Assembly (NCBI GenBank): GCA_903896925.1
Contig: CAITZM010000134.1
Coordinates: 33,765 to 97,764, forward strand
DNA: 64,000 nt
DNA from: an uncultured Lentisphaerota bacterium
GTDB taxonomy: Bacteria > Verrucomicrobiota > Kiritimatiellia > CAIQIC01
Direction of reading: 5' to 3'
Part shown: positions 1-64,000 of the stretch, in pieces
How the letters are laid out: each line of letters starts with the position of its first letter
Position numbering within the stretch: position 1 is the first letter of the stretch
Made by a program: the position numbers and the translations under genes
The notes under the pieces: generated by a model
The model's input: only the letters and a program-made list of their open reading frames with translations
What the model was told of the DNA's origin: nothing
The model's database searches: none

Positions 1-3000
1 ATAATTCGGTTCCCGCCGTTCGCGCCGCGCGGCCTCCTCCTCTTCCTGGATGGCCTGGCGGGCGGGCTCGTTGATCATGCCGTCGCCCATCTGCTTCATC
101 GTGTCGTAGGTGCCCTTGCCCATGGCCTTGGTCACCGTAAGCGCGGTGTCCAGCTTGGAGTCCGGTGTGCCCGCGCGAACTTTCTCCTGCGCCGCTTGGT
201 TGAGGGCGTCATAATAATTGTTGCGCCACGGCTGGAACCCGCTGGCCTTGTCCACCACGTCCAGCATCTCGTCGCCGCGCAGGTGGCTCCGGCCTTGGTC
301 GGCAGCCTCGCCTTGTTTTTCCACCGTCGCCTGTGCGGCGGCCCCGGCCATGGCGAGGATGCCCAGCTTGTCGAAAGCGCCCCGGATGGGTTCGGCAACG
401 GGTTTGACAAACGAGGACCGGCCGCCATCGAGCAGCGAGGACGGCTTTTTGATGGTGCCATCCGGCAGTTCGATGTTGGCGCCGTTGCCCGTGGGCTTGG
501 TCATGACGTCGAAACGCGTGCCGCGTTCCGTCCCGATCTCGCCCTTTTCCGATCGGGCCATATCCCGGACGCGATCGCGCGACGCCTGAATATCGTCGGA
601 ACTCGCCCGATTCTGGCGCTTGACCTCGTCATCGCTCGTGAACGGCCGCTGGCGGGTCTGGGCGTCCAACGCATCCTTGAAATTCGCGCGCACCGCGTCC
701 CGCACTTCGGCCTTGGAGCCGCTCCAGTCGGAACCCCTGGCGTTCAAGCCCTCTTGCAACGCGATGTCCTCCGCCTTGGCGCGGGCATTGGAGGAGTTCA
801 CGCGGTTGTCACTGGGCGTTTTGTTGAGGGGGCCGCTGACCTTGGTCTTTACCGGAGTGGCGTCTTGCGCCAGCTGCATGGCCTTGTCCATTTCCAGCTT
901 CATCTTGTTGCGCAGGTCGGCCAGATCGTTGCCGGCCGTCCGGGCCTCGGACCCATATTTCACCACCCCTGCTTCGTCAGGTCCGCGATAGCCCTGTAAA
1001 TCCTTGAGCTTCCTGTAAAGCTCCGGATTTTGCTTGTCCAGACCCATGCGCTCACCCGCTTTGGAAACCGCCTTGGCCATTTCCTTGAGGTCGCCATCGG
1101 CCTGGCCGTACAGGAATTTCTTTTGATCATCCAAGACCCAGCCGGTGTCGTTCTTGATCGCATCTTTCACGCCGGTTCCGGCCTTGCCGCCTTCCGTCGC
1201 GAACGCATCCCGGTCGCCCACCTTGTTGCGTTCGGTCAACGCCCTGTCCGGCCGCCAGACCGTCATGTTGTCGGTGTTGTTCACGACCTTGTGAGGAAAG
1301 TCCTGCACATCTTTGCCGGCGGCCTTCCAATCTTTCATTTGCTCGTAAGCGACCTTGTCGCTGGCTGCGGTCACGTCCACATCGCCTTTGACATTGGTGG
1401 GGTTTTTCTTGCCGCCGGTGTTGTACAAATCCTTGGCGTTGCCGGAGGCTTTCAAATCCCGGATGCGATTGTCCTGCGCCGCATATTTTTCCCGGATCTG
1501 ATCGGCCATGGCGCGATGATAATTCTGGAGCTGTTCGGCGGCCCGCGGATCGGATGTGAGCTGCGGATTGTTCCTGGCGAGGTCGTTCATGCGGGTGGAG
1601 AGTGCCTCCAGTTCGGCCTGCTGGCGCCGGATCAATTCCTTGTTCGGGAGTTGCGGCGACCCGCCCGCCGCCACGCCTTGGCCCTGTGCGGGCGCTTGGG
1701 CCGACGAGGCCAGGGGGCGGCCATAGCGATCCACCAGTTGTCCTTGTGCGCCCGCCGTTGCCGCTTCGCCTTGCGAGGAAAGCGGACGACCGGAACGATC
1801 CACCAGTTGCTTACCCGGCTGCACCACCGGTTTGCCGTCGAACGCGATCGGCGTGCCCGTGCCGTCGTAGAAGGGCGGTTTGCCTGCCACAGCCGCTGGC
1901 GCGGGCGGTTGCATGCCTTTCAGCAGATCGATTTTGGGCTGCTTGGAGTTCAGCAGGGCCGTGCCCGATCTGTCCGGCAGTGCGATTGCTTTTTCGCGGA
2001 CCGGCACGATCTGGTCGTGACTGGTCAAGGCCGTGCCGTCGGGCGTCACATAGATCGTATCGGGCGTTCGCGGCAGCGACGTGTTGCCCCGCGGGGCAGC
2101 CGCCCTGCCGGGGGGTGGCGTGCTGCCTTGGACTACCAACGACCGCTCCGGCGGCAGCGTGCCCGGTTCATAGGCGCGGGTCACCGGCACCAAGGCTTTT
2201 TCAAGAGGGATGCCGGATGGCCGCCCGGGAGCGGCGGATGACGCCGTCGGCTGGTGGGGACCGCCCGGCGGTGGCGGCGGCGCGCCTCCGGCCGCCACGG
2301 CCGCTGGCTGGGCCGTCGGCAGACCCGCGTTCACCGCGCCTGCCGAGCCTGACAAGCTCAGGCGACCGGGGCCTCCGCGTTCCACCGTCTCCAGGCCCGC
2401 CCGCGCGACCGTGCCGCGCTCGCCGGTCTGGGCAGAAGTGGTGGCGGCTGGCGTTTGCGACCGGCCCATCCTCTTGTTGTAAGCGTCCTTGATTTCCTTC
2501 ACCCGTTCCGGCGTCGGATCAACGATGACCTCCTTCACGGGCTGGCGGTTGGCATCGAGTGCGATCTGGCCGCTATCGTTTCGGATATAGCGCCAGCTGT
2601 GCATATCGTCCACGCGCCCGTGCGTCGGCTGGCCCTCCAGTTTTCCCACGATGTGCGCCGTGGAGTCGGCGGCCGGATTACCCTCGGTGACACCGCCGGT
2701 CGCACCGGTCTGCCGGTTCAGCCCGAAGGCCGCGTTGATGGGTTCGCCAAATTCATTTTGCACGTTCCGCAACTGGCTGCTGGTGTTGTCGGCGGTTTTC
2801 TTGTTGGCGGCCAGCTGAGCCTGTCGGTTCACCTGCGCCTGTTCGTAATGCTGTTTTTGGCTCTCGATGTTGCGCAGCGCGGCCGTCTCTTCCGCCGGGC
2901 TCAAGCCCAGGTGGCCGGCCTGGATCCGTTCGGCGTAGGCGTCCAGTTTTTTCGCCGCCACGTCCGGCGGCATATAGGCGTCCACCACTTCGGCCTTCAG

Positions 3001-3528
3001 CGCGTTGCCGTCCCGCGCCATCGCGCGCGCCTGGTTCTGCGCGTAGGCCGCCTGTTCCTCCTGCCCCAGCGTTTGCAGGTGCTGGCGCAGTTTCTGCGTG
3101 GACTCCGGCGTCGGCTCCGGCTGGAACGCCCAGCGTTCCTTCGAGTGCCGCTCCCGCAGGGCGGTTTTCTCCTTGCGGAACTCCTGCAACAGATCCTTGT
3201 AGGTCTGCGCGTTCGCGTCCAGCTTGCTCGTAAGCTGCTGATATTTCCGCTGGAGCTGTTGCTCCTCCACCTGGTGCCGCTTGAGCAGGTCGGCGAGCGA
3301 GGCATCCGCCGCGCGGGCCGCGCCGAGCCACAGCCCCGCGCCCAACAGCAGGGCCGCGGCGATGCGGCCGGCATAAGTTTTCCAGGGGCTGGAAGCCCGG
3401 GGTGCGTGTTCTTCCAAGGATTGGGTCAACTCAGCCTGGCCTCTTCCAGTCCTTGGGGAAAGCGCGGGAACGTTTCCCCGAACTTTGGACAACAACCCCG
3501 CAGTCCTGCGACCACACCACGTGTTCAT
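1..3528 (-). CDS. Giant secreted hypothetical protein (>=1176 aa, runs off the left edge); coiled coil, Pro/Ala-rich linker, putative nucleotidyltransferase-like motif
   Basis: Hand translation gives an open frame from ATG 3528 (GGAG upstream) to position 1; the ORF track misses it because there is no stop in the window. Signal-like stretch RIAAALLLGAGLWLGAARA-AD; motif NTGGKKNPTNVKGDVDV at about 1372-1422. Start position uncertain. Confidence 0.85.
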   Translation of the reverse strand, partial: MNTWCGRRTAGLLSKVRGNVPALSPRTGRGQAELTQSLEEHAPRASSPWKTYAGRIAAALLLGAGLWLGAARAADASLADLLKRHQVEEQQLQRKYQQLTSKLDANAQTYKDLLQEFRKEKTALRERHSKERWAFQPEPTPESTQKLRQHLQTLGQEEQAAYAQNQARAMARDGNALKAEVVDAYMPPDVAAKKLDAYAERIQAGHLGLSPAEETAALRNIESQKQHYEQAQVNRQAQLAANKKTADNTSSQLRNVQNEFGEPINAAFGLNRQTGATGGVTEGNPAADSTAHIVGKLEGQPTHGRVDDMHSWRYIRNDSGQIALDANRQPVKEVIVDPTPERVKEIKDAYNKRMGRSQTPAATTSAQTGERGTVARAGLETVERGGPGRLSLSGSAGAVNAGLPTAQPAAVAAGGAPPPPPGGPHQPTASSAAPGRPSGIPLEKALVPVTRAYEPGTLPPERSLVVQGSTPPPGRAAAPRGNTSLPRTPDTIYVTPDGTALTSHDQIVPVREKAIALPDRSGTALLNSKQPKIDLLKGMQPPAPAAVAGKPPFYDGTGTPIAFDGKPVVQPGKQLVDRSGRPLSSQGEAATAGAQGQLVDRYGRPLASSAQAPAQGQGVAAGGSPQLPNKELIRRQQAELEALSTRMNDLARNNPQLTSDPRAAEQLQNYHRAMADQIREKYAAQDNRIRDLKASGNAKDLYNTGGKKNPTNVKGDVDVTAASDKVAYEQMKDWKAAGKDVQDFPHKVVNNTDNMTVWRPDRALTERNKVGDRDAFATEGGKAGTGVKDAIKNDTGWVLDDQKKFLYGQADGDLKEMAKAVSKAGERMGLDKQNPELYRKLKDLQGYRGPDEAGVVKYGSEARTAGNDLADLRNKMKLEMDKAMQLAQDATPVKTKVSGPLNKTPSDNRVNSSNARAKAEDIALQEGLNARGSDWSGSKAEVRDAVRANFKDALDAQTRQRPFTSDDEVKRQNRASSDDIQASRDRVRDMARSEKGEIGTERGTRFDVMTKPTGNGANIELPDGTIKKPSSLLDGGRSSFVKPVAEPIRGAFDKLGILAMAGAAAQATVEKQGEAADQGRSHLRGDEMLDVVDKASGFQPWRNNYYDALNQAAQEKVRAGTPDSKLDTALTVTKAMGKGTYDTMKQMGDGMINEPARQAIQEEEEAARRERREPNY
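3380..3490. repeat. Array of 4 degenerate TTCCA-N5-TGGAA palindromes, 32-bp period
   Basis: Units start at 3380 (ttccaggggctggaa), 3412 (ttccaaggattgggt), 3444 (ttccagtccttgggg), 3476 (ccccgaactttggac). Confidence 0.75.
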
Positions 3529-3628
3529 GGCAACAACTCCTGCGTTTTAAGCGCTCATTCCGGCTTTATTACCCAATCCTACGACTTGATATTCCGCCCG
3601 CGACCGGCCACTTTCAAGTGACTTTTCT

Positions 3629-4231
3629 TCACAAGCCCTGCCGCTGCCGCAGCGCCTTTTCGATGCGTTCGAAGAGGTCGCGATAGGCCTCCGGCAGCTC
3701 CACTTCCACGGCCTGCTCCGCCGGCGGTGCGTGGATGAGCACGCTGCGGCCGCGCCGGTACCACGTGCCATTCTGTTCCTCATGGTAGGACATCGCCGGC
3801 AAGGTGCCGCGCCGGGTCATCACGATCCGCTGGCGGGTCTGGTTCCCGGCGGCCCACGGCTCGGTGTGGATCACGAGTTCCTGCCAGCGCGCCCACTTCT
3901 TCGTCACGTCCTCGTGCAGCCGCGTGGTTTCCTGCCGCGTTCGCAGGTTCAGCTCGCGCTCGTCCTCCGGGCCCAGCGACTCGTTCTTGCGCGCGGTGGT
4001 GGCGCGGATCAGCCCCGCGGGCTTGTCCACCACCTCCAGCTGCCAGCCGGTATCCTGCAGGACGGCGATGGTCGCGGCAAAAACCAGGTCCGTTTTTCCG
4101 GTGAAGATCAACGTCTGCATGGTTGCCCGATCGGCGGGCGGCAGCACCTTGGGCGCCGGCAGGCGGCTGGGCGGCAACTGGCAACCGGTCGCCCCCAGCG
4201 CCACAACGGCCAGCACAATGAGTTTATTCAT
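3629..4231 (-). CDS. Hypothetical lipoprotein (200 aa)
   Basis: Lipoprotein signal MNKLIVLAVVALGATG-C; 15 bp downstream of the FN3 lipoprotein, same strand. Confidence 0.85.
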   Translation of the reverse strand: MNKLIVLAVVALGATGCQLPPSRLPAPKVLPPADRATMQTLIFTGKTDLVFAATIAVLQDTGWQLEVVDKPAGLIRATTARKNESLGPEDERELNLRTRQETTRLHEDVTKKWARWQELVIHTEPWAAGNQTRQRIVMTRRGTLPAMSYHEEQNGTWYRRGRSVLIHAPPAEQAVEVELPEAYRDLFERIEKALRQRQGL

Positions 4232-4246
4232 GGGACTTGCTCCGGC

Positions 4247-7200
4247 TTACTTTTTCGGTTCGGGCGCCGGCACGGCCGGCGGCGTCAGGTCCAGCGGCGC
4301 GCCCCGCGCGCTCTCCAACTTCTCCGCGTCCACCGCGCTGACCAGCACCCGGAGGCCCTTGCCGACCGCTTCGGCCGTCAGCATGTACGCATTCGTCTCC
4401 ACGGTCGCCAGAGGGTCGGCGCCAAACAAGGTTTTTTTCCAGACCTTGTAAACCTTGATGTCCGGCGAGGGCGAAGCCGCCCACGTCAGCGTGACCTGGT
4501 TTTCCTGCCACTGTGCCACCAGGTTTTGCGGTGCGACCGGCAGCGGCCGCGAGGCCCCCGCAGCCACCTCGCTCCAGACGCTCTCCAGTTCGTCGCGATC
4601 CACCGCCTTGACGCGGTAGCAGCGCGCCTCGCCGTCGCTGAGCCCGTCTTCCACGGCGCTCACCCGCTCGTCGGCCGTGGCGCTGACGCGCGTCACTTCG
4701 CGAAAGCGGCTGGCAGGCGCGGCGGCGGCCTCGAGCACGTAGCAGGCGATATCGCTCTCGGGGTTCGCGCGCCAGGCGAGCCGCACGGCCTTCGGTACGC
4801 CCGCCGTCGCCGCCAGGTCGCGTGGCACGGCCGGCGCGGGCTTCGTGGTGGCCGCCGCCTCGGCCGAGGGTGCGGAGCGCACCTGGGCCGTGTTGAACGC
4901 GACGACCCGATAGCGGTATTCCGCCCGGTCCTGCAACTGGCCGAGCCCCTTGCGTGCGCCGCCCCGGTCCATGAAGGAAACCGTCTCGCGGCCGGCGACG
5001 CTGGCGAGGTTGGTGCAGGCGCTTTCGCCGGGCGCCTGCCGCAGGATGTCGTAGCCGATGACCTTCTCGTCGGGCGAGGCCTCCCACGCCACGGGCACCT
5101 CGCGCGGCCGCGCGCTCTGTGCCTTGACCCCGGTCACCGCCGGCGGCGCGCCGCGGGTCACGGCCTGTGCGCTCTCCGAGTCCGCGCTCTCCGACGCGAC
5201 CGCGTTGACGGCGCGGATCCGGTAGGCGTAGGCGCGCTCGTCGCCGAGGTTGCCGGGGTCACCGCCGCCGTCGAGGAAGCTTGTCTTCGCGCGCCCTTCG
5301 ATGCGCGCGATCTTCTCGAACGCCCGGTCGGGTGCGTCGCGGCGGAAGAGGTCATAGCAGACGACGTCGGCCTCCGGGCTGGGCGACCACGTCAGCGGTA
5401 CGCAGCGCACCTCGGCGTTTTTCGCGGCCAACGTGCGCACGACCGCCGGCGGCGGGCGTGTTGTCACGTCCACCGGAGCGGAGGCCGGCCCGACCGCGCC
5501 GAGCTTGTTGACCGCGGTGATGCGGTAGAGATACTTCGTGCTGTCGCGCAGTTCGGACTGGGGCGTACCACCCTCCTGGAAGACGGGCTCCTTCACCTCT
5601 GCCAGCTTCTTGAACTGCTCCGGGGTGGCGGCCTCGGCGCGTTCCACGATGTACTTCGCCACCCATTCCGCCGCCGAGGGCTTCCACATCAGGCGCACCG
5701 CGCGCGAGGCGCACGCCTCCGCCTCCACGCCCGCGGGCGGCGCGGGTGGCGGCTGCGTCGTCACGGCGACCGGACGGGACGGCGCGCCGACCGAGCCCAC
5801 GCGGTTGATGGCCGTGAGGCGATACAGGTATGGCGTGTTGTCCTGCAGGCCGGTCTTTTCCGTGCCGCCCTCCTCGAAGACAAGGTCTTTGACCTCGCCG
5901 AGCTTGACGAACTTATCCGGCGCGCCGGCCTCGGCGCGCTCGACGATGTATTTCACCACCCCCTCGCTCGGCGAGGCGTCCCACGTCACTTTCAGTTTGC
6001 GGGGCGCGCTCGGCCCGGCCTTGAGCTGGGGTGGCGGCTCTGGCGGTGGAGCGGTCAGCGCCTTCGCCGGCGCGCTGGCGTCGCTCTCGCGGCCGTTTGC
6101 CGCCAGCGCCACGAGCCGGTAGAAATAGGTTTTCGTATCGCCCAGCGGCGCCTGGGCGAGCCCGGTATCGCGATATTCGCCATCCCCGGGCGAAACCTTG
6201 GCCACGATGCCAAAGGGTTCGTCGGCGGCATCGGCGCGCTCGAGCCGGTAGTGCTTCGCATTGTCGTCCGGCTTGTGCCAGCGCAGCACCACTTCGCGCA
6301 GGCCGTTGGTCGTGGCGGTCAGCGCCTGGGGTACCGGCGGCGGCGGCTCGTCGAGTTCCAGCGGCACGCCCGGCAGGCTCTCCAGCCCGTCGGCTTCGAC
6401 CATCGTCAAGGTGACGACCAGTCTTTTCCCGACATCGCCAAAGCGCAGCACGAATTCCGGCTTCGCAGTCTCGGCGAGAGGCTCTTTGCCGCCTTTTTTC
6501 CAGACGCGGTAGGTCGTGACATCCTTCTGTGGCGGGGACCAGGCGAGCTTGATCTCGCCGGGGCTGTACTCCACGGCGACCTTGTCGGGCGCGGGCGGCA
6601 GCGGCTTGGTGTGCGCCGCGACCGGCACGGACCATGGGCCGGGGAGCGCGGTGTCGTTGAGCGCCCTGACGCGATAGCGGTAGGTGAAATCGTCCTTGAG
6701 CGCCCCGAGTCCGGCCGCGTCCTTGGCTGTGCCGCGGTCCGCATAGGCCACCGTGTCGCGTCCGGCCATTTTGATGAATTCCAGGAACGGCCCATCGGCG
6801 CCCTCGCTGCGCTGGATTTCATAGGTCAGCACCGTCACGTCCGGCGTGGCCTGCCACGCCAGCCGGACCTCGCGCGGCAGACTGGAGGCGGCCTGCACAC
6901 CGGCGACTTGCGGCGGCGCACCGCGCGTCTCCGCCTGCAAGGTGACCGCCTGCACACTCGCCACGCCGACCGCATTGATGGCGCGGATCTGATAACGATA
7001 GGCGGTGCCATCGGGGAGCTTTTCGTCCTTCCAGGTCGTCGTGTTGCGCCCTTGCACCGTGGTGAGCGGTGCGAACTTGTCATCCTTGTCCTTTGCGCGG
7101 ACGATGTCGTAGCGCACCACGTCCTCCTCCGGGCTGGCCTTCCACGTCAGCGGCACGCACCGCAGCGCGCCGGCGGCGGCGGCGGCCTGCACCGGCAGCG

Positions 7201-8500
7201 GCGGCGGCCGCGTCGCGACCTGCACCGGCGCGGCGGGCGCACTCTGCGCGCCGACGCGGTTGACCGTTGTCACGCGGTAGGCATAGGTCGCGCCGTCCGC
7301 CGTGGCGGTCGTGTCGCGAAATTCCGCCTTCTCCGCCGTCCCGGCCTTTTCGAACGCCGCCTTCGCGCCCGGCCCGGCGCGTTCCACCAGATAATGGGCG
7401 ATGCCTTCCGCCACGGCAGGCTGCCATACGAGTTGCACCACGCGCGCCGCGGGCGCCGTCACGCGCAGGTTGGTCGGCGGCTCCGGCGGCGGGGCGGTCA
7501 GGCTCTCCTTGACCTGCGACGGCGCACTCTCGACCCGGTCGGACAGGGCCACCACCCGGTAGAAATAGGCCGTGCTGTCCTGCAGCGGTTTCCCGCGTTC
7601 GCCGGTGTCGTGAAACTCGCGTTTCTCCGCGGCGATCGTCCCCAGCGCGGCGAACGGCCCCTTGACCGTGGTCGCGCGCTCGATGCGATAGTCGAGCCCG
7701 CGCTCCTTCGGCACGCCCCAGGTCAGCATGACTTCGCGCAGGCCCAGGTCGGAAACCTTGAAATCCGGCGGCGCGAGCAGCGGCGCGCTGGAGGCCCGGG
7801 CCGGCGCCGGCTCGCCCGCGCGCCCGGTCGGGGCGGGGGTTGGGGCGGAGTTGCGGCCGACGGGCTGTTCTGGTGGCGCCCCGTCGCCCTTGCGCCCCGC
7901 GCCCGCGGCCACCGGCTGCACGTGCCAGTGCGTGTACAGGCCGGCGACGATCTCGTGCGCCACCGCGCGCGCCTGCTCCGGCAGCGTCAGGGCTTTGGAG
8001 TCGGCGCGTTTCGCCAGGTCCGAGCTCCACATCACCTTGCCGCTGGCGCAGTCGATCAGCCGCGCCGTGATGCCGACCACCGGGTAGGGATGCCCGCTCT
8101 GCGCCACCGTCGCGTATTCGTCCACGGTGCCGATCACCACGCCCTCGGCACCCAGCATGTTGCCGACCTCTGCCGCGCGCGCGGCGGACAGGCCCGCCAG
8201 CGAGAGTTCGGATTCGCTGAGCACCTTGGCCATCTGGCCGCGCTCAACGAGTTCGTAACGGCCGGCCCGGAGCATCTCGGTGACGAACAGGTCGGAGATC
8301 GAGGTGCCGATGAGTTCCGTCTGCGCCTTGAACGGCATGATGGCGATCTTCCTGATGGGGGAGGGCACCGGCGCCACGTAGATATTGGCGCGCGACGCCA
8401 CATCGCGGAAATAGGCGTCCTGCTCCGTCGTGGCGCAACCCGCCAGCCAGAGCGCGAGCGCCGCGCCGCACACCACCTGCTCAACTCGTGACTTCATCAT
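4247..8500 (-). CDS. Lipoprotein with N-terminal CsgG/HfaB/LpoB-like domain and 12 fibronectin type III domains (1417 aa)
   Basis: Lipobox LAGC; KIAIMPF...YELVERGQM...LGAEGVVIGTV...ARLIDCASGKVMW is CsgG-like; repeated VxLxW...YxIER...YxYRVxAxN...S blocks; GGAGG RBS. Confidence 0.9.
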   Translation of the reverse strand: MMKSRVEQVVCGAALALWLAGCATTEQDAYFRDVASRANIYVAPVPSPIRKIAIMPFKAQTELIGTSISDLFVTEMLRAGRYELVERGQMAKVLSESELSLAGLSAARAAEVGNMLGAEGVVIGTVDEYATVAQSGHPYPVVGITARLIDCASGKVMWSSDLAKRADSKALTLPEQARAVAHEIVAGLYTHWHVQPVAAGAGRKGDGAPPEQPVGRNSAPTPAPTGRAGEPAPARASSAPLLAPPDFKVSDLGLREVMLTWGVPKERGLDYRIERATTVKGPFAALGTIAAEKREFHDTGERGKPLQDSTAYFYRVVALSDRVESAPSQVKESLTAPPPEPPTNLRVTAPAARVVQLVWQPAVAEGIAHYLVERAGPGAKAAFEKAGTAEKAEFRDTTATADGATYAYRVTTVNRVGAQSAPAAPVQVATRPPPLPVQAAAAAGALRCVPLTWKASPEEDVVRYDIVRAKDKDDKFAPLTTVQGRNTTTWKDEKLPDGTAYRYQIRAINAVGVASVQAVTLQAETRGAPPQVAGVQAASSLPREVRLAWQATPDVTVLTYEIQRSEGADGPFLEFIKMAGRDTVAYADRGTAKDAAGLGALKDDFTYRYRVRALNDTALPGPWSVPVAAHTKPLPPAPDKVAVEYSPGEIKLAWSPPQKDVTTYRVWKKGGKEPLAETAKPEFVLRFGDVGKRLVVTLTMVEADGLESLPGVPLELDEPPPPVPQALTATTNGLREVVLRWHKPDDNAKHYRLERADAADEPFGIVAKVSPGDGEYRDTGLAQAPLGDTKTYFYRLVALAANGRESDASAPAKALTAPPPEPPPQLKAGPSAPRKLKVTWDASPSEGVVKYIVERAEAGAPDKFVKLGEVKDLVFEEGGTEKTGLQDNTPYLYRLTAINRVGSVGAPSRPVAVTTQPPPAPPAGVEAEACASRAVRLMWKPSAAEWVAKYIVERAEAATPEQFKKLAEVKEPVFQEGGTPQSELRDSTKYLYRITAVNKLGAVGPASAPVDVTTRPPPAVVRTLAAKNAEVRCVPLTWSPSPEADVVCYDLFRRDAPDRAFEKIARIEGRAKTSFLDGGGDPGNLGDERAYAYRIRAVNAVASESADSESAQAVTRGAPPAVTGVKAQSARPREVPVAWEASPDEKVIGYDILRQAPGESACTNLASVAGRETVSFMDRGGARKGLGQLQDRAEYRYRVVAFNTAQVRSAPSAEAAATTKPAPAVPRDLAATAGVPKAVRLAWRANPESDIACYVLEAAAAPASRFREVTRVSATADERVSAVEDGLSDGEARCYRVKAVDRDELESVWSEVAAGASRPLPVAPQNLVAQWQENQVTLTWAASPSPDIKVYKVWKKTLFGADPLATVETNAYMLTAEAVGKGLRVLVSAVDAEKLESARGAPLDLTPPAVPAPEPKK

Positions 8501-8889
8501 GCCTCCCGCCTACGGATCAACCTTACAGGCCGAGTTATCATCCGAAACGCCGCGGTCGTAAGCAAGCGCTTTCCGCCGCCCGGGCGCTTTTCTCGGGGTC
8601 CGGCGTGTTGCCCGGTTGCTGCGCCGGCGGGTTTGCGGACAGCGTCCCCGGCTGAGGTCGGGGACCGCCGGTGGTTTCCCGTTGCGTCAAATAGAAACGA
8701 CACCGAAACGGCGCGGACTGCCGGAGCCTGTTGCGTCATAATGATGACACCAAGGGGGATAGCCTCTGGCGAGGAGGGACAGATGGAAGAAGCGTACGCT
8801 TGGCACAGCGGTTTCGGCTTCGCGCCTTTGAAAAAGCTGTTTCTGGAGGGGCAAGGCTGTTAGAGTCCGCGAAAATTCGGAGTCATACA

Positions 8890-10449
8890 ATGGAAAAACA
8901 ACATGGTTGGGGCGGTCCGCCGCCGGTGCCGGGTATGGGGACGACGCCGTCACGCATGAGCCGCGGGCTGGGCTGCGCGGCACTGGTCGCGCTGCTCGCA
9001 GTCGCCGTGGTTTTGGGGCTGCCGGTCTGGGTCTGGTTCTGGTGGCGCATCGAGCCGGGCGCGGACGAGATCGCTGTCATGATCCGCAAGACGGGCGAGA
9101 ACCTGCCGTCGGGCGAAATCCTCGCGGTGCAGCCGGGGCAGAAGGGCCTCCAGCTCGACGTGCTGACGCCGGGCGGGCGCTATTTCAAGAATCCCTACAC
9201 CTGGGGCTGGGAACTGGTGCCCGTCACGGATATTCCGGCGGGCAAGCTGGGCGTGCAGACGCGGCTGTTCGGCAAGGATTTGCCGCCGGGCCAGATCATG
9301 GCGGCGAAGGACTCCAAGGGCATCCTGCAGGAAGTTCTGGGCCCGGGCAAACACTTCGTCAATCCCTTCGCCTATCAGGTGCAGATTGTGGACGCGATCA
9401 ACATCCGGCCGGGCTGCGTGGGCGTGGTGACGCGATTGGTCGGCAAGGATCCGCTGACCGACGGCCTGCCGGTGGAGCAGCGCAATACGTTCATCGTCGG
9501 TGCGGGGCTCAAGGGCGTGCAGGCGGAGGTGCTCGATCCGGGCACGCACTATCTGAATCCGTATCTGGTGAACGTGATCGAGGTGAATCTCCAGAGCCAG
9601 CGCTTTGAGCTGAGCGGCGAAGACGCGATCAATTTCCTGACGATGGATGGCTTTACGGTCCACGTCGAGGGCACGTTCGAGTTCGCGCTGATCCGCGAGC
9701 AGTCGGCGCTGCTGTTGCACCAGGTGGGCGACATGGAAGACATCATCAAGAAGGTCATCCTACCTCGCGCCCGCGGGTTCAGCCGCATCGAGGGCAGCAA
9801 GAATCCGGCGCTGAACTACATCGTCGGCGAGATGCGCCAGCAGTTCCAGGACAACCTCGAGAAGCACCTGCGCGAGACGTGCAAGGCGTCGGGCGTGGCG
9901 ATCAAGTCGGTTTTGATCCGCAACATCACGGTGCCGGAGCAGATTGCCAAGATCATCCGCGAACGCGAGGTGGCCAAGCAGACGGCGAAGATGTACGACC
10001 AGCAGATCGAGCAGGCGAAGTCAAAGGCCGAACTGACGAAGCAGGAAATGCTTGCGCAGCAGAACGAGGAAAAGGTGAAGGCCGATACGCTCGCGCTGCA
10101 GGCGACGATCCTCGCGAAGCAGGAACAGACGGTGAAACTGACCGCGGCCGCCCAGGGCCTCGCGGTGGCCAAGCTCGAAAACGACGCCGCCGTGGCGCAG
10201 GCGGCGGCGATCATCGCCATGGCCGGCGGCGACCAGGCGGTCGTGCAGTATAACAACGAGGCCGAGGCCGCGGTGTTCCGCAGCCAGGCGACCGCGTTCG
10301 GCAGCGGCTTGAACTACGCCAAGTACCTGTTCTACCAAAAGGTCGGGCCGCGCATCGAAACGATCCTGACCACCGACAAGGGCGATGGGCTCGGCGCGCT
10401 GTTCCTGCCCTACATGCCGGCCGCGCAGCAGAAAGAGGTGGCCAAGTGA
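8890..10449 (+). CDS. SPFH/Band-7 domain membrane protein 1 with three N-terminal beta repeats and C-terminal coiled coil
   Basis: TM helix; 3x (KG.Q..VL.PG..F.NPY) repeats; SPFH core (INFLTMDGFTVHVEGT...SVLIRNITVPEQI); A/E/K/Q-rich tail. Start moved from 8731 to ATG 8890. Confidence 0.85.
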   Translation: MEKQHGWGGPPPVPGMGTTPSRMSRGLGCAALVALLAVAVVLGLPVWVWFWWRIEPGADEIAVMIRKTGENLPSGEILAVQPGQKGLQLDVLTPGGRYFKNPYTWGWELVPVTDIPAGKLGVQTRLFGKDLPPGQIMAAKDSKGILQEVLGPGKHFVNPFAYQVQIVDAINIRPGCVGVVTRLVGKDPLTDGLPVEQRNTFIVGAGLKGVQAEVLDPGTHYLNPYLVNVIEVNLQSQRFELSGEDAINFLTMDGFTVHVEGTFEFALIREQSALLLHQVGDMEDIIKKVILPRARGFSRIEGSKNPALNYIVGEMRQQFQDNLEKHLRETCKASGVAIKSVLIRNITVPEQIAKIIREREVAKQTAKMYDQQIEQAKSKAELTKQEMLAQQNEEKVKADTLALQATILAKQEQTVKLTAAAQGLAVAKLENDAAVAQAAAIIAMAGGDQAVVQYNNEAEAAVFRSQATAFGSGLNYAKYLFYQKVGPRIETILTTDKGDGLGALFLPYMPAAQQKEVAK

Positions 10450-12263
10450 AAAAATCACTTCTCGCAATCGTGGCGTTGATGGTGTTCGTGATCTTCGGCC
10501 TGTGGCTCGTCTGGGAGTGGGGCTTCTGCCGCTTCTATGTGCCGGTGGGTCACATGGCTGTGATCATTGCCAAGGCCGGTGCGCCGTTGGAGCCCGGTCA
10601 GATCCTGGCCAAGCAGGGCCAGCAGGGTGTGCAGGAGGATGTGCTCGGCGAAGGCCGGCATTTCCTGAATCCCTACTATTATGAGCACACGATCGAGCCG
10701 GTGATCAGCATCCCTCAGGGCAAGGTGGGCCTCGTCACCGCGAAGGTCGGCCGCGATCTGCCGCAGGGTGAATTTCTTGCCAATCAGGGACAGAAAGGCA
10801 TCTGGCGCGGCGTGCTCGGCCCGGGCAAATACCGCATCAACCCGATCGGTTATCAGATTGACCCCGTGGACGCGATCTCGATCCCGATCGGCTACGTGGG
10901 CGTGGTCACTTCGCTTGCGGGCGAGAAGGCGCCGGAAGGCCAGTTTGCCGGCGCAAACCAGAAGGGCATCCGCGAGGATGTGCTCCAGCCCGGCCTCTAC
11001 TACGTCAACCCGAAGGAGTTCAAGGTGGACATCCTGGAGGTGGGCATCAACCAGGTCTCGATGCTCGGCAAGTCGGGCAGCGCCGTGATCACGAAGGGCA
11101 ACATCGTCTCGCAAAACGCGGCGATGAATACGCTCAACTACAAGGCGCTGGAGACGCAGTACGCCAACCGCGCCAAGGAAATCGCGGAGCAGGGCGCGCA
11201 GGTGCAGATGGCGCAGCAGGCGGATGTCCAGCAGGAGCGCGGCAGCTTCGATCTGCTGGGCGCGTCGCGCGCGCGGTCGGCCGGCGCCAACGCCCAGAAG
11301 CGTCAGCAGGCCGCCAACGCGCCCGGCCCGCAAGCGGCGGCACCCATGGCCCAGCCGTCCAGAAAGCCGCGGCAGGGCGACCTGCAGCAGCAGAACCCGA
11401 CGTTCGTGCTCAACCAGTTCGTCGAGTTTCCCTCGCGCGACGGCTTCGAGGTCAGCCTCGACATGACGGTGGAGTTCGAGCTGTTGCCGAACAAGATCCC
11501 GACCATCTACCGCGACTACGGCGACCTGCCGGCGGTGGTGGACAAGATCATCATGCCGAAGATTCTCTCCATCTCCCGGCTCAAGGGCTCGGCCTACAAG
11601 GTCACCGAGTTTATCGTCGGCGAAGGCCGCGAAAAATTCCAGACCGACCTGACCGATACCTTGAAGAAGAGCCTGGCGGAGAAAAACATCATGATCCACA
11701 ACGCGCTCATCCGGCACGTCAATGTCCCCGATGAGATCATCACGCCGATCCAGCAGGCGAGCGTGGCCGTGGAACAGGACCTGACGAACCAGGAGAAGCA
11801 GAACACCGCCAAGAAGTTGGGCCTGCTCAACACACAAACCAGCATGATTGACCAGCGCGGCGCCGAGGTCACGCAGCAGACCGCCGCCCTCAAGGCCACC
11901 ATCAAGGCCGACCAGGAGAAGGCCGTCGCCGAAATCCAGGCCGAGACCATCAAGCAGACCGCGCTCATCGAGCAGCAGACCGCGGAAATCAGCGCCAACA
12001 AAACCAAGACGCTCGGCAAGGCCGGCGCCGACAAGATCGCGATGGTCGAGGGCGAGAAGGCCAAGGGGTTCCAGCTCAAGGCCACCGCGCTCGGCGATCC
12101 GCAGGCCTACACCTTGGCTGAACTGGCCAAAAGCCTGAACCCCGATGTGCGCGTCAACATCCTGCACGCCGGCGAGGGCACGCTCTGGACCGATCTGGAG
12201 AAGGCGCGCCTCGGCGATCTCGGCGGCGCGAAGCTGCTGGGCAAGCCCGCGGCGAAAAAATAA
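10446..12263 (+). CDS. SPFH/Band-7 domain membrane protein 2, same architecture plus Q/A-rich insertion
   Basis: GTGA overlap with paralog 1; three repeats; FPSRDGFEVSLDMTVEF...ALIRHVNVPDEI core; coiled-coil tail. Confidence 0.88.
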   Translation: MKKSLLAIVALMVFVIFGLWLVWEWGFCRFYVPVGHMAVIIAKAGAPLEPGQILAKQGQQGVQEDVLGEGRHFLNPYYYEHTIEPVISIPQGKVGLVTAKVGRDLPQGEFLANQGQKGIWRGVLGPGKYRINPIGYQIDPVDAISIPIGYVGVVTSLAGEKAPEGQFAGANQKGIREDVLQPGLYYVNPKEFKVDILEVGINQVSMLGKSGSAVITKGNIVSQNAAMNTLNYKALETQYANRAKEIAEQGAQVQMAQQADVQQERGSFDLLGASRARSAGANAQKRQQAANAPGPQAAAPMAQPSRKPRQGDLQQQNPTFVLNQFVEFPSRDGFEVSLDMTVEFELLPNKIPTIYRDYGDLPAVVDKIIMPKILSISRLKGSAYKVTEFIVGEGREKFQTDLTDTLKKSLAEKNIMIHNALIRHVNVPDEIITPIQQASVAVEQDLTNQEKQNTAKKLGLLNTQTSMIDQRGAEVTQQTAALKATIKADQEKAVAEIQAETIKQTALIEQQTAEISANKTKTLGKAGADKIAMVEGEKAKGFQLKATALGDPQAYTLAELAKSLNPDVRVNILHAGEGTLWTDLEKARLGDLGGAKLLGKPAAKK

Positions 12264-12338
12264 AAGGTTCTGCCGGCCGGCGGCACCGCTTGCGGCGTCC
12301 GCCGGCCTCACGTTGTTGACGAAGGGAGATTGCACAGC

Positions 12339-12863
12339 ATGACAGGTCAAACAGCAGCGCTGGTTTTCGGCGGCGGCGCGGTGGTGCTGGTCGGCAGCAT
12401 CACGGCCTATTACGTCGCCCGCTATCTGCGCGGCAGCATCAAGCTTGTGCTGCCCCAGGGTTCCTTTGCCGCCGGCGAAGCCATCAGCGGCGAGTTCGAT
12501 GTGCTCACGCGCAAGGAAATCCAGGGCCAGCGCCTTTATGCCGCGCTCATCGGCATCGAGGAAACCGAGGAGCGCCATGGCGAGCAAACCCGGAAGCGCT
12601 CGCGCGAAGTGCATCGCCACGAGCTGACGCTGGAGAAGGCCCTGACCTGGCCCGCCGGCCAGACGAAACACTACACCTTCACGCTGCCTTCGCCCTCCGC
12701 GCCCGCGCCGGAAATACTCAGCTCGACCGTGGTCCGCGCCGCGCAGATCGGTTTGGAGTTGCTCGGCGCCAACCGGCGCCGGATCCGGTGGGCTGTTGAG
12801 ATTCGCCTGGATGCCAAGGGCATCGACCTTGCGGCCAGCCGGCGCGTGCACATCAACGTTTGA
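12339..12863 (+). CDS. Membrane-anchored arrestin-N/Spo0M-like beta-sandwich protein
   Basis: N-terminal TM; GEAISGEFDV...LYAALIGIEE...YTFTLP...WAVEIRLD pattern; GGGAG RBS. Confidence 0.6.
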   Translation: MTGQTAALVFGGGAVVLVGSITAYYVARYLRGSIKLVLPQGSFAAGEAISGEFDVLTRKEIQGQRLYAALIGIEETEERHGEQTRKRSREVHRHELTLEKALTWPAGQTKHYTFTLPSPSAPAPEILSSTVVRAAQIGLELLGANRRRIRWAVEIRLDAKGIDLAASRRVHINV

Positions 12864-13026
12864 GGCCTGTCCGTGGGGGGCCGTCGGCCCTCCGTTGGGC
12901 GCCGATCCGACCGTACGGCGGGGCTTTTACAAGCAGGGCCGGAGGGGGCTGTCCGCCGGTTAGGGTTGCCGGCCGCGGCGTGTTTTGGCTTCCCTTGGGC
13001 ACGGGTTCCGTGTTTCATCCGACACG

Positions 13027-13929
13027 ATGTTTGCTCCCCTTGTTAAAATGATTTCGCGCCGGCTGGCGCGTCTGTCGCGTCCGGGGCTGCTGCGCTGGGG
13101 CGCCGGGCTCGGCTGGTTTTTTGGACGCGTGGTCCGCTTCCGGCGCGCCGCGGCCCTCGTCGCGTTGCGCCGCAGCCTGCCGGAACTGTCGGACGCCGAG
13201 GCCAGCGCCACGCTCGACGGCATGTACCGCAATCTGGCCCTGAACATCCTCGAGATCATGCGGATGTACGGCGGCGCCACCGAGGAGCTGGACCAGCTCA
13301 TGACCATTGAGGGCGAGGAGATTGTGCGCGCCGCCTTGCAGCGCGGCCGCGGTGCCATGATCCTCACCGCGCATCTGGGCAACTTCGACCTGCTGGCCAT
13401 GTTCGCCGCACACCGCCACTACCCCCTGACCATCGTCTCCAAGAAGCTCAAGAATGCGACCGTGAACCAGATCTGGAGCACATTGCGCGAACGCTTCGGC
13501 GTCAACATCCTCTTTGTGCACAATGCGGCGCGCGGGTGCCTCAAGGCGCTGCGGGCGAACGGCCTCGTGGGTTTCCTGCTCGATCAGAACCGGCCGCTGT
13601 ACCAGGGCGTGTTCGTCCAGTTCTTCGGGCAGACCGCCAGCACCTCGCCGGGGCTCGCGGTGCTGGCCGCGCAGGCCCAGGCGCCGGTGATCCCGGTCTT
13701 CATGTCGCGCCGCCCGGACGGCACGCACCACCTGCAGATCCTGCCGCTGATCGAGCCGCCGCCCGACCGCGAGCCGGCGACCATCCTGCGCTACACGCAG
13801 ATCTATACCACGGTCACCGAGCGCGCGATCCGCCAGCATCCCGACCAGTGGACGTGGATCCACCGCCGCTGGAAAAACAAGCCCCTGCCCGGCGACGCCA
13901 TCGCCACGCCGGAGCCCGGCTCTGTCTGA
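13027..13929 (+). CDS. Lipid A late acyltransferase (LpxL/HtrB family), copy 1
   Basis: GRGAMILTAHLGNFD, LLDQ, VFVQFFG, IRQHPDQWTWIHRRWK. Confidence 0.9.
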   Translation: MFAPLVKMISRRLARLSRPGLLRWGAGLGWFFGRVVRFRRAAALVALRRSLPELSDAEASATLDGMYRNLALNILEIMRMYGGATEELDQLMTIEGEEIVRAALQRGRGAMILTAHLGNFDLLAMFAAHRHYPLTIVSKKLKNATVNQIWSTLRERFGVNILFVHNAARGCLKALRANGLVGFLLDQNRPLYQGVFVQFFGQTASTSPGLAVLAAQAQAPVIPVFMSRRPDGTHHLQILPLIEPPPDREPATILRYTQIYTTVTERAIRQHPDQWTWIHRRWKNKPLPGDAIATPEPGSV

Positions 13930-14037
13930 AGGTCCCTGTTCGTAGATGCCTGTGCACCTGCGGCTACGCCGGTCCGTCGCGGCCGGTATTCATTTTTTTC
14001 TTCCCTTCGGCGCTGGTCCCATGTTTCATCCGCGGGG

Positions 14038-14949
14038 ATGCTTGGTGTTTTCGTCAACGTATTGGCGCGTGGCTTGGCGCGGCTGTCGCGCCCGGCCTCG
14101 CTGCGTTTGGGTGCGCGGCTCGGCTGGTTCTCCGGCCATGTCGTCCGCTATCGCCGCGCCACAGCGCTTGCCGCCCTGCGCCGCAGCCTGCCGGAGCTGT
14201 CGGAGGCCGAGGTCCTCGCCACGCTCGACGGCATGTACCGCAACCTGGCCACCAACCTGGTCGAGATTTTGCGCGCCGAGGGCGGTGTGGAAGATCAGCC
14301 CGCCGACTTTTTCAGCTACGATGGCGAGGAGCGCATCGCCGCCGCGCTCGCGCGCGGTCACGGCGCGCTGATCTTGTTGGCGCACTACGGTAGCTGGGAG
14401 CTGCTCGCGATGTTCGCCGCGCAGCGCGGCTATAAACTCCACATCGTCGCCAAGAAATTCAAGAATGTTGCGGTGAACCGGTTGTGGAACCGGCTGCGCG
14501 AACGCTACGGCATCAAGGTGATTTATGCGCATAACGCCGCACGCCCGGTCCTGCGGGCGTTGCGCGAAAACGCCCTCATCGGCTTCATGCTCGACCAGCA
14601 CCGGCCGCGCGCCTTGGGCAAGTTCGTCACGTTCTTCGGCCGGCCCGCCAACACCTCGACGGGTCTCGCGATCCTGTCCTCGCAGGCGCAAGCTCCCGTG
14701 ATTCCGGCCTTTATCATACGTCGCGCCGATGGCGGACATCAAATCCGCGTCCTGCCGTTGATCGAGCCGCCGCCCGACCGCGAGCCGGCGACCGTCCTGC
14801 GCTACACCCAGCGCTACACCACCATCATCGAAAACGAAATCCGCGCGCAGCCCGCCGAGTGGCTCTGGATCCATCGCCGCTGGAAGACCCAGCCGCAGCC
14901 CGGCGATACGGTCGCCACGCCGGAGCCCGCCGGCCGGGACCCGGTCTAG
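14038..14949 (+). CDS. Lipid A late acyltransferase (LpxL/HtrB family), copy 2
   Basis: GHGALILLAHYGSWE, MLDQ, FVTFFG, IRAQPAEWLWIHRRWK. Confidence 0.9.
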   Translation: MLGVFVNVLARGLARLSRPASLRLGARLGWFSGHVVRYRRATALAALRRSLPELSEAEVLATLDGMYRNLATNLVEILRAEGGVEDQPADFFSYDGEERIAAALARGHGALILLAHYGSWELLAMFAAQRGYKLHIVAKKFKNVAVNRLWNRLRERYGIKVIYAHNAARPVLRALRENALIGFMLDQHRPRALGKFVTFFGRPANTSTGLAILSSQAQAPVIPAFIIRRADGGHQIRVLPLIEPPPDREPATVLRYTQRYTTIIENEIRAQPAEWLWIHRRWKTQPQPGDTVATPEPAGRDPV

Positions 14950-15207
14950 GTCAAAATCCTGGATCCGCGGCAGCGGGTCCGCGCCGGTGGCGGGGCCAGG
15001 GAACCCTTGGTCTTTCCCGCAGGAAAAACAATCCACGTGTTTCGCCCAAGCCCTGGAAACCCCGAAAAATCGGGCGTCGTATCAGCTGCGCGCACCGCCG
15101 GACGGCCCCGGACGGGGCAAATTCCGGGATTGCATTCTAGCCAGCGGGTGCTACAACAGCTCGGGCAGTAAATCCCGCCCCAACCGTTTTTCACGGAGAA
15201 AGAGAAC

Positions 15208-16101
15208 ATGGAAACAGAAGCGAGTACTGGCGTACCGGTCATCAGTGTGAAGCGAACCTCCACCCACAAGATCATCAACGATCTCGTCCAGCTGCAGGAA
15301 TTGCTCGTGGCGCGTGCGCAGCAGGTTGCCACCAATCCGCAGGCGCGTCTGGAGCAGCTCGAGCAGTCCATCCAGACCCTCTTCCAGTCGCTGCCGCCGG
15401 ACATTGCCGGGCGCTTCAAGCGCATCGAGGAGCGCGGTCCGCTCGCGATCGTGCCGATCGCCAACGGCATCTGCAGCGCCTGCGGCATGTCCCTGCCGGT
15501 CAGCCTGGTCCACACCGTGCACGCGGCCGAGAGCCTCTACCAATGCCCGAGCTGCGGGCGCATGATCTATTACCGCGAGGCGTTTGCGCGGCGCGTCCGC
15601 CAGCCCACCGCCAAGCGCGGTGAGCCGCCGAAAATCGGCATCGAGCGCTTTTCGTCGCAGGAGCTGATGATCCCGCAGCTCGTCTCCGGCGAACGCGACG
15701 ACGTGATCCGCGAGCTGTGCATGAAGCTGGAGCACGAAGGCTTCGTGGACGACGGCAACAAGCTCTACGAGGAGGCGCTCAAGCGCGAGGCGATCGTCGG
15801 CACCGGGGTTGAGAACTGCCTCGCCTTCCCGCACGTCCGCGGCGTTGAGGGCGGCGGCCTGACCCTGGCGCTGGGCCTGTCGGCCAAGGGCGTCAAGTTT
15901 GGCAGTAGCTCCAAGGGCACGAGCAAGATCATCTTCTTCATGGCCATCCCGACCGCGGCCAGCGCGTTCTACCTCAAGCTGCTCTCCGGCCTCGCGCGGA
16001 CCTTCGAGAAGGAAGAGAACCGCAAGAAATTGTTGGAAGCGACCACGCCGGAGAAGCTGTGGAAGACGCTGCTCAAGCTCACCAAGACCACGATCCAGTG
16101 A
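15208..16101 (+). CDS. C4 zinc-ribbon / PTS EIIA (Ntr/Fru-type) fusion protein
   Basis: CSACGM...CPSCGRMIY zinc ribbon after a coiled coil; KREAIVGTG..LAFPH EIIA motif. Confidence 0.85.
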   Translation: METEASTGVPVISVKRTSTHKIINDLVQLQELLVARAQQVATNPQARLEQLEQSIQTLFQSLPPDIAGRFKRIEERGPLAIVPIANGICSACGMSLPVSLVHTVHAAESLYQCPSCGRMIYYREAFARRVRQPTAKRGEPPKIGIERFSSQELMIPQLVSGERDDVIRELCMKLEHEGFVDDGNKLYEEALKREAIVGTGVENCLAFPHVRGVEGGGLTLALGLSAKGVKFGSSSKGTSKIIFFMAIPTAASAFYLKLLSGLARTFEKEENRKKLLEATTPEKLWKTLLKLTKTTIQ

Positions 16102-17246
16102 GCCCGGTGGCGCGGCGCGCGGCATGTGCCGCCGCCGCGCTCGTCGCCGCGGTCATGCTGCTCTTCCTGCTCGGCCCCTTCCACGGCAATATCACCGGTT
16201 TCTTCCGCATCGGCGATGTCCGTCCGCCCGCGCCCGGCCTCGCCGGGCACGCTTTCGTTTTCCCCGGCCAGGCCGGCTACGACGGCCAGTATTACCTGGC
16301 GCTGGCGCTCGATCCCGCGCTGCGTGATCCCCGGACGCTCGACTCGCTCGATCATCCCGCCTACCGCAGCCGGCGCATCCTGCTGCCGCTGCTCGGCCAT
16401 GCGCTCGGCCTCGGTCGTCCCGCGCTCATCCCCTACGCGCTGCCGCTGATCAACCTGGCGGCCGTATTCGCGCTCGTCTGGCTCGCCGCGCGCTGGCTGC
16501 AGGCCGGCGGCCGCAGCGGCTGGCTGGGCCTGCTGGTGCTCGCCTTGCCCGGCATCTGGGAAGCCCTTGCGTTGACCACCACCGATCTGCTGTGCAGCGC
16601 GTTCGTGCTCGCCACGCTCCTGGCGTTGCGCCAAAGCCGCCTTGCGCTCGCCGCCGTGATGTTGGCGCTGGCCGCGCTGACGCGCGAGACGGCGCTGCTC
16701 TATTGGGTCGCGATCCTAGGCGCGCTGCTGTGCGCGCGCCAGTGGCGCAGCCTGCTCTGGCTGCTGCCCGCCGGCCTGCCTGCCGCCGCCTGGAATCTCT
16801 ACCTGCTGCGCCATGTCCCCGCTGGCGAGGGCGGCAACGTCATCCAGATCCTATTCGGCCTGCCCGGCGTCGGCTGGCTCCAGCGCATCCGGTGGTGTCT
16901 GGACGAAGGCCTCCACGGGACGAACCTGTTCGAGCTGTTCGTCTTCGTGACGTTGCTGGCGGTGCTCGTCACCCTGTGCTGGAACCTCTGGCGCACGCGT
17001 GCCGATCGCGCGGCGTGGCCCGCCGCGGCCATCGCGCTGCTGCTCGGCGGGATGTTCCTCTGCGCCCAGCCGTTCCTGCTCCGCTATCACATGGATTACA
17101 GCCGCGTGTTTCTGGACCTGGGTGTGCTGCTCGTCTTGAGCCTCGGCTGGCCGCGCACCGCGCGCGTGCCGACCTATGCCGTGCTCGCCCTGCTCGGTTG
17201 CTCCGCATGCGCCTTCATCATCCACTACGCCTTCGGCAAGGGCTGA
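16098..17246 (+). CDS. Polytopic GT-C-like membrane glycosyltransferase (AZOBR_p60025-like family)
   Basis: GYDGQYYLALALDP...DHPAYRSRRILLPLL, LTRET, many TM helices; GTG start overlaps upstream TGA. Confidence 0.7.
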   Translation: MSPVARRAACAAAALVAAVMLLFLLGPFHGNITGFFRIGDVRPPAPGLAGHAFVFPGQAGYDGQYYLALALDPALRDPRTLDSLDHPAYRSRRILLPLLGHALGLGRPALIPYALPLINLAAVFALVWLAARWLQAGGRSGWLGLLVLALPGIWEALALTTTDLLCSAFVLATLLALRQSRLALAAVMLALAALTRETALLYWVAILGALLCARQWRSLLWLLPAGLPAAAWNLYLLRHVPAGEGGNVIQILFGLPGVGWLQRIRWCLDEGLHGTNLFELFVFVTLLAVLVTLCWNLWRTRADRAAWPAAAIALLLGGMFLCAQPFLLRYHMDYSRVFLDLGVLLVLSLGWPRTARVPTYAVLALLGCSACAFIIHYAFGKG

Positions 17247-17254
17247 CGAGATCT

Positions 17255-17720
17255 GTGGAAGCGGCCTCCTCGCTTCGCCCAAGCGCTTCGCGGGACAGTC
17301 CGGCCGGATTCACAGAGGCCAAACCACGTGGAGGCAGGTGTCCCACCTGCCGGTGAGTCGGGCGTCACGCCCGACCAACCAGCACCACCACGATCCTCGC
17401 AGCGAACCCGTCCAGGCGGCGGGACGCGTGCCGCCACGCAGAATGCACGGACTAACCTCAGCGCGGACTTCGCGGGGTGCTATTTTCTTCGTGGGCGGGG
17501 CTTCCAGCCCCGCGAACCCAGCTGCAACAGAACCTGCGCTTCCGCCACGCTTGCGCATCCGCCGGTGGACGCGGCGTCCCGCCGCGTAGAGCCAACGCCA
17601 AGGATAAGCGGCGGGCCGCCGCTTCCACAAAGAGCCCATCGGTTCTTGTGGGCGGGAGCTCCAGCTCCCGCGGGACAAGCACACAGGCTGGTGAATGCGT
17701 GAGCTGGAGCTCCCGCCCAC
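17255..17720. repeat. Cluster of GTGG-type REP/REPIN-like hairpins of several sequence types
   Basis: GTGG+hairpin at 17255, 17328, 17491, 17565, 17648; inverted copies ending CCAC at 17437, 17628, 17720; between convergent genes. Confidence 0.75.
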
Positions 17721-17765
17721 ATGGGTTGAAGTGCTGGGAAGTTGGCCGCCTGCTGACGAACGCAG

Positions 17766-18899
17766 CTACACCGCACACACGCTGCGGATGATGTCCAAGG
17801 CGCGCGCGAGGTCCGTCTCGCTGTGCGCGCGGGTGATCGACAGCCGCAGGCGCGCAGTGCCCTCCGGCACGGTCGGCGGGCGGATGGCGATGGCGAGCAG
17901 GCCCGCCGCGCGCAGCTTGTCCGCGACCTCCAGCGCGCGCGCATTCGCGCCGACCTGGATCGGGATGATCTGGCTGGCCGACTGCATCACATCGAAGCCC
18001 GCGGCGCGCAGTTGATCACGGAACGCCGCCGCGTGCCGGAGCAGCTCCGCGCCCCAGCCTGGATTTTTCTCCAGCACATCCAGCGCGCCCAGCGCCGCGC
18101 CCACCGCGGCCGGCGGCGGCGCGGTCGTGTAGATGAAGGCCCGGGCGCGGTTGATCAGCAGTGCCCTCATCGCTGTTGAGCACGCAACGAAGCCGCCGTA
18201 GCCGCCGAGCGCCTTGCTCAGGGTGCCCATCGAAAGATTCACTTTCGACTCGAGCTGGTGTTCGCGGATCAGCCCGCTGCCGCCGGGGCCGAAGACGCCG
18301 GTGGCGTGCGCCTCATCCACCAGCAGCAGCGCGCCGTGCCGTTCGGCCACGGCCGCGAGTTCCGGCAGCGGCGCCACGTCGCCATCCATGCTGAACACCG
18401 ACTCGGTGACGACCAGCTTGCGGCCCGCGCCCGAATGTTTTTGCAGCAGCTCGTCGAGGTGCTGCGTGTCGTTGTGGCGGAAGCGACAGAGTTCGGCGCG
18501 GGAGAGGAGCGCCGCATCCATCAGGCTCGCATGCGCCAGACGGTCGGCGAAGACCGTGTCCCCGCGCCCGACCAGCGCGCCGAGGATGCCGAGGTTGGCC
18601 AGGTAGCCGCTGCCGAAGAGCAGGGCGGCGGGATAGCCCTTGAGCCGCGCGAGCCGCGCCTCCAGTTCCTCGTGCAGCGGCAGCGTGCCGCTGACGAGCC
18701 GCGACGCCGTCGCGCCGGCACCGGCCGCGTGCAACGCGCGCTCCGCGGCGGCGATCACGTCCGGATGCTGTGCGAGGTTCAGGTAGTCGTTGCTGGAAAA
18801 GTTGAGCAGCCCCGGCGGCGGCGTGACGGCGCGGCGAAAGCGCTGCGCCCGCCGCAGCTCCTCCAGTTCCGTTTCAATCCATTGTTCGCGTAGGTCCAT
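17766..18899 (-). CDS. bioF: 8-amino-7-oxononanoate synthase
   Basis: NFSSNDYL, SRLVSG, SGYLAN, ESVFSMDGD, VDEAHATG, GTLSKALG, IRPPTVP. Confidence 0.95.
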   Translation of the reverse strand: MDLREQWIETELEELRRAQRFRRAVTPPPGLLNFSSNDYLNLAQHPDVIAAAERALHAAGAGATASRLVSGTLPLHEELEARLARLKGYPAALLFGSGYLANLGILGALVGRGDTVFADRLAHASLMDAALLSRAELCRFRHNDTQHLDELLQKHSGAGRKLVVTESVFSMDGDVAPLPELAAVAERHGALLLVDEAHATGVFGPGGSGLIREHQLESKVNLSMGTLSKALGGYGGFVACSTAMRALLINRARAFIYTTAPPPAAVGAALGALDVLEKNPGWGAELLRHAAAFRDQLRAAGFDVMQSASQIIPIQVGANARALEVADKLRAAGLLAIAIRPPTVPEGTARLRLSITRAHSETDLARALDIIRSVCAV

Positions 18900-18930
18900 G
18901 TCGCGCCGAGCCTAAACTTTTCCCGCAGTT

Positions 18931-18976
18931 TTCCAAGGCTCGGAAACAATAACGTGGAACTTTCCAGACCTTGGAA
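18931..18976. repeat. Two TTCCA-N5-TGGAA palindromes, 31 bp apart
   Basis: ttccaaggctcggaa (18931) and ttccagaccttggaa (18962), just upstream of bioF. Confidence 0.7.
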
Positions 18977-19177
18977 GTCCCAGCGTGATAGCATCCGGAG
19001 AAGGGAAGCGATACGCGCCGGCATATGGACAGCACTCCCGCTGGAGCGGTGTGCACCAAAGCGGACGCGCCTGTTGATCAGTGCCAGCCGGGCGACGGAC
19101 ACACCGTCTCATACCTGTACAGGTGTGCGATGGGGTAGTGGAACTACAGCAGACCGTGCAGCAGCTTGGAGCGATGA

Positions 19178-19240
19178 GTCGAACAGCGGCGTTGAGAATC
19201 GGCGAGCTTGCGAGCCGTATCCTCCGGCGCTTCGTTGGGC
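19178..19240 (-). mobile_element. Integron attC site (63 bp)
   Basis: Minus strand GCCCAAC-5nt-GCC[G]GAG-GAT[A]CGGC-loop-GCCGATT-CTCAAC-6nt-GTTCGAC: canonical R''/L''/L'/R' spacing with two extrahelical bases, 1 bp after the DUF1801 stop. Confidence 0.8.
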
Positions 19241-19241
19241 G

Positions 19242-19619
19242 TCATTTCCTGGCCTTTGCCCGAGCCCGGTTCTCTTTCACCCGGAACTTCACCATCCGAC
19301 TGATTAGTCCCACGGGAAGCGGGCGGTCGAATGGAAGCTGGACGGTGCCACGTGACAGCACGTACGCCGAGAGCTCTTTAGCGAACCGGCTGATTCCAGA
19401 TGAAGTCGGATAGAAGCTGACATGCTTCTTCCACGCGGCGAAATGGACCAGATTACCGTGGTCTCTGAAGGTCGGGATCTGATAACTGATCGTTTCCTCG
19501 GCGTCCGGTGCCGCCGCCCGCACCGTCTCGCGGATCTGCGACAACATCCGCCGGACTTCCAGTGGATACCTCGCGATATATTCATCAATCGTCTGGGCCG
19601 CTGCCGCTTTAGGCTTCAT
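19242..19619 (-). CDS. DUF1801/YdhG-like protein carried as an integron gene cassette
   Basis: TIDEYI...IRETVRAAAPDAEETISYQIPTF...LVHFAAWKKHVSFYP; visibly lower GC; alternative GTG start 19625. Confidence 0.9.
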   Translation of the reverse strand: MKPKAAAAQTIDEYIARYPLEVRRMLSQIRETVRAAAPDAEETISYQIPTFRDHGNLVHFAAWKKHVSFYPTSSGISRFAKELSAYVLSRGTVQLPFDRPLPVGLISRMVKFRVKENRARAKARK

Positions 19620-19621
19620 CG

Positions 19622-19723
19622 TCACTCTCTAGCGATGGGCGTGCGGGTCGTACTGACAACCCGCCAACAGTGTTGTTGAACGAACTTCAAGTTGTGTTTG
19701 TGCATCCTTAGTTTCTTCACCAT
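19622..19723 (-). CDS. Putative 33-aa leader ORF spanning the attI-like site
   Basis: ATG 6 nt after the -10 box; MVKKLRMHKHNLKFVQQHCWRVVSTTRTPIARE*; TGA overlaps GTG 19625 and ends 2 nt before ATG 19619. Confidence 0.35.
   Translation of the reverse strand: MVKKLRMHKHNLKFVQQHCWRVVSTTRTPIARE
19662..19684 (-). mobile_element. attI-like cassette insertion site
   Basis: Minus strand TTCAAC-aacact-GTTGGCG; the GTT core is nearly complementary to the cassette R'' (GCCCAAC). Confidence 0.45.
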
Positions 19724-19729
19724 GACGGC

Positions 19730-19758
19730 ACTGTAAGAAGCCCCGGTTGTCCTGACAA
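19730..19758 (-). promoter_or_regulatory. Sigma70-type promoter facing the cassette (Pc-like)
   Basis: TTGTCA-17 nt-TACAGT on the minus strand. Confidence 0.55.
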
Positions 19759-19858
19759 GCGGAAAACAGATTGCTTTGGAATAGGTTAGACGCGCGGTCC
19801 GGTTTTCAGTTCCGGACGAAGTGGTCTTTATGCAGCTTCGGAGACTCGGCAGGAGCGC

Positions 19859-21235
19859 TCAGGCCGGGTGCTTGGCAAGATAAGCGGCGAAGGCGGCGGC
19901 GGTCGGCAACTGGGGCAGGGCGGTAGAGAAATCGCGGCGGTGTTCGATGGCGCCCTTGAGCGCGGCGTCGAGGCCGGCGCGGCCGATGAGGATCGCGCCA
20001 CAGAGCCTGCCTTCCATAAAAGCAAACCGCAGATACTGGCCTTCAGACTGTTGCTCCAGCACCTGCGCCGCCGGAGCTGCAAAATCGCCGATACTGAAGA
20101 CGTGCAGGCCGAGGACCTTGAGCACATTCGAGCGCGGCAGGCCGCCGAACGCGCTGCGCTGGCCGGCGGCGTTCAGGCCGGCGAGGGTGCCTTGGAAGTT
20201 GGCCACCGGCCAGAGGCCGTAGACCACCTGCTGGTGTTCGGCGCAATCCCCGGCGGCGTAAATATCGGGATGCGAGGTTGTCAGCCACTCATCCACCAGC
20301 ACGCCCTGCCGCGTGTGCAGGCCGGCGGCGGTCGCGAGCGCGAGGTTGGCGCGGATACCCGCGGTCACGAGCACGATATCGGCCGGCAGCTCCCGTCCGT
20401 CTTCGAGTTGCACGCCCGTGGCGCGGCCGGTGCCGGCGATCGCCCGCACCTTCGCGCCGGTATGCAGGTGGATGCCAAGCGCGGCGACATGGCGCGCGAG
20501 CAGTTCGCCGCCGGCCTGTGTGAGCTGGCGCGGCATCAGCCAGCCGTCGCCGGCGAGCAGGTCCACGTGCACCCCGTGCTTGGCCAGCGCGCCGGCGGTT
20601 TCGAGTCCGAGGATGCCGCCGCCGATGCACACGCAGCGCAGGCCGGGGCGCAGCTGATCCAGCACCGCGCGTGTGTCGGCGAGCGTGCGCAGGGCCTGCA
20701 CGCCCGCCAGCTGCACGCCAGGCCACGGCGGGAGAAAGGCCTGCGCGCCGACCGCGAGCACCAGTTTATCGAACAGAACCGTATCCCCGTTGGAGCAGGC
20801 GATCTCGTGGCGCTCGGGCGCCAGCGCGGTCGCCGTCACGCCGGGCAGCAGGCGGATGCGCTGCTGCTCGTACCAGCCCGCGGGGTGCAGCGGCAGGGCG
20901 TCTTCCTGGATCTCGCCGTCGAGCAGGCGGGTGAGGTTCAGGCGCCAGTAGGGCAGTTCCGCCTCGCCGTCGAGCAAGGTGATCTCGGCCGCGGGCGCCG
21001 CCTGGCGCGCGGCTTCCGCCGCGGCGACGCCGGCGATGCCCCCGCCGAGCACGACGATGCGTGGCGCCGCCACGGCACCGGCGGGCGCCGGGACCAGGGG
21101 CGGCAGCGGCTGCTCGCAGGGCGTAAACTCCGAGGCCGGTGCGCCGCAGACCAGACATTCGGCCGGCGGTTCCGGCCCTTCGTGGATGTAGCCGCAGACT
21201 TCGCAGCGCCACGCTTTGACGGGGGTGGGGGACAT
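19859..21235 (-). CDS. NAD(P)H:rubredoxin oxidoreductase-like FAD enzyme with N-terminal rubredoxin-like domain
   Basis: WRCEVCGY...CLVCGA; GGGIAG; GGGILGLE; TSHPDIYAAGD. Confidence 0.88.
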   Translation of the reverse strand: MSPTPVKAWRCEVCGYIHEGPEPPAECLVCGAPASEFTPCEQPLPPLVPAPAGAVAAPRIVVLGGGIAGVAAAEAARQAAPAAEITLLDGEAELPYWRLNLTRLLDGEIQEDALPLHPAGWYEQQRIRLLPGVTATALAPERHEIACSNGDTVLFDKLVLAVGAQAFLPPWPGVQLAGVQALRTLADTRAVLDQLRPGLRCVCIGGGILGLETAGALAKHGVHVDLLAGDGWLMPRQLTQAGGELLARHVAALGIHLHTGAKVRAIAGTGRATGVQLEDGRELPADIVLVTAGIRANLALATAAGLHTRQGVLVDEWLTTSHPDIYAAGDCAEHQQVVYGLWPVANFQGTLAGLNAAGQRSAFGGLPRSNVLKVLGLHVFSIGDFAAPAAQVLEQQSEGQYLRFAFMEGRLCGAILIGRAGLDAALKGAIEHRRDFSTALPQLPTAAAFAAYLAKHPA

Positions 21236-21250
21236 GGGTCGCGGTCGGGG

Positions 21251-21751
21251 TCAGGCCACCAACAGGAAACGCGCCTTCGGCACGCCGCATACCGGGCACT
21301 TGTCGGGCGCTTCGCCGATGACGGTGTGGCCGCAGACGGGACATACGTGGATGGGTGCGCCGGCGAGATCCTTGCCGGCCTGGATCGCGGCGAGCGCCTG
21401 GCTATAGAGCCCGAAGTGCGTCTGTTCGACCGCCATCGCGCCCTTGAAGGAAATCAGCGCGGCCTTGTTGCCGTCCTTTTCGGCCTCGGCCACGAAGCCC
21501 GGATACATCTGGGTGAACTCGTAGTTTTCGCCGGCGACCGCCTCGGCCAGGTTTTCGGCGGTGGACTTGATGCCGCCCATGGCGCGCAGGTGGTTGTGGG
21601 CGTGGACCGTCTCGGCCTCCGCCGTCGCGCGAAACAGCTTGGCGATCTGCGGGAAGCCATCGGCGTCCGCCTTCTTGGCGAACGCGAGGTACTTGCGGTT
21701 GGCCTGGCTCTCGCCGGCGAAGGCGGCCTTGAGGTTTTCGGTGGTGGACAT
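21251..21751 (-). CDS. rbr: Rubrerythrin
   Basis: AFAGESQANRKY, EAETVHA, GENYE..MYP, EQTH, CPVCG...CPVCG; AAGGA RBS before ATG 21751. Confidence 0.95.
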   Translation of the reverse strand: MSTTENLKAAFAGESQANRKYLAFAKKADADGFPQIAKLFRATAEAETVHAHNHLRAMGGIKSTAENLAEAVAGENYEFTQMYPGFVAEAEKDGNKAALISFKGAMAVEQTHFGLYSQALAAIQAGKDLAGAPIHVCPVCGHTVIGEAPDKCPVCGVPKARFLLVA

Positions 21752-21851
21752 GGTATTTCCTTTTTCGAATTTTCCTGTGACGGATGTGAAGGGTAGTAAA
21801 ATCTGCAGGGCAAAGCAAGGCGAAGGCGGGAAATGGTTTTTGGGCTTCATT

Positions 21852-21919
21852 GTGGGCGGGGTTTTCCAGCCCCGCAGTTGTGCTGTGATGCGGTTCGCGG
21901 GATGGGAATCCCCTCCCAC
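21852..21919. repeat. REPIN-like inverted pair of GTGG REPs
   Basis: GTGGGCGGGGTTTTCCAGCCCCGC ... GCGGGATGGGAATCCCCTCCCAC; same type as the 17491 copy. Confidence 0.7.
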
Positions 21920-22084
21920 AGCAGAGCTCTTCACAGGTTCGGCCGGCTGCGATTGCCGTCGGCGGCCGACTCGGCCCCACTTCTGGGCACCAGATCCCTC
22001 AGGGAAAACGTCCAGCGCGGCGTTTCCGCCGCTTGCGGTTTTCGGGGGCATCGGCCATACTGCGCCTCGCGGAAGGAACCGAGT

Positions 22085-22750
22085 ATGCGTATTGTCAAAT
22101 GTGGTTGGTGGCTGATCATCGGGCTGCTGCTCGCGGGCGTGTTGTCCGGTGCGGTGTGCCATTATTTCGGACTGCTGAAGACGGCGGCCGCGCTGTACAC
22201 GACCGGCGTGGTGCTCTGCGCGTTCATGGTCTATTTCTTCCGCGACCCGGAGCGCACCGCCCAGGGCGACGAGTCGCTGCTCATGGCCGGGGCCGACGGC
22301 CTCGTGCGCAATGTCGAGGTTCTGCGCGAAGAGACCTACCTCAAGGCCGATGCCGTGCGGATCAGTGTCTTCCTCTCCCCGTTCGACGTGCACGTCAACC
22401 GCATTCCCATGGGCGGGACCGTCACGAAACTGGCCTATACGCCGGGTGCGCACCTGGGCACCTATCTGAACTCGGCCTCCGAGCATAACGAGCACAGCGC
22501 CATCCTGGTCGAAGGCAACGGCACCAGGTGCCTCGTCAAGCAGATCGTCGGACCGATCGTGCGGCGCGTGGTCTACTGGCTGGTGGAGGACCAGAAGCTG
22601 GTGCGCGGCGAGCGGATCGGCATGATGAAGTTCGGCTCGCGGCTGGACACGTATTTTGTGAAGGCGGACGTGGATGTGCTCGTCAAGAAGGGCGACCGGG
22701 TGCGCGCCGGCGAGACGCCCATCGCGCAGTTGCGCCGGGGCAAAGCATGA
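22085..22750 (+). CDS. psd: Phosphatidylserine decarboxylase proenzyme
   Basis: YFFRDPER, ADG, SVFLSPFDVHVNRIP, MKFGSR cleavage motif. Confidence 0.93.
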   Translation: MRIVKCGWWLIIGLLLAGVLSGAVCHYFGLLKTAAALYTTGVVLCAFMVYFFRDPERTAQGDESLLMAGADGLVRNVEVLREETYLKADAVRISVFLSPFDVHVNRIPMGGTVTKLAYTPGAHLGTYLNSASEHNEHSAILVEGNGTRCLVKQIVGPIVRRVVYWLVEDQKLVRGERIGMMKFGSRLDTYFVKADVDVLVKKGDRVRAGETPIAQLRRGKA

Positions 22751-23517
22751 AGATCAACACGCGCGCCATACCTCCCGTTGTGCTGACGCTGGCCGCGATG
22801 CTGGCGGGGTTCGGCAGCATCGTGATGAGCGCGCACAATGAGTATGTGATGGCTGCGCGCCTGATCATCCTCTCGATGATCCTCGATGGCCTCGACGGCG
22901 CCTTGGCGCGGCTGATCAAAGGCACGAGCAGTTTCGGCGCGGAATTGGACACGTTCGTGGATATGACGAGCTTCGGCATCGCGCCGGCGCTGCTGACCTA
23001 TGAGGCCTATTGGCGCAACTTCGGTGCTTGGGGCCTGTTGCTGACCGGGGGCATGGTGCTCTCCGGCGCCACCCGGCTCTCTCGCTTCCGCATCATTGAC
23101 CCGTTTCGCGGGCAGCAGGGTTTCTTGGGCCTGCCCATCACCTGCGCCGGTGGTTTCGTGACCTGCGTTATTTTCGTGGCGAACTCCGGCGCCACCAAGG
23201 AATGGGGCTGGACCTGGTTCAACCTCGAAACCGGTCCGCTGGCGGTCGGCGTCTGGGTCGCCACGGCGCTCATGCTCATCCTGCAGGTCTCGCATGTCCG
23301 TTACACCAAGGCTTCGAAGCATCCCGTGATTTTCATCGCCGGCATCGTGCTGGTGATCGCGCTGTTCTTCAATGTCCACCTGATGGCGTCCGTCGCGGCG
23401 CTTGGCGGCTGCGTGGCCGCGCTCTATTTCGCGTTTCTCAGTCCGTTCATCCATCCGCCCGGCGCCACTCCGGCGCCAGCCGCTCCGCCCCCGGAGCAGC
23501 CTGCGGCGGTCAGCTGA
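22747..23517 (+). CDS. pssA: CDP-diacylglycerol--serine O-phosphatidyltransferase
   Basis: DGLDGALAR...[28 protein letters not shown]; ATGA overlap with psd. Confidence 0.92.
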
Positions 23518-23539
23518 TGTAGCCCCACGAGGTGTTCGC

Positions 23540-25219
<1,680 letters not shown>

Positions 25220-25421
25220 CCGGCGCCGCCCCGTGCGGGTGTCCAGCGCAGCGGCGAGCAGCCGCAGCCTGCGGCGCAGGCGTTCCTTGCCAAGGACGCC
25301 GCGAACCCTTCACACCGCGCGGCCGGTGAGTTCCACGCCGGTCCCTGAGCCGCGGCCGCGGCGATTCCGGCATTGACCTTGGCGGAAAAGTAGCTACGGT
25401 AGCGCCACTTGCGAACCCGTT

Positions 25422-28088
25422 ATGGAGCACACCATCCTAGAACTGACCGGCGACGGTTATCTGCGCCTGTCCGGCGCCGATGACCGGATTCTCGCCGCGA
25501 ACGCCGGCGCGGCGCGCATCCTGGACTGGGACGCGGGCGCGCAGGAACTCGTCGGCCGCAAGCTGGCGGAGGTGCGGACCGCGCCGCTGGCGGAGCATGG
25601 GCGGGGGCTGCTCGAGCAGCACGGCTCCTTGCACCAGTTCCTCTGCACGTGGACGACGCATAAGCAGCACACGAAGAAGGTCCTGATGGACGCGCGGTTG
25701 TGCGACGATCCTGCGGAAGGCCGCATCATCGAACTGGTCATCAAGGACGTCTCGGCGCTGACGCTGCACGAGCAGATGCTGGACGACGAACACCAGCGCT
25801 TTCTCGTCATGCTCCAATCCATCGGCGAAGGCGTGCTCGCCACCGATCTCGAGGGCCGCACGCTCTGGATGAATCCGGCGGCGGAACGCCTGACGGGCTG
25901 GTCGCTGGCCGATGCCCAGGGCCGGCCGCTGACGGAAGTCTTCCATGTGGTGGATGCCAAGACGCGCCAGGCACTGCCGGACCCGGTCCCGGTCATCCTC
26001 CAGCGCGATGAGCGCGTCCGGAGCAGTGGCTGGATGATGCTGCTGACGCGCGACGGACGCGAGCTGCCGGTCGCCACCAGCGGCGCGCCGCTGCGCGACG
26101 CCGCCGGCCACGAGCGCGGCGTGGTGCTTGTCTTCCGCGACGATTCCGAGCGGCGCGAGGCGCACCGCGCGCTGCGCGAGAGCGTCCAGGTCTTCCGCGC
26201 CATCTTCATGCGCGCCGGCATCGGCATGGTGCTGACCGACCTGCGTGGCATGATGCTGGACACCAACCAGGCTTTCCGCGACATGCTCGGCTACAGCGCC
26301 AGCGAACTGTATGGCCGCCCGCTGGCGGCCGTCACGCACCCGGAGGAGCAGGCCCAGGAGATGGCCGAGCTGTGCGGCGCGCTGGCCGACGGCCACCGGG
26401 ACCACCGCCTCCAGCTGGTCAAGCGCTACATCTGCAAGGATAGCAGCGTGCTCTGGGGTCGCGTGACCGCTACGCTGATCTTCGACGACGAGGGCCACCC
26501 GCTCTTCGGCATCGGCATGATCGAGGATATCACGCAGCAGCGCCTGGCCGACGAGGCGCTCGAGGCCGAGAAGGAGCGCCTGCTGGTCACGCTGCGCTCG
26601 ATTGGCGAATGCGTCATTGCCACCGACGCCGCCGGGCGCGTCCACCTGGTCAACCGCTCGGCGGAGAAGCTGACCGGCTGGGCGCAACACGAGGCGATGG
26701 GCCGGCCGCTCGACGAGGTGTTCGTCCTGCTGGATACCGAGACCCAGGAACCGCTCGGGCCCGACGTGCTCGGCAGCCTGATCCGCACCGGGGCGTTTGC
26801 CGCGTTCCCGGAGGATACCGTCTTGCGCACGCGCGACGGCAGTGTCCGGCACATTGGCGAGAGCGCCACGCCCATCCGCGACCGCGGAGGGGCCATCCTC
26901 GGCATCGTCATTGTCTTCCGCGACACCACGCAGGACCGGCGGCGCGAGGAAGAGGTCGTTCGCGGCCAGAAACTGGAGTCGCTCGGCGTACTCGCGGGCG
27001 GCATCGCGCACGATTTCAACAACATCCTCACGGCGGTCCTCGGCAACATTGCGCTCGCGCGCCTGACGCCGGCCGCTGCCGACGCGGAGCTTGCGGAGCT
27101 GCTTGGCGAGGCCGAGACCGCCGCCTGGCGTGCGAAGGATCTGACCCAGCAGCTGGTGACCTTTGCGCAGGGCGGCGCGCCGCTCAAGCAGGTCACCGTC
27201 CTCGGGACGCTGCTGCGGGAGGCCGTGCAGTTCGCGCTGCGCGGCGCCAACTGCTCCAGCGACCTGGTCCTGGCGGAGAACCTCTGGCCGGCGGAGGTTG
27301 ATCCCGCGCAGCTCGCGCAGGTCGTGAACAATCTGGTGCTCAACGCGGCGCAGGCCATGCCCCAGGGCGGCACGGTCACCGTGCGCGCCGGGAACACCCT
27401 GCTCGACCTGCGGCAGGACATCCCGCTCAAGCCCGGGCGCTATGTGCAGATCAGCATCGGCGACCATGGCCGCGGCATCCCGGAAAAGGATCTGTCGCGG
27501 ATTTTCGATCCCTATTTCACCACCAAGGTCAAGGGCAGCGGCATGGGCCTGACCACCGCCTATTCCATCATCCGCAAGCACAACGGCTACCTGGGCGTGG
27601 CCTCGCAGGTCGGCGTGGGCACGACCTTCACCCTGTATCTGCCCGCGGCTGTTGCGCCCCCTGTGGCCGCGCTGGAAGTCCCGCCGCCGGCCGCCCCTCT
27701 CGTCCCCGGCGAGCACCGTATTCTTGTGATGGACGACGAGGGCGCCATCCGCCGCATGACGCAGCGCATCCTGGAGCCCGCCGGTTTTCAGGTGGCCGTC
27801 GCCTCCGAGGGCGCCGAAGCGGTGCGGCTGTATCAGGAAGCGCGCGACTGCGGCGCCCCCTTCACCGCCGCCATTCTCGACATCACGATCCCCGGCGGCA
27901 TGGGCGGGCGTGAAACCCTCCAGCAGTTGAAGCGGATCAATCCGGCCATCAAGGCCATCGTCTCCAGCGGCTATTCCACCGATGCGATCATGGCCGCGCC
28001 CGGGGAGTTCGGTTTTGTCGGCGTCGTCGGCAAACCCTACCGTCCGGCCGATCTGCTCGCCGAACTGCGTCGGGTTCTCGCCCTGTGA
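25422..28088 (+). CDS. Multi-PAS hybrid sensor histidine kinase/receiver (CckA-like)
   Basis: PAS repeats; KLESLGVLAGGIAHDFNN H-box; NLVLNA; DHGRG; GSGMGL; C-terminal REC. Confidence 0.92.
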   Translation: MEHTILELTGDGYLRLSGADDRILAANAGAARILDWDAGAQELVGRKLAEVRTAPLAEHGRGLLEQHGSLHQFLCTWTTHKQHTKKVLMDARLCDDPAEGRIIELVIKDVSALTLHEQMLDDEHQRFLVMLQSIGEGVLATDLEGRTLWMNPAAERLTGWSLADAQGRPLTEVFHVVDAKTRQALPDPVPVILQRDERVRSSGWMMLLTRDGRELPVATSGAPLRDAAGHERGVVLVFRDDSERREAHRALRESVQVFRAIFMRAGIGMVLTDLRGMMLDTNQAFRDMLGYSASELYGRPLAAVTHPEEQAQEMAELCGALADGHRDHRLQLVKRYICKDSSVLWGRVTATLIFDDEGHPLFGIGMIEDITQQRLADEALEAEKERLLVTLRSIGECVIATDAAGRVHLVNRSAEKLTGWAQHEAMGRPLDEVFVLLDTETQEPLGPDVLGSLIRTGAFAAFPEDTVLRTRDGSVRHIGESATPIRDRGGAILGIVIVFRDTTQDRRREEEVVRGQKLESLGVLAGGIAHDFNNILTAVLGNIALARLTPAAADAELAELLGEAETAAWRAKDLTQQLVTFAQGGAPLKQVTVLGTLLREAVQFALRGANCSSDLVLAENLWPAEVDPAQLAQVVNNLVLNAAQAMPQGGTVTVRAGNTLLDLRQDIPLKPGRYVQISIGDHGRGIPEKDLSRIFDPYFTTKVKGSGMGLTTAYSIIRKHNGYLGVASQVGVGTTFTLYLPAAVAPPVAALEVPPPAAPLVPGEHRILVMDDEGAIRRMTQRILEPAGFQVAVASEGAEAVRLYQEARDCGAPFTAAILDITIPGGMGGRETLQQLKRINPAIKAIVSSGYSTDAIMAAPGEFGFVGVVGKPYRPADLLAELRRVLAL

Positions 28089-28171
28089 ACGGGTGCGGCG
28101 CCCAACTTGCGCGCGGCTTGGTTTAGGCTATGTTTCGCAAAATGTTATCCAAACCCAAAGGAGCAGAGGAA

Positions 28172-28669
28172 ATGAAGCGTATCGTATTGTTCGTGGCGGC
28201 CGCTGCGCTGGTGATGACGGGCTGCGGCAAGAAGGTCAGCGAGTCCGTCGCCGAGAAGATGATCGAGAGCGCGATGGCCAAGGACGGCGTCAAGGGCAAG
28301 GTGAACATCTCCGATGGCAAGGTCACGATGGAGACCAAGGACGGCACCGCCTCGTTCAGCAGCGGCGCCGGCGTGAAGGTGCCCGACAATTTCCCGAAGG
28401 ACGTGCTCGTCTATGACGGCGCCAAGGTGATCGCGTGCGTGAACGCGCCCGGCGGCCAGAACCTCGTGCTGGAGTCGAAAGACAGCGTCGAGAAAATCAT
28501 CGCCGCCTACAAGGGCAAGATGACCGGCGCGGGCTGGAAGGAAGAGATGAACATGAACCAGGCAGACACGGCCATGCTGATCTACAAGAAAGATCCGCGT
28601 ACGGCCTCCATCGTCGTCGCGCATTCCGGCGACGTGACGCAGATCCAGCTGACCACCGCGGAAAAATAA
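28172..28669 (+). CDS. Hypothetical lipoprotein (165 aa)
   Basis: MKRIVLFVAAAALVMTG-C; KVPDNFPKDV..Y; GAGG RBS. Confidence 0.85.
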   Translation: MKRIVLFVAAAALVMTGCGKKVSESVAEKMIESAMAKDGVKGKVNISDGKVTMETKDGTASFSSGAGVKVPDNFPKDVLVYDGAKVIACVNAPGGQNLVLESKDSVEKIIAAYKGKMTGAGWKEEMNMNQADTAMLIYKKDPRTASIVVAHSGDVTQIQLTTAEK

Positions 28670-28715
28670 GCAGACGCAAATCTACGCACTCCGCGGTCCC
28701 GCGCAGCGCGCGCTT

Positions 28716-28794
28716 TTCCAGTGACGGGAAAACCGCGCGCTGTTTTCTTCCAAGGCCGGGAAGAACCGGGGCCGCCGGCTTCCAAGGGCAGGGA
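28716..28794. repeat. Array of 3 TTCCA-N5-TGGAA-like palindromes, 32-bp period
   Basis: Units at 28716 (ttccagtgacgggaa), 28748 (ttccaaggccgggaa), 28780 (ttccaagggcaggga). Confidence 0.75.
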
Positions 28795-28817
28795 AAGCCT
28801 GCCGGGCGCCGGGTGGG

Positions 28818-28849
28818 AACATCCCGGACTTCGTGAACTCCGGGATGTT
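28818..28849. other. Perfect 11-bp stem-loop (possible terminator or REP-like element)
   Basis: aacatcccgga-N10-tccgggatgtt; no U-tract. Confidence 0.4.
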
Positions 28850-29092
28850 GCCCGCCCCCCAACTCCGCGGAAGATGGCGGACGAGGCGGCAGCGCAAGTG
28901 CAAGGCGGGGCTGCCCGCCGCGCGCAACCGAAGGCCGCTTCCCGCGCGGAGGGCCTGGCGTGTTCCGGGGTGAGAAAATTATTTCCCCCTGATAATCCGA
29001 GGCTTGCAGCGCCGGGTCCCTTCCGCGCTTTGCTAACGCCGCGCGGTGTGCTAAAGCACTCCCCGCCGCCGGTGGGCGGCGGATAAATTTTC

Positions 29093-32000
29093 ATGGGCAA
29101 AAACATTCCATTTGTACATCTGCATTTCCACACGGAATACAGCCTGCTGGACAGCGCCTGCAAGGTGAAGAAGGTGATGAAGCGCGCCGTGGAGCTCGAG
29201 CAGAACACGCTGGCGATCACCGACCACGGCAACCTCTATGGCGCCGTCGATTTCTACAAGGAAGCCAAGGGTGCTGGTCTCAAGCCGATCCTCGGCTGCG
29301 AAGTCTATGTGGCCGTCGGCGACATGCACGACCGGAAGAGTATCGAGGGTTCCACCAAGCAACCGACGAACCATCTGGTGCTGCTGGCGGAGAACGAACA
29401 GGGCTGGGCAAACCTGATCCGGCTGGTGTCCATGGCGCACCTGGAGGGCTTCTACTACAAGCCGCGCATCGACAAGGAACTGCTCGCCAAATATTCCAAG
29501 GGCCTGATCGGCCTGTCGAGCTGCCTCAAGGGCGAGCCGGCGGAACTGTGCGCGGCAGGGGATATTGCGGGGGCGAAGCGGGCGGCCGGGCAATACGCGG
29601 AGATCCTCGGCAAGGACAACTACTTCATCGAGCTGCAGAACCACGGCCTGCCGGAGCAGCTCAAGGCGAACGTCGGCCTGCGCGAGGTGGCCAAGGCCCT
29701 GCACCTCCCGCTGATCTGCACGAACGACGTGCACTACATCCAGCAGGAGCACCACGAGGCGCACGCGGTCCTGCTCTGCCTCCAGACGCAGAGCAAGCTG
29801 AGCGATCCCGGCCGGATGCACTATCACGGCGACCAGTTCTACATGAAAAGCGGCGAGGAAATGCAGGCGCTCTTCCCCGGCGAGCCGGAGCTGCTCGCAC
29901 GCACGGTCGAGATCGGCCAGCGCTGCAACGTGGACCTGCGGCTCGGCAAGGAAACCCATTTCCCGATCTACATCACGCCGGACGGCAGCACGCAGAAGGA
30001 TTTCATCGTGCAGGTGGCGCACGCCGGCCTGCGCAAGCGCTACAACATGGCCGACTGCCTGCATCCCGCCAGCGAGCTCGAGCGGCAGGTCATGGACCGG
30101 TTCAACTACGAGCTGGGCGTCATCGAGCGCCTGAAGTTCATCAACTATTTTCTCGTGGTGTGGGATTTCATCCATCACGCCAAGCTGCAGGGCATCCCGG
30201 TGGGGCCGGGCCGCGGCTCGGGCGCCGGCAGCCTCATCGCCTACGCGATCGGCATCACGAACATCGAGCCGCTGCGGTTCAACCTGCTCTTCGAGCGCTT
30301 CCTGAACCCGGAGCGCATCAGCTGGCCGGACTTCGACATCGATTTCTGCCAGCGGCGGCGCGGCGAGGTGATCACCTATGTCCGCGAGAAGTACGGCGAG
30401 GAGAACGTCGCGCAGATCGTCACGTTCGGCACGCTCGGGCCCAAGACGGTGATCCGCGACATCGGGCGCGTGCTGGAAATCCCGCTCGGCGAGTGCGACC
30501 GGCTCGCGAAGATGGTGCCCGACGACCCGAAGATCGACGACCTCGAAAAGGCGCTGGCCCAGAATCCCGAGTTCAAGCAGATCTGCGAGCGCGACGAGAA
30601 CGCCAAGCGCATCATGAAGTATGCGCGCGTGCTCGAAGGCCTCGCGCGCAATCCCGGCGTCCACGCCGCCGGCGTCGTCATCGGCGAGAAGCCGCTGGTC
30701 GAAATCCTGCCGCTCGCGCGCAGCAAGGACAAGGAAATCATCACGCAGTTCGAAATGTCGCCGCTCGAGGCGACCGGCCTGATGAAGATGGACTTCCTCG
30801 GCCTCAAGACGCTGACGGTGATCCAGGACGCGCTGGACTACGTCGAGCGCAACCACGGCGTGAAGCTGGACATGGACACGCTGCCGCTGGACGACGCCAA
30901 GACCTACGAGCTGCTCGGCCGCGGCGACGCCGTCGGCGTGTTCCAGCTGGAATCCGGCGGCATGCGCGACCTGCTCCGGCGCATGGCCTCGAACCGGATC
31001 GAGGACCTGATCGCCCTGATCGCGCTCTACCGCCCCGGCCCGATGCAGTTCATCGACAGCTTCATCAACCGCAAGAACGGCCTCGAGGCCATCGAGTATC
31101 CGCACCCGCTGCTCGAATCCATCTTGAAGGAGACCTACGGCATCATCGTCTACCAGGAGCAGGTCCAGCAGGCCGCTGTGACGCTGGCGGGGTTTTCGCT
31201 GGGCCAGGGCGATATTTTGCGGCGCGCCATGGGCAAGAAGAAAAAAGAAGAGATGGACAAGATGCGCGACAAGTTCGTCGAAGGCTGCATCGCGACCAAC
31301 AAGATTCCCCGCGCGCAGGCCTCCGCGATCTTCGACACGATCGACAAGTTCGCCTCCTACGGCTTCAACAAGTCGCACAGCGCCGCCTACGCGATCGTCT
31401 CCTACCAGACGGCCTACCTGAAGGCGCACTATCCGGTGGAGTTCATGTCCGCCCTGATGACGAGTGAAATCGGCAATCCCGACAAGCTGACGAACTTCAT
31501 CAACGAGGCGCGCGCGATGGAGGTCGAGATCCTGCCGCCGAGCGTCAACGAGAGCGACCTGCACTTCACGCCGACCGGCCAGAAGATCCGCTTCGGCCTC
31601 GCGGGCATCAAGAACGTCGGCGAGGGCGCGGTCGAGGAGATCGTCCGCATCCGCAAGGAAGGCGGCCCCTTCAAGGGCCTGGTGGATTTCTGCAACCGCG
31701 TGGACGGCCAGCGCTCGAACAAGAAGGTGCTCGAAAGCCTCGTCCGCTGCGGCGCGTTCGATTTCACCGGCCAGCTGCGCGGCCGGCTCTTCGGCGGCAT
31801 CGACCAGGCGATGGGCGGCGCCGCGTCCGAGCAGCGCGACCGCCGCGCCGGCCAGATATCCCTGTTCGGGATGTTGGGCGGCGACGCCACCCAGAGCGCC
31901 GTTGATGCCGACCTGCCTGCCGGCGAAACCTGGACCGAGAGCCAGCTGCTGGCCGGCGAGAAGGAGCTGCTCGGTTTCTTCATCTCCGGCCATCCGCTGA

Positions 32001-32647
32001 CCGAGTTTCAGTGGATCCTCCAGCGCTTCGACCAGACCGGCGGCGGCCCGCTCGAGGAGGCCGCGCCCGGCACGGTCGTCCGCGTCGGCGGGCTGGTGGC
32101 CAGCTTCCAGAAACGCTTCACCAAGAAAACTCAGGAGCCGATGGGCATTTTCCGGCTCGAACGCCTCGACGGCGCGCTCGAGGCCGTCGCGTTCCCGTCC
32201 ACCTTCACCACCTACGGCGTCTATCTCAAGGACGACGCGCCGGTGCTCGTCTGCGGCCAGCTCGGCCGCTCCGAACTGCCCGGCCAGCAATCGCAGCAGC
32301 TCAAGCTGACCGTGCAGGAAGTCTATCCGCTCGGCGATGTGCCGCGCCTGTTCACCGAGACCGTGAGCGTCCACCTGCCCGAGCAGTTGGCGGACCCCGC
32401 GCGCGTGCAGCAGCTCAAGGCGATCATCCGCCAGCATCCCGGCCAGACCCCGCTGCACATTGTCATCATGCTGGGCAGTGGTGAGAAAATCTACGTCAAC
32501 GCCCATAGCGCGATGCACGTCCTGCCCAGCAAGGCGCTCATCCATGCCATCGAGCAGTTGCTGGGCGAGGGCAGCCTCTACATCGCCCCCCGCGCCGTCA
32601 CCTGCCTCAAGCCTCCTCCGCCCCGCCGCTGGGAGCGCAAGGACTGA
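29093..32647 (+). CDS. dnaE: DNA polymerase III subunit alpha
   Basis: FVHLHFHTEYSLLD PHP domain; GPGRGSGAGS; PDFDIDF; KMDFLGL; YGFNKSH. Confidence 0.98.
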   Translation: MGKNIPFVHLHFHTEYSLLDSACKVKKVMKRAVELEQNTLAITDHGNLYGAVDFYKEAKGAGLKPILGCEVYVAVGDMHDRKSIEGSTKQPTNHLVLLAENEQGWANLIRLVSMAHLEGFYYKPRIDKELLAKYSKGLIGLSSCLKGEPAELCAAGDIAGAKRAAGQYAEILGKDNYFIELQNHGLPEQLKANVGLREVAKALHLPLICTNDVHYIQQEHHEAHAVLLCLQTQSKLSDPGRMHYHGDQFYMKSGEEMQALFPGEPELLARTVEIGQRCNVDLRLGKETHFPIYITPDGSTQKDFIVQVAHAGLRKRYNMADCLHPASELERQVMDRFNYELGVIERLKFINYFLVVWDFIHHAKLQGIPVGPGRGSGAGSLIAYAIGITNIEPLRFNLLFERFLNPERISWPDFDIDFCQRRRGEVITYVREKYGEENVAQIVTFGTLGPKTVIRDIGRVLEIPLGECDRLAKMVPDDPKIDDLEKALAQNPEFKQICERDENAKRIMKYARVLEGLARNPGVHAAGVVIGEKPLVEILPLARSKDKEIITQFEMSPLEATGLMKMDFLGLKTLTVIQDALDYVERNHGVKLDMDTLPLDDAKTYELLGRGDAVGVFQLESGGMRDLLRRMASNRIEDLIALIALYRPGPMQFIDSFINRKNGLEAIEYPHPLLESILKETYGIIVYQEQVQQAAVTLAGFSLGQGDILRRAMGKKKKEEMDKMRDKFVEGCIATNKIPRAQASAIFDTIDKFASYGFNKSHSAAYAIVSYQTAYLKAHYPVEFMSALMTSEIGNPDKLTNFINEARAMEVEILPPSVNESDLHFTPTGQKIRFGLAGIKNVGEGAVEEIVRIRKEGGPFKGLVDFCNRVDGQRSNKKVLESLVRCGAFDFTGQLRGRLFGGIDQAMGGAASEQRDRRAGQISLFGMLGGDATQSAVDADLPAGETWTESQLLAGEKELLGFFISGHPLTEFQWILQRFDQTGGGPLEEAAPGTVVRVGGLVASFQKRFTKKTQEPMGIFRLERLDGALEAVAFPSTFTTYGVYLKDDAPVLVCGQLGRSELPGQQSQQLKLTVQEVYPLGDVPRLFTETVSVHLPEQLADPARVQQLKAIIRQHPGQTPLHIVIMLGSGEKIYVNAHSAMHVLPSKALIHAIEQLLGEGSLYIAPRAVTCLKPPPPRRWERKD

Positions 32648-32764
32648 GCGGCGCCCAAGCCGGGCCCCTGGCACCGCGACCCTGTGGCGGGCGGGAAATT
32701 CCGCGTGGCGCAGTCTTGAGGTCGACGGCTGGCTTCTGAATCGTACGGAAATCGGCGCAACCAC

Positions 32765-32784
32765 AGGGGCTTCGGCTTTTTTTT
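32765..32784 (+). terminator. Possible intrinsic terminator after dnaE
   Basis: ggggc-TTCG-gc short hairpin followed by a T run; weak stem. Confidence 0.35.
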
Positions 32785-32817
32785 GGTTGGATTTGATTTA
32801 TACTGACCGACCATCAG

Positions 32818-34491
32818 ATGGATATCCAAAGCCAACAACAGTACCGGCAAGGCCTGGGCTCGCGGGTGGATGCACTTGAGGCCGCACTCCAGTCGCTGGG
32901 CCGCGATGTGACGGCGGAGAAAAACATCCGGCTCATGGCCAAGTCGCTGTGCACCTCCAGCGTCCCCCAAGGGCTCCAGACCGTTTTTCAGGCTGCGCGC
33001 AGCGTGGAGGTGGCGGCGCCGGCGCAGTTGCCGGAGCTGACGCGCGCCTTCATCGCCATCCTGCGGCAGGCACTGACGGACTCACTGGACGGCCCTCACG
33101 ACGAGGTGGCCGAGTCCCTCCATACACGCCAGCACGGCACTCCCGAGAACACGCGCCATGATGCGCTCACCGGCCTGCTCAACCGCACGGCGTTCTGCGA
33201 GGCGTACGAGCACGCCCTCGGCCTGAGCGCGCGCTCCCGCAAGCCGGTTGTGCTGGCGTTGCTCGAAATTGACCGCCTCGCCGATATCGAGAGGGGCCAT
33301 GGTCAGCCTGCAGTTGAACTCGCCCTGCAGTGCGTGGGCGCGGTGCTGGCGAGTTCCTCGCGGGCGACCGACCTCGTCGCGCGCTGGAGCGCGTTGCAAT
33401 TCGTCCTCCTGTTCCCCGGCGAAGACCAGGCCGGCGGCCGGCGCGCCATCGAGAAGGCGTTGAGCCTGCTGCAGGATCGGCTGCCCGTGTTGCCCGACGG
33501 CCAGCCACTTCGCCTCACCCTCTCCGCCGGCCTCAGAGAGCTGGACCTGCCGGCACCGCTGGAAACGGCTGTGGTGCAGGCGGACCGCTTCCTCTATCTG
33601 GCCAAATCCCGTGGCGGCAATCAGGTGGTCAGCGCCGAAACGACCCTGCCGCCGCGCAAGGACAACGTGCTGGTGGCCACCCGCGAGGACATCGCCGGCA
33701 TCTTCAAACACATTCTCGAAATCAACGGATTCGAGGTGGTGCTCACCCGCCCCTCCAGCGCCGCAGCGCTCGACGTACTCGCCCACGGCCATTTCCGGCT
33801 GATCATCCTTGAGGAAGGCGATGACGGCGAGAGCGGCTACGAGCTGCTGCGCAAGCTCCGCGAAAATCAGCACTGTCACCGCATCCCGATGGTCATGCTT
33901 GTCTCCAACGAACAGGCCGCGGCCCGCGCGCTCGATCTCGGTGCGAACGACTATATGCTCAAGCCGCTTTCGCCGGTCGTCTTCATCGCCCGCGTCCGCC
34001 ACCTGCTGACGCGCGGCGTGCCGGCGGCCCGCCCGCAGCACAAGTTGCTGCTGGTGGATGGCGACCTGGCGGCGTTGATCGTCGCCGGCACCGCGTTGCA
34101 CCAAAGCGGCAGCTTCCGCATCCGCTTCGCCCGCACCGGCGCCGACGCCCTCCGCCGTGCGATGGAAGTCGCGCCCGATGCCGTCTGCGCGGCCGCCCGC
34201 CTGCCGGACATGAGCGGGTCGGAACTCCTCCTGCGCTTGCAGTCCGTGCTGCAGCCCGCCCGCGCCGCCGGCGTGCTGACGGCGCCCGTCGATCAGGCCG
34301 CCGATGTGGCGCGTCTGAGCAGCACGACCCTCCGCGGCGTACTCACCACGCCTTTCAACCTGCAGACGCTGGCCGGCGAGTTGACCCGCCTGTTGCAAAT
34401 CAAGGCGAACCCCGCGCCGCCCTCTGCAGAGGATCACCTGTCATTCAACAGCGAACTGCAGCGGTTGCTGAGCGCTGTCGCTTCGGACTGA
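32818..34491 (+). CDS. Degenerate GGDEF protein with two pseudo-receiver domains
   Basis: HDALTGLLNR; RATD I-site; WSALQF instead of GGDEF; REC folds with E or A at the phospho-Asp position. Confidence 0.8.
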   Translation: MDIQSQQQYRQGLGSRVDALEAALQSLGRDVTAEKNIRLMAKSLCTSSVPQGLQTVFQAARSVEVAAPAQLPELTRAFIAILRQALTDSLDGPHDEVAESLHTRQHGTPENTRHDALTGLLNRTAFCEAYEHALGLSARSRKPVVLALLEIDRLADIERGHGQPAVELALQCVGAVLASSSRATDLVARWSALQFVLLFPGEDQAGGRRAIEKALSLLQDRLPVLPDGQPLRLTLSAGLRELDLPAPLETAVVQADRFLYLAKSRGGNQVVSAETTLPPRKDNVLVATREDIAGIFKHILEINGFEVVLTRPSSAAALDVLAHGHFRLIILEEGDDGESGYELLRKLRENQHCHRIPMVMLVSNEQAAARALDLGANDYMLKPLSPVVFIARVRHLLTRGVPAARPQHKLLLVDGDLAALIVAGTALHQSGSFRIRFARTGADALRRAMEVAPDAVCAAARLPDMSGSELLLRLQSVLQPARAAGVLTAPVDQAADVARLSSTTLRGVLTTPFNLQTLAGELTRLLQIKANPAPPSAEDHLSFNSELQRLLSAVASD

Positions 34492-34588
34492 GCGGCAGAG
34501 CCGCCGCGATGCAGCCGGTTGGCAGCTCAACATCACCACCCGCGGAGCAATGTGTTCTCCAAGGCAGGAAAGAAGACCCGTTGCTTTT

Positions 34589-35293
34589 TCAAGCCATGGA
34601 AAGGGACGGGTGGCGGGCGTCAGGCGCTGGCGCGCCAGATGTGCTGTCCACGAGTCCGGCGCCGATGGCGTAGCGGGTGAGACTGGCGGTGTCGAAGATG
34701 TTGAGCTTGCGCGTGAGGGCCCCGCGGTGTTTTTCGACCGTGCGGATGCTGAGGCCCAGTTCAGGGGCGATCTGTTTGTTCGGCAGGCCCTCGGCGACGA
34801 GTTGGAGCACCTCGACCTCGCGCTCCGTCAGGCAGGCCTCGCGATAGACGCAGGTGCCGCAGTGGTCGGCGCACTGGTGCGGAAGGCGGCAGGCAATGCT
34901 GGGGCTGAAGGCTTTTCTTCCCTGATGCACGTCGCGGATGGCGGCGCACACGGTGCGCGCCGACGCTTGCTTGAGCAGATAGCCGGCGATGCCCAGCGCG
35001 GTCGCCTGCTGGATGTAGCGGTCCTCGCTGCGTGCGGTGAGAATCAGGATCCGGGTGGCGGGACAAAGTTGGCGGATCTGCCGGGTGGCTTCGACCCCAT
35101 TGAGCCGCGGCATCAAGATGTCCATGACGAGCACGGCGGGCAGGAGTTGCTGGGCCAGAGCCACGGCTTCGCGGCCGTTGGCGGCTTCGCCGATGACCTC
35201 GATATCGGTTTCGGCGGCGAGCAGCGCGCGCAGCCCTTCGCGGACGACGGTGTGGTCGTCCGCCAGCAGGACGGTGATGCGGTTCGTAGCCAT
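34589..35293 (-). CDS. NarL/FixJ-family response regulator (REC + LuxR HTH)
   Basis: VLLADDHTVVREGL, MDILMP, LTEREVEVL...TVEKHR. Confidence 0.92.
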   Translation of the reverse strand: MATNRITVLLADDHTVVREGLRALLAAETDIEVIGEAANGREAVALAQQLLPAVLVMDILMPRLNGVEATRQIRQLCPATRILILTARSEDRYIQQATALGIAGYLLKQASARTVCAAIRDVHQGRKAFSPSIACRLPHQCADHCGTCVYREACLTEREVEVLQLVAEGLPNKQIAPELGLSIRTVEKHRGALTRKLNIFDTASLTRYAIGAGLVDSTSGAPAPDARHPSLSMA

Positions 35294-35453
35294 GTTTCCG
35301 GCGGTTTCAGCTCGTGTGGCAACGTCTGGCGCCGCCGGGGAGTCTAGACCGGTTCTCGCCGATGTCAAACCGGCGGGTGGTGGTAGTTCCCCTCATGGCG
35401 GAGCGCGGCGGGTGCCGTAGACTCAGATCGTTATGAAACGACAGGAAGAAAAA

Positions 35454-36647
35454 ATGAAACCAAAAACACCGAGCGGGTTACCTGTCTCGCGGGAAGAAAT
35501 CCGGCCTATCTATCCGGTCCACGGGCTGCCCGCTTCGCAGGAGCTGGCCCTGAAGACCCGCCCGGCGCACGGGCTGCATGTCCTGATCACCGGCGGGGCG
35601 GGGTTCATCGGCTCGAACCTGGCCGAGTATCACCTGCACAAAGGCGACAAGGTGCATGTGGTGGATGACCTCAGCACCGGGGCGCTCAGCAATGTCGAGG
35701 CGTTCCTGAGCCATCCGCATTTCCGGTTCAGTCAGGCCGACATCCTGGTTTGGGACGACCTGAACAAAGCCGTCACCTGGGCCGACCGGATTTATCACAT
35801 GGCGGCCGTGGTGGGTGTCCACAAGGTGCTGGCCGAGCCGATTCATTGTCTGTCGACCAACATCGCGGGCTGCGAGCGGGTGCTGCGCGCGGCCAGTGCC
35901 AACGGGTGGAAGCCCCAGATTGTGATCCCCTCGACCGCGGAGGTCTACGGCGAGGCGCACACCAGCGGTGGGGCGCTGCCGTCGGAGGCGGTCGATTTTA
36001 CCGGGTTCCGGGAGGATGCGGAACTGGTGGTGGGCTCCACGGCGATCAAACGGTGGAACTATCCCGTCAGCAAGATCACCAACGAGGCGATGGGGCTCTC
36101 CTATGGGCAGGCCTTCGGCATGGAGGTCCTCGTCGCCCGGCTGTTCAACAGCGTCGGCCCGCGGCAGACCGGGCGCTATGGGATGGTGCTGCCGCGCTTC
36201 GTGAAGCAGGCCGTGGCGGGCGAGCCGATCACGGTCTACGGCGACGGCACGCAGACGCGCAGCTTCTGCGATGTGCGGGACACCGTGGCGCTGTTGGACG
36301 CCTTGGCGAGCGAGTTGGGCAACGCAGGGGAGATCATTAACGTGGGCAATAACCGGGAGATCAGCATTCACGCGCTGGCCCGGCTGGTCAAGGAACTGGC
36401 GCAGAGCGCCTCGCCCATCGCCTTTGTTCCGTACCGTGTGGCTTACGGCGAAGGGAATGTGGAAACCTACCGGCGCAAGCCCGATCTCACCAAGCTCCTG
36501 GCGCATACGGCGTACCGGCATCAGTGGACGCTGGAGGCGACGGTGCAGGATCTGATCGAACGGGAACGGGCCAACATGGAAGACGCCAGGCTGGTCGCGT
36601 GGCGGCCGGACGATGCGCGCGTCTTCCAGGAGTGCATGGTGTCATGA
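35454..36647 (+). CDS. NAD-dependent nucleotide-sugar epimerase/dehydratase
   Basis: ITGGAGFIGS, YPVSK, RLFNSVGPRQTGRYGMVLPRF; alternative start 35433. Confidence 0.9.
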   Translation: MKPKTPSGLPVSREEIRPIYPVHGLPASQELALKTRPAHGLHVLITGGAGFIGSNLAEYHLHKGDKVHVVDDLSTGALSNVEAFLSHPHFRFSQADILVWDDLNKAVTWADRIYHMAAVVGVHKVLAEPIHCLSTNIAGCERVLRAASANGWKPQIVIPSTAEVYGEAHTSGGALPSEAVDFTGFREDAELVVGSTAIKRWNYPVSKITNEAMGLSYGQAFGMEVLVARLFNSVGPRQTGRYGMVLPRFVKQAVAGEPITVYGDGTQTRSFCDVRDTVALLDALASELGNAGEIINVGNNREISIHALARLVKELAQSASPIAFVPYRVAYGEGNVETYRRKPDLTKLLAHTAYRHQWTLEATVQDLIERERANMEDARLVAWRPDDARVFQECMVS

Positions 36648-37465
36648 AAACTATCCATGGAAAAACCTTGGGGCTGGCGCTGCTCGGGCTGTCCGGCATG
36701 GCGTGGGCCGACGACGTGCGGACCTACCGGGAGATCACCGGCTGGTCGCCGTATTTCGGCGGCGAGGTCGGTTCAACCTACGTGACGCCGAGCTATGAAT
36801 ACAGCAGCATTCACCTGAACCAGAACCAGGTGGACTGGCACGTGGCGGATGTGCAGGTCGCCCATCCATTGGCAGGCGCGACGCCCTACCTCGACCTGGC
36901 GTATTATGAACGCGATCACGCGGGCGACTTCGCGCTGACGGCGGGCTCCTACTTCAGGCCGGGCAAGGATATCCTGCAGGTGGAAGTCGGCGCCGGGCTG
37001 AACCCCGACTTCATCTATCAGTTCCAATCCACCGTGGAATATCAATACAGGCTGGCGAACAACTTCTACGGCAAGGTGCGCGCCCGCTATATGCATTATC
37101 CCACCGCGGGCGATGTGTGGATCGGGTCGCCGGCCGGCCTGGTCTATTATTTCGGCGATCACTACGTGACGGCCGACTACGACTTCTCCTCGACCGCCGG
37201 GCGCGGCACGGCGCAGTGGGGTTCGGTCAAGGCCGACTTCACACTCAATCCGCGCTGGGGTTTCTATGCCGGCGCGGCCGCGGGCGAACGGCTGTTCGAC
37301 ACGGCCGACCTGCCGGCCTCCCGGGAGAACGGCTATATCCTGTTTACCGGCGTCCGTTTCAGGCTGCTGAAAGACGTCCAGCTCACCACCGGGTGTTCCT
37401 ATGCCGAAGAGCAACCGCATTTCATCAAGAGGAGTATCGAAGCCTCGCTTTCGATAAAGTTATGA
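36644..37465 (+). CDS. YaiO-family outer-membrane beta-barrel protein
   Basis: Signal peptide ending AWA; alternating aromatic beta strands (GLVYYFGDHY); C-terminal amphipathic strand; ATGA overlap. Confidence 0.65.
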   Translation: MKTIHGKTLGLALLGLSGMAWADDVRTYREITGWSPYFGGEVGSTYVTPSYEYSSIHLNQNQVDWHVADVQVAHPLAGATPYLDLAYYERDHAGDFALTAGSYFRPGKDILQVEVGAGLNPDFIYQFQSTVEYQYRLANNFYGKVRARYMHYPTAGDVWIGSPAGLVYYFGDHYVTADYDFSSTAGRGTAQWGSVKADFTLNPRWGFYAGAAAGERLFDTADLPASRENGYILFTGVRFRLLKDVQLTTGCSYAEEQPHFIKRSIEASLSIKL

Positions 37466-38736
37466 ACTCAAACTATGCCGAGACGGTCTGGCTGCTGAAC
37501 GCCGTGCTGGTCGCCTTCGTCGTGGTGCTGGCGGCGGGCGGGCTGCTTCATTCCTTGCTCGCCGTCGCCACACAGCGCCGGCGCCAGCCGGGCGACAAGG
37601 CGCTGACCGAGCTGCTCGCCCAGCTGGCGGGGAAGACGGCGCTGACCGTGGCGCACGATCTCGTCTGGCACTGCAGCGAGGTCCCCACCGGGCGGTGGAT
37701 CTGGTTGATCAACCGCCACGAGACGTTCGTCCCCCGGGGTGTATGGCCGCAACTGGAGGCGTACCTGTTCACCACGCCGGTGGTCGCCGCGATCGAACAG
37801 CAGGCCGCCCATGGCCAACGCAAGTGGCGGCGCATCGAGGCGATGAAGTGCCTGGGCCATCTGCACACGCCGGGCGCGCTGACGCTGCTCGAGCAGGCGC
37901 TGGCGGAAAACGATGAGGATCTCCGCTACTTCGCGCTCCTGTCGCTGGCCCACATGCGCACGCCGCCGGCGGCGCGCGTGCTGCTGGGCCAGCTCCGGTG
38001 CAGCGGCGCCAACGGTCATAAAATCGTGGCGCTGCTGGAGGCGTTCCCGGGCGAGGTCGTGCCGGACGTGTACGCCGCCCTGTCCAAGAGCGAGGCCCCC
38101 GTGCGGTTCTGGCTCCTCAAGCTGCTGGCGCGTTTCAAGGTGGCCGTGGAGCTGCCGGCCGTCGTCGGCTTCACCCGTGACCTCTCCCCGGATGTGCGCG
38201 CGGTCGCGTGCGAATGCCTGGGCTTTACGCGCCGCGCCGAGGCCCTCGCGCCGCTCGCGGTCTGCCTGCAGGACCCGACCTGGTACGTGCGCCTGCAGGC
38301 GGTGCGGGCCTTGGCGCGCATCGAAGGCTCGGCCTGCCTGCCGCTGCTGGCGGAGCTGATGCTCACCGAAACCTCCCTGCTGGTGCAGGAGAGCATCAAG
38401 GACGTGATGCTGCGCGACCCGGCCGGCGCGCTGCCCGCGACGGAACGCTTCCTCGACCACGAAAACAGGACGGTGAAGGCGTGGTGTGTCAATGCGCTGG
38501 TGGATTCGAACAGCGTGGTGAAGCTGCTGACGGAATGCCTGTCCGAGTTGAGCGAGGTGCGCGAACACGCGCGGCTCGTCTTGGAAAAATTGATCGAGTC
38601 GCGCCTCCATTTCGGCCTCAAGCAGGCGCTGGACCAGCTGCAGGCGGGTGCCCGCCGCCGGGTCCTGGCCCTGGTGGCCGGTGTGGATGGCGTGCTGGCC
38701 GAACGCCTGGAGCCGCAACGGGTGAAAGGAGCTTGA
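37462..38736 (+). CDS. Membrane-anchored HEAT-repeat protein
   Basis: N-terminal TM; repeated D..VR..A..ALG blocks (LQDPTWYVRLQAVRAL). Confidence 0.85.
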   Translation: MNSNYAETVWLLNAVLVAFVVVLAAGGLLHSLLAVATQRRRQPGDKALTELLAQLAGKTALTVAHDLVWHCSEVPTGRWIWLINRHETFVPRGVWPQLEAYLFTTPVVAAIEQQAAHGQRKWRRIEAMKCLGHLHTPGALTLLEQALAENDEDLRYFALLSLAHMRTPPAARVLLGQLRCSGANGHKIVALLEAFPGEVVPDVYAALSKSEAPVRFWLLKLLARFKVAVELPAVVGFTRDLSPDVRAVACECLGFTRRAEALAPLAVCLQDPTWYVRLQAVRALARIEGSACLPLLAELMLTETSLLVQESIKDVMLRDPAGALPATERFLDHENRTVKAWCVNALVDSNSVVKLLTECLSELSEVREHARLVLEKLIESRLHFGLKQALDQLQAGARRRVLALVAGVDGVLAERLEPQRVKGA

Positions 38737-38737
38737 T

Positions 38738-40192
38738 ATGGAAACGCTGACCCATCACATGTTCGTCGTGGCCTTCTTTGTGTTTCTGGGCTACTACGTT
38801 GTTTTGGCTGTGTATTACCTCATCCTGGGCCTGGTCGGCTTCGCGGTGGGGCACCAGCGCGGCCGGGAGGATGCCGGTGAGGACTATCGCTTGCTGGCCG
38901 CCTCCAGTTTCACGCTGCCCGTGAGCGTCATCCTGCCGGCGCACAACGAGGAGGCGTGGATCGCCGACTCGCTGCAGAGCCTGCTGAACCTCAACTATCC
39001 CGAATATGAACTGGTGATCGTGGACGACGGTTCCACGGACCGGACCCTGGAGATCTTGAAGGAGCGGCTGGAACTGGTGGCGGTCCACAATCCCTATACC
39101 GACCTGTTCCAGTCCGGCCGGATTCACGGGCTGTTCAAGTCGGTGCGGCACCCGCACGTCACCGTGCTGAGCAAGGCGACGGGGCAGAAAAAGGCCGGCG
39201 CCGTCAATGCCGGGCTGAACCTCGCGCGCTACAAGTATGTCTGCGTCATGGATGCGGACACGGTCCTGGAGCCCGATGCGCTGATGCGCGTCATGGCGCA
39301 GGTCGAGAAGGATCCCGAGCGGATCATCGGCGTGGGCAGCTACTTCGGCCTGGTGAACGGGTTCGAGGTCGAGAACGGACGCGTTGTCGGGAAGAACTTC
39401 CTGCGGTCGCCGCTGGTGGCCTATCAGGACCTGGAGTATCTGCGCAGCTTCATCGGCAACCGCCTCTCGTGGAGCCGGTGGAATGCGATGCCCAACATCG
39501 CGGGCGGCTTCGGCGTCTGGCGCCGGGATGTGCTGCTGGAGATGGGCGGCTTCAGCGCTGAGGTCAGCTGCGAGGATATCGAACTGACCTTCCGTGCCCA
39601 CGAGTACATCGCCCTGCACCGGGAAGCCGGTTACAAGATTGTGATGCTGCCCTATGTGGTGGGCTGGACCGAAGGCCCGCACACCGTCCGCAACCTGATC
39701 GGCCAGCGGAACCGGTGGCATCGCGCCACCATCGAGACGACGTGGAGATTCCGGCACATGCTGTGCAATCCCCGGTACGGGACGTTCGGCTTCGTCACGG
39801 TGCCCTACTTCTTCCTCTACGAGGTCCTCGGTGTCTTCTTTGAGCTCGGCAGCATCGCCGTGACAATCCTCGGTTTCCTCACCGGCGTGTTCGACCTGAA
39901 ACTGCTGGTCGGTTTCCTGGTGTTTATGACCCTGTTCCAGGCGTTCACCTCGCTGCTGCCGCTGGTGGCTTTCCACCGCGAGCAGAAGCTGTTCCGGCCG
40001 GTGGAATTCTGTTACCTGACGTTCCTGAGCCTGGTCGAGTTCGCCGCCTACCGCTGGATCATCGTGTTCTCGCGGATCACAGGCACGCTGGACTTCTTCC
40101 GCGGCGTCCGCACCTACGCAGGCGTCCCCCGCGAGCGTAAGAATGCCACCGGGACACCCGCACCCGCGGCCCTGCAACCGGCCAAGGCCTGA
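38738..40192 (+). CDS. Processive GT2 glycosyltransferase (PgaC/IcaA/YaiP-like)
   Basis: PAHNEE, VDDGSTD, KAGAVNAG, DADT, CEDIE, QRNRW; N- and C-terminal TM helices. Confidence 0.92.
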   Translation: METLTHHMFVVAFFVFLGYYVVLAVYYLILGLVGFAVGHQRGREDAGEDYRLLAASSFTLPVSVILPAHNEEAWIADSLQSLLNLNYPEYELVIVDDGSTDRTLEILKERLELVAVHNPYTDLFQSGRIHGLFKSVRHPHVTVLSKATGQKKAGAVNAGLNLARYKYVCVMDADTVLEPDALMRVMAQVEKDPERIIGVGSYFGLVNGFEVENGRVVGKNFLRSPLVAYQDLEYLRSFIGNRLSWSRWNAMPNIAGGFGVWRRDVLLEMGGFSAEVSCEDIELTFRAHEYIALHREAGYKIVMLPYVVGWTEGPHTVRNLIGQRNRWHRATIETTWRFRHMLCNPRYGTFGFVTVPYFFLYEVLGVFFELGSIAVTILGFLTGVFDLKLLVGFLVFMTLFQAFTSLLPLVAFHREQKLFRPVEFCYLTFLSLVEFAAYRWIIVFSRITGTLDFFRGVRTYAGVPRERKNATGTPAPAALQPAKA

Positions 40193-40212
40193 ACCTGAAT
40201 GGGTGACGCACC

Positions 40213-41106
40213 ATGACCTCCACCGAAATCCTGGCGACGCAACGGCTCTACGACGAGAGCGAAGTCGGGCGGCTGGAGCAGATCCTGTCCGGCCGCGCGC
40301 CTGCGCTGGACCAGGTCTCGGCCTATGCCGGGGACCGGCCCCTGACGGACGAGGAGCGGGCCTTCTTCGATGCCCTGCAACAGAAGCGGGGGGCGCAGTT
40401 TTACTGCGACCTGCTCTATGCGGTCACCCACCAGGTGTTTGCACCCGCCACGGCAGTCGACCTGTGGAGCGCGATCCTGCGCCATAAATACGAGCTGTCG
40501 GATCTGCTCAAGCGGAACATCCGCATCACCGTCGCGGCCCTCGACTATCTCGGCAACCTCAAGGGCGAATTGCCCTCGGCCACCGTGATTGCCGAGGCGC
40601 GCATGACCGACATCGTGCGCCTGACGCAGCGCGACGGCCTCACGGGGCTGTTCAACCATGCCAGCTTTTTCCTGAAGCTCGACGGGGAACTGCGCTGCTA
40701 TGAAAAATGCCAGCGGCTCGTCACGCTCATGATGATCGACGTCGATAACTTCAAGGGCGTCAACGACCGCTTTGGACATCGCGCCGGCGACCGGGTGCTG
40801 GTGGAACTGGGCGCGAGCATCGAGGGCGTCGTGCGGGCCACCGATATCTGCTGCCGATACGGCGGGGAAGAATTCGCCGTCATCCTGCCCGCCACCGGCG
40901 CTGTGGAGGGCGGGCTGCTGGCCGACCGCCTGCAAGCGCAACTGGCGTGCGATCAGCCGGGAGGATATGACGTAACCGTCAGCATCGGTGTGGCCGTGTG
41001 CGGCGAACAGGCCCGCACCTCCCGCGCGCTTGTGGAAAAAGCCGATGCCGTCCTTTACGAGGCCAAGCGGCTGGGCAAGCATCGCACCGTGGTCAATCCC
41101 CGCTGA
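40213..41106 (+). CDS. Diguanylate cyclase with uncharacterised helical N-terminal domain
   Basis: DGLTGLFN, DVDNFKGVNDRFGH..GD, RATD I-site, RYGGEEF. Confidence 0.93.
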   Translation: MTSTEILATQRLYDESEVGRLEQILSGRAPALDQVSAYAGDRPLTDEERAFFDALQQKRGAQFYCDLLYAVTHQVFAPATAVDLWSAILRHKYELSDLLKRNIRITVAALDYLGNLKGELPSATVIAEARMTDIVRLTQRDGLTGLFNHASFFLKLDGELRCYEKCQRLVTLMMIDVDNFKGVNDRFGHRAGDRVLVELGASIEGVVRATDICCRYGGEEFAVILPATGAVEGGLLADRLQAQLACDQPGGYDVTVSIGVAVCGEQARTSRALVEKADAVLYEAKRLGKHRTVVNPR

Positions 41107-41374
41107 GACCGCACGACCGGCTCAGCGGCAGGCGGGCCGTCTGCCGCCACAAGGCAAGATCATTTCACCTTCGAATAGCACGGGGCCCACCTTCCTGCCC
41201 CCGCGGGGAGCAGGGAGGTGCTTCGCACGATCCCAGCGCACCCCGTGCCAGGAACACCTACGCCCAACAACCTGCCCGAACCCCAAAGCGGTGCACTTGG
41301 TCCTTGCGCCTGCGGCATAGGAAAATCGCATCCAGCCGCACTGGGTTAGCGCCCGCTTCGCTGACCGCACCGGG

Positions 41375-41403
41375 CCCGCCCGCCCAGGGAACGGGCGGGT
41401 TTT
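41375..41403 (+). terminator. Putative intrinsic terminator
   Basis: cccgccc...gggcggg followed by tttt. Confidence 0.4.
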
Positions 41404-41565
41404 GTCATGCTTGCTCCAAGTCAATAAAAGATAGAGGAAAACTCTTTTTGTATTATCCCGGGAGCGGGCTAGTTTCGTCCGCTTCTCGTGATCAGCGACA
41501 AGTAGCGTCTGAGCCTGCCGGGCTTGCATGTTTCGGGTGCGCACAAACCGGCCAAGGAACAGACC

Positions 41566-43464
41566 ATGAAGACAAGCGGAAACCGAGGGTTGCTGGGGTT
41601 GATCATGGCGGCGCTGCTTGGAGGTCATGCTGAAGTTCAGGCAGCCTACACCAATCTGCACGCATTTGCCGGCGGCGCGGGCGATGGCGCGGCAGCCGTC
41701 GGCGCGCTAACGCTGTCCGGCACGACGCTGTATGGCCTGACGTTCGGCGGTGGCGCCAGCAACGAAGGCGTGGTGTTCCAGATGCAGGCTGATGGCACGG
41801 GTTATACCAACCTGCACGCGTTCGCCGGCGGTGCGGGCGATGGTGCGGGCTCCTACGGTTCGCTGACGCTGTCCGGCACGACGCTGTATGGCCTGACGTT
41901 CGGCGGCGGCGCCAGCAACAAAGGCGTGGTGTTCCAGCTGCAGGCCGATGGTACGGGCTATTCCAACCTGCATGCGTTCGCCGGCGGCGCGGGCGATGGC
42001 GCGGCAGCCGTCGGCGCGCTAACGCTGTCCGGCACGACGCTGTATGGCCTGACCTCCGCCGGCGGCGTCAGCAACAAAGGCGTAGTATTCCAGCTGCAGG
42101 CTGATGGTACGGGCTATACCAATCTGCACGCGTTCGCGGACGGCGCAGGCGATGGCGCGGTATCCGTCTGCGCGCTGACGCTGTCCGGCACGGAGCTTTA
42201 TGGCATGACGTTTGGTGGCGGTGCCAGCAGCAAAGGCGTGGTGTTCCGGCTTCAGGCTGGTGGTACGGGCTATACCAACCTGCACGCGTTCGCCGGTGGC
42301 GCGGGCGATGGCGCACACCCCTATATTGGCACGGCGCTGACGCTGTCCGGCACGACGTTGTATGGCCTGACGTTCATGGGCGGCGCCAATAACAAAGGCG
42401 TGGTGTTCCAGCTGCAGGCTGATGGCACGGGCTATACCAACCTGCATGAGTTCGCCGGTGGCGTGGGCGATGGCGCGTTACCCTCCGGCACACTGACCTT
42501 GTCCGGCACGACACTGTATGGCATGACGTCCGCCGGCGGCGCCAGCAACGGCGGCGTGGTGTTCCAGCTGCAGGTTGATGGTTCGGGATATACCAATCTG
42601 CATGAGTTCGCCGGCGGCGCGGGCAATGGTGCAGCACCCTTCGGCGCGCTGACGCTGTCCGGCACGACGCTGTATGGCATGACGTCCGCCGGCGGCGCCA
42701 GCAACAAAGGCGTGGTGTTCGCGTTGACGGTCCCCACTACGGCGAACTTCACGCTGCGGCCTGCGCAGCTCTTTTTCCAGCATGCCGACGGCCGGTTGGC
42801 GAGCTGGCTGCTGGCCACAAACGGGACCTACCAATCCGGACGCCCCTTGGGTTCGGCGGGCAATTGGCAGTTGATGACGGCCGGCGATGTGGATGGCGAT
42901 GGCCTCAGCGACCTGCTCTTCCAGAATCCCGCTGGCGACCTCGCCTGCTGGCTGCTCGACACCAACGGTGCTGTCCGCCATGTCATCAACTGGGGCCAGG
43001 TCGGTGCCTGGAGACTGCGTGCGGCGGCCGACTATGCTGGCGAAGGTCACGCCCAGCTCTTCTTCCAGAATCCCGCGGGCGACCTCGCCTTCTGGCGCAT
43101 CAGCACCAATGGTATTTTTCAAAGCTCGGAACTCCTGGCGCACGCCGGCGGCTGGCAGCTCCGCGCGGCCATGCCACACGCCCGCGGTGTCGGGGCCGAT
43201 CTCTGCTGGCAGACCGCCGAGGGGCAGGTCGCCATCTGGCGGCAGGCATACGGCGGCGCCATCACCGTGCAGTTCCTCGGCGGCACCGGGGGCTGGGTTC
43301 TGAGCGGCGCGGTCGATGTGGATGGCGATGGTGAGGGCGACCTGCTCTGGCAGAACGGCGACGGCAGGATCGGGGGCTGGCTCCTAGCTAGCAACGGTAT
43401 CCCACGCGCCGCCAGTTCCTGGGGCGACGCAGGAGTCTGGAAGCTCAAAGCCGCCGGCCGCTGA
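41566..43464 (+). CDS. Secreted Gloeo/Verruco (GloVer)-type tandem-repeat protein with C-terminal FG-GAP-like domain
   Basis: Signal peptide; 7x YTNLHxFAGG.GDG....LTLSGTTLYG.T.GG...GVVF; GDVDGDG..DLLxQN repeats; AAGGA RBS. Confidence 0.88.
   Translation: MKTSGNRGLLGLIMAALLGGHAEVQAAYTNLHAFAGGAGDGAAAVGALTLSGTTLYGLTFGGGASNEGVVFQMQADGTGYTNLHAFAGGAGDGAGSYGSLTLSGTTLYGLTFGGGASNKGVVFQLQADGTGYSNLHAFAGGAGDGAAAVGALTLSGTTLYGLTSAGGVSNKGVVFQLQADGTGYTNLHAFADGAGDGAVSVCALTLSGTELYGMTFGGGASSKGVVFRLQAGGTGYTNLHAFAGGAGDGAHPYIGTALTLSGTTLYGLTFMGGANNKGVVFQLQADGTGYTNLHEFAGGVGDGALPSGTLTLSGTTLYGMTSAGGASNGGVVFQLQVDGSGYTNLHEFAGGAGNGAAPFGALTLSGTTLYGMTSAGGASNKGVVFALTVPTTANFTLRPAQLFFQHADGRLASWLLATNGTYQSGRPLGSAGNWQLMTAGDVDGDGLSDLLFQNPAGDLACWLLDTNGAVRHVINWGQVGAWRLRAAADYAGEGHAQLFFQNPAGDLAFWRISTNGIFQSSELLAHAGGWQLRAAMPHARGVGADLCWQTAEGQVAIWRQAYGGAITVQFLGGTGGWVLSGAVDVDGDGEGDLLWQNGDGRIGGWLLASNGIPRAASSWGDAGVWKLKAAGR
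41647..42720 (+). repeat. Seven coding tandem repeats of 156 bp (one unit 162 bp)
   Basis: Units start 41647, 41803, 41959, 42115, 42271, 42433, 42589. Confidence 0.9.
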
Positions 43465-43584
43465 GCCCTGCTTGGTCCAAGCCTTGTATGTGAAAAGTAG
43501 AGGGTGGGGCCTTCTGGTGCTGAAACGAGCCCCCGGGGCATCGCTTCCAAAACACGTCAGCCCCGTTTGCCTGGCTTGCGCATC

Positions 43585-43757
43585 GGGAGCGGCGGCACTC
43601 CCGGCTTCGTCCAGACACTTCGCCGGGGCAAGCCTGCCGCCGAAAAAAGCCACCGCACCGCACGTGCCTTCCCAGCGGGGAAAACCTGCCCGTGCCACAA
43701 CACGAGCCCGTCTGATGTCCATCGCTTCCTTTGCGGCGGCAGGAGTGCCGCCGCCCC
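43585..43757. repeat. REP-like inverted pair
   Basis: gggagcggcggcactcc (43585) and gcggcggcaggagtgccgccgcccc (43733). Confidence 0.55.
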
Positions 43758-43879
43758 GAGTTAGCCGGAACATGCTGGTTGGTGCATCACAGGCCTGTCT
43801 GCATACTTGGGGGCAAACTCGTCCGAGCTGTTGACGAGAACCATCGGGCATCAACCCTTCACCATCACCCATCAGCCGT

Positions 43880-45298
43880 TCATTTCTGAGGCGGCGCGGC
43901 GAGGCTGTCGAGGTAGACGTTCAGCGCGGTGATCTCGGCGGGGGTGCCGACGAGCGGGGGCATGAAGGCGTGGTAGGGCGAGTCATCCTTGTAGTCGTGC
44001 AGCATCGTGAGGATGTTCCCGACGCCCTTGTGGTCGCGGCCCGCCAAGAAGCCGCGCATGGCGCGGTAGCCGTCCACCGTGTGGCACGCGAGGCACTGGC
44101 CGCGGAACATGAGCTGGCCGCGGACGAACGACTGTGCCTGGTAGTCCGGCGCGTTGGTGGCGGCGGCCCCCTGCGCATCCAGCGCGGCCCAGGCCTGCCG
44201 GTCGGAGGCCTTGACCCACGGCGACTGGGCGAGGTAGCCCTGCGCGTTGTAGCCGGCGACCTGCGTGAGGCGCACGCCGTTGGAGAACATGTGGCGGGCG
44301 ATGACGAACGGCTTGCGCAGCATCTCGCGCGTCATCTCCGTGGAGGCGATCGCGGCCTGCATGAGCAGGATGATGACAATGGCGGAGCCGAGCTTGAAGT
44401 CGCGCGGGTTGCGGTAGGCGAGCAGGTAGACGATTGCGAGCAGCGTGGCGAAGGAGAGGACGAACATCAGCCCCATGCGCGTGACGACCGTGAAGGCACC
44501 CGGGCCGATGGTGGAGAAGCCGAGTTCGAGGATGTGACGCTGCACGGCGGGCACCTGCCAGACGTACCACGCGCCGGCGAACGGCAGCAGCACGAAGAGC
44601 GGAATCAGCCAGCGGACGCTCCAGCGGATGATGTCGGCCTTGAGCTCGGGCTGCTTGTCGCCATCGATGCGGCTGGCGGTCAGGAGCGCGAAACAGCCGG
44701 CGATACAGAGGCAGAACAGCGTACGGATGAGCAGGCCGGGCCAGTAGGTGGGGTTGAAGAAGGCGTTCCAGAAGACGTGCGTCTCGTGCCCGCTGCCGGC
44801 GACGCCGACCCAGGTGTCGCCGGGCGTCAGCATGAAGCAGAGGATGCCGTTGATGATAACGAGCGTGAGCCATGAGGCGATGGCGTAGGCCCAGCCGATC
44901 TTGATGTGGAGCGAGTCGGGGATGCGGTCCCACGTGTAGTAATAGACGGCGATGGTGGTCAACTCGACGAGGAATACGACCCATTCCATCGCCCAGCCGA
45001 AGACGAAGTAGTGAATCAGCGTGCTGGTGGCTTCCGGGTTGGCCAGGCCGATCGAGAACCAGATGCCAACGCCGGTGATCGTGCCGAAGACGGCGGTGAA
45101 GACGAGGAAGAACTTGGAGTGTTTCTTGACCACCGCGCGCCAGGCGAGGTCGCCGCGGCGGCGCGCGAGCATCTCGGCCATGGGTAGGTAGAAGCCGCCG
45201 CCCACGGCAAAGTGCGAGACCAGCACGTGGAAGATCGCGATGATCGCGATCACGAGCTGGCTGCCGATGAACGGCACTTCCCAGACGGGGTAGTTCAT
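43880..45298 (-). CDS. Cytochrome bd subunit I (CydA)-like protein fused to a C-terminal monoheme cytochrome c
   Basis: FHVLVSHFAVGG, TITGVGIWF, GWAMEWVVFLVE, FFNPTY, REMLRKPF; CLACH and distal MPP. Confidence 0.8.
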   Translation of the reverse strand: MNYPVWEVPFIGSQLVIAIIAIFHVLVSHFAVGGGFYLPMAEMLARRRGDLAWRAVVKKHSKFFLVFTAVFGTITGVGIWFSIGLANPEATSTLIHYFVFGWAMEWVVFLVELTTIAVYYYTWDRIPDSLHIKIGWAYAIASWLTLVIINGILCFMLTPGDTWVGVAGSGHETHVFWNAFFNPTYWPGLLIRTLFCLCIAGCFALLTASRIDGDKQPELKADIIRWSVRWLIPLFVLLPFAGAWYVWQVPAVQRHILELGFSTIGPGAFTVVTRMGLMFVLSFATLLAIVYLLAYRNPRDFKLGSAIVIILLMQAAIASTEMTREMLRKPFVIARHMFSNGVRLTQVAGYNAQGYLAQSPWVKASDRQAWAALDAQGAAATNAPDYQAQSFVRGQLMFRGQCLACHTVDGYRAMRGFLAGRDHKGVGNILTMLHDYKDDSPYHAFMPPLVGTPAEITALNVYLDSLAAPPQK

Positions 45299-45301
45299 AA
45301 A

Positions 45302-46393
45302 TCACTTCAGATCGAAATAACCGTAGACCGTCAGCGCGAGCATGCTCAGCAGGACGAACAGCCCGAAGTAGGTGGCGCGCCGCGCGCGCCGGCCGCCGGC
45401 GGTCTCCGTGTCATACAGGGGAATCAAGGCCCAGAGCACCATGCCCGCGGTGAACAGGCCGATGCCGGCGACTTCGCCGGCGACGCCCGGCACGAAGCGG
45501 CCGATCACCTTGAGCAGCTCGAACTGGTTCATGAAATACCATTCGGGATGGATGCCGATCGGCGCGGGCTTGAGCAGGTCGGCCTGCGGGCCGAGCTGCC
45601 AGGGGAAGAAGGCGGCCAGCAGCGCCAGCACGTTGACGACGATCAGCCACACGGCGAGGTCCTTGAGCGCGAAGTTCGGGAAGAAGGGGATGGACTTGCG
45701 TTGCGCTTCCGGCTTGAGCCGCTCGGAGGGCGGCACGGCGTTGCCGTGTTTCTGGACGAGGAACAGGTGGAAGGCCAGCAGGGGGATGAACAGCAGCGGC
45801 AGCACGACCACATGGAGGGCGAAGAAACGCTGCACCGTGAAGTCGTTCACCTCCGGCCCGGCGCGCACGAGGGCGGCAATCACCGGCTCCGCGCCGGGCA
45901 TGACGCCGGGGATCGAGAGGCCGACCTTCGTGGCGAAGAAGGAGAGCTCGTCCATCGGCAGCAGGTAGCCGCTGAAGCCGAAGACCATGCACACGCCCAG
46001 CAGTGCCAGGCCCGTCCACCAGCCGAACTCGCGCGGCTTCTGGTAGGCCTTCATGAAGAACACGGAAAACATGTGGATGAACACCGCGGCGACCATCAGG
46101 TTGGCCGCCCAGGCGTGGAGCGAGCGGATGAGCCAGCCGAAGTGGATCTCGTAGGTGATCTCGCGCACCGAGGCGTAGGAGTCCGGGCCAGGCCGGTAGT
46201 AGATCATCAGCAGGATGCCGGTGACGACCTGGACGAGGAAGAGGCACAGCGAGATGCCGCCCCAGTAGTACCAGAAGGTGTGCTTGTGGACCGGCACGGT
46301 CTTGGCGCGCGCATGTTCCAGCATCGGCTCGAGGTCGAGCCGCTCGTTGACCCAGCCGTAGATGGCAGCCCCGATTTTTTTCAGGTCAGGCAC
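45302..46393 (-). CDS. Cytochrome b subunit of a Rieske/cytb complex (unsplit)
   Basis: YWGGI, RSLHAW...FIHM, FSGYLLP, RFFALHV...AFH, HPEWY; GTG start. Confidence 0.92.
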   Translation of the reverse strand: MPDLKKIGAAIYGWVNERLDLEPMLEHARAKTVPVHKHTFWYYWGGISLCLFLVQVVTGILLMIYYRPGPDSYASVREITYEIHFGWLIRSLHAWAANLMVAAVFIHMFSVFFMKAYQKPREFGWWTGLALLGVCMVFGFSGYLLPMDELSFFATKVGLSIPGVMPGAEPVIAALVRAGPEVNDFTVQRFFALHVVVLPLLFIPLLAFHLFLVQKHGNAVPPSERLKPEAQRKSIPFFPNFALKDLAVWLIVVNVLALLAAFFPWQLGPQADLLKPAPIGIHPEWYFMNQFELLKVIGRFVPGVAGEVAGIGLFTAGMVLWALIPLYDTETAGGRRARRATYFGLFVLLSMLALTVYGYFDLK

Positions 46394-46874
46394 GGGAGAT
46401 CACCACCTTTCCCGGCAGAATCTGGGCTTTGAAGACCAGCAGCGGCTTCGGCGGCGGCCCGGAAATGTTGGCGCCGGTCTTGGGGTTGTACATGCCGCCG
46501 TGGCAGGCGCAATAGATCGCCTTGCGATCCTTGTCGAACTGTACGGTGCAGCCCAGGTGCGTGCAGACCGCGGTGAGCGCGGTCCACGTGTCGTCAGCAT
46601 GGTGCAACAGCAGCGCCGGCCGGCCGGCAAACTTGAACATCAGGGCCGACTCGCGCGGCAGTTTGTCGGCGTCGGCGAGCGTGACTTCCTTGACCGCCGC
46701 GAGCGCGGCCGCACGCTCCGCGGGCGTGGCGAGGTAGCGGAAGAGCGGATAGCCCAGCGCCGCGGCGTAGGCCGCGCCGGCCGCGGCCATGCCGGCCTTG
46801 ACGAACTTGCGCCGAGAGAGGGGCGGGACGGCTTCGTCCGGAGGACGGGGCGTGTTGAGGTCAGCCTTGCTCAT
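46386..46874 (-). CDS. Rieske 2Fe-2S subunit with Tat signal
   Basis: SRRKFVK; CTHLGC...CACHGG. Confidence 0.95.
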   Translation of the reverse strand: MSKADLNTPRPPDEAVPPLSRRKFVKAGMAAAGAAYAAALGYPLFRYLATPAERAAALAAVKEVTLADADKLPRESALMFKFAGRPALLLHHADDTWTALTAVCTHLGCTVQFDKDRKAIYCACHGGMYNPKTGANISGPPPKPLLVFKAQILPGKVVISRA

Positions 46875-47988
46875 GCGTCACCTCCGTCACCGGTTTCGCG
46901 CGCGCCATGACGGCGACGAGCCATCCGATCACCGCCAGCCCGATCACCAGCAGCACGCCAAAGATGATCAAGACCTGCAGGTTGATTTCGAGCGGCTGAT
47001 TCCACAAGTTGAAGCCCTTGCCGGTCAGGGTCATGTCGCGGATGCCGTCACGGAAGATGACGGCGGCCGCATCGGCGAGGATGGCCACCAGCGCCACACC
47101 CACGGCGAGCGCGACCGGCAACCGGCTCTTGCGCGCCAGCGCCAGCAGGCCGAAGACGCCGAGCAGCGCCGCGCACACGAGCCACGCGAGGCCGATCGCC
47201 GGATAGAGGGCGTGTTGCGCCACCTGGTGCACCACTGCGGCGGGCTGCGTGTGCCAGACCCAGAAACCGGTGGCGATCCACAGCGGCGCGCCGACCAGCG
47301 CGAGCAGTCCGCCGCGCGCCGCAAAGAAGTCGCGCAGTTGCACGCTGAAGATCCGCCGCTGGCTGAGCACCACCAGCGCCGAGCCCGCCACCGTCAGGGC
47401 GGCGCACACCATGAAGGTCCAGCGCGGCAGCAGCGTCGGGTCGTGCGGCGGCGCCAACGTGCCGTGCGCGTTGGCGCGGTACATGTCCTGCCAGACCTCC
47501 GGACGGAGCATCAGCGTCATGGTGGTCGAATAGATCTTGGCGATACCGAGCACAATCAGCAGCGAGGCCAGCGCCAGAAACCACCAGGTGCGTCCGTTGG
47601 CCAGGCGCCGGGTGGCCGCGTAGAGCATGTAGTACATCGCGATCAGCAGGAAGATGACGCTGATCCAGTAGGCGCCGATCAGGATCGTGCTCGTGTAGAG
47701 CGCCACGCCGTAGAGCACCTGGGTGAACAGCAGCGGTGGCACGCCGAGGTTGACCACATAGGTGACGACCACCGGCAGGTAGCCGGCCAACTCGCCCGAC
47801 GCCGCGCGGCAGTTTTCGTCGCGCCGCAGGCGGCCGAGCAGGCTCCAGACGAACGCCACCAGCAGCCCGCCGAGCAGCAGCTGGACGGCGACAAAGTGCA
47901 GCGAGAGGAGGAGCAGATGCAGTGACTTGAGCAGCCAGACGGGGGCCGGCAAGGGTATCGGATCCAGCAATGGAAATAGATCAGCCAT
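46861..47988 (-). CDS. Polytopic membrane protein, probable partner subunit of the CydA-like protein
   Basis: About 9 TM helices; His in TM1 (SLHFV); NLGVPPLLFTQVLYG; first gene of the operon. Confidence 0.7.
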   Translation of the reverse strand: MADLFPLLDPIPLPAPVWLLKSLHLLLLSLHFVAVQLLLGGLLVAFVWSLLGRLRRDENCRAASGELAGYLPVVVTYVVNLGVPPLLFTQVLYGVALYTSTILIGAYWISVIFLLIAMYYMLYAATRRLANGRTWWFLALASLLIVLGIAKIYSTTMTLMLRPEVWQDMYRANAHGTLAPPHDPTLLPRWTFMVCAALTVAGSALVVLSQRRIFSVQLRDFFAARGGLLALVGAPLWIATGFWVWHTQPAAVVHQVAQHALYPAIGLAWLVCAALLGVFGLLALARKSRLPVALAVGVALVAILADAAAVIFRDGIRDMTLTGKGFNLWNQPLEINLQVLIIFGVLLVIGLAVIGWLVAVMARAKPVTEVTHEQG

Positions 47989-48002
47989 AAAAACGGTGCG
48001 CG

Positions 48003-48031
48003 AAACTAGGGTACAGTCAGCGCGTTGTCAA
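48003..48031 (-). promoter_or_regulatory. Sigma70-type promoter of the Rieske/cytb/bd-like operon
   Basis: TTGACA-17 nt-TAGTTT on the minus strand, 14 nt upstream of ATG 47988. Confidence 0.6.
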
Positions 48032-49004
48032 GTTGACGGCCTGCTTTTTTTAATTTTCCGCCCCAGGGAAGCCCGGCCTGTTTCCCCGGCCGGGAGCCGG
48101 GGAAGAGATCGTCGAGGAAATATTCCACCACCGTGGCGCCTTCCGGCGGCGAGATCGCCAGGTCGGGACTGACCTCGATGATCCAGAATTTTCCGCGCCG
48201 CGCATCCACCAGAAAGTCGATGCCGACCATCGGCAGGCCGTACAGCCGGGCGACGCGCTGCGCCACGCGGCGGAGTGACGGCGTGACCTCGGCGGTGATG
48301 ACCGCGGCGTCGCCGCCGGTGTGATAGTTTGAGGTCAGCCGCACCTGGACGCGCACTCCGGCGGACGGCACCTCGGCGAGGTCGTGCCCCAGCCGCGCGA
48401 GTTGACGGCGCGTCTCGGTGTCGAGCGGGATGCGGTGGCTGGAATCTGCGGCGCACGCGCGGCGGTTCTGGCGGCGGATGAGCTGGGCCAGGGTGCGCCG
48501 GCCGTCGCCGGTGACCGTCGCCGGCGTCCGCCGGATCGCCGCGACATACTTTCCTCCGACGAGGATCAACCGCTGGTCCTCGCCGCTGACGCACTGTTCG
48601 AGCACGACCTCGTCCTCGAAGGTCTGTGCGCGGCGCACGGCGGCGCGCAGTTCGGCCGGCGTCCGCACATCCACGGCGACGCCGCGCCCGCCCCACTGCA
48701 TGCAGGGTTTCACGACGATGTGCCGGTGTCGCGCCAGGAATTTTTCCGCCGCGGCCCACGTGCTGAACTTGAGCTGGGCGGGCACCGGGAAGCCGTGCCG
48801 GCGCAGGAACTGGTTGGCGGCGTGCTTGTGGTTGGCGAGGAAGAACGTCGCGGCGCCGACGCGGTCGGTCAGCGCGTTGAAACAGCGGACGGCGGCACGG
48901 CCGCGGCGGAGTTCGAAAACCGGCTGGCTCGGGTCGAGCACGGTGACGCGCAAGCCGCGCGCGCGGGCGGCACGGGTGATCGTGGTGGTGTAGACCGAGT
49001 TCAT
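48006..49004 (-). CDS. Stand-alone ATP-grasp ligase (cyanophycin synthetase/GshF-like ATP-grasp domain)
   Basis: IVVKP...GRGV, VLEQCVSGEDQR, RTPATVTGDG..TL..LI, SNYHTGG, GIDFL, IIEV; start reassigned to ATG 49004. Confidence 0.82.
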   Translation of the reverse strand: MNSVYTTTITRAARARGLRVTVLDPSQPVFELRRGRAAVRCFNALTDRVGAATFFLANHKHAANQFLRRHGFPVPAQLKFSTWAAAEKFLARHRHIVVKPCMQWGGRGVAVDVRTPAELRAAVRRAQTFEDEVVLEQCVSGEDQRLILVGGKYVAAIRRTPATVTGDGRRTLAQLIRRQNRRACAADSSHRIPLDTETRRQLARLGHDLAEVPSAGVRVQVRLTSNYHTGGDAAVITAEVTPSLRRVAQRVARLYGLPMVGIDFLVDARRGKFWIIEVSPDLAISPPEGATVVEYFLDDLFPGSRPGKQAGLPWGGKLKKAGRQLDNALTVP

Positions 49005-49020
49005 GCGCGGAGGCGCCGGG

Positions 49021-49473
49021 TCACTTGCCGGCGCCGGGCTTCTTGAAGCGCTCGGTCTTGGGCTTGTGCTCGGAGGGCGCCAGCGGCTGGCCCATGTCGT
49101 TGACGATCTCGCGGAGGATCGTGCTGTAGCCCTTGCCGGCGGTGAACTCCTGCTCGGTCTGGTGGAAGATCGTCTCGGTGCCGGGCCGGACATCGCTCTC
49201 GAAGTTGAACACGACCGAGCCGACGCGGATGCGGTCGCCGGCCTTGAGCTTGACCACATCCACCGGTTCCTCGTTGACGAAGGTGCCGTTGCGGCTCTTG
49301 AGGTCCTTGAGGAAATAGGCGCCGTCCCAGAGCCGGATGCCGCAGTGGATGCGGGAAACTTTTTCGTCGCTGATGACGACATCGGCCTCGTGGCCCCGGC
49401 CCAGGGCGATGGGCTGATCGGTGAGCTTCAGGACCGCCATGGTGCCGTCAGGTCGCGGAAAGGTCAGTTTCAT
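49021..49473 (-). CDS. FHA domain protein
   Basis: LGR...VSRIH...DLKSRNGTFVN...LKAGDRIRVG; GAGG RBS before ATG 49473. Confidence 0.9.
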   Translation of the reverse strand: MKLTFPRPDGTMAVLKLTDQPIALGRGHEADVVISDEKVSRIHCGIRLWDGAYFLKDLKSRNGTFVNEEPVDVVKLKAGDRIRVGSVVFNFESDVRPGTETIFHQTEQEFTAGKGYSTILREIVNDMGQPLAPSEHKPKTERFKKPGAGK

Positions 49474-49545
49474 ATAAGCCATCCTCGAAAAAACCAGCCG
49501 ACGCACTCTAGCCAGCGCCTCCGCCGAAATCAAGCGTGCAAACGA

Positions 49546-49929
49546 TCAGACCTCCTGGCGGAGTGTCGTCAGGAGCTCTTCCAGGGCTGGCAGAAAGGCG
49601 GGAAGTTGTTCATAGACCACAAGGGCATCCTGATATTTACAGGTGTGCGACATCCGGTTGCGTGCGTCGAGCATTTCCAGCCAGAGCAACTCGGCGGAGA
49701 TCCAGCCGGAAGCAAAGGCCTGGCGCAAACAGGCGCGCGGTGAGGTCAGCTCGTTCAGGCCCTGCTGCTCGCCGACGGCTTTGATGGTTTTCCACGCCAA
49801 TTCGAAACAGAACTCAAAATATTGGATGCACCCGGCACGGTCGAGATCATCCTGGGCCGGTGAGGCGAGCGCTTCGCGCAGTCGTGCGAGCGCCTGGGCA
49901 TAGTCTTCAAGCAACTGCGAGGGGGTCAT
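49546..49929 (-). CDS. HEPN toxin (HI0074-type nucleotidyltransferase substrate-binding protein)
   Basis: IQYFEFCFELAWKTIK, SPRACLRQAF, RNRMSH RNase motif. Confidence 0.88.
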   Translation of the reverse strand: MTPSQLLEDYAQALARLREALASPAQDDLDRAGCIQYFEFCFELAWKTIKAVGEQQGLNELTSPRACLRQAFASGWISAELLWLEMLDARNRMSHTCKYQDALVVYEQLPAFLPALEELLTTLRQEV

Positions 49930-50230
49930 GATACAACTCCAGTTGATGCGCCAAGGCCGTGTGACGGAAGGTTTCCGACACGCGTTGCAAATCCAGCCAG
50001 TCAATGCGGTAGAGTGTGGGTAGTGCCTCCAGGCGGTCGCCGATCGCAAAGAACGTGCCCAGTGGCAGCGGGTCTGCGCCATCCACGCCCACATCAAAGT
50101 CGGAGCGAGCCCGCGCCGTTCCGGCGGCACGCGAACCGAACAGGATTACCCGGTGTCCGTGCAGTTGGTCGGCAAAGCCCGCCAGTGTCTGGCGGATCGC
50201 CTGCAAAATTTCTGTTTCCCGATCGCTCAT
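49907..50230 (-). CDS. Minimal nucleotidyltransferase (MNT) antitoxin
   Basis: LFGSRAAG....SDFDVG, RIDWLD; overlaps the HEPN gene. Confidence 0.88.
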   Translation of the reverse strand: MSDRETEILQAIRQTLAGFADQLHGHRVILFGSRAAGTARARSDFDVGVDGADPLPLGTFFAIGDRLEALPTLYRIDWLDLQRVSETFRHTALAHQLELYHDPLAVA

Positions 50231-50259
50231 GTGGGCCACACGTCAGCAACGTACGCCTT

Positions 50260-51222
<963 letters not shown>

Positions 51223-51309
51223 GGTAATATTCTCCGCCGGCAGGATGGCAAAAACCGCGACCGAACGCGACGAAAAAGACCGGCGTTCCCGTTGCCCAAT
51301 CCGGGGAAC

Positions 51310-54300
51310 TCACGCCGGGGGCAGGGGGCGGGCGTCGAGGATGGCGTGGATGGTCTGCAGCAGTTCGGCGGCGGGGTAGGGCTTTTGCAGGAAGGGGAAC
51401 TTCTTCTCGGCGATGATGTGCCAGCGCGAGCGTTCGTCGGTGTAGCCGCTGCACAGGAGCACGGCGAGGCCGGGCTTCTGCCGCAGGAACTGTTCGACGG
51501 TCGTGATGCCGTTCTGGTCGGGCAGGACCACATCGCTGAAGACGAGATCGAAGCGGCCTTGCTCCCGGGCAAACAGGGCCTGGCCCTCGGCGGCGGTGCC
51601 GGCGGCCTGCACGCTATAGCCGGCGGTCTGCAGGGCGCGCAGGGAGAGGCCGCGGATTTCGGGCTCGTCCTCGATCAGCAGGATGCGCTCGCCGTGGCCG
51701 CGGGGCGGCGCGGCGCGGGGCGCGGCGGGCTCCGCGACGTCCTCGGCGCCGGCGTAGGCGGGCAGGTAGAGCTTGAAGGCCGTGCCGTGGCCCAGCTCGC
51801 TGAAGACATTGACCCAGCCGTTGTGTTGCTGGGCGATGCCGTAGATCACCGAGAGGCCGAGGCCCGTGCCCTTGCCCGGACCCTTGGTGCTGAAGAACGG
51901 CTCGAAGATGTGCGGCAGCACGTCGGGCGCGATGCCGGTGCCGGTGTCGGCCAAGGAGAGGCGGACGAACTGGCCGGGGCGCCCGTCGGCGATGAAACGA
52001 ACGTCCTCCGGGGTCAGCGTCACCCGGGCGGTGGTGAGCGTGATCCGGCCCCCGTGCGGCATGGCGTCGCGCGCGTTGAGGGCGAGGTTCATGATGATCT
52101 GCTCGATCTGCCCGGCGTCGGCTTTGATGCGCGGGAGGTCGGCGGCCAGCTCGGTCGCCAGCCGGATGTCCTCGCCCAGCAGGCGGTGCAGCATCTTGTG
52201 CATGTTGCTGACCACGCTGTTGAGGTCGAGCACGGTGGGTGTGATCATCTGGCGGCGGCTGAAGGCGAGCAGCTGGCGGGTCAGCCCGGCCGCGCGTTCG
52301 GCCGCCTTCTGGATCTCCAGCAGATCGCCGTGGTGCCGCGTCGCCGGCGGTGTATCCGCGAGCAGGATGTCTGTGAAGCCGAAGATGGACTGCAGGATGT
52401 TGTTGAAGTCGTGCGCCACGCCGCCGGCGAGCTGGCCCACCGCCTCCATCTTCTGGGCCTGCTGCACCTGCGCCTCCAGCCGCTTGCGCTCGGTGACATT
52501 GCGCAGCACGCCCTCGGTGGCCACCAGCCGGTCGCCGTCATAGACGGCAATCCAGTGGTCCTCCAGGCATTTGAGCGACCCGTCCTTGCAGCGCCACCAG
52601 GTTTCCCAGCGGTCGGCCTGGCTGACCGGCTGGAACGCTTGCAAGGCGTCCATGAACCGCTCTTGCTCGGTGAACTTTCCATCCTGGATCACCTGGGCGA
52701 GGAACGCCCGGCGTCCGCCCATCCGTTGGACATCGGCGAGCGCATAGCCCAGCAGCAGCTCGAACGCCGGGCTGAGGTAGAGGAACTCGCGCGTGACGGC
52801 GTCCACGCTGTAGAGCACGTCGTCGATGTTGGCGGCGATGCGATGGAACTTTTCCTCGCTCGCGATCAGGGCCTGCTCGGCCTGCTTGCGCTCGGTGATG
52901 TCCACGGCCACGCCCATGATCGCGCGCTCCGTGGCGCCCGGCGGCACGAACGCCATCTTCGTCGTCTGCAGCCAGTGCACGCTCCCGTCCGCGAAGGTGA
53001 TCGGTTCCGCCGGGATGAACTTGGTCTGTCCGCTGGCGATCACCTCCTGGTCGTCCCTGAGGAAGGCGGCGGTCTGTTCCTGGTTGCGGGAGAATTCCAG
53101 CTCGAGATGGCCGACCAGTTCCTGCGGCTCCTTGCCATAGCAGACCGAGCCGGCGCGGTTGACGAAGAGGTAGCGGCCCTCGCGGTCCTTGGCGAAGATG
53201 TGGTGCGGCACCAGGTCGATGACCTCGCGCAGCAGGCGCTCGTTTTCGCGTAGCGCCTGATCGGTCTTGCGGCGTTCGGTGATATCGCGGCAGATCGCGA
53301 CCAGACCGGTGATCTTCCCCGTGTGGTCGCGCAAGGGCATCTTGATCGTCAAAAACCACCGCCGCGCGCCGGCGTGGTCCTGCACCAGTTCCTCGCGATT
53401 GATGACCGCCTGGCCCGTGCGCATAACGCGCAGATCGTCCTCATAATAACCGCGGGCCAGTTCCTCCGGGTGCAGATCCAGTACCGTCTTGCCCGCCAGC
53501 GCTGCCTCGTCGGGTACACCCATCAACGCTACGTGGGCGGTGTTGCTGATGATGAACCGCGCAGCCATGTCCTTGGTGAAGATCAGGTCCGGCAGGCTGT
53601 TGATCAGCGTCCGCAGCAACTGGCGTTCCTCGTCCAGCGCCTCCTCCGCCCGTTTGCGTTCGGTGATGTCGTGCGACCAGATCACCAGTTGCTGCATCCG
53701 GCCGTCTGCGCCGAGGATCGGCTTGCTGCGCGACTCGATCCACAGCCAGGTCCCGTTCCGGCAACGGATGCGATGCTCCAGCAGGGTCGTCTGTCCCGCC
53801 CGGTTCGCCGCCCGCGCCTGCTGGATTGCCGGCACGTCCTCCGGATGCAAGCGCGCATCCCACGGGCTGTTTTGCAGCTCCTCCGGTGTCCAGCCGGTCC
53901 TGCGGTAATACGAGGGACTGATGAAGAGCCGGCGCTCCTGCGCGTCGTGGACCGACACGAAATCCTCGGTATGCTCCGCCAGCAGGCGGTAGTGCGCCTC
54001 GCTCTCGCGCAGCGCGGCCGCCGCCTGCTCCTGCCCGGCCACGGTCTTCTCCAGCCGCCGGCGCACCCGGTGTAGCGCTTCGACCAATACCAGCACGGTC
54101 AGGTTCGTCACGACGAACATGGCCATCATGATGGCATCAGAAGTGGCCAGGGACCCGAAATGGAAGCCGGACGGAAGGAAAAAGATGACACTCAACGTAA
54201 CCATGACCGCCGACAGCAATCCCGGCCCCAGTCCGCCAAAATAGGCGCACAGCAGGACAGGCAGTGTGAATAAATTCAGCATCAACCGGCTGCCGCATAC

Positions 54301-54420
54301 CGGAGCGAGCGCCAGACGCACCGCGAATGTCGCCGCCACCATGGCTGTCGCGAAGACATAAGGCCACAGCCGCCGTCCAAGCTGGCGCTGCTGACCGAGT
54401 TCTGTTCCGGGCGATGCCAT
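51310..54420 (-). CDS. DUF4118-like membrane sensor + 4 PAS hybrid histidine kinase/receiver
   Basis: N-terminal TM bundle; PAS repeats; QKMEAVGQLAGGVAHDFNN; NLALNARDAM; GKGTGLGL; REC; alternative start 54441. Confidence 0.92.
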   Translation of the reverse strand: MASPGTELGQQRQLGRRLWPYVFATAMVAATFAVRLALAPVCGSRLMLNLFTLPVLLCAYFGGLGPGLLSAVMVTLSVIFFLPSGFHFGSLATSDAIMMAMFVVTNLTVLVLVEALHRVRRRLEKTVAGQEQAAAALRESEAHYRLLAEHTEDFVSVHDAQERRLFISPSYYRRTGWTPEELQNSPWDARLHPEDVPAIQQARAANRAGQTTLLEHRIRCRNGTWLWIESRSKPILGADGRMQQLVIWSHDITERKRAEEALDEERQLLRTLINSLPDLIFTKDMAARFIISNTAHVALMGVPDEAALAGKTVLDLHPEELARGYYEDDLRVMRTGQAVINREELVQDHAGARRWFLTIKMPLRDHTGKITGLVAICRDITERRKTDQALRENERLLREVIDLVPHHIFAKDREGRYLFVNRAGSVCYGKEPQELVGHLELEFSRNQEQTAAFLRDDQEVIASGQTKFIPAEPITFADGSVHWLQTTKMAFVPPGATERAIMGVAVDITERKQAEQALIASEEKFHRIAANIDDVLYSVDAVTREFLYLSPAFELLLGYALADVQRMGGRRAFLAQVIQDGKFTEQERFMDALQAFQPVSQADRWETWWRCKDGSLKCLEDHWIAVYDGDRLVATEGVLRNVTERKRLEAQVQQAQKMEAVGQLAGGVAHDFNNILQSIFGFTDILLADTPPATRHHGDLLEIQKAAERAAGLTRQLLAFSRRQMITPTVLDLNSVVSNMHKMLHRLLGEDIRLATELAADLPRIKADAGQIEQIIMNLALNARDAMPHGGRITLTTARVTLTPEDVRFIADGRPGQFVRLSLADTGTGIAPDVLPHIFEPFFSTKGPGKGTGLGLSVIYGIAQQHNGWVNVFSELGHGTAFKLYLPAYAGAEDVAEPAAPRAAPPRGHGERILLIEDEPEIRGLSLRALQTAGYSVQAAGTAAEGQALFAREQGRFDLVFSDVVLPDQNGITTVEQFLRQKPGLAVLLCSGYTDERSRWHIIAEKKFPFLQKPYPAAELLQTIHAILDARPLPPA

Positions 54421-54689
54421 AAAAAACCTCAAGTCCAACATCACCCCTCGCGGAACTTTACTCGCCCACTGGCTCCGGTACAAGGCCGGGGAAAAAGCCA
54501 CGTCCGGTTGGCGGAGCCCGTCCGCGGTGTCGCTTTATGTCGTGCACAGCTCGCGCGGCCGGATCCGGGTGGTGTGTCGGTCCCGGGAATCAAGGCGACG
54601 GATGAGGCGGGACTCGGGCGGTGACGGTGGTCCCTGGTATCCGGTGCGGTGCGGCTGCCTCCCAGACCCGCCCTGTCAGTTGCCAACCT

Positions 54690-54736
54690 GGCCAAGGCTT
54701 GGAGCCGCCGGCAGGGCCGGCTTCCAAGCCTTGGCA
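54690..54736. repeat. Two TTCCA-N5-TGGAA-like palindromes, 32 bp apart
   Basis: ggccaaggcttggag (54690), ttccaagccttggca (54722), just past the gyrA stop. Confidence 0.7.
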
Positions 54737-54746
54737 GGTGCGCCGC

Positions 54747-57230
<2,484 letters not shown>

Positions 57231-57267
57231 GCTCTCTCCAAAATATTTAGGAAGTTAAGCCGCCGGC

Positions 57268-57327
57268 TGCATGGATTGCGCGGATGTTCGCATTCTGACA
57301 ATCGGTGTCATCTGTGAAATCTGTGGA
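57268..57327. repeat. Nonameric ATCTGTGnn inverted/tandem repeat between gyrB and gyrA
   Basis: atcggtgtc-atctgtgaa-atctgtgga with degenerate inverted arm tgcatggat-tgcgcggat. Confidence 0.55.
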
Positions 57328-59835
<2,508 letters not shown>

Positions 59836-60124
59836 CTATGTCTCCCGAATTGTGGCGCTTCTTGTACCAAAAACCGGGCCGGAACACAACCCGGAAGGCC
59901 GTTTTTCTTGTGTTGTAATGCACTCATGTAAAACAACTTAAATTTCAGCCAAAAACTATTTTCAAGGCCTGTCGGAATCCGCCTTATTTCTCCGCCTAAA
60001 GCGGATGGACGGACCCCTCCTGCGGCCCCATATATTGTGGTGCCAGCGCATGTCCGCCACAAATCCGTCGGACGGGTTTTCTGCATGCTGTTGCGTCGGT
60101 TTTTTTCGGGTTATAGTGCGCGAC

Positions 60125-60985
60125 ATGATGACGTTACCGCAGGCCTTCAGTTCGCGTGGTCGGCTGGCGCCGACGCCGACCGGTTACCTGCACCTTGGCC
60201 ATGCGCGCACGTTCTGGACGGCGCAGGAACGGGTGCGGGCGGTCGGCGGGAAACTGCTCCTGCGTGTCGAGGACATCGATCAGGCCCGCTGCCGGCCGGA
60301 ATTCACCGTGGCCATGCTTGAGGATCTGCGCTGGTTCGGGCTGGCGTGGGACGAGGGGCCGGACCGCGGCGGGCCGTTCGCACCGTACACGCAAAGCGCG
60401 CGCCGGGACCAGCACCTGGCGGTCTGGCGGGCGCTGCTGGCCGGCGGCTGGATCTATCCCTCGGCGCATTCGCGCAAGGATCTGGAGCACGCGCCGCGCG
60501 CGCCGCACGCGGGCGAGGGCGAGGCGCTCTTCCCGGCGCACTGGCGGCCTGCGCCCGGCACGTGGACGCCGCCGGAGCAACCCGACGGCAGCAACTGGCG
60601 CTTCCATGTGCCGGACGGCGAGCGGCTTGAATTTGTGGATGGACGCTGCGGCCCGCAGGCGTTCGAGGCCGGGCGCGATTTCGGCGACTTCGTCGTCTGG
60701 CGGCGCGACGGGGTGCCCGCCTACGAACTTGTGGTGGCCGCCGACGACCACGCGATGCAGGTCACGGAAGTCGTGCGCGGCGAGGATCTGCTGCTCTCCA
60801 CCGCGCGGCAACTGCTTATCTACCGCGCTCTGGGCTGGACGCCGCCCGCGTGGTTCCACTGCCCCTTGATGTGCGACGCCAGCGGCCAGCGCCTCGCCAA
60901 GCGCACCGCCGGCCTGGCCCTGCGCGACCTCCGCGCCGCCGGCCGTACGCCCGCCCAGCTCCGCGCGGAGTGGGGTGCGCCTTGA
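60125..60985 (+). CDS. gluQ: Glutamyl-Q tRNA(Asp) synthetase
   Basis: GRLAPTPTGYLHLGH, LRVEDID, GDFVVWRRDG, VVRGEDLL, RLAKR; no anticodon-binding domain. Confidence 0.9.
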   Translation: MMTLPQAFSSRGRLAPTPTGYLHLGHARTFWTAQERVRAVGGKLLLRVEDIDQARCRPEFTVAMLEDLRWFGLAWDEGPDRGGPFAPYTQSARRDQHLAVWRALLAGGWIYPSAHSRKDLEHAPRAPHAGEGEALFPAHWRPAPGTWTPPEQPDGSNWRFHVPDGERLEFVDGRCGPQAFEAGRDFGDFVVWRRDGVPAYELVVAADDHAMQVTEVVRGEDLLLSTARQLLIYRALGWTPPAWFHCPLMCDASGQRLAKRTAGLALRDLRAAGRTPAQLRAEWGAP

Positions 60986-61032
60986 CAACACCCGGAAAGC
61001 GGCGCAGCTTTCCGCACCATGAAGGGCACGTC

Positions 61033-62259
61033 ATGAACGCCGGCATCACCAAGGAATTCATCCGCCGCATTCCGAAGACGGACCTGCACCTGCATCTCGA
61101 CGGCTCGCTGCGGCTGCCGACGCTGATCGAGCTGGCGAAGCGCGCGCGCGTCAAGCTGCCGTCGCAGACCGAGGACGGTTTGTGCCGGCTGGTTTTTAAG
61201 AAGAGCTATCGGAACCTGGGTGAATATCTGCGCGGTTTCGCCCTGACCTGCGCAGTGCTGCAGACGCCGGAAAATCTCGAACGCGTCGCCTGCGAGCTGG
61301 CCGAGGATTGCCTGGCCGAGGGCGTGCGCTACATCGAGGTCCGCTTTGCGCCGCAACTGCATTGCCATGACCGGTTGTCCATCGAGGGCGCGGTCGCCGC
61401 CGTCTGCCGCGGGCTGGAGCGCGCGCAGCGGGCCCACAACCGTGCGCGCGCGGTGCGGCTGGACGAGGACCTGCCGTTCCACTTCGGCGTCATCCTCTGC
61501 GCGCTGCGCGCGTTTACGGCGGAGACCGCGCCCTACTACGCGCGGCTGTTCAGCGTCATGCCCTATGCGCGCAAGCGCGAGGTGTTCGCGACGGCCTCGC
61601 TGGAGGTGGCGCGCGCCGCCAGCGACCTGGCGCACCGCGCCGGCCTGCCGGTCGTCGGTTTCGACCTGGCGGGCGAGGAGTCCGGGTATCCCTCCGAGCA
61701 TCACGCGGCCGCCTATCAGCTCGCGCACCGCCACTTCATCCGCAAGACCGTCCACGCCGGCGAGGCCTACGGCCCGGAGTCCATCTTCCAGGCGATCACC
61801 GAGTGCCACGCCAACCGCATCGGCCACGGCACGTTCCTGTTCAACACCGACATGATCCTCAACCCGGCGGTCGGCGACCCCCAGGCCTACGTGCGGCACC
61901 TCGCCGAGTACATCGCCAGCCAGCGCATCAACATCGAGGTCTGCCTGACGAGCAACCTGCAGACCGTGCCGCAGATGCGGCGCCTCAGCGACCACCCGCT
62001 CAAGCAGATGCTGGCGCACAGCCTCTCGGTCAGCATCAACACGGACAACCGGCTCGTCAGCCACACTACGCTGTGCCGCGAACTCGAGCTGGTCGCCACG
62101 CACTTTGTGATCACGCGCGACCAGTTCCGGCAGCTCGTGATCGCCGGTTTCAAAGGGAGTTTCTTTCCCGGCAGCTATACGGAAAAGCGCGCCTACGTCC
62201 GTCGCGTCATTGACCGCTACGAGGCCCTCGAGCGCGAACTGCTCCCGCTGGCGATGTGA
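61033..62259 (+). CDS. add: Adenosine deaminase family protein
   Basis: PKTDLHLHLDGS, EVRFAP, DLAGEE, TVHAGE, RIGHG, INTDN. Confidence 0.9.
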   Translation: MNAGITKEFIRRIPKTDLHLHLDGSLRLPTLIELAKRARVKLPSQTEDGLCRLVFKKSYRNLGEYLRGFALTCAVLQTPENLERVACELAEDCLAEGVRYIEVRFAPQLHCHDRLSIEGAVAAVCRGLERAQRAHNRARAVRLDEDLPFHFGVILCALRAFTAETAPYYARLFSVMPYARKREVFATASLEVARAASDLAHRAGLPVVGFDLAGEESGYPSEHHAAAYQLAHRHFIRKTVHAGEAYGPESIFQAITECHANRIGHGTFLFNTDMILNPAVGDPQAYVRHLAEYIASQRINIEVCLTSNLQTVPQMRRLSDHPLKQMLAHSLSVSINTDNRLVSHTTLCRELELVATHFVITRDQFRQLVIAGFKGSFFPGSYTEKRAYVRRVIDRYEALERELLPLAM

Positions 62260-62303
62260 GCTGCCCGGTCGCTATCGGGGGGCGGGTGTGGCGGGAGTAA
62301 GTT

Positions 62304-62990
62304 TCAAGCGTGGCGTGAGCTTGATTCCCTGAAGACTCCTCTCGCATCAGGTTGCATTCCGAAGCGTAAACCCAGCCCGAGCATCCCTGCGCCCGCCATC
62401 TGGACAAGGTGAAAGATTCCATTGTGGTCGAACGGGACCCAGATGCGGACCGATAGGTCGCTCGCCTGCGCGCCCGCGGCCGCCAGATTGAGCACGATGG
62501 CCACAGAGACGACTCCGGCGCCCTTCAGCCGATGGGTGGCCGCAAGAAAGACGTAGATCGCCAACACGCTTAGCATCACCGCGGCCTCATAGACGGCAAA
62601 AACGATGAAAGGCCCGCGCACGATCTCGGTCACCCCCAGAAAGGCAACGCCCCCTCCGATGCTCCACGGGACGAGACGCCCGGCCGCGATGCGCCCCCGC
62701 CAATCATAGACAGCACCCACCAGGAACAGCCCAATGAGAATACCTAGGCTTAGATAAAGAGGCTTCCAAAGCGCTGCATACATGGAACCCGGCATCTCGA
62801 ATCCATGGGCCACGGCCCCGAGAAATGCCGAAAACGCAATGAGGCCGAGTATCCAGCACCAGAGTCCTGCTCGCCATCGATCAACCGTCCCGGTGTGCCG
62901 CAGGTATGCGGCGATCAGGATACACTCAAGGGCCAGCACCGCATCTGTGGCGCTGGTCGTCAGTTCGGTCGGCGATGGGGTCATCATCAT
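62304..62990 (-). CDS. DUF6962-like polytopic membrane protein
   Basis: TELTTSATD, GAVAHG, FDHNGIFHLVQ; about 7 TM helices; visibly lower GC. Confidence 0.7.
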   Translation of the reverse strand: MMMTPSPTELTTSATDAVLALECILIAAYLRHTGTVDRWRAGLWCWILGLIAFSAFLGAVAHGFEMPGSMYAALWKPLYLSLGILIGLFLVGAVYDWRGRIAAGRLVPWSIGGGVAFLGVTEIVRGPFIVFAVYEAAVMLSVLAIYVFLAATHRLKGAGVVSVAIVLNLAAAGAQASDLSVRIWVPFDHNGIFHLVQMAGAGMLGLGLRFGMQPDARGVFRESSSRHA

Positions 62991-63018
62991 GGCGAACCTG
63001 CTGGTGCAGCGCGCCGCC

Positions 63019-63999
63019 CTAGCCGCCCACCCGCTCAAGGCCGAGAATGAACAGGGCATACCAGCCGGTGAGAATATGCGAAACGGACACGCCGATCAAC
63101 GAGCGCTGGCGCGAATACAACCAGCCCCAGAAAAGCCCGGCGAACATCGCCAGCACGGCCAGGAAAGTCGACACATGGATATGGAAGGCGGCGAACATGG
63201 CGTTGGACAGGATAATCGCCCACAGCACCCGGTGCTTGCTGGTGAGAAATTCATGGAAGGAACTCTGCAAGGCGCCTCGCGCAATTATTTCCTGCACGGG
63301 TGAAAAGAGTCCGTAAAGCAGCGCGATGACCAGGCCCTTCGTCAGGTTAATCCCGCTACCCGCGTCTCCATGCCCAAAGGATAATTGGAACACGGACAAA
63401 TGATGCATGGACGGGACGAGCCCTATCAAGGCCCACTTGATAAGCGTTGCGCTCAAACACAACACCACGGTAACCAGCAAGGTCAGGCGCAAGTCCGCCT
63501 TCCAATTGCCCACGCGGAACCCGTAGATCCACATAGGGAAGCCGCTGGAGCGCATCATGATGACCAGGCTGACGGCAATAGCCGCCGTGAGCGTCACTGA
63601 AACGTATGTGCTCGTTTCAGAGTTGTTGACCAGGACGGTTATCGTGCTCAACAGGAGATTGTAGAAAGTCACCAACAGGATGGTATAAATGATCAGGCGA
63701 CCTGTTGCCGCGCGCGCATGTGCCGATTTAAGTTCGTTTTGCAGCGCTACCACAGTTACTTCGTTGGTATGCCGCAGGCGCGCCGACAAGTCGCGAGCCA
63801 GGTTGTAGGCCATGCGGCCGAAGGCCGACGGCTCATTTTTCTGAAGTTCGGAAAAAGCCTCCCGACTGATGCTTGCCAAGGTCACTGCGCTTACCGCCCG
63901 CACGGTAGCGGAGCGTTCAGAAGACTCAAGAATCGCCATTTCCCCAAGCGTGCTGCCCTCTGACAAGGTAGCCAGTTGATACTCCGGCCCCTTCACCCC
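63019..63999 (-). CDS. cNMP-binding domain fused to CPBP (Abi/CAAX) intramembrane protease; 5' end outside window
   Basis: LGEMAIL...RSATVRA cNMP cassette; QEIIARG, FAAFH, SHILTG CPBP motifs. Confidence 0.85.
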   Translation of the reverse strand, partial: GVKGPEYQLATLSEGSTLGEMAILESSERSATVRAVSAVTLASISREAFSELQKNEPSAFGRMAYNLARDLSARLRHTNEVTVVALQNELKSAHARAATGRLIIYTILLVTFYNLLLSTITVLVNNSETSTYVSVTLTAAIAVSLVIMMRSSGFPMWIYGFRVGNWKADLRLTLLVTVVLCLSATLIKWALIGLVPSMHHLSVFQLSFGHGDAGSGINLTKGLVIALLYGLFSPVQEIIARGALQSSFHEFLTSKHRVLWAIILSNAMFAAFHIHVSTFLAVLAMFAGLFWGWLYSRQRSLIGVSVSHILTGWYALFILGLERVGG

Positions 64000-64000
64000 C

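Follow-up and report, generated by a model that had tools for sequence, protein, structure and literature searches.

The left end of the window analysed here, a 64,000-nucleotide stretch of DNA from an uncultured Lentisphaerota bacterium, is occupied by a long minus-strand open frame, raising the question of whether this frame encodes a real protein and, if so, whether that protein carries a Pol-beta-type nucleotidyltransferase (NTase) domain out of the cytoplasm. The frame was pointed out in an earlier interpretation based on the nucleotides alone (hereafter the sequence-only reading), which described at least 1176 uninterrupted codons missing from the ORF track. Both observations are correct: the frame (window 1-3528) is open across 1176 codons, exits through the left end of the window and is flagged '3open', and it is missing from the track because the ORF list without open ends omits frames so flagged. 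When the contig was extended leftwards, the ORF was completed at 2161 codons (L002:12808-19293, minus strand), encoding a protein of 2161 aa (Table 1).

Table 1. Positions of the features discussed in the text, numbered from the first nucleotide of the window.
Feature	Window position	Strand	Basis or remark
5' part of the ORF, first 1176 of 2161 codons	1..3528	-	continues left to L002:12808 (G000:C134:30807)
Ribosome-binding-like AGGAG, 8 nt before the start codon (ATG, window 3528)	3537..3541	-	read directly
Hydrophobic segment resembling a signal peptide, aa 53-75, ...IAAALLLGAGLWLGAARA/A, preceded by an N-terminal extension of 52 aa	3304..3372	-	hydropathy
Pro/Ala/Gly-rich linker region, aa 400-625	1654..2331	-	composition
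QLVDR[SY]GRPL, two copies, aa 574-606	1711..1809	-	spacing of 23 aa
Conserved domain, aa 628-895 (hairpin of helices, then NTase-like alpha/beta core, then four-helix bundle)	844..1647	-	63 sequences, AF2, fold searches
NTase-like alpha/beta core, aa 684-762	1243..1479	-	AF2 strands; fold matches
T704-G705-G706, G[GS] motif (family consensus T-G-S)	1411..1419	-	family alignment
D716-V-D718, DhD motif, start of second core strand	1375..1383	-	family alignment; model strand E58-62
T752-D753-N754, candidate third-carboxylate site (family consensus T-T-D)	1267..1275	-	family alignment
Linker with invariant D772/D774/G780/G781, then four-helix bundle, aa 763-895	844..1242	-	family alignment; AF2
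Lipoprotein gene of 200 aa, immediately upstream, with lipobox ...GATGC	3629..4231	-	recurs in related operons
1417-aa lipoprotein, N-terminal CsgG domain and FN3 repeats, first operon gene	4247..8500	-	PF03783 E 1.9e-11; fn3 E 8e-52

Long frames can arise as non-coding artefacts of high-GC DNA, and motifs within them as chance matches. GC content in this stretch is 57-74%, long shadow ORFs are present (for example, the one opposite the CsgG-FN3 gene reaches 1586 aa), and the pattern G[GS]x9-13DhDh turns up one or more times in 6% of shuffles when the 1176-aa part is used and in 14% when the whole protein is, such that the motif by itself is weak evidence. An artefact is nonetheless vanishingly improbable, since homologs and synteny already rule it out. 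Specifically, P0003 and P0004, proteins of 2142 and 1962 aa, are 70% and 57% identical to the stretch used for the search, aa 640-1420, of which 97-100% is covered; this confirms the coding strand, and 63 more distant sequences share the domain described below. Gene order is conserved, the AF2 models are confident, a Shine-Dalgarno-like site accompanies the start codon, and the antisense ORFs yielded no Pfam match. The minus-strand frame encodes a real 2161-aa protein, referred to below as the giant protein.

The N-terminus of this protein argues for export. Its sole strongly hydrophobic segment lies at aa 56-74 (KD19 1.65), and signal-peptide-like starts are present in 47/47 N-terminally complete members of the domain family to which it belongs, some of which also contain domains of extracytoplasmic type (PKD, CarboxypepD_reg, PEGA, PASTA). 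It is from these signal-peptide-like N-termini that export is inferred, in agreement with the signal-like N-region and the modular, exported architecture originally proposed. The putative coiled coil of that proposal would span aa ~76-270. The repeat with a 23-aa spacing assigned to a Pro/Ala/Gly linker is likewise real: the 100-aa block beginning at aa 401 contains 23 P, 12 G and 16 A, and QLVDRSGRPL (aa 574, window 1809) and QLVDRYGRPL (aa 597, window 1740) constitute two copies only, both motif copies being found also in P0003 and absent from P0004. Outside the NTase-like domain, the giant protein is low-complexity, repeat-rich and predicted to be helical.

Residues 628-895 of the giant protein belong to a domain family that lacks annotation and occurs exclusively in exported proteins; it comprises 63 cluster representatives at a threshold of E <= 1e-3, or 38 when this is tightened to E <= 1e-10. 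In most members the domain occupies aa ~40-350, right after the signal peptide, and the C-terminal regions vary. As had been claimed, no library annotates it: searches of the whole giant protein against Pfam-type libraries revealed no NTase family at E <= 1, nor did Pfam at E <= 10 for 19 members of the family. PF01909 (NTP_transf_2) matches three other loci of the genome, not the giant gene, and PDB profile searches returned coiled-coil noise only. Comparison of the domain with the genome's own minimal NTases using hhalign was non-significant (probability 0.2%), the sole alignment placing TG-S..DvDl over FGS..DVDL in register.

Features described for the Pol-beta superfamily by Kuchta et al. 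(2009; PMC2794190) include an hG[GS] pattern that follows the first core strand and starts a short second core helix, a [DE]h[DE]h pattern on the second core strand, and a third carboxylate (h[DE]h) on the adjacent third strand. In the giant protein, LYNTGG begins at aa 701, DVDV at aa 716 and NNTDNMTVW at aa 750, these strings, like the two repeat copies, lying exactly where the sequence-only reading had placed them. The first pattern is present after the first core strand with T or S instead of the hydrophobic residue: G705 is kept in 53/53 sequences, position 706 holds S in 44 sequences, G in eight and T in one ([SG] in 52/53), and the preceding residue is T in 44 and S in 9, unlike canonical hG[GS]. 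The second pattern lies on the second core strand, with D716 kept in 53/54 sequences and D718 in 53/54 plus one E; V717 is found in 35/54, and a few members read D-G-D here. Spacing between GS and DxD is 7 in most members, shorter than the x9-13 rule, and the family pattern can be written T-G-[SG]-x7-9-D-h-D. Conservation of the GG and DxD residues among homologs, which the sequence-only reading had named as a test, raises the motif above chance. The proposed third acidic residue fares differently, since family column 754, just before model strand E96-99, is D in 56/61 sequences, whereas the giant protein, P0003 and P0004 have N at this column with D one residue earlier (D753-N754). Additionally, D774, G780 and G796 are each present in 63/63 sequences, and bundle lysines are well kept (K804 in 62/63, K819 in 61/63, K823 in 61/62, with K815 also conserved).

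Structure prediction returned two confident AF2 models of the domain (pLDDT 89.7 and pTM 0.81; pLDDT 94.8 and pTM 0.90 for the second, trimmed model). Their elements are ordered helix, strand, G[GS] loop, strand (DVDVT), helix, three short strands and helices, so that an alpha/beta core precedes a bundle of four helices. The short second core helix (alpha2) expected at hG[GS] is absent, the 13 residues between strands 1 and 2 being assigned to coil by DSSP in both models. With Foldseek, NTase-fold proteins made up 21 of the 42 rows listed in one search and ~31 of 38 in another, from at least ten families, among them NF90/NF45, Cid1, GLD-2, TUT7, TUT4, PAP/Pla1, HalB, CdnD, ANT(4'') and CCA enzymes; the best E was 0.076 (NF90/NF45), none reached 1e-3, and TM was ~0.2. 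By VIA-align, the core weakly matched the CCA-adding enzyme, Cid1, URT1, LnuA and GrpB (Z 5.3-6.6), including CCA-adding enzyme 3wfr at Z 6.6 (74 aligned, rmsd 3.5), Cid1 4nku at Z 6.5 (98 aligned) and LnuA 4wh5 at Z 5.3 (78 aligned, rmsd 2.5). The best match over both domains was AAD(9) 6xz0, at Z 6.1 over 163 aligned residues (model 26-226, chain 5-254). No compared chain attained Z >= 8, and the NTase matches are weak, falling below the trust lines of the tools. An NTase-like fold is predicted, with weak scores and without the second core helix; together with the conservation of the motif, this leaves the NTase proposal unrefuted by the checks that the sequence-only reading had set for it. 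The predicted fold resembles Pol-beta-type NTases, and the models and conserved motifs suggest a homology with these enzymes.

Such scores also accommodate a different view, in which the domain serves as a scaffold or binds metal without being catalytic, and the protein is a structural component of the envelope or surface; the conserved Asp, Gly and Lys would then hold a structural ion (e.g. Ca2+) or a ligand, and the NTase likeness would be that of a degenerate pseudo-enzyme or of any generic alpha/beta sandwich. The fold scores are middling throughout, and beta-alpha-beta-beta-beta modules of unrelated proteins (extradiol dioxygenases, bleomycin-binding protein) reach similar values, Z 5.3-5.6, over the same sheet. 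Neither a sequence-profile link to any NTase family nor a predicted alpha2 helix is at hand, and the best Foldseek row belongs to NF90/NF45, an NTase fold that lacks catalytic activity. At many conserved columns, residues of the giant subfamily differ from the consensus of the wider family (754 D>N, 793 D>N, 849 D>G, 860 D>S, 868 K>D), the remainder of the protein has the low-complexity, repeat-rich and helical character noted above, and NTP supply outside the cytoplasm is doubtful, which counts against catalysis by an extracytoplasmic domain. A non-catalytic role is nevertheless judged unlikely. Near-invariant G705, D716 and D718, together with a further invariant set of Asp, Gly and Lys residues, persist among sequences of only 23-37% identity, a pattern characteristic of active sites; the motif falls exactly on the strand-loop-strand where NTases carry theirs; and NTase-fold proteins of many families dominate the match lists.

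The genomic neighbourhood places the giant protein in a conserved envelope operon. The same-strand order is a CsgG-domain and FN3 lipoprotein, one or more large proteins, in some cases the 200-aa lipoprotein, a small CsgG-like lipoprotein, a lipoprotein of ~300 aa and a secreted protein of ~340 aa. CsgG (PF03783) was found above cut-off in both the 1417-aa protein and a 267-aa protein (E 6.1e-14), lipoboxes mark the 1417-aa protein as well as the 200-aa ORF, and the latter is 41-45% identical to its counterparts in related operons and 79% within the same genus. This operon is kept together in 35 loci, and 3/3 domain matches in the phylum sample lie in it. Among 23 genomes of the class with the domain, the partners are adjacent in 13 and partial or divergent in 2, contigs are too short in 5, and 3 have no partners; outside the class, the one locus with a usable downstream flank (L098) has no operon partners. 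The large proteins share a common C-terminal tail (aa ~1820-1930 of the giant protein, often extending to a Cys-rich ribbon at ~2035), recognised in 27 ORFs from 24/35 loci, while their front ends differ between loci, the NTase-like domain being one such front end (8/35 loci). In our reading, this conserved operon of Kiritimatiellia-type Verrucomicrobiota has the giant protein as its large 'cargo'.

This context also bears on the proposal of the sequence-only reading that the protein is an effector or toxin. In such a scenario, the NTase domain would act inside another cell, much like effectors that AMPylate targets or synthesise alarmones, and an immunity gene would lie nearby. The protein is indeed exported, very large and modular; tandem paralogs are present in several genomes (G544, G200, G638, G149), and Tas1, CapRel and MenT are among the weak fold matches (Z 5.1-5.4). 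In polymorphic toxins, a variable C-terminal toxin domain is mounted on a conserved trafficking stem. The present family shows the reverse, with the domain, N-terminal or mid-protein, as the conserved part and the C-terminal regions varying. NTase-fold toxins do exist, RelA/SpoT-like toxin domains being among those described in a survey of polymorphic toxins (PMC3482391). Examination of the genes downstream at G000, G386 and G281 yielded no candidate immunity gene: the domain gene is followed by the conserved ~300-aa lipoprotein in G386 and G281, with no small domain-specific gene, and by tail-sharing secreted proteins in G000. The downstream lipoproteins are operon components, 53-83% identical across loci and present also in those 27 of the 35 loci from which the domain is missing, and PADLOC identified nothing apart from a coiled-coil match. 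The toxin proposal is thus not supported and is quite improbable.

The explanation that is favoured, and that is probably correct, is that the giant protein is a Sec-exported cargo of the envelope operon with a Pol-beta-type NTase-like front domain; an exported, unannotated domain of this kind is supported with moderate strength. After export by the Sec pathway, the C-terminal tail might dock to, or be sorted by, the lipoprotein machinery. The carboxylates would hold Mg2+ and NTP in the cleft between core and bundle, and an NMP moiety would be moved to a hydroxyl group on an acceptor, whether protein or glycan, in the envelope or outside the cell. Because an exported NTase-like domain is encoded in an outer-envelope gene cluster, the domain may perform nucleotide chemistry outside the cytoplasm. 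A bolder version is advanced tentatively, its odds being rather poor: a catalytically active, exclusively extracytoplasmic Pol-beta NTase branch, which a CsgG/PelC-like lipoprotein apparatus of undescribed type would display or export, reading the shared tail on interchangeable giant cargo. Were it true, bacteria of this group would nucleotidylylate targets beyond the cytoplasm, in the envelope or outside the cell, and a previously unrecognised branch of the Pol-beta superfamily would be added.

Comparison with known systems points to several partial likenesses. Firstly, aminoglycoside and spectinomycin NTases (AAD(9)/ANT(9), ANT(3'')(9), ANT(4'), ANT(6), LnuA) have the same two-domain layout, a core followed by a helical bundle, and share the G[GS] and DxD motifs; weaker matches within this group are 6sxj (Z 5.3) and 7uy4 (Z 5.0). 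The giant protein's family differs from them in having no detectable sequence similarity, in being Sec-exported within proteins of 1000-2300 aa, in its mostly shorter GS-DxD spacing and lack of a predicted alpha2 helix, and in its extra invariant residues D772, D774, G780, G781 and G796, which had no known-family counterpart in the searches made. Secondly, template-independent RNA NTases (Cid1, TUT4/7, URT1, GLD-2, CutA, poly(A) polymerase, CCA-adding enzymes) dominate the Foldseek lists and provide the best core matches, the preceding helix included (3wfr and 4nku, above, and 4wby at Z 6.0 and 20% identity), but their second domain, PAP-associated or central, is unmatched as a unit. These enzymes are cytoplasmic or nuclear and act on RNA 3' ends, whereas nothing in the giant protein points to an RNA substrate.

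Weak, too, are the matches to the N-domain of GlnE (1v4a, 210 residues aligned, Z 5.2, model 3-265) and to the helical part of the Legionella effector DrrA/SidM (6yx5, Z 5.2). GlnE and DrrA transfer AMP to protein tyrosines, DrrA as a secreted effector; the giant protein, by contrast, bears no visible translocation signals of known effector systems, and its context is an envelope lipoprotein operon rather than a host-delivery secretion system. With MNT-HEPN pairs (MntA-HepT), the likeness involves a core matching minimal NTase-like folds and a bundle matching 2hsb (Z 7.2/6.8), 1o3u (Z 6.7) and MntA-HepT 6m6u (Z 6.4). Generic four-helix bundles (vinculin tail, p130Cas, a designed cage) do equally well, at Z 6.8-7.2 against 6.2-7.2 for HEPN chains over the same residues. 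The HEPN superfamily has a conserved R-x4-6-H motif, and in the bundle columns (aa 763-895) no conserved Arg stands at this spacing from a conserved His; H807 is found in 38/62 sequences, preceded by N801, E802 and K803. Core and bundle are moreover fused and exported in the giant protein, rather than forming a cytoplasmic toxin-antitoxin pair.

At the level of the operon, the two Pfam CsgG proteins, together with large proteins in which variable fronts are joined to a common tail, recall the outer-membrane lipoprotein rings of the CsgG (curli) and PelC type. Among the operon ORFs scanned, no Pfam match to CsgA/CsgB or CsgE/CsgF was obtained. Unlike that of curli, the cargo of this operon is giant and mostly low-complexity, repeat-rich or predicted to be helical, and it is not amyloid-like by anything tested.

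Extension of the contig leftwards demonstrated that the uninterrupted minus-strand frame noticed in the sequence-only reading, which stays open for 1176 codons across window 1-3528 and exits at the left end (flag '3open'), belongs to a complete ORF of 2161 aa, hereafter the giant protein. The accompanying claim that the gene had been missed by the ORF track is accounted for, because an ORF list without open-ended frames would skip it. As judged from sequence, the giant frame is coding. Homologs of 2142 aa (70% identity) and 1962 aa (57% identity) are found, while ORFs antisense to the gene yielded no Pfam or family match and a search of window 1-9000 against Rfam returned no RNA family. DNA nearly identical to window 700-3528 is present in lake-water metagenome runs of one study (0.96 of sampled words in run X1 and 0.90 in run X2), and no RNA run is listed among those containing it. 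A 1586-aa open frame antisense to the neighboring CsgG-FN3 gene, likewise lacking a Pfam match, was rejected as a gene and considered a shadow ORF of high-GC DNA.

Within its class, the giant gene forms part of a conserved same-strand operon (table). Specifically, a long CsgG-FN3 lipoprotein gene and a small lipoprotein gene come first, followed by the giant gene; next are two genes whose secreted products (404 and 555 aa) contain repeated CxxC ribbons, and the order closes with genes for a CsgG-like lipoprotein of 267 aa, a 316-aa lipoprotein and a 372-aa secreted protein. The 404- and 555-aa proteins contain two to five repeats of a zinc-ribbon-like unit, CPKHGKYGG...CPRCK, and the former shares the tail region of the giant protein (blastp, 31% identity, E 2.6e-9, against aa 1814-1966). 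Three genes of this ribbon type occur at the closest relative locus (L008). Over its N-terminal 180 residues, the long CsgG-FN3 protein shares 71% identity with the 267-aa lipoprotein, and most related loci likewise have two CsgG-like genes, one long and one short. Two adjacent SPFH/Band 7 genes adjoin the operon, and an SPFH gene lies near it in a second genome, G386, as well.

Coordinates of the giant gene, its parts and neighboring or compared features. The window corresponds to G000:C134:33765-97764, and L002 is the locus extended left of it; aa numbering is that of the giant protein, of which aa ~900 to the C-terminus lies left of the window and is therefore given in L002 coordinates.
Feature	Coordinates	Strand	Remark
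Giant gene, 2161 aa	L002:12808-19293	-	ATG at window 3528; AGGAG 8 nt upstream
1417-aa lipoprotein, CsgG domain and FN3 repeats	window 4247-8500	-	first in operon order
200-aa lipoprotein	window 3629-4231	-	between CsgG-FN3 gene and giant gene
Secreted 404-aa and 555-aa proteins	L002:9864-12795; G000:C134:27863-30794	-	directly downstream of giant gene
267-aa CsgG-like lipoprotein	L002:9283-10086	-	
Sole strongly hydrophobic segment	aa 56-74		
Pro/Gly/Ala-rich linker	from aa 401		100-aa block
QLVDRSGRPL	aa 574; window 1809		
QLVDRYGRPL	aa 597; window 1740		
NT domain	aa 628-895		
LYNTGG	aa 701		
DVDV	aa 716		
NNTDNMTVW	aa 750		
Three 94-aa repeats	aa ~1504-1780; L002 14043-14781		TRF: period 282 nt, 2.6 copies, 85% match
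Antisense open frame, 1586 aa	window 3731-8491	+	rejected as gene
Two SPFH/Band 7 genes (572, 605 aa)	window 8731-12263	+	
SPFH gene of G386	L006 9692-11263		
Minimal nucleotidyltransferase, 111 residues	window ~49910-50242	-	PF01909, 25.4 bits (above cut-off)
PASTA-bearing metagenome member	L098:120-4748	+	GC 0.53; PASTA at residues 899-961
Macro-domain gene	L098:6296-6784	+	1.5 kb downstream of PASTA-bearing member

The signal-like N-region, the Pro/Ala/Gly linker, the spaced QLVDR repeats and the putative nucleotidyltransferase (NTase) motifs all lie where the sequence-only reading had placed them. Beyond these, aa ~900-1490 include a second conserved stretch common to few homologs (P0011, P0021, P0057 and P0058), and the 94-aa repeats are followed by the operon-shared tail, a Gly-rich stretch and a Cys-rich C-terminal end with CxxC pairs. 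Searches of the whole protein against Pfam, NCBIfam and PDB sequences returned nothing significant, with HypA, PerC, alpha-xenorhabdolysin A and zinc ribbons appearing as sub-threshold noise. The only PADLOC match was to LmuB, on the 94-aa repeats, which we read as coiled-coil noise, and ESM Atlas gave no usable match.

By itself the NTase motif proves little: shuffling the window part of the protein yields a match to the corresponding regular expression in 6% of cases, and shuffling the complete protein does so in 14%. An exhaustive phmmer search with aa 632-1420 against 1.84 billion cluster representatives returned 63 proteins at E <= 1e-3 (38 at E <= 1e-10) that have in common aa ~630-930, the stretch containing the motif. 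This conserved NTase-like region (the NT domain, aa 628-895) occupies residues ~40-350 of 1000-1300-aa proteins in most matches. No Pfam domain covers it in any of the 39 matches scanned, Pfam was uninformative for eight further NT-bearing proteins, and the only name found by cluster look-up was 'hypothetical protein'.

In an alignment of the query with 62 homologs, where denominators count sequences with a residue in the column, the first glycine and both aspartates of the motif are nearly invariant (G705 53/53; D716 53/54; D718 53/54 plus one E), and position 706 is S in 44 sequences, G in eight and T in one. Further conserved positions are D774, G780 and G796 (each 63/63), G781 and K804 (each 62/63), K819 (61/63), K823 (61/62), W758 (61/62) and Y847 (57/60). 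Column 754, the putative site of the third carboxylate, is occupied by D in 56 of the 61 sequences, whereas the giant protein and its homologs P0003 and P0004 read T-D-N against T-T-D at this site; the giant subfamily also has nine residues between G-S and D-x-D in place of the seven found in most members. The G[GS]/DxD/D pattern proposed from the sequence holds for its first two elements, while the third acidic residue is kept in the family but shifted in the giant protein.

AlphaFold2 models built with the 63-row alignment were obtained for aa 621-960 (pLDDT 89.7, pTM 0.81) and for a trimmed aa 660-895 (pLDDT 94.8, pTM 0.90), the latter giving fold scores scarcely higher than the former. From N- to C-terminus, the models show a long helical hairpin; a first strand that closes with T-G-G and leads through a 13-residue loop into a second strand, which opens with D-V-D-V-T; then one helix and three short strands; and, after a linker with the invariant D772/D774/G780/G781, a four-helix bundle. 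Foldseek comparison of these models with the PDB gave no match at E <= 1e-3 (best E 0.076, TM about 0.2); among the matches listed, Pol-beta-type NTase folds made up 21 of 42 in one search and about 31 of 38 in the other, including NF90/NF45, Cid1, GLD-2, TUT4, TUT7, poly(A) polymerases, CCA-adding enzymes, HalB, CdnD, CdnE and ANT(4''). VIA-align matched the core to CCA enzyme 3wfr (Z 6.6, 74 aligned), Cid1 4nku (Z 6.5, 98), 4wby (Z 6.0, 74, 20% identity), GrpB 2nrk (Z 5.8, 83), URT1 6l3f (Z 5.7, 82) and LnuA 4wh5 (Z 5.3, 78, rmsd 2.5), the bundle to HEPN proteins (Z 6.2-7.2), and both domains together to AAD(9) 6xz0 (Z 6.1, 163 aligned, model 26-226 against chain 5-254). No compared chain reached Z 8; extradiol-dioxygenase modules match the sheet at 5.3-5.6, and generic four-helix bundles match the helical part as strongly as HEPN proteins do. 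The overall fold match of the modeled domain to NTases, which falls below the trust line of the tools, is suggestive.

Profile comparisons of two NT-domain alignments with PDB sequences recovered only coiled-coil proteins, and Pfam at E <= 10 found no NTase family in 19 members. The window also encodes an unrelated canonical minimal nucleotidyltransferase (LFGS...SDFDV), which served as a comparison sequence. An hhalign comparison of the family with three minimal NTases encoded by this genome was non-significant (probability 0.2%) and is not counted as support; the two motifs stand in register in that single alignment.

The D-V-D-V-T segment resembles the DxDxT motif of HAD phosphatases. This identity was dropped, as the residues preceding the segment are not hydrophobic; no HAD or Rossmannoid chain appears among the fold matches listed, an absence that is no exclusion. 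An HEPN RNase was likewise set aside, there being no conserved Rx4-6H motif in the bundle. Measured against the defining features of Pol-beta NTases according to Kuchta et al. (2009; PMC2794190), the NT domain has the G[GS] and the DhDh on strand 2, lacks the short second helix in the prediction, and has a third carboxylate that is conserved in the family and shifted in the giant protein. The unannotated NTase domain originally proposed is favored by motifs and by AlphaFold2/Foldseek resemblance, but sub-threshold scores and the missing helix count against it; we consider it quite probable that the NT domain truly has an NTase fold, though a very divergent one. The chances that this predicted domain is catalytically active appear about even, the main rival being a non-catalytic scaffold that binds metal or ligand. 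Its layout resembles that of aminoglycoside nucleotidyltransferases, and this AAD-type arrangement, together with the invariant acidic and basic residues, suggests by analogy that Mg2+/NTP may be held between core and bundle; an NMP would then be passed to an envelope acceptor.

A signal-peptide-like hydrophobic segment, identified by a simple hydropathy rule and no trained predictor, precedes the NT domain in all 47 members with a complete N-terminus. Some members carry extracytoplasmic-type domains (PKD, CarboxypepD_reg, PEGA and SpaA-type), and one carries PASTA, just over cut-off; a Macro-domain gene lies downstream of this last member. NTP-dependent chemistry is not expected beyond the cytoplasmic membrane. 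The NT domain and operon are not covered by any curated family, source-given name or phrase-searched paper. Phrase searches, which do not establish absence, found no literature on secreted, periplasmic, extracellular, exported or extracytoplasmic nucleotidyltransferases, on 'periplasmic AMPylation', or joining CsgG-like with Verrucomicrobia or CsgG with Kiritimatiellae. These computational data, with a fold link of moderate strength, point to a variant of the NTase superfamily that is new, highly divergent and confined to exported proteins, lying within an undescribed envelope system. If active, the NT domain would represent a nucleotidyltransferase family working outside the cytoplasmic membrane and would offer an initial enzymatic entry point to this conserved, undescribed operon of the envelope, which belongs to Kiritimatiellia-type bacteria, organisms that are uncultured or little studied.

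A profile search of the class detected the NT domain in 23 of 401 genomes (13 of 246 high-quality ones). Operon partners adjoin the gene in 13 of the 23, a partial operon in one and a divergent operon in one, while five contigs are too short to judge; the remaining three show no partners, and there the domain falls within the C-terminal half of another large protein. At L088, L089 and L090 (G591, G359 and G607), a more distant form of the domain (E 1e-33 to 1e-38) occupies residues ~900-1400 of 1600-1800-aa proteins, with no Pfam match and no operon partners visible nearby. The other two genomes of the phylum sample in which the domain occurs show the order CsgG-FN3, NT protein, ~300-aa lipoprotein (57-59% identity) and ~340-aa protein (41-42% identity). 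A wider search with six canonical members recovered metagenome loci at GC 0.46-0.72, indicating a family wider than the class; no partners were recognizable at the sole such locus with a usable downstream flank.

Searching with the operon lipoprotein yielded 35 loci. The titles of their records name Verrucomicrobia, Kiritimatiellia, Lentisphaerae, Victivallales or Opitutia and, in two cases, Desulfobulbus. Nearly all of these loci retain the genes for the small CsgG-like protein, the lipoprotein and the secreted protein; the NT domain lies upstream in only eight. The exported effector or toxin envisaged earlier is not supported by these data: the NT domain is the conserved part and lies away from the C-terminus, no small gene specific to it, such as an immunity gene, is found downstream, and the genes that are there are operon components present also without it. 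A toxin-immunity pair was accordingly dropped on gene context. The giant protein is best read as exported cargo or a component of the lipoprotein operon. Its tail, which spans aa ~1820-1930 and in many cases extends to ~2035, is found again in 27 large ORFs at 24 loci, with or without the NT domain. We regard this tail as the operon-linked module and the NTase-like domain as one among several interchangeable front ends. Such modularity, a common tail carrying exchangeable fronts, makes the operon a candidate, testable sorting or anchoring system. At four loci, L083 (G200:C67), L076 (G544:C32), L073 (G638:C164) and L085 (G149:C12), a tandem pair of NT-domain genes precedes the same lipoprotein genes.

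Follow-up and report, generated by a model that had tools for sequence, protein, structure and literature searches.

Phased arrays of a 19-bp palindrome, a probable family of miniature non-autonomous repeats in Kiritimatiellia

Results

Palindrome arrays in a 64-kb window

Kiritimatiellia are common polysaccharide degraders in guts, sediments and lakes, and few of them have been cultured. The 64-kb stretch of DNA analysed here (the window) derives from the 7.22-Mb genome of an uncultured member of this class (G000; a fragmented assembly of 191 contigs) and carries, among other genes, dnaE, gyrA, gyrB and gltX, together with short, scattered arrays of a palindrome. A sequence-only reading of the window had singled out these arrays, describing copies of TTCCA-N5-TGGAA at about 32-bp spacing. 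The exact motif occurs twice in the window against an expectation of 0.05, and with up to two mismatches there are 36 matches, compared with 13.5 ± 4 after shuffling (shuffle maximum 24). Units were scored in bits by a 19-bp weight matrix, each unit starting at the coordinate of that reading minus 2. On this scale four of the arrays that it named score as groups, and a fifth has lost most of one partner.

The leftmost array (3378..3492) has four units, at 3378, 3410, 3442 and 3474 (spacing 32/32/32), whose scores decay rightwards (20.3/12.8/12.5/7.0 bits); it sits at the 5' end of a long minus-strand open reading frame, 1..3528, which reads through it. Two units at 18929 and 18960, 31 bp apart (26.0/21.4 bits), form the array 18929..18978, ~30 bp upstream of an aminotransferase gene (17766..18899, minus strand; Pfam PF00155). 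Three units at 28714, 28746 and 28778 (spacing 32/32; 21.4/19.9/13.1 bits) make up the array 28714..28796, which lies 45 bp past the stop codon of gene 28130..28669, with dnaE (29093..32647) ~300 bp downstream of it; the sister species G003 has an orthologous array in phase with it (L130 184-265), the spacers having diverged. The doublet 34555..34603, with units at 34555 and 34585 (spacing 30; 10.9/21.1 bits), is situated between the convergent genes 32818..34491 (plus strand) and 34589..35368 (minus strand), both of which have a Pfam match.

Other arrays persist as remnants. Between a histidine kinase gene and gyrA, the decayed doublet 54688..54738 retains one unit at 54720 (15.0 bits), its left partner at 54688 keeping only the inner CCAAGGCTTGG (<6 bits); the same intergenic region of G003 has three strong units. 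The divergent gyrB–gltX intergenic region (59890..59990) also holds three strong units in G003, of which G000 keeps only TTTTCAAGGCCTGTCGGAAT in the alignment. At 48054..48072 lies a doublet relic, one degenerate unit of 11.9 bits, and alignments place a second 31-bp period in G003 that is missing in G000. This relic had been listed among several weaker copies, and its orthology with a strong doublet of the sister species gives it independent support; the remainder of that list is without such support, namely the intergenic unit 15042..15060 (11.6 bits), before gene 15208..16101, and the units at 43473 (7.5 bits), 51292 (6.6 bits) and 54477 (7.5 bits). Three strong single units were absent from the list, each inside a called gene: 4435..4453 (21.7 bits) in the 3' part of a large fn3/CsgG-domain gene (4247..8500, minus strand; Pfam), 43115..43133 (18.0 bits) in gene 41599..43464, and 63837..63855 (18.1 bits) in gene 63019..64203 (minus strand).

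Rfam returned no match at the gathering score in the window, and three of the window arrays, when folded as single strands, gave unremarkable z-scores (−2.6, −1.0 and −1.4). Contigs from four lake metagenome runs over window positions 17500-36500 have no listed indel or joint at the arrays and are uninformative on polymorphism; those of run X1 span the arrays at 18929 and 28714 with no differences.

A palindrome repeated every three helical turns

Across the genome the repeat unit, TTTTCCAAG-S-CTTGGAAAA, is 19 bp long and perfectly palindromic, in a 9-1-9 layout. In the profile of 418 exact sites its ends consist only of T-runs and A-runs, and positions outside are at background. TTCC-N7-GGAA is found at 710 sites in G000 (1420 counting both strands), and the control gaps N4, N5, N6, N8, N9 and N10 give both-strand counts of 314, 158, 298, 396, 234 and 372, respectively. 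Scanning the first 2 Mb with the matrix yielded 256 matches of at least 16 bits, compared with 7 in a third-order Markov simulation.

The phasing of these matches is sharp, and the arrays proved a stronger feature than the sequence-only reading had claimed. The distance from one match to the next is 30, 31 or 32 bp in 38, 167 and 252 cases, with a mean period of 31.44 bp (n=468), equal to 3 × 10.48 bp per helical turn; below 140 bp almost no other distance occurs, apart from 123 double calls on adjacent positions (distance 1). The genome holds 438 arrays (342 doublets, 76 triplets and 20 quadruplets), none of them longer; with G002 included, arrays reach at most four to five units. One relative, G014, additionally shows a 22-bp (two-turn) spacing. 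Spacers in G000 are 13 nt (316) or 12 nt (175) long, GC-rich and mostly mutually unrelated, even inside a single array (mean distance 8.06 within arrays and 8.20 from one array to another), in agreement with the earlier remark that they are not copies of each other. Most spacers are unique even in G002, a genome with near-perfect units.

Arrays favour intergenic DNA, not promoters

Called genes cover 81% of G000, while 364 of the 438 arrays (83%) are intergenic. Within tandem intergenic regions 140 arrays lie nearer a gene start and 128 nearer a gene end, which amounts to no promoter bias. Forty-five arrays are wholly within called genes, where they are tolerated because the palindrome is without a stop codon in all six frames. 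A sufD-like gene (PF01458) contains an in-frame array insertion, FQGLETETASFSKDWK, in three of five orthologues (those of G000, G003 and G002), the insertion being absent in G001 and G013.

A regulator had been among the binding proteins envisaged for the arrays. In G013, G014, G016 and G024, which represent four other genera, dnaE has no array upstream, and a conserved regulon was rejected on that ground. The location of arrays relative to genes is not conserved from one family to another, and a gene-specific regulon is therefore unlikely; the lack of promoter bias likewise argues against a regulator of particular genes.

Modules are copied, shed and eroded

In G000, 57 of the 316 13-nt spacers have a neighbour with at most two mismatches, against 10.6 expected after column permutation, and an excess of near-identical spacers is also seen in G003 (9/100 versus 0.6) and G002 (2/53 versus 0.2). 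Fifteen pairs of palindrome–spacer–palindrome modules have a common spacer (at most one mismatch) within unrelated flanks, and in most of them similarity ends at or near the outer palindrome edges. The module copied is a palindrome, a 12–13-nt spacer and a second palindrome, ~51 bp in all, with further 31–32-bp periods making longer arrays; its ends are terminal inverted repeats of each other because both are one identical palindrome. Recent copy bursts in G000 were considered and rejected, extended similarity being limited to ~15 array pairs. Two similar arrays in G014 were set aside as evidence of mobility because they sit within a longer duplicated segment, in which 234 bp of flank are 98.7% identical. 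Among viral contigs, only 25 stretches of the collection carry a pair, several of which are unrelated tandem repeats.

Comparison of the sister species documents turnover. Of 37 G003 arrays with syntenic flanks in G000, 15 retain all units in phase, 11 retain some and 11 none. Clean indels between the two genomes measure 54 bp (two units), 73 bp (three units) and one 31-bp period, and no target-site duplication is visible at these three, a small sample in which each event may be a gain or a loss. Such presence/absence differences, the same-spacer modules in unrelated flanks and the in-frame sufD-like insertion uphold the earlier suggestion of a self-propagating element. In retained orthologous arrays identity falls from 84% at outer unit positions to 75% at inner ones, 69% in spacers and 65% in flanks, figures that are biased by conditioning on retention; in one four-unit array compared between G002 and G000, units are ~80% and spacers ~30% alike. 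The better preservation of units than of spacers at orthologous arrays could reflect host-level selection on units. A coding-region pair (G003 L294:17644 and G000 C119) differs by clustered substitutions with zero indels, and fits either in-situ gain or decay.

One architecture, three dialects

The widened pair pattern is matched by 79 of 151 sampled Kiritimatiellia genomes. In a sample of the phylum 28 of 201 genomes match, all but one of them in Kiritimatiellia; the other sampled classes are nearly empty. The TTCCA pair pattern occurs in 39 of 41 relatives and its reversed control in 0. The architecture is constant while the half-site varies by lineage among three dialects, TTCCA, TTCCG and TTACG. 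TTACG pairs number 93-118 in four species of genus g5 and 0 in G024, and TTCCG pairs number 35-184 in four genomes of family f13 and 0 in G002. Replacement is complete in G012, with 0 TTCCA pairs and 118 TTACG pairs. G002 holds 918 pairs, the repeat occurring about once per 5 kb in its sample, and in G251 and G241 many matches fall at contig ends, where the repeat may be breaking assemblies. Literature searches on the repeat sequence and on Kiritimatiellia palindromes or inverted repeats found no description of the arrays, so that, as far as these searches reach, they are undescribed, as the sequence-only reading had supposed; in PMC10783764, Kiritimatiellia appear only in a Shine-Dalgarno table.

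Candidate partner proteins

A co-distributed DNA-binding protein or transposase had also been anticipated, and neither of the two candidates tracks the arrays. G000 has one Y1_Tnp gene (148 aa, C43:37540-37875), and a single unit lies within 1.5 kb of it, ~600 bp off, where 1.4 are expected per 3.3 kb. At E≤1e-8 Y1 had no match in the array-rich genomes G002, G016, G020, G241, G265 and G007, and the array-less families f6 (9/13) and f20 (6/7) carry Y1. RAYT/Y1 was rejected as the mobiliser given this lack of co-distribution and of flanking arrays at the G000 gene, and our search for a mobilising enzyme, which followed the Y1_Tnp distribution, found none.

Lrp/AsnC was rejected as the binder on similar grounds. 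The single Lrp/AsnC homologue of G000 was not found in G137, G246 and G101, genomes of 95-97% completeness with 113, 123 and 126 pairs, and it is present in 7/7 genomes of the array-less family f9. Only 4 of 16 genomes (G012, G008, G036 and G018) have units upstream of their Lrp gene, so there is no consistent array before its own gene. The Lrp helix-turn-helix differs between TTACG and TTCCA species of genus g5, a comparison confounded by relatedness.

Discussion

We consider the arrays more likely than not to form a family of miniature, non-autonomous palindromic repeats that spans the class and is read by a putative oligomeric protein. Modules are copied mostly into intergenic DNA and sometimes in frame into genes, and arrays are gained, shed periods and decay between sister species. 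The fixed three-turn period combined with free spacer sequence suggests an oligomer that reads successive palindromes; contacting them on one DNA face, it would impose both the palindrome and the period, and it may either be the mobilising enzyme of the modules or belong to the host and make use of them. If only modules with intact, correctly spaced palindromes kept multiplying, near-consensus units would come to stand beside diverging spacers. The proposal of a binding array for a dimeric protein is thus retained in its geometric part (the 9-1-9 palindrome, the 31.44-bp period held class-wide and the free spacers), and it is this geometry that points to a putative binding protein.

Much of that geometry would also suit pure host binding sites, operators or architectural sites that arise and persist in place through selection, without a copying mechanism, and serve a nucleoid-associated or globally regulating oligomer. 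Such sites could be perfect dimer-type palindromes at a three-turn period and stop at four to five units, their orthologues could hold units in phase while spacers randomise, and a substitution-only difference, as at one coding-region pair, would be in keeping with them. We nonetheless judge this unlikely, as it sits poorly with identical 12–13-nt spacers within unrelated flanks, whole-array indels, the in-frame sufD-like insertion and genome-wide dialect switches inside one genus; promoter bias is absent (140 versus 128), location at particular genes is not conserved between families and the Lrp candidate fails co-distribution. Molecular drive without transposition, whether by uptake-signal-like dialects or by short-tract gene conversion, would drive near-matches in place towards a consensus that itself co-evolves with a single receptor or nuclease. 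It would accommodate the single dialect per genome at a time, completely replaced in G012, the near-perfect units beside unique spacers in G002, the retention of units while spacers randomise and the one coding-region case by substitutions only, but shared spacers and clean array indels require whole-module copying, and known uptake sequences do not, to our knowledge, form phased arrays; we regard it as quite improbable.

A classical REP/REPIN system driven by RAYT (a Y1 HUH transposase) is a further candidate, and the high-copy, mostly extragenic palindromes, the doublet as copied unit and the 148-aa Y1_Tnp gene of G000 agree with it. However, the units are without a GTAG/CGTC tag, the Y1 gene has only the one unit nearby, and Y1 gave no match at E≤1e-8 in six array-rich genomes and is common in array-less f6 and f20, making this origin very improbable. 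Least credible to us is a CRISPR-like logic, in which an integrase would insert a short segment beside a palindrome and duplicate the palindrome to make mini repeat–spacer arrays: identical repeats, unique spacers of tightly fixed length and species that differ by exactly one period recommend it, yet the repeat is only 19 bp and the spacer 12–13 nt, the 438 loci have 2-4 units each, arrays are found inside genes and one spacer is seen at different loci.

The preferred reading, of miniature repeats copied as modules and read by an oligomer, has a farther-reaching version that we hold possible, if somewhat doubtful. The arrays might belong to a class-wide protein–DNA system of an undescribed kind, whose oligomer (neither RAYT nor Lrp) reads palindromes three turns apart. 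Its half-site specificity would have changed on at least two occasions, TTCCA giving way to TTCCG and to TTACG, each time with genome-wide replacement of hundreds of arrays; far from mere junk, the arrays would be a co-evolving code of 'genome punctuation' or nucleoid organisation, which spreads by copying as well. With a host protein as partner, the arrays would amount to a chromosome-organising code of a new kind; with a transposase, they would be a REPIN-like system without RAYT. The fixed three-turn period with free spacers makes a clean, testable 'protein ruler' prediction, and the three dialects are natural specificity swaps for finding the protein. The repeat occupies a large share of Kiritimatiellia intergenic DNA, and arrays add peptides to proteins and therefore affect annotation, binning and gene-start calling.

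Comparison with known systems

REP, BIME and REPIN elements with RAYT, found in Pseudomonas and Enterobacteria, are built on short palindromes of 20-40 bp. According to PMC3733652, REP palindromes carry GTAG or CGTC as a conserved tetranucleotide at one of their ends, and GTAG repeats are also reported from the verrucomicrobium Opitutus terrae. Our arrays resemble these elements as short palindromes in hundreds of mostly extragenic, clustered copies, with the doublet as copied module, a lineage-specific consensus and positions kept between close relatives. They are distinct from REPs, as had been asserted, being perfect 19-bp palindromes without such a tag, set in arrays of strict 31–32-bp period and free spacer sequence; one architecture extends across the whole class, and no co-distributed Y1/RAYT gene was found.

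Rickettsia palindromic elements (RPE) are tolerated as in-frame palindromic insertions in protein-coding genes, which the sufD-like gene and the 45 arrays within called genes recall. RPE are ~100-150 bp long, belong to another lineage and sequence family and are not known to form phased arrays, unlike the units described here. MITEs such as Correia/NEMIS are tiny non-autonomous elements with inverted-repeat ends and variable interiors, as the array modules are; in the modules, however, each end is a complete palindrome and modules chain into phased arrays, with no target-site duplication seen at the three clean indels and no autonomous partner found among Y1_Tnp genes. The operator boxes of Lrp/AsnC (feast/famine) proteins are wrapped on an octamer at intervals of about three helical turns, and share with the arrays palindromic boxes of 5-N5-5 type, a ~31-bp period and up to four or five boxes. 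They differ from the arrays, which number in the hundreds without gene specificity; the single Lrp homologue does not track them and has no consistent array before its own gene.

CRISPR arrays are long and confined to few loci, with ~23-55-bp repeats and ~21-72-bp spacers. Both kinds of array repeat an identical palindrome at regular intervals, separated by unique, fixed-length spacers, but the short repeats and spacers of our arrays, their many small loci, some in genes, and the spacers common to several loci confirm that they are not CRISPR. The DUS of Neisseriaceae and USS of Pasteurellaceae offer one genome-wide motif per lineage, dialect switches and very high copy number, all of which the arrays share. 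We know of no uptake sequences that form palindrome arrays at fixed helical phase, whereas the palindromes of Kiritimatiellia are arrayed in exactly this manner.

Phased palindromes across the genome

A sequence-only reading of the window had noticed a TTCCA-N5-TGGAA palindrome recurring in short arrays. The window holds 2 exact copies of this pattern, against 0.05 expected, and 36 copies with at most two mismatches, against 13.5 ± 4 (shuffle maximum 24). Across the source assembly (G000; 7.22 Mb, 191 contigs, 64.6% G+C), in which the window is C134:33765-97764, there are 710 TTCC-N7-GGAA sites, and all other gaps from 4 to 10 are 3.6- to 9-fold rarer. A profile built over 418 exact sites defines the unit as TTTTCCAAG-S-CTTGGAAAA, a 19-bp perfect palindrome, and this profile recurs about 32 bp away on both sides. 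A weight-matrix scan and distance histogram, the check that the reading had proposed, gives a spacing peak at 30–32 bp in which 31 and 32 bp are commonest: successive matches lie 30 bp (n=38), 31 bp (n=167) or 32 bp (n=252) apart, with almost no other distances below 140 bp. The mean period is 31.44 bp, one third of which is 10.48 bp. Arrays in this genome comprise 342 doublets, 76 triplets and 20 quadruplets, with none longer. The phased arrays first noticed in the sequence-only reading are real. All arrays listed in that reading are present, the left unit of 54690/54722 being badly decayed, but several of its ‘weaker copies' have scores too low for them to be accepted on their own.

Distribution and dialects

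Pairs of TTCCA units are present in 39 of 41 relatives, covering 5 families and 16 genera within the order, with 1–743 pairs per genome; a reversed control pattern returned 0 in all. Exact TTCCA pairs number 75 in the source genome and 285, 743 and 371 in its congeners G001, G002 and G003, and the repeat family seems to be eroding in the source lineage. In a phylum sample, 28 of 201 genomes match and 27 of these belong to Kiritimatiellia, the other being G141 with 2 matches. Scanning named records with a three-unit pattern yielded only titles reading Kiritimatiellae/Kiritimatiellia, Verrucomicrobia(ota), uncultured bacterium, Lentisphaerae or Spartobacteria, the last two probably mislabelled; the array-bearing class is therefore Kiritimatiellia.

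Genomes seemingly without the motif often carry a variant half-site, and a search that allowed TT[AC]C[AG] as the half-site matched 79 of 151 class genomes, leaving 72 without arrays; the sample includes the closed genomes G282 and G305, each a single contig. This widened pattern was not found in families f6 (0/13), f9 (0/7) and f20 (0/7), nor did limited de novo searches in G054 (family f9) and G104 (family f15) turn up phased palindromes. Specific patterns confirm two dialects: four g5 species have 93–118 TTACG...CGTAA pairs, against 0 in their congener G024, and four f13 genomes have 35–184 TTCCG...CGGAA pairs, against 0 in G002 (g5 being a genus and f13 a family). The inner five bases and flanking runs also vary by lineage, with AATGATT in family f3, ATAGCGT in G014 and AAAAC...GTTTT flanks in family f58. 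The period is 31–32 bp in every lineage looked at, G014 having an additional one of 22 bp, equal to two helical turns. At L153:5400-5600 of G014, unit types ...CACGCTATGG... and ...CACACTGTGG... alternate, some neighbours standing 22 bp apart and others the usual 31 bp. Two f58 genomes, G251 and G241, keep the entire 31-bp period, spacer included, and one of their arrays carries an identical spacer three times. Many of their matches lie no more than about 100 bp from the end of a contig, a sign that long, uniform arrays may be interrupting the assemblies.

Genomic position and arrays within genes

The window is a normal chromosomal stretch that carries gyrA, gyrB and dnaE together with lipid A acyltransferase and two-component genes. 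Relative to genes called by our own crude codon-usage caller (4601 genes, 81% of the genome), 364 of 438 arrays are intergenic, 64 lie more than half within a called gene and 10 are at a contig edge. Of the intergenic arrays, 270 are in tandem, 63 in divergent and 31 in convergent regions, against a background of 1847, 493 and 396 such regions of at least 70 bp; in tandem regions the downstream gene start is nearer for 140 arrays and the upstream gene end for 128. Arrays therefore avoid coding DNA, with no evident bias towards promoters or terminators. Window positions 28821-28846 (G000:C134:62585-62610) hold a different and rarer palindromic repeat, ATCCCGGACTT-N4-AAGTCCGGGAT, frequently found inside GGGAAACATCCCGG...CCGGGATGTTTCCC and present in 5 exact copies in the genome; it adjoins a main-family array both here and at C119:54001.

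Forty-five arrays fall entirely inside called genes, with 60 nt or more to spare at either end, and their hosts include long genes with clear Pfam domains. None of the palindrome's six frames contains a stop codon, and the translations are FSKAWK, FPRLGK or FQGLE; because the arrays are stop-free, gene callers may be misled. A sufD-like gene (PF01458) encodes FQGLETETASFSKDWK in G000, G003 and G002, at a position occupied by a short loop in G013 and in G001, a member of the same genus; the insert is 16 residues long, and the G002 gene has 22 additional residues at this site. The difference is an array insertion, or a precise loss, inside a conserved domain. Similar behaviour is shown by Rickettsia palindromic elements. 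If an ATG at 3528 is taken as the start, a long ORF on the minus strand of window 1..3528 can be read, over 3374-3528, through a four-unit array. A clear signal peptide, GRIAAALLLGAGLWLGAARA, begins just after the array; no in-frame ATG or GTG precedes the signal peptide, and the sole in-frame TTG is inside a palindrome.

Turnover and copying of modules

We compared arrays with those of G003, the closest genome (87–95% nucleotide identity in genes). The 78 arrays in 899 kb of G003 include 37 with syntenic flanks in the source genome, which retains all units in phase at 15 of these, some at 11 and none at 11. Some of the differences are clean indels, namely a two-unit array (54 bp), a three-unit array (73 bp, flanks ~98% identical) and one 31-bp period at window 48054, and no target-site duplication is visible at any of the three. 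The window array upstream of dnaE has an orthologue in G003 whose units keep the phase although the spacers have diverged, and no array precedes dnaE in G013, G014, G016 or G024; array positions are not conserved across families. Many arrays of the source genome are decayed counterparts of strong G003 arrays, including those between gyrB and gltX and beside gyrA.

Most spacers are mutually unrelated. Among 13-nt spacers of the source genome, however, 57 of 316 have a neighbour within two mismatches, against 10.6 expected with columns permuted, and an excess of near-identical spacers is also present in G003 and G002 samples. Fifteen pairs of palindrome-spacer-palindrome modules, each about 51 bp long, share a spacer (at most one mismatch) between unrelated flanks. 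Similarity in most of them ends at or near the outer palindrome edges; in one it extends into the preceding spacer, which suggests a copy of a longer array. Spacers are no more alike within an array than between arrays, so local tandem duplication is not how arrays grow. The shared-spacer modules in unrelated flanks, the clean indels and the sufD-like insertion or loss directly support the earlier proposal of a self-propagating element.

Simple selfish copying does not account for the conservation of units over spacers, nor for one coding-region pair that differs by clustered substitutions and no indel. Over 15 retained orthologous arrays, identity is 84% at outer unit positions, 75% at inner ones, 69% in spacers and 65% in 40-bp flanks, a comparison biased by requiring both copies to score as units; in one four-unit array compared between G002 and G000, units are ~80% alike and spacers ~30%. 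These observations are compatible with host-level selection on the units, or with their short-tract conversion.

Candidate protein partners

The dimer-type symmetry of the unit and its helical phasing point to a putative palindrome-reading protein. The sequence-only reading had suggested a search for a co-distributed partner, and neither candidate that we followed, Y1/RAYT transposase or Lrp/AsnC, tracks the arrays. The single canonical Y1 gene of the source genome is not flanked by arrays, array-rich genomes such as G002, G016, G020, G241 and G265 gave no Y1/RAYT match at E≤1e-8, and Y1 genes occur in the array-less families f6 (9/13) and f20 (6/7). G014, G024, G028 and others carry multi-copy proteins of 330–360 residues whose N-terminal domain is Y1_Tnp, as many as 17 matches being present per genome, a length absent among the six Y1_Tnp matches of the source genome; this family is probably a separate insertion sequence.

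Operators of Lrp/AsnC are phased at about three helical turns, which made it a candidate. The one full-length homologue of the source genome was not found in array-rich G137, G246 and G101 but is present in 7/7 genomes of the array-less family f9, and only 4 of 16 genomes carry units upstream of their Lrp gene. In the TTACG-dialect genomes G008 (C21:69167-69243), G012 and G036, an array of 2–3 units stands 55–130 bp upstream of the Lrp/AsnC gene. Such an array was not seen in 11 other genomes, a twelfth (G029) offering 58 bp of upstream sequence only; given this absence elsewhere, the upstream array of the TTACG-dialect species is probably one inherited insertion.

Comparison with known repeat systems

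The repeat family works similarly to REP/REPIN or MITE elements and resembles RPEs in having arrays inside genes. It lacks two features that define REPs, the GTAG/CGTC tag and a cognate RAYT, and its size and layout are not those of a CRISPR, in keeping with both distinctions drawn from sequence at the outset. We found no description of the repeat in the searchable literature. GTAG repeats are reported in Opitutus terrae (PMC3733652) and differ from the Kiritimatiellia palindrome. What distinguishes the family is its strict three-turn ruler with free spacers, chaining into 2–5 units, class-wide persistence and dialect switches, and there is a fair chance that a putative protein partner could lift it beyond a variant of known repeat kinds.

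Follow-up and report, generated by a model that had tools for sequence, protein, structure and literature searches.

A HEAT-GT2-YaiO operon in an uncultured Lentisphaerota bacterium as a probable c-di-GMP-wired variant of a widespread synthase-dependent system

Five genes of an uncultured Lentisphaerota bacterium, located in the window analysed here (the whole stretch of 64,000 nucleotides), form an operon that is a clade-specific, c-di-GMP-wired variant of a widespread and uncharacterised HEAT-GT2-YaiO synthase-dependent system. The conserved core of this operon is the HEAT-GT2 pair. Taken as a whole, the operon is probably a compact synthase-dependent exopolysaccharide machine in which a HEAT-GT2 complex is fed by an SDR enzyme, responds to c-di-GMP and releases its product through a YaiO-type barrel. 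The initial annotation had proposed a distinct minimal polysaccharide system; the assignment to the synthase-dependent type stands, whereas the idea of a system of its own gives way to that of a variant of a very widespread HEAT-GT2 module. No description of a HEAT-GT2 system was found in the literature searched.

The operon extends over positions 35433-41106 with all its genes on the forward strand, in the order SDR, barrel, HEAT, GT2 and GGDEF (Table 1). Two ATGA overlaps, read directly in the sequence, join the SDR to the barrel gene (36644-36647) and the barrel to the HEAT gene (37462-37465), and by their coordinates the HEAT and GT2 genes are 1 bp apart (38737) and the GT2 and GGDEF genes 20 bp apart (40193-40212). 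A NarL-type regulator gene diverges from the operon and probably sets its transcription; its translation likely begins at an ATG some 25 codons downstream of the TTG that opens the listed reading frame, and a promoter-like site on the regulator side (minus strand, 35368-35341) did not rise above chance. All the domain calls of the operon and the regulator were confirmed by Pfam and NCBIfam profile searches, and the tight coupling and divergent regulator described in the initial annotation are thus borne out by reading frames, sequence and profiles. The hairpin downstream of the cyclase gene is the likely, if weakly indicated, end of the operon, the count of terminator-like sites in the region, this one included, being not above that in shuffled sequences.

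Table 1. Positions of the operon genes and neighbouring features in the window
Feature	Position	Strand	Evidence
NarL/FixJ-type response regulator (REC + GerE HTH)	34589..35368	-	Response_reg 89.9 bits, GerE 62.9 bits (Pfam)
Extended SDR, UXS/ArnA-like	35433 (or Met at 35454)..36647	+	Pfam Epimerase 155 bits
YaiO-family outer-membrane beta-barrel, 273 aa	36644..37465	+	TIGR04390 46.1 bits (cut-off 32), PF19413 31.2 bits (cut-off 23.9)
Membrane-anchored HEAT-repeat protein, 424 aa	37462..38736	+	HEAT_2 87 bits
PgaC-like membrane GT2, 484 aa	38738..40192	+	Pfam Glycos_transf_2 104 bits
Diguanylate cyclase	40213..41106	+	GGDEF 130 bits, TIGR00254 151.6 bits (cut-off 37.4)
Terminator-like GC-rich hairpin + T-run	41378..41400	+	Between cyclase gene and next gene

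The arrangement is more than a chance neighbourhood, because the same five-gene order is kept in two close relatives, L011 and L012, whose HEAT proteins are 76% and 47% identical, respectively, to that of the window. The GC content of L012 is 54-58% versus 65%, and the divergent NarL gene has an equivalent in L011 and none in L012. At a larger distance it is the pair that persists. Among 401 genomes sampled from the phylum, 7 have a GT2 match at E<=1e-60, the genome of the window included, and in all 6 others the gene immediately upstream of the GT2 homologue encodes a HEAT protein. The same was seen in 7/7 plasmid records inspected, out of 52 plasmid matches, including one Firmicute and one haloarchaeon. 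The synteny survey that had been proposed as a check recovers the HEAT-then-GT2 order in every locus inspected (window, 2/2 close relatives, 6/6 phylum loci and 7/7 plasmid loci); the pair is defined here as an anchored HEAT protein of 330-440 aa encoded directly upstream of a PgaC-like GT2. Alignments of the distant HEAT proteins with the window family (hhalign probability 91-96%) cover mainly generic HEAT repeats, so that the case for equivalence is made by position, size and anchor helix. Operons of the REC-(TPR/YaiO)-HEAT-GT2 type in cultured bacteria and a haloarchaeon contain this pair, often with overlapping genes and with GT2 enzymes 31-35% identical to that of the window; in the diderms Mesorhizobium ciceri (pMESCI01), Erythrobacter aureus, Deinococcus radiophilus and Devosia they also encode a YaiO/TPR outer-membrane protein. 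They differ from the window in having a single-domain receiver gene (and Hpt or histidine-kinase genes) instead of the cyclase, TPR-fused barrels, shorter HEAT proteins (327-390 aa) and no SDR.

The HEAT protein consists of one N-terminal TM helix (residues 4-38) followed by an alpha-solenoid, and its AF2 model is all-alpha with a pLDDT of 85. An N-terminal hydrophobic helix of this type is present in 50/54 profile matches of 380-520 aa. In the window protein the helix is followed by RRR, and more K/R residues are found after than before it in all 12 family members checked; this placement of positive charges C-terminal to the helix predicts that the HEAT repeats are cytoplasmic. Since, in addition, HEAT genes occur side by side with TPR(+YaiO) genes in most diderm relatives, the proposal that the HEAT protein stands in place of a periplasmic TPR has to be abandoned. 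Prediction of the HEAT-GT2 complex gave ipSAE values of 0.79, 0.79 and 0.78, which express the model's own confidence and not a measurement, against 0.00 for the best of three controls; of 157 solved complexes 116 reach the ipSAE mark, as do 2 of 215 mismatched pairs, a calibration that is only approximate since own alignments were used. At least 84% of the contacts are shared between runs, and the partner pLDDT is at least 79. In the predicted interface the N-terminal helix of the HEAT protein packs on GT2 helices (residues 10-28 and 385-432), with the lowest expected errors (1.0-1.3 A) between GT2 392-410 and HEAT 9-24, and the solenoid is placed against the GT2 at its juxtamembrane segment (43-59) and at a loop of its catalytic domain (190-193). 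These models support binding of the HEAT protein to the GT2 and, together with the synteny, make the role of co-synthase or regulator suggested for it in the initial annotation a likely one.

The HEAT protein is thus predicted to be a fixed partner subunit of the GT2, with a role that would resemble that of PgaD/IcaD for PgaC/IcaA plus a large cytoplasmic platform on which regulatory input may be received. Another reading, to which we give a low but appreciable probability, is that it stands outside the catalytic and translocating unit and works purely as an adaptor by which regulators are recruited, the cyclase in this operon and a phosphorylated receiver in other lineages, or as a brake, with a synthase that would work alone in either case. 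HEAT solenoids are typical protein-binding scaffolds, Foldseek with the HEAT model returned PP2A-A, importins and alphaRep only, and the neighbouring regulator genes do vary, with REC in M. ciceri, E. aureus, Haloarcula, Devosia and G314 and GGDEF or HD-GYP in the window clade and G018. Nevertheless, the extensive intramembrane helix packing that is predicted points to a stable subunit rather than to a transient regulator, and the HEAT and GT2 genes stay adjacent also in D. radiophilus, B. finegoldii and P. maritimus, whose loci showed no regulator gene beside the pair.

The GT2 shows the features of processive synthases of the BcsA/PgaC/HAS/NodC type, that is, the D, DxD, (T)ED and Q(R/Q)xRW motifs and flanking TM helices. 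D97, D172xD174, E279-D280 and Q323-R-x-R326-W327 are invariant in 25 aligned sequences, down to 33% identity, and the hydrophobic segments (4-40 and 350-412) correspond to an N-terminal TM helix and C-terminal TM helices around a cytoplasmic GT-A domain. With these beta-glycan synthase motifs the enzyme would polymerise a nucleotide sugar and thread the chain across the inner membrane. Its top NCBIfam match is PgaC_IcaA (TIGR03937, 109.2 bits), and JGI labels on its homologues read 'cellulose synthase/poly-beta-1,6-N-acetylglucosamine synthase-like', which would fit with a divergent form of a described system, most plausibly a Pga/Ica-type one making poly-beta-1,6-GlcNAc (PNAG), with the HEAT protein replacing PgaD/IcaD. 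The likeness to Pga/Ica includes a GT2 of similar size and topology and a separate membrane partner, here predicted to pack on the TM helices; as in Pga, the operon also includes a gene for an outer-membrane barrel, and c-di-GMP control would operate without a PilZ domain. In Pga, c-di-GMP binds the PgaC-PgaD pair. However, the PgaC_IcaA score is far below the equivalog cut-off of 422.3, the enzyme gives only weak full-length matches of ~33 bits to BcsA and hyaluronan synthase in a PDB sequence search, and a dedicated UXS-like SDR would make no sense for a UDP-GlcNAc-derived polymer. Furthermore, the partner, a HEAT solenoid protein of 424 aa, is unlike the small two-helix protein of Pga/Ica, the operon brings its own SDR and cyclase, and Pfam searches at E<=0.01 found no PgaB-type deacetylase, PgaA TPR-porin or PgaD among the five proteins, so that we consider the PNAG assignment very improbable. 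Likewise, Bcs, in which BcsA has a PilZ domain at its C terminus and is accompanied by BcsB, does not match: the CelA model (TIGR03030) gives 48.8 bits where 699 are required, and Pfam and NCBIfam revealed neither a PilZ nor a BcsB family in the operon proteins.

The barrel carries a Sec-type signal ending in ...GMAWA/DD and is the sole YaiO-family match in a profile search of the genome. Its AF2 model (pLDDT 78, pTM 0.71) has 14 strands and retrieved with Foldseek only outer-membrane barrels (TMq 0.4-0.58), PelBC and BcsC among them, and these models agree with the beta-barrel call of the initial annotation. The barrels of PgaA, BcsC and PelB have 16 strands. The 14 predicted strands and the lack of a periplasmic TPR count against our preferred explanation as regards the passage of the chain through the periplasm. 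The small size of the barrel and its lack of a periplasmic domain also speak for a GT2 that makes a membrane glycolipid or a periplasmic glycan next to an unrelated porin, with no polymer exported; TM-flanked GT2 enzymes make glycolipids too, and the enzyme has weak NCBIfam matches to HpnI and MdoH. The invariance of the QRxRW and ED motifs, the translational coupling of the barrel to its neighbours by the ATGA overlaps and the company of the pair (YaiO-type barrels, taken together mostly TPR-fused, in 3/3 members of the window clade, in 5/6 phylum loci by a Pfam YaiO match or a TPR protein, and in M. ciceri) leave this possibility with hardly any probability. Under the export reading, the YaiO-type barrel, recognised at the fold level, would be the outer-membrane exit of the chain. 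The yaiS-yaiP-yaiX-yaiO locus of E. coli K-12 likewise encodes a TPR-less YaiO barrel of ~260 aa next to a GT2 gene, but it has no HEAT gene and contains a deacetylase and an acyltransferase (IS2-disrupted); YaiP is 29% identical to the window GT2 over 226 residues of the GT domain only, and YaiO is related to the window barrel only at the profile level. This locus, the namesake of the barrel family, is itself uncharacterised.

As regards the signal, the cyclase consists of a soluble N-terminal domain (1-135) of no assigned family and a GGDEF domain which, judged by its sequence, should be active, with an intact GGEEF at residue 217 and an RxxD I-site (RATD) five residues upstream. L011 has an equivalent cyclase gene, L012 encodes a PAS-PAS-GGDEF-REC protein and an HD-GYP protein in its place, and in G018 a GAF-HD-GYP gene follows HEAT-GT2-(TPR+YaiO). 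Enzymes of c-di-GMP metabolism adjoin the module in only 4/16 loci examined (window, L011, L012 and G018); one further locus has a PilZ-like gene (21.8 bits, short of the cut-off of 22.5), and in Erythrobacter a gene annotated as PilZ is situated ~5 kb from the module. By gene content, the c-di-GMP link is kept within the clade through non-orthologous enzymes; the link drawn in the initial annotation holds for the window clade but is lineage-specific, a gene for a single-domain receiver taking its place in many relatives. At E<=0.01, Pfam found no PilZ, MshEN, TPR or deacetylase family in the five operon proteins, as had been noted for PilZ, MshEN and deacetylase. Since no c-di-GMP receptor domain (PilZ, MshEN or GIL) was recognised in them, the point at which c-di-GMP acts is a matter of inference. 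In the window clade, the input to the HEAT platform would be c-di-GMP from the operon's own cyclase, acting locally on the HEAT-GT2 complex, and in many other lineages it may come from the receiver whose gene precedes the pair. The Nfr system of E. coli (NfrA/NfrB/YbcH/DgcJ) is similar in its GT2 synthase, outer-membrane protein and dedicated, locally acting diguanylate cyclase, and it depends on a sugar-nucleotide-converting enzyme. In Nfr, however, c-di-GMP is sensed by an MshEN domain at the C terminus of NfrB, and NfrA is equipped with TPRs, both lacking by Pfam in the window GT2 and barrel; the window cyclase scores 82.5 bits against a DgcJ (NF040885) cut-off of 500, and to our knowledge Nfr has no HEAT protein. 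None of Pga, Nfr and Bcs corresponds to the operon in every gene, and no description of such a system was found in the literature searched.

The SDR, 84% and 68% identical to its counterparts in L011 and L012, had been called a dedicated epimerase, which is at most a putative activity. Among solved structures it comes closest to human UDP-glucuronate decarboxylase (4lk3, 140 bits, E 7e-40), with the next family at 110 bits, and no NCBIfam equivalog reached its cut-off (PRK11908, 96 against 294). STAEVYG, YxxSK and GPR are invariant in the window, L011 and L012, and conservation among the relatives starts only after the first ~45 residues. The T, E, Y, K and GPR of UXS are aligned, with Ser of T-S-E replaced by Ala (STAEVYG); the T-(S)-E, YxxxK and GPR arginine of UXS are its catalytic residues. 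This enzyme, whose gene is missing from distant HEAT-GT2 loci, may provide the operon with an activated sugar of its own, perhaps a UDP-pentose or 4-keto-pentose derived from UDP-glucuronate. A broader view, possible but doubtful, is that the anchored HEAT protein is an unrecognised, near-universal obligate subunit of a large PgaC-like GT2 clade in diderms, monoderms and haloarchaea, with a solenoid that gates polymerisation in response to a phosphorylated single-domain receiver in some lineages and to c-di-GMP, or to the cyclase as such, in this one, and that the product here is a pentose-containing polymer made with the UXS-like SDR and exported through a minimal TPR-less 14-strand YaiO pore. 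If so, the HEAT domain would be a new kind of c-di-GMP-responsive element in a HEAT-partnered GT2 synthase that recurs from bacteria to archaea. A comparable start is described for the uxs1-uxe-apsS-apsE-apsH cluster of Sinorhizobium, a cryptic c-di-GMP-controlled cluster for an arabinose-containing polysaccharide, which begins with a UDP-xylose-synthase-type SDR gene and has a synthase gene and a divergent dedicated regulator (PMC12560781). There, c-di-GMP acts on transcription via CuxR and MucR, and the parts of the account considered here, from which the likeness is drawn by description, speak neither of a HEAT protein or a YaiO barrel nor of a cyclase encoded in the operon (PMC12560781). 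The REC-(TPR/YaiO)-HEAT-GT2 operons of other lineages carry generic annotation only.

The operon is real: the open reading frames, overlaps, gaps and domains of its five genes, and those of the divergent regulator, were all confirmed as the initial annotation had claimed, and the genes are coupled through two ATGA start/stop overlaps, one 1-bp gap and one 20-bp gap. The claimed absence of PilZ, MshEN and deacetylase domains also stands, as neither these families nor TPR gave any match in the five operon proteins when searched against Pfam (E<=0.01). The description of the cluster as a distinct minimal polysaccharide system holds only in part. Membership of Pga, Nfr or Bcs was rejected, since each fails on defining features, but the operon is a clade-specific variant, with a TPR-less barrel, its own SDR and its own cyclase, of a widespread HEAT-GT2(-YaiO) synthase-dependent system without prior characterisation.

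Features of the operon region (positions in the window) and gene orders of the HEAT-GT2 pair in the inspected PLSDB records (positions in the record)
Feature or record	Position	Strand or site	Families, gene order or remark
SDR gene	35433 (or Met at 35454)-36647	+	Pfam Epimerase, 155 bits
YaiO-family barrel gene	36644-37465	+	TIGR04390, 46.1 bits (cut-off 32); PF19413, 31.2 bits (cut-off 23.9)
HEAT gene	37462-38736	+	HEAT_2, 87 bits
GT2 gene	38738-40192	+	Pfam, 104 bits; best NCBIfam PgaC_IcaA, 109 bits (cut-off 422)
GGDEF cyclase gene	40213-41106	+	GGDEF, 130 bits
Divergent NarL-type gene	34589-35368	-	REC and GerE domains
Terminator-like hairpin	41378-41400	3' of cyclase gene	Sites of this kind no more numerous here than in shuffles
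Mesorhizobium ciceri			REC-YaiO barrel-HEAT-GT2, then Hpt
Erythrobacter aureus			REC-TPR-HEAT-GT2
Deinococcus radiophilus			TPR-HEAT-GT2
Devosia			REC-TPR-HEAT-GT2, then Hpt
Bacteroides finegoldii			HEAT-GT2-hypothetical protein
Planococcus maritimus plasmid (Firmicute)	3270-5754		HEAT-GT2
Haloarcula halophila plasmid (archaeon)	2810-6938		REC-HEAT-GT2-GAF histidine kinase

Among 41 related genomes, a full-length match to the HEAT protein was obtained only in the genome of origin and in one genome of the same genus (76% identity), whose locus, L011, carries the same five genes and the divergent NarL-type gene. A more distant metagenome contig, L012 (HEAT protein 47% identical, GC 54-58%), keeps the SDR-barrel-HEAT-GT2 order and continues after the GT2 gene with genes for two proteins, one PAS-PAS-GGDEF-REC and one HD-GYP. 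Maintenance of the c-di-GMP link through non-orthologous enzymes argues for function and not mere inheritance. Just upstream of the L012 operon (3350-4624, + strand), one gene joins a receiver domain to an ATPase of the BcsQ/MinD kind. Cellulose synthases are accompanied by BcsQ-type ATPases, and this protein may be a further regulator or localiser of the system.

Outside the close relatives, what persists is the HEAT-GT2 pair, a membrane-anchored HEAT gene directly upstream of a PgaC-like GT2 gene, which is the conserved core of the system. A word-index search returned 950 GT2 relatives, with identities of 51-61% in Omnitrophota. Of 401 genomes sampled from the phylum, 7 (the genome of origin included) contain a GT2 match at E<=1e-60, and when all ORFs were listed a HEAT gene was found directly upstream of the GT2 gene in each of the six other loci. 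A TPR(+YaiO) protein is also encoded upstream in five of them, while the sixth (genome G018) is arranged as HEAT-GT2-(TPR+YaiO)-(GAF-HD-GYP). A tblastn search of PLSDB with GT2 gave 52 records at E<=1e-20, and in all seven that were inspected the gene immediately preceding GT2 is annotated as 'HEAT repeat domain-containing protein'. Haloarcula halophila and Planococcus maritimus have no outer membrane, so the pair does not need the YaiO barrel to work.

Detection of the HEAT gene depends on how ORFs are picked. Choosing the longest ORF misses it at four loci of the phylum sample (L021, L023, L024 and L025) because of shadow ORFs and over-extended GT2 frames. In the high-GC loci L021, L023 and L024, Arg/Pro-rich read-through frames lengthen the GT2 ORFs by 140-280 codons and mask HEAT genes on the same strand; the apparent N-terminal extensions of GT2 at high-GC loci were accordingly discarded as domains, their translation being read-through of this kind. 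Automated annotation of high-GC MAGs may therefore overlook the HEAT partner. At L025 (genome G375; 7492-8919, + strand) the GT2 homologue, located beside TPR and HEAT genes, contains one in-frame TGA, which could mean that the gene is a pseudogene, that the codon is recoded or that the sequence is in error.

The HEAT protein was modelled (pLDDT 85) as a long N-terminal helix (residues 4-38) followed by an all-alpha solenoid, and a Foldseek search with this model retrieved generic HEAT/ARM solenoids only, with no functional lead. Because an invariant RRR follows the anchor helix, the repeats are predicted to be cytoplasmic. All 12 HEAT proteins checked have a strong hydrophobic helix at the N-terminus, with a higher K/R count behind the helix than ahead of it. 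Word-index searches gave 13 close clusters of HEAT relatives and 11 clusters of barrel relatives, a misleadingly narrow picture. Exhaustive profile search with the HEAT alignment revealed a far larger full-length HEAT family, recovering 352 representatives at E<=1e-30, one of them an Omnitrophica 'hypothetical/HEAT repeat' protein. The best 150 of these matches, 148 of them new, comprise 54 proteins of 380-520 aa, 62 giant multi-repeat proteins, which are generic repeat matches, and 32 shorter ones; the N-terminal hydrophobic helix occurs in 50 of the 54. Distant HEAT proteins align to the window family with hhalign probabilities of 91-96%, mainly over the repeats, so that position, size and the anchor helix count for as much as sequence in judging them equivalent.

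The initial annotation had placed the HEAT protein in the position of a periplasmic TPR. This reading has to be abandoned: the repeats are predicted on the cytoplasmic side, and the pair is found in monoderms, in an archaeon and, alongside TPR proteins, in diderms, so the protein is not a stand-in for a periplasmic TPR scaffold. It is instead predicted to be a cytoplasmic, membrane-anchored partner of the synthase. Modelling of the HEAT-GT2 complex, which the initial annotation had proposed, agrees with this role. Predictions combining GT2 (25-row alignment) and HEAT (12 rows) reached ipSAE values of 0.79, 0.79 and 0.78, against 0.00 for the best of three controls, with at least 84% contact agreement between runs and partner pLDDT of at least 79. 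The ipSAE mark applied is attained by 116 of 157 solved complexes and by 2 of 215 mismatched pairs, counts that are rough here as own alignments were used. In the predicted complex the HEAT anchor helix (2-35) packs against GT2 helices 385-432 and 10-28, and HEAT residues 87, 122-129, 153-163, 184-194 and 220-224 contact GT2 residues 43-59 and 190-193. Binding of HEAT to GT2 is thus a prediction that the models support.

GT2 itself has an N-terminal hydrophobic helix (4-40) and further hydrophobic segments at 350-412. The D, DxD, ED and QRxRW motifs are hallmarks of processive membrane synthases, and the corresponding residues (D97, D172xD174, E279-D280 and Q323-R-x-R326-W327) do not vary across 25 aligned homologues, which range down to 33% identity. 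In the PDB, BcsA and hyaluronan synthase match GT2 weakly (about 33-34 bits). The barrel protein, the sole YaiO-family match in its 7.2-Mb genome, starts with a Sec-type signal (...GMAWA/DD). Its model, built on an 11-sequence alignment (pLDDT 78, pTM 0.71), predicts 14 strands, and Foldseek matched it to outer-membrane barrels only (TMq 0.4-0.58), including PelBC (9h80_M, 0.57) and BcsC (9b8h_A, 0.46); these were generic barrels and provided no functional lead. The beta-barrel fold assumed in the initial annotation is thereby upheld at the level of structure prediction.

The function given to the first gene, an epimerase, is by comparison not established. Among solved structures the SDR comes closest to human UDP-glucuronate decarboxylase (4lk3; 140 bits, E 7e-40), with the next family at 110 bits, and no NCBIfam equivalog reaches its cut-off. 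The alignment shows conserved T, E, Y and K residues and a conserved arginine in GPR, but Ala in place of the Ser of T-S-E. As judged from these sequence comparisons, a decarboxylase appears at least as likely as an epimerase. The first ~45 residues of the ORF (35433-35570) have no counterpart in L011 or L012; translation may begin downstream of both candidate ATGs, or the genome of origin may carry an N-terminal extension. At the other end of the operon, the cyclase displays GGEEF at residue 217, preceded at a distance of five residues by an RxxD I-site (RATD). Its soluble N-terminal domain (~135 residues) has no Pfam family and no usable match in the ESM Atlas.

Most likely, the GT2-HEAT complex would polymerise and translocate a glycan, for which the YaiO barrel would be the exit and the SDR the supplier of a dedicated precursor; the cyclase would generate local c-di-GMP acting on the complex. 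The closest precedent is the PgaC-PgaD pair, which binds c-di-GMP. Regulatory genes beside the pair vary, with REC in 5 and GGDEF or HD-GYP in 4 of the 16 loci examined, a diversity that suggests that the HEAT platform may be the reception point for differing regulatory inputs. In genome G314, whose operon has the order REC-TPR/YaiO-HEAT-GT2, a single-domain REC gene lies upstream and a PilZ-like gene downstream. The latter (L021, 7215-7967, - strand) encodes a 250-aa protein directly 3' of GT2, scores 21.8 bits, just under the 22.5 cut-off, and is followed by a gene for an 878-aa protein without family; in this lineage the PilZ-like protein is possibly a c-di-GMP receptor of its own.

Biofilms are shaped by synthase-dependent exopolysaccharide systems (cellulose, PNAG, Pel, alginate, Nfr), each of them defined by its accessory subunits and its mode of c-di-GMP sensing. 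A membrane-anchored HEAT solenoid on the cytoplasmic side represents a type of accessory subunit not found in the literature searched, and it stands beside the synthase in Alphaproteobacteria, Deinococcota, Bacteroidota, Bacillota, one haloarchaeon and MAGs related to Verrucomicrobiota. Since carriers such as Mesorhizobium ciceri, Deinococcus radiophilus, Bacteroides finegoldii and Haloarcula are cultured, its function is directly testable. The window's clade also poses the question of what senses c-di-GMP where PilZ, MshEN and GIL domains are absent. Should the SDR prove to make UDP-xylose or a 4-keto-pentose, an unusual polymer containing pentose may be the product.

Full-text literature (subscription papers being outside its scope) yielded no paper describing a polysaccharide synthase with a HEAT partner, or a role for YaiO in exporting polysaccharide; YaiO and YaiP appear mainly as PCR markers, and the HEAT repeat mentions checked in the glycosyltransferase and biofilm literature were unrelated (XopN; beta-catenin). 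The yaiS-yaiP-yaiX-yaiO genes of E. coli likewise place a TPR-less YaiO beside a GT2, but they include no HEAT gene and are only distantly related. A functional parallel is the uxs1-aps cluster of Sinorhizobium, in which a UXS-type SDR and a synthase are under c-di-GMP control; this control is transcriptional, via CuxR and MucR (PMC12560781). Xanthomonas xagABC is a possible described equivalent, and the available parts of PMC3826837 and PMC4643136 do not give the protein families of XagA-C.

Several neighbours of the operon deserve mention. A 557-aa protein (32818-34491, + strand) combines two receiver domains with a degenerate GGDEF (SALQF) whose RxxD I-site, RATD at five residues upstream, is intact, an architecture which, from its sequence, is that of an I-site c-di-GMP receptor. 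Its gene lies just beyond the NarL gene. It was considered as the receptor of the system and rejected, given that the gene is absent from the equivalent place in L011. Directly 3' of the terminator-like hairpin, and outside the conserved cluster in L011, a gene (41524-43464, + strand) encodes a secreted-looking protein of 646 aa in which seven GloVer (TIGR03803) repeats precede FG-GAP-like ones. The region is further flanked by dnaE (DNA polymerase III alpha) and two large PAS-rich hybrid histidine kinases (29093-32647, +; 25422-28088, +; 51310-54501, -); nothing links the kinases to the NarL-type regulator, of which either could be the partner.
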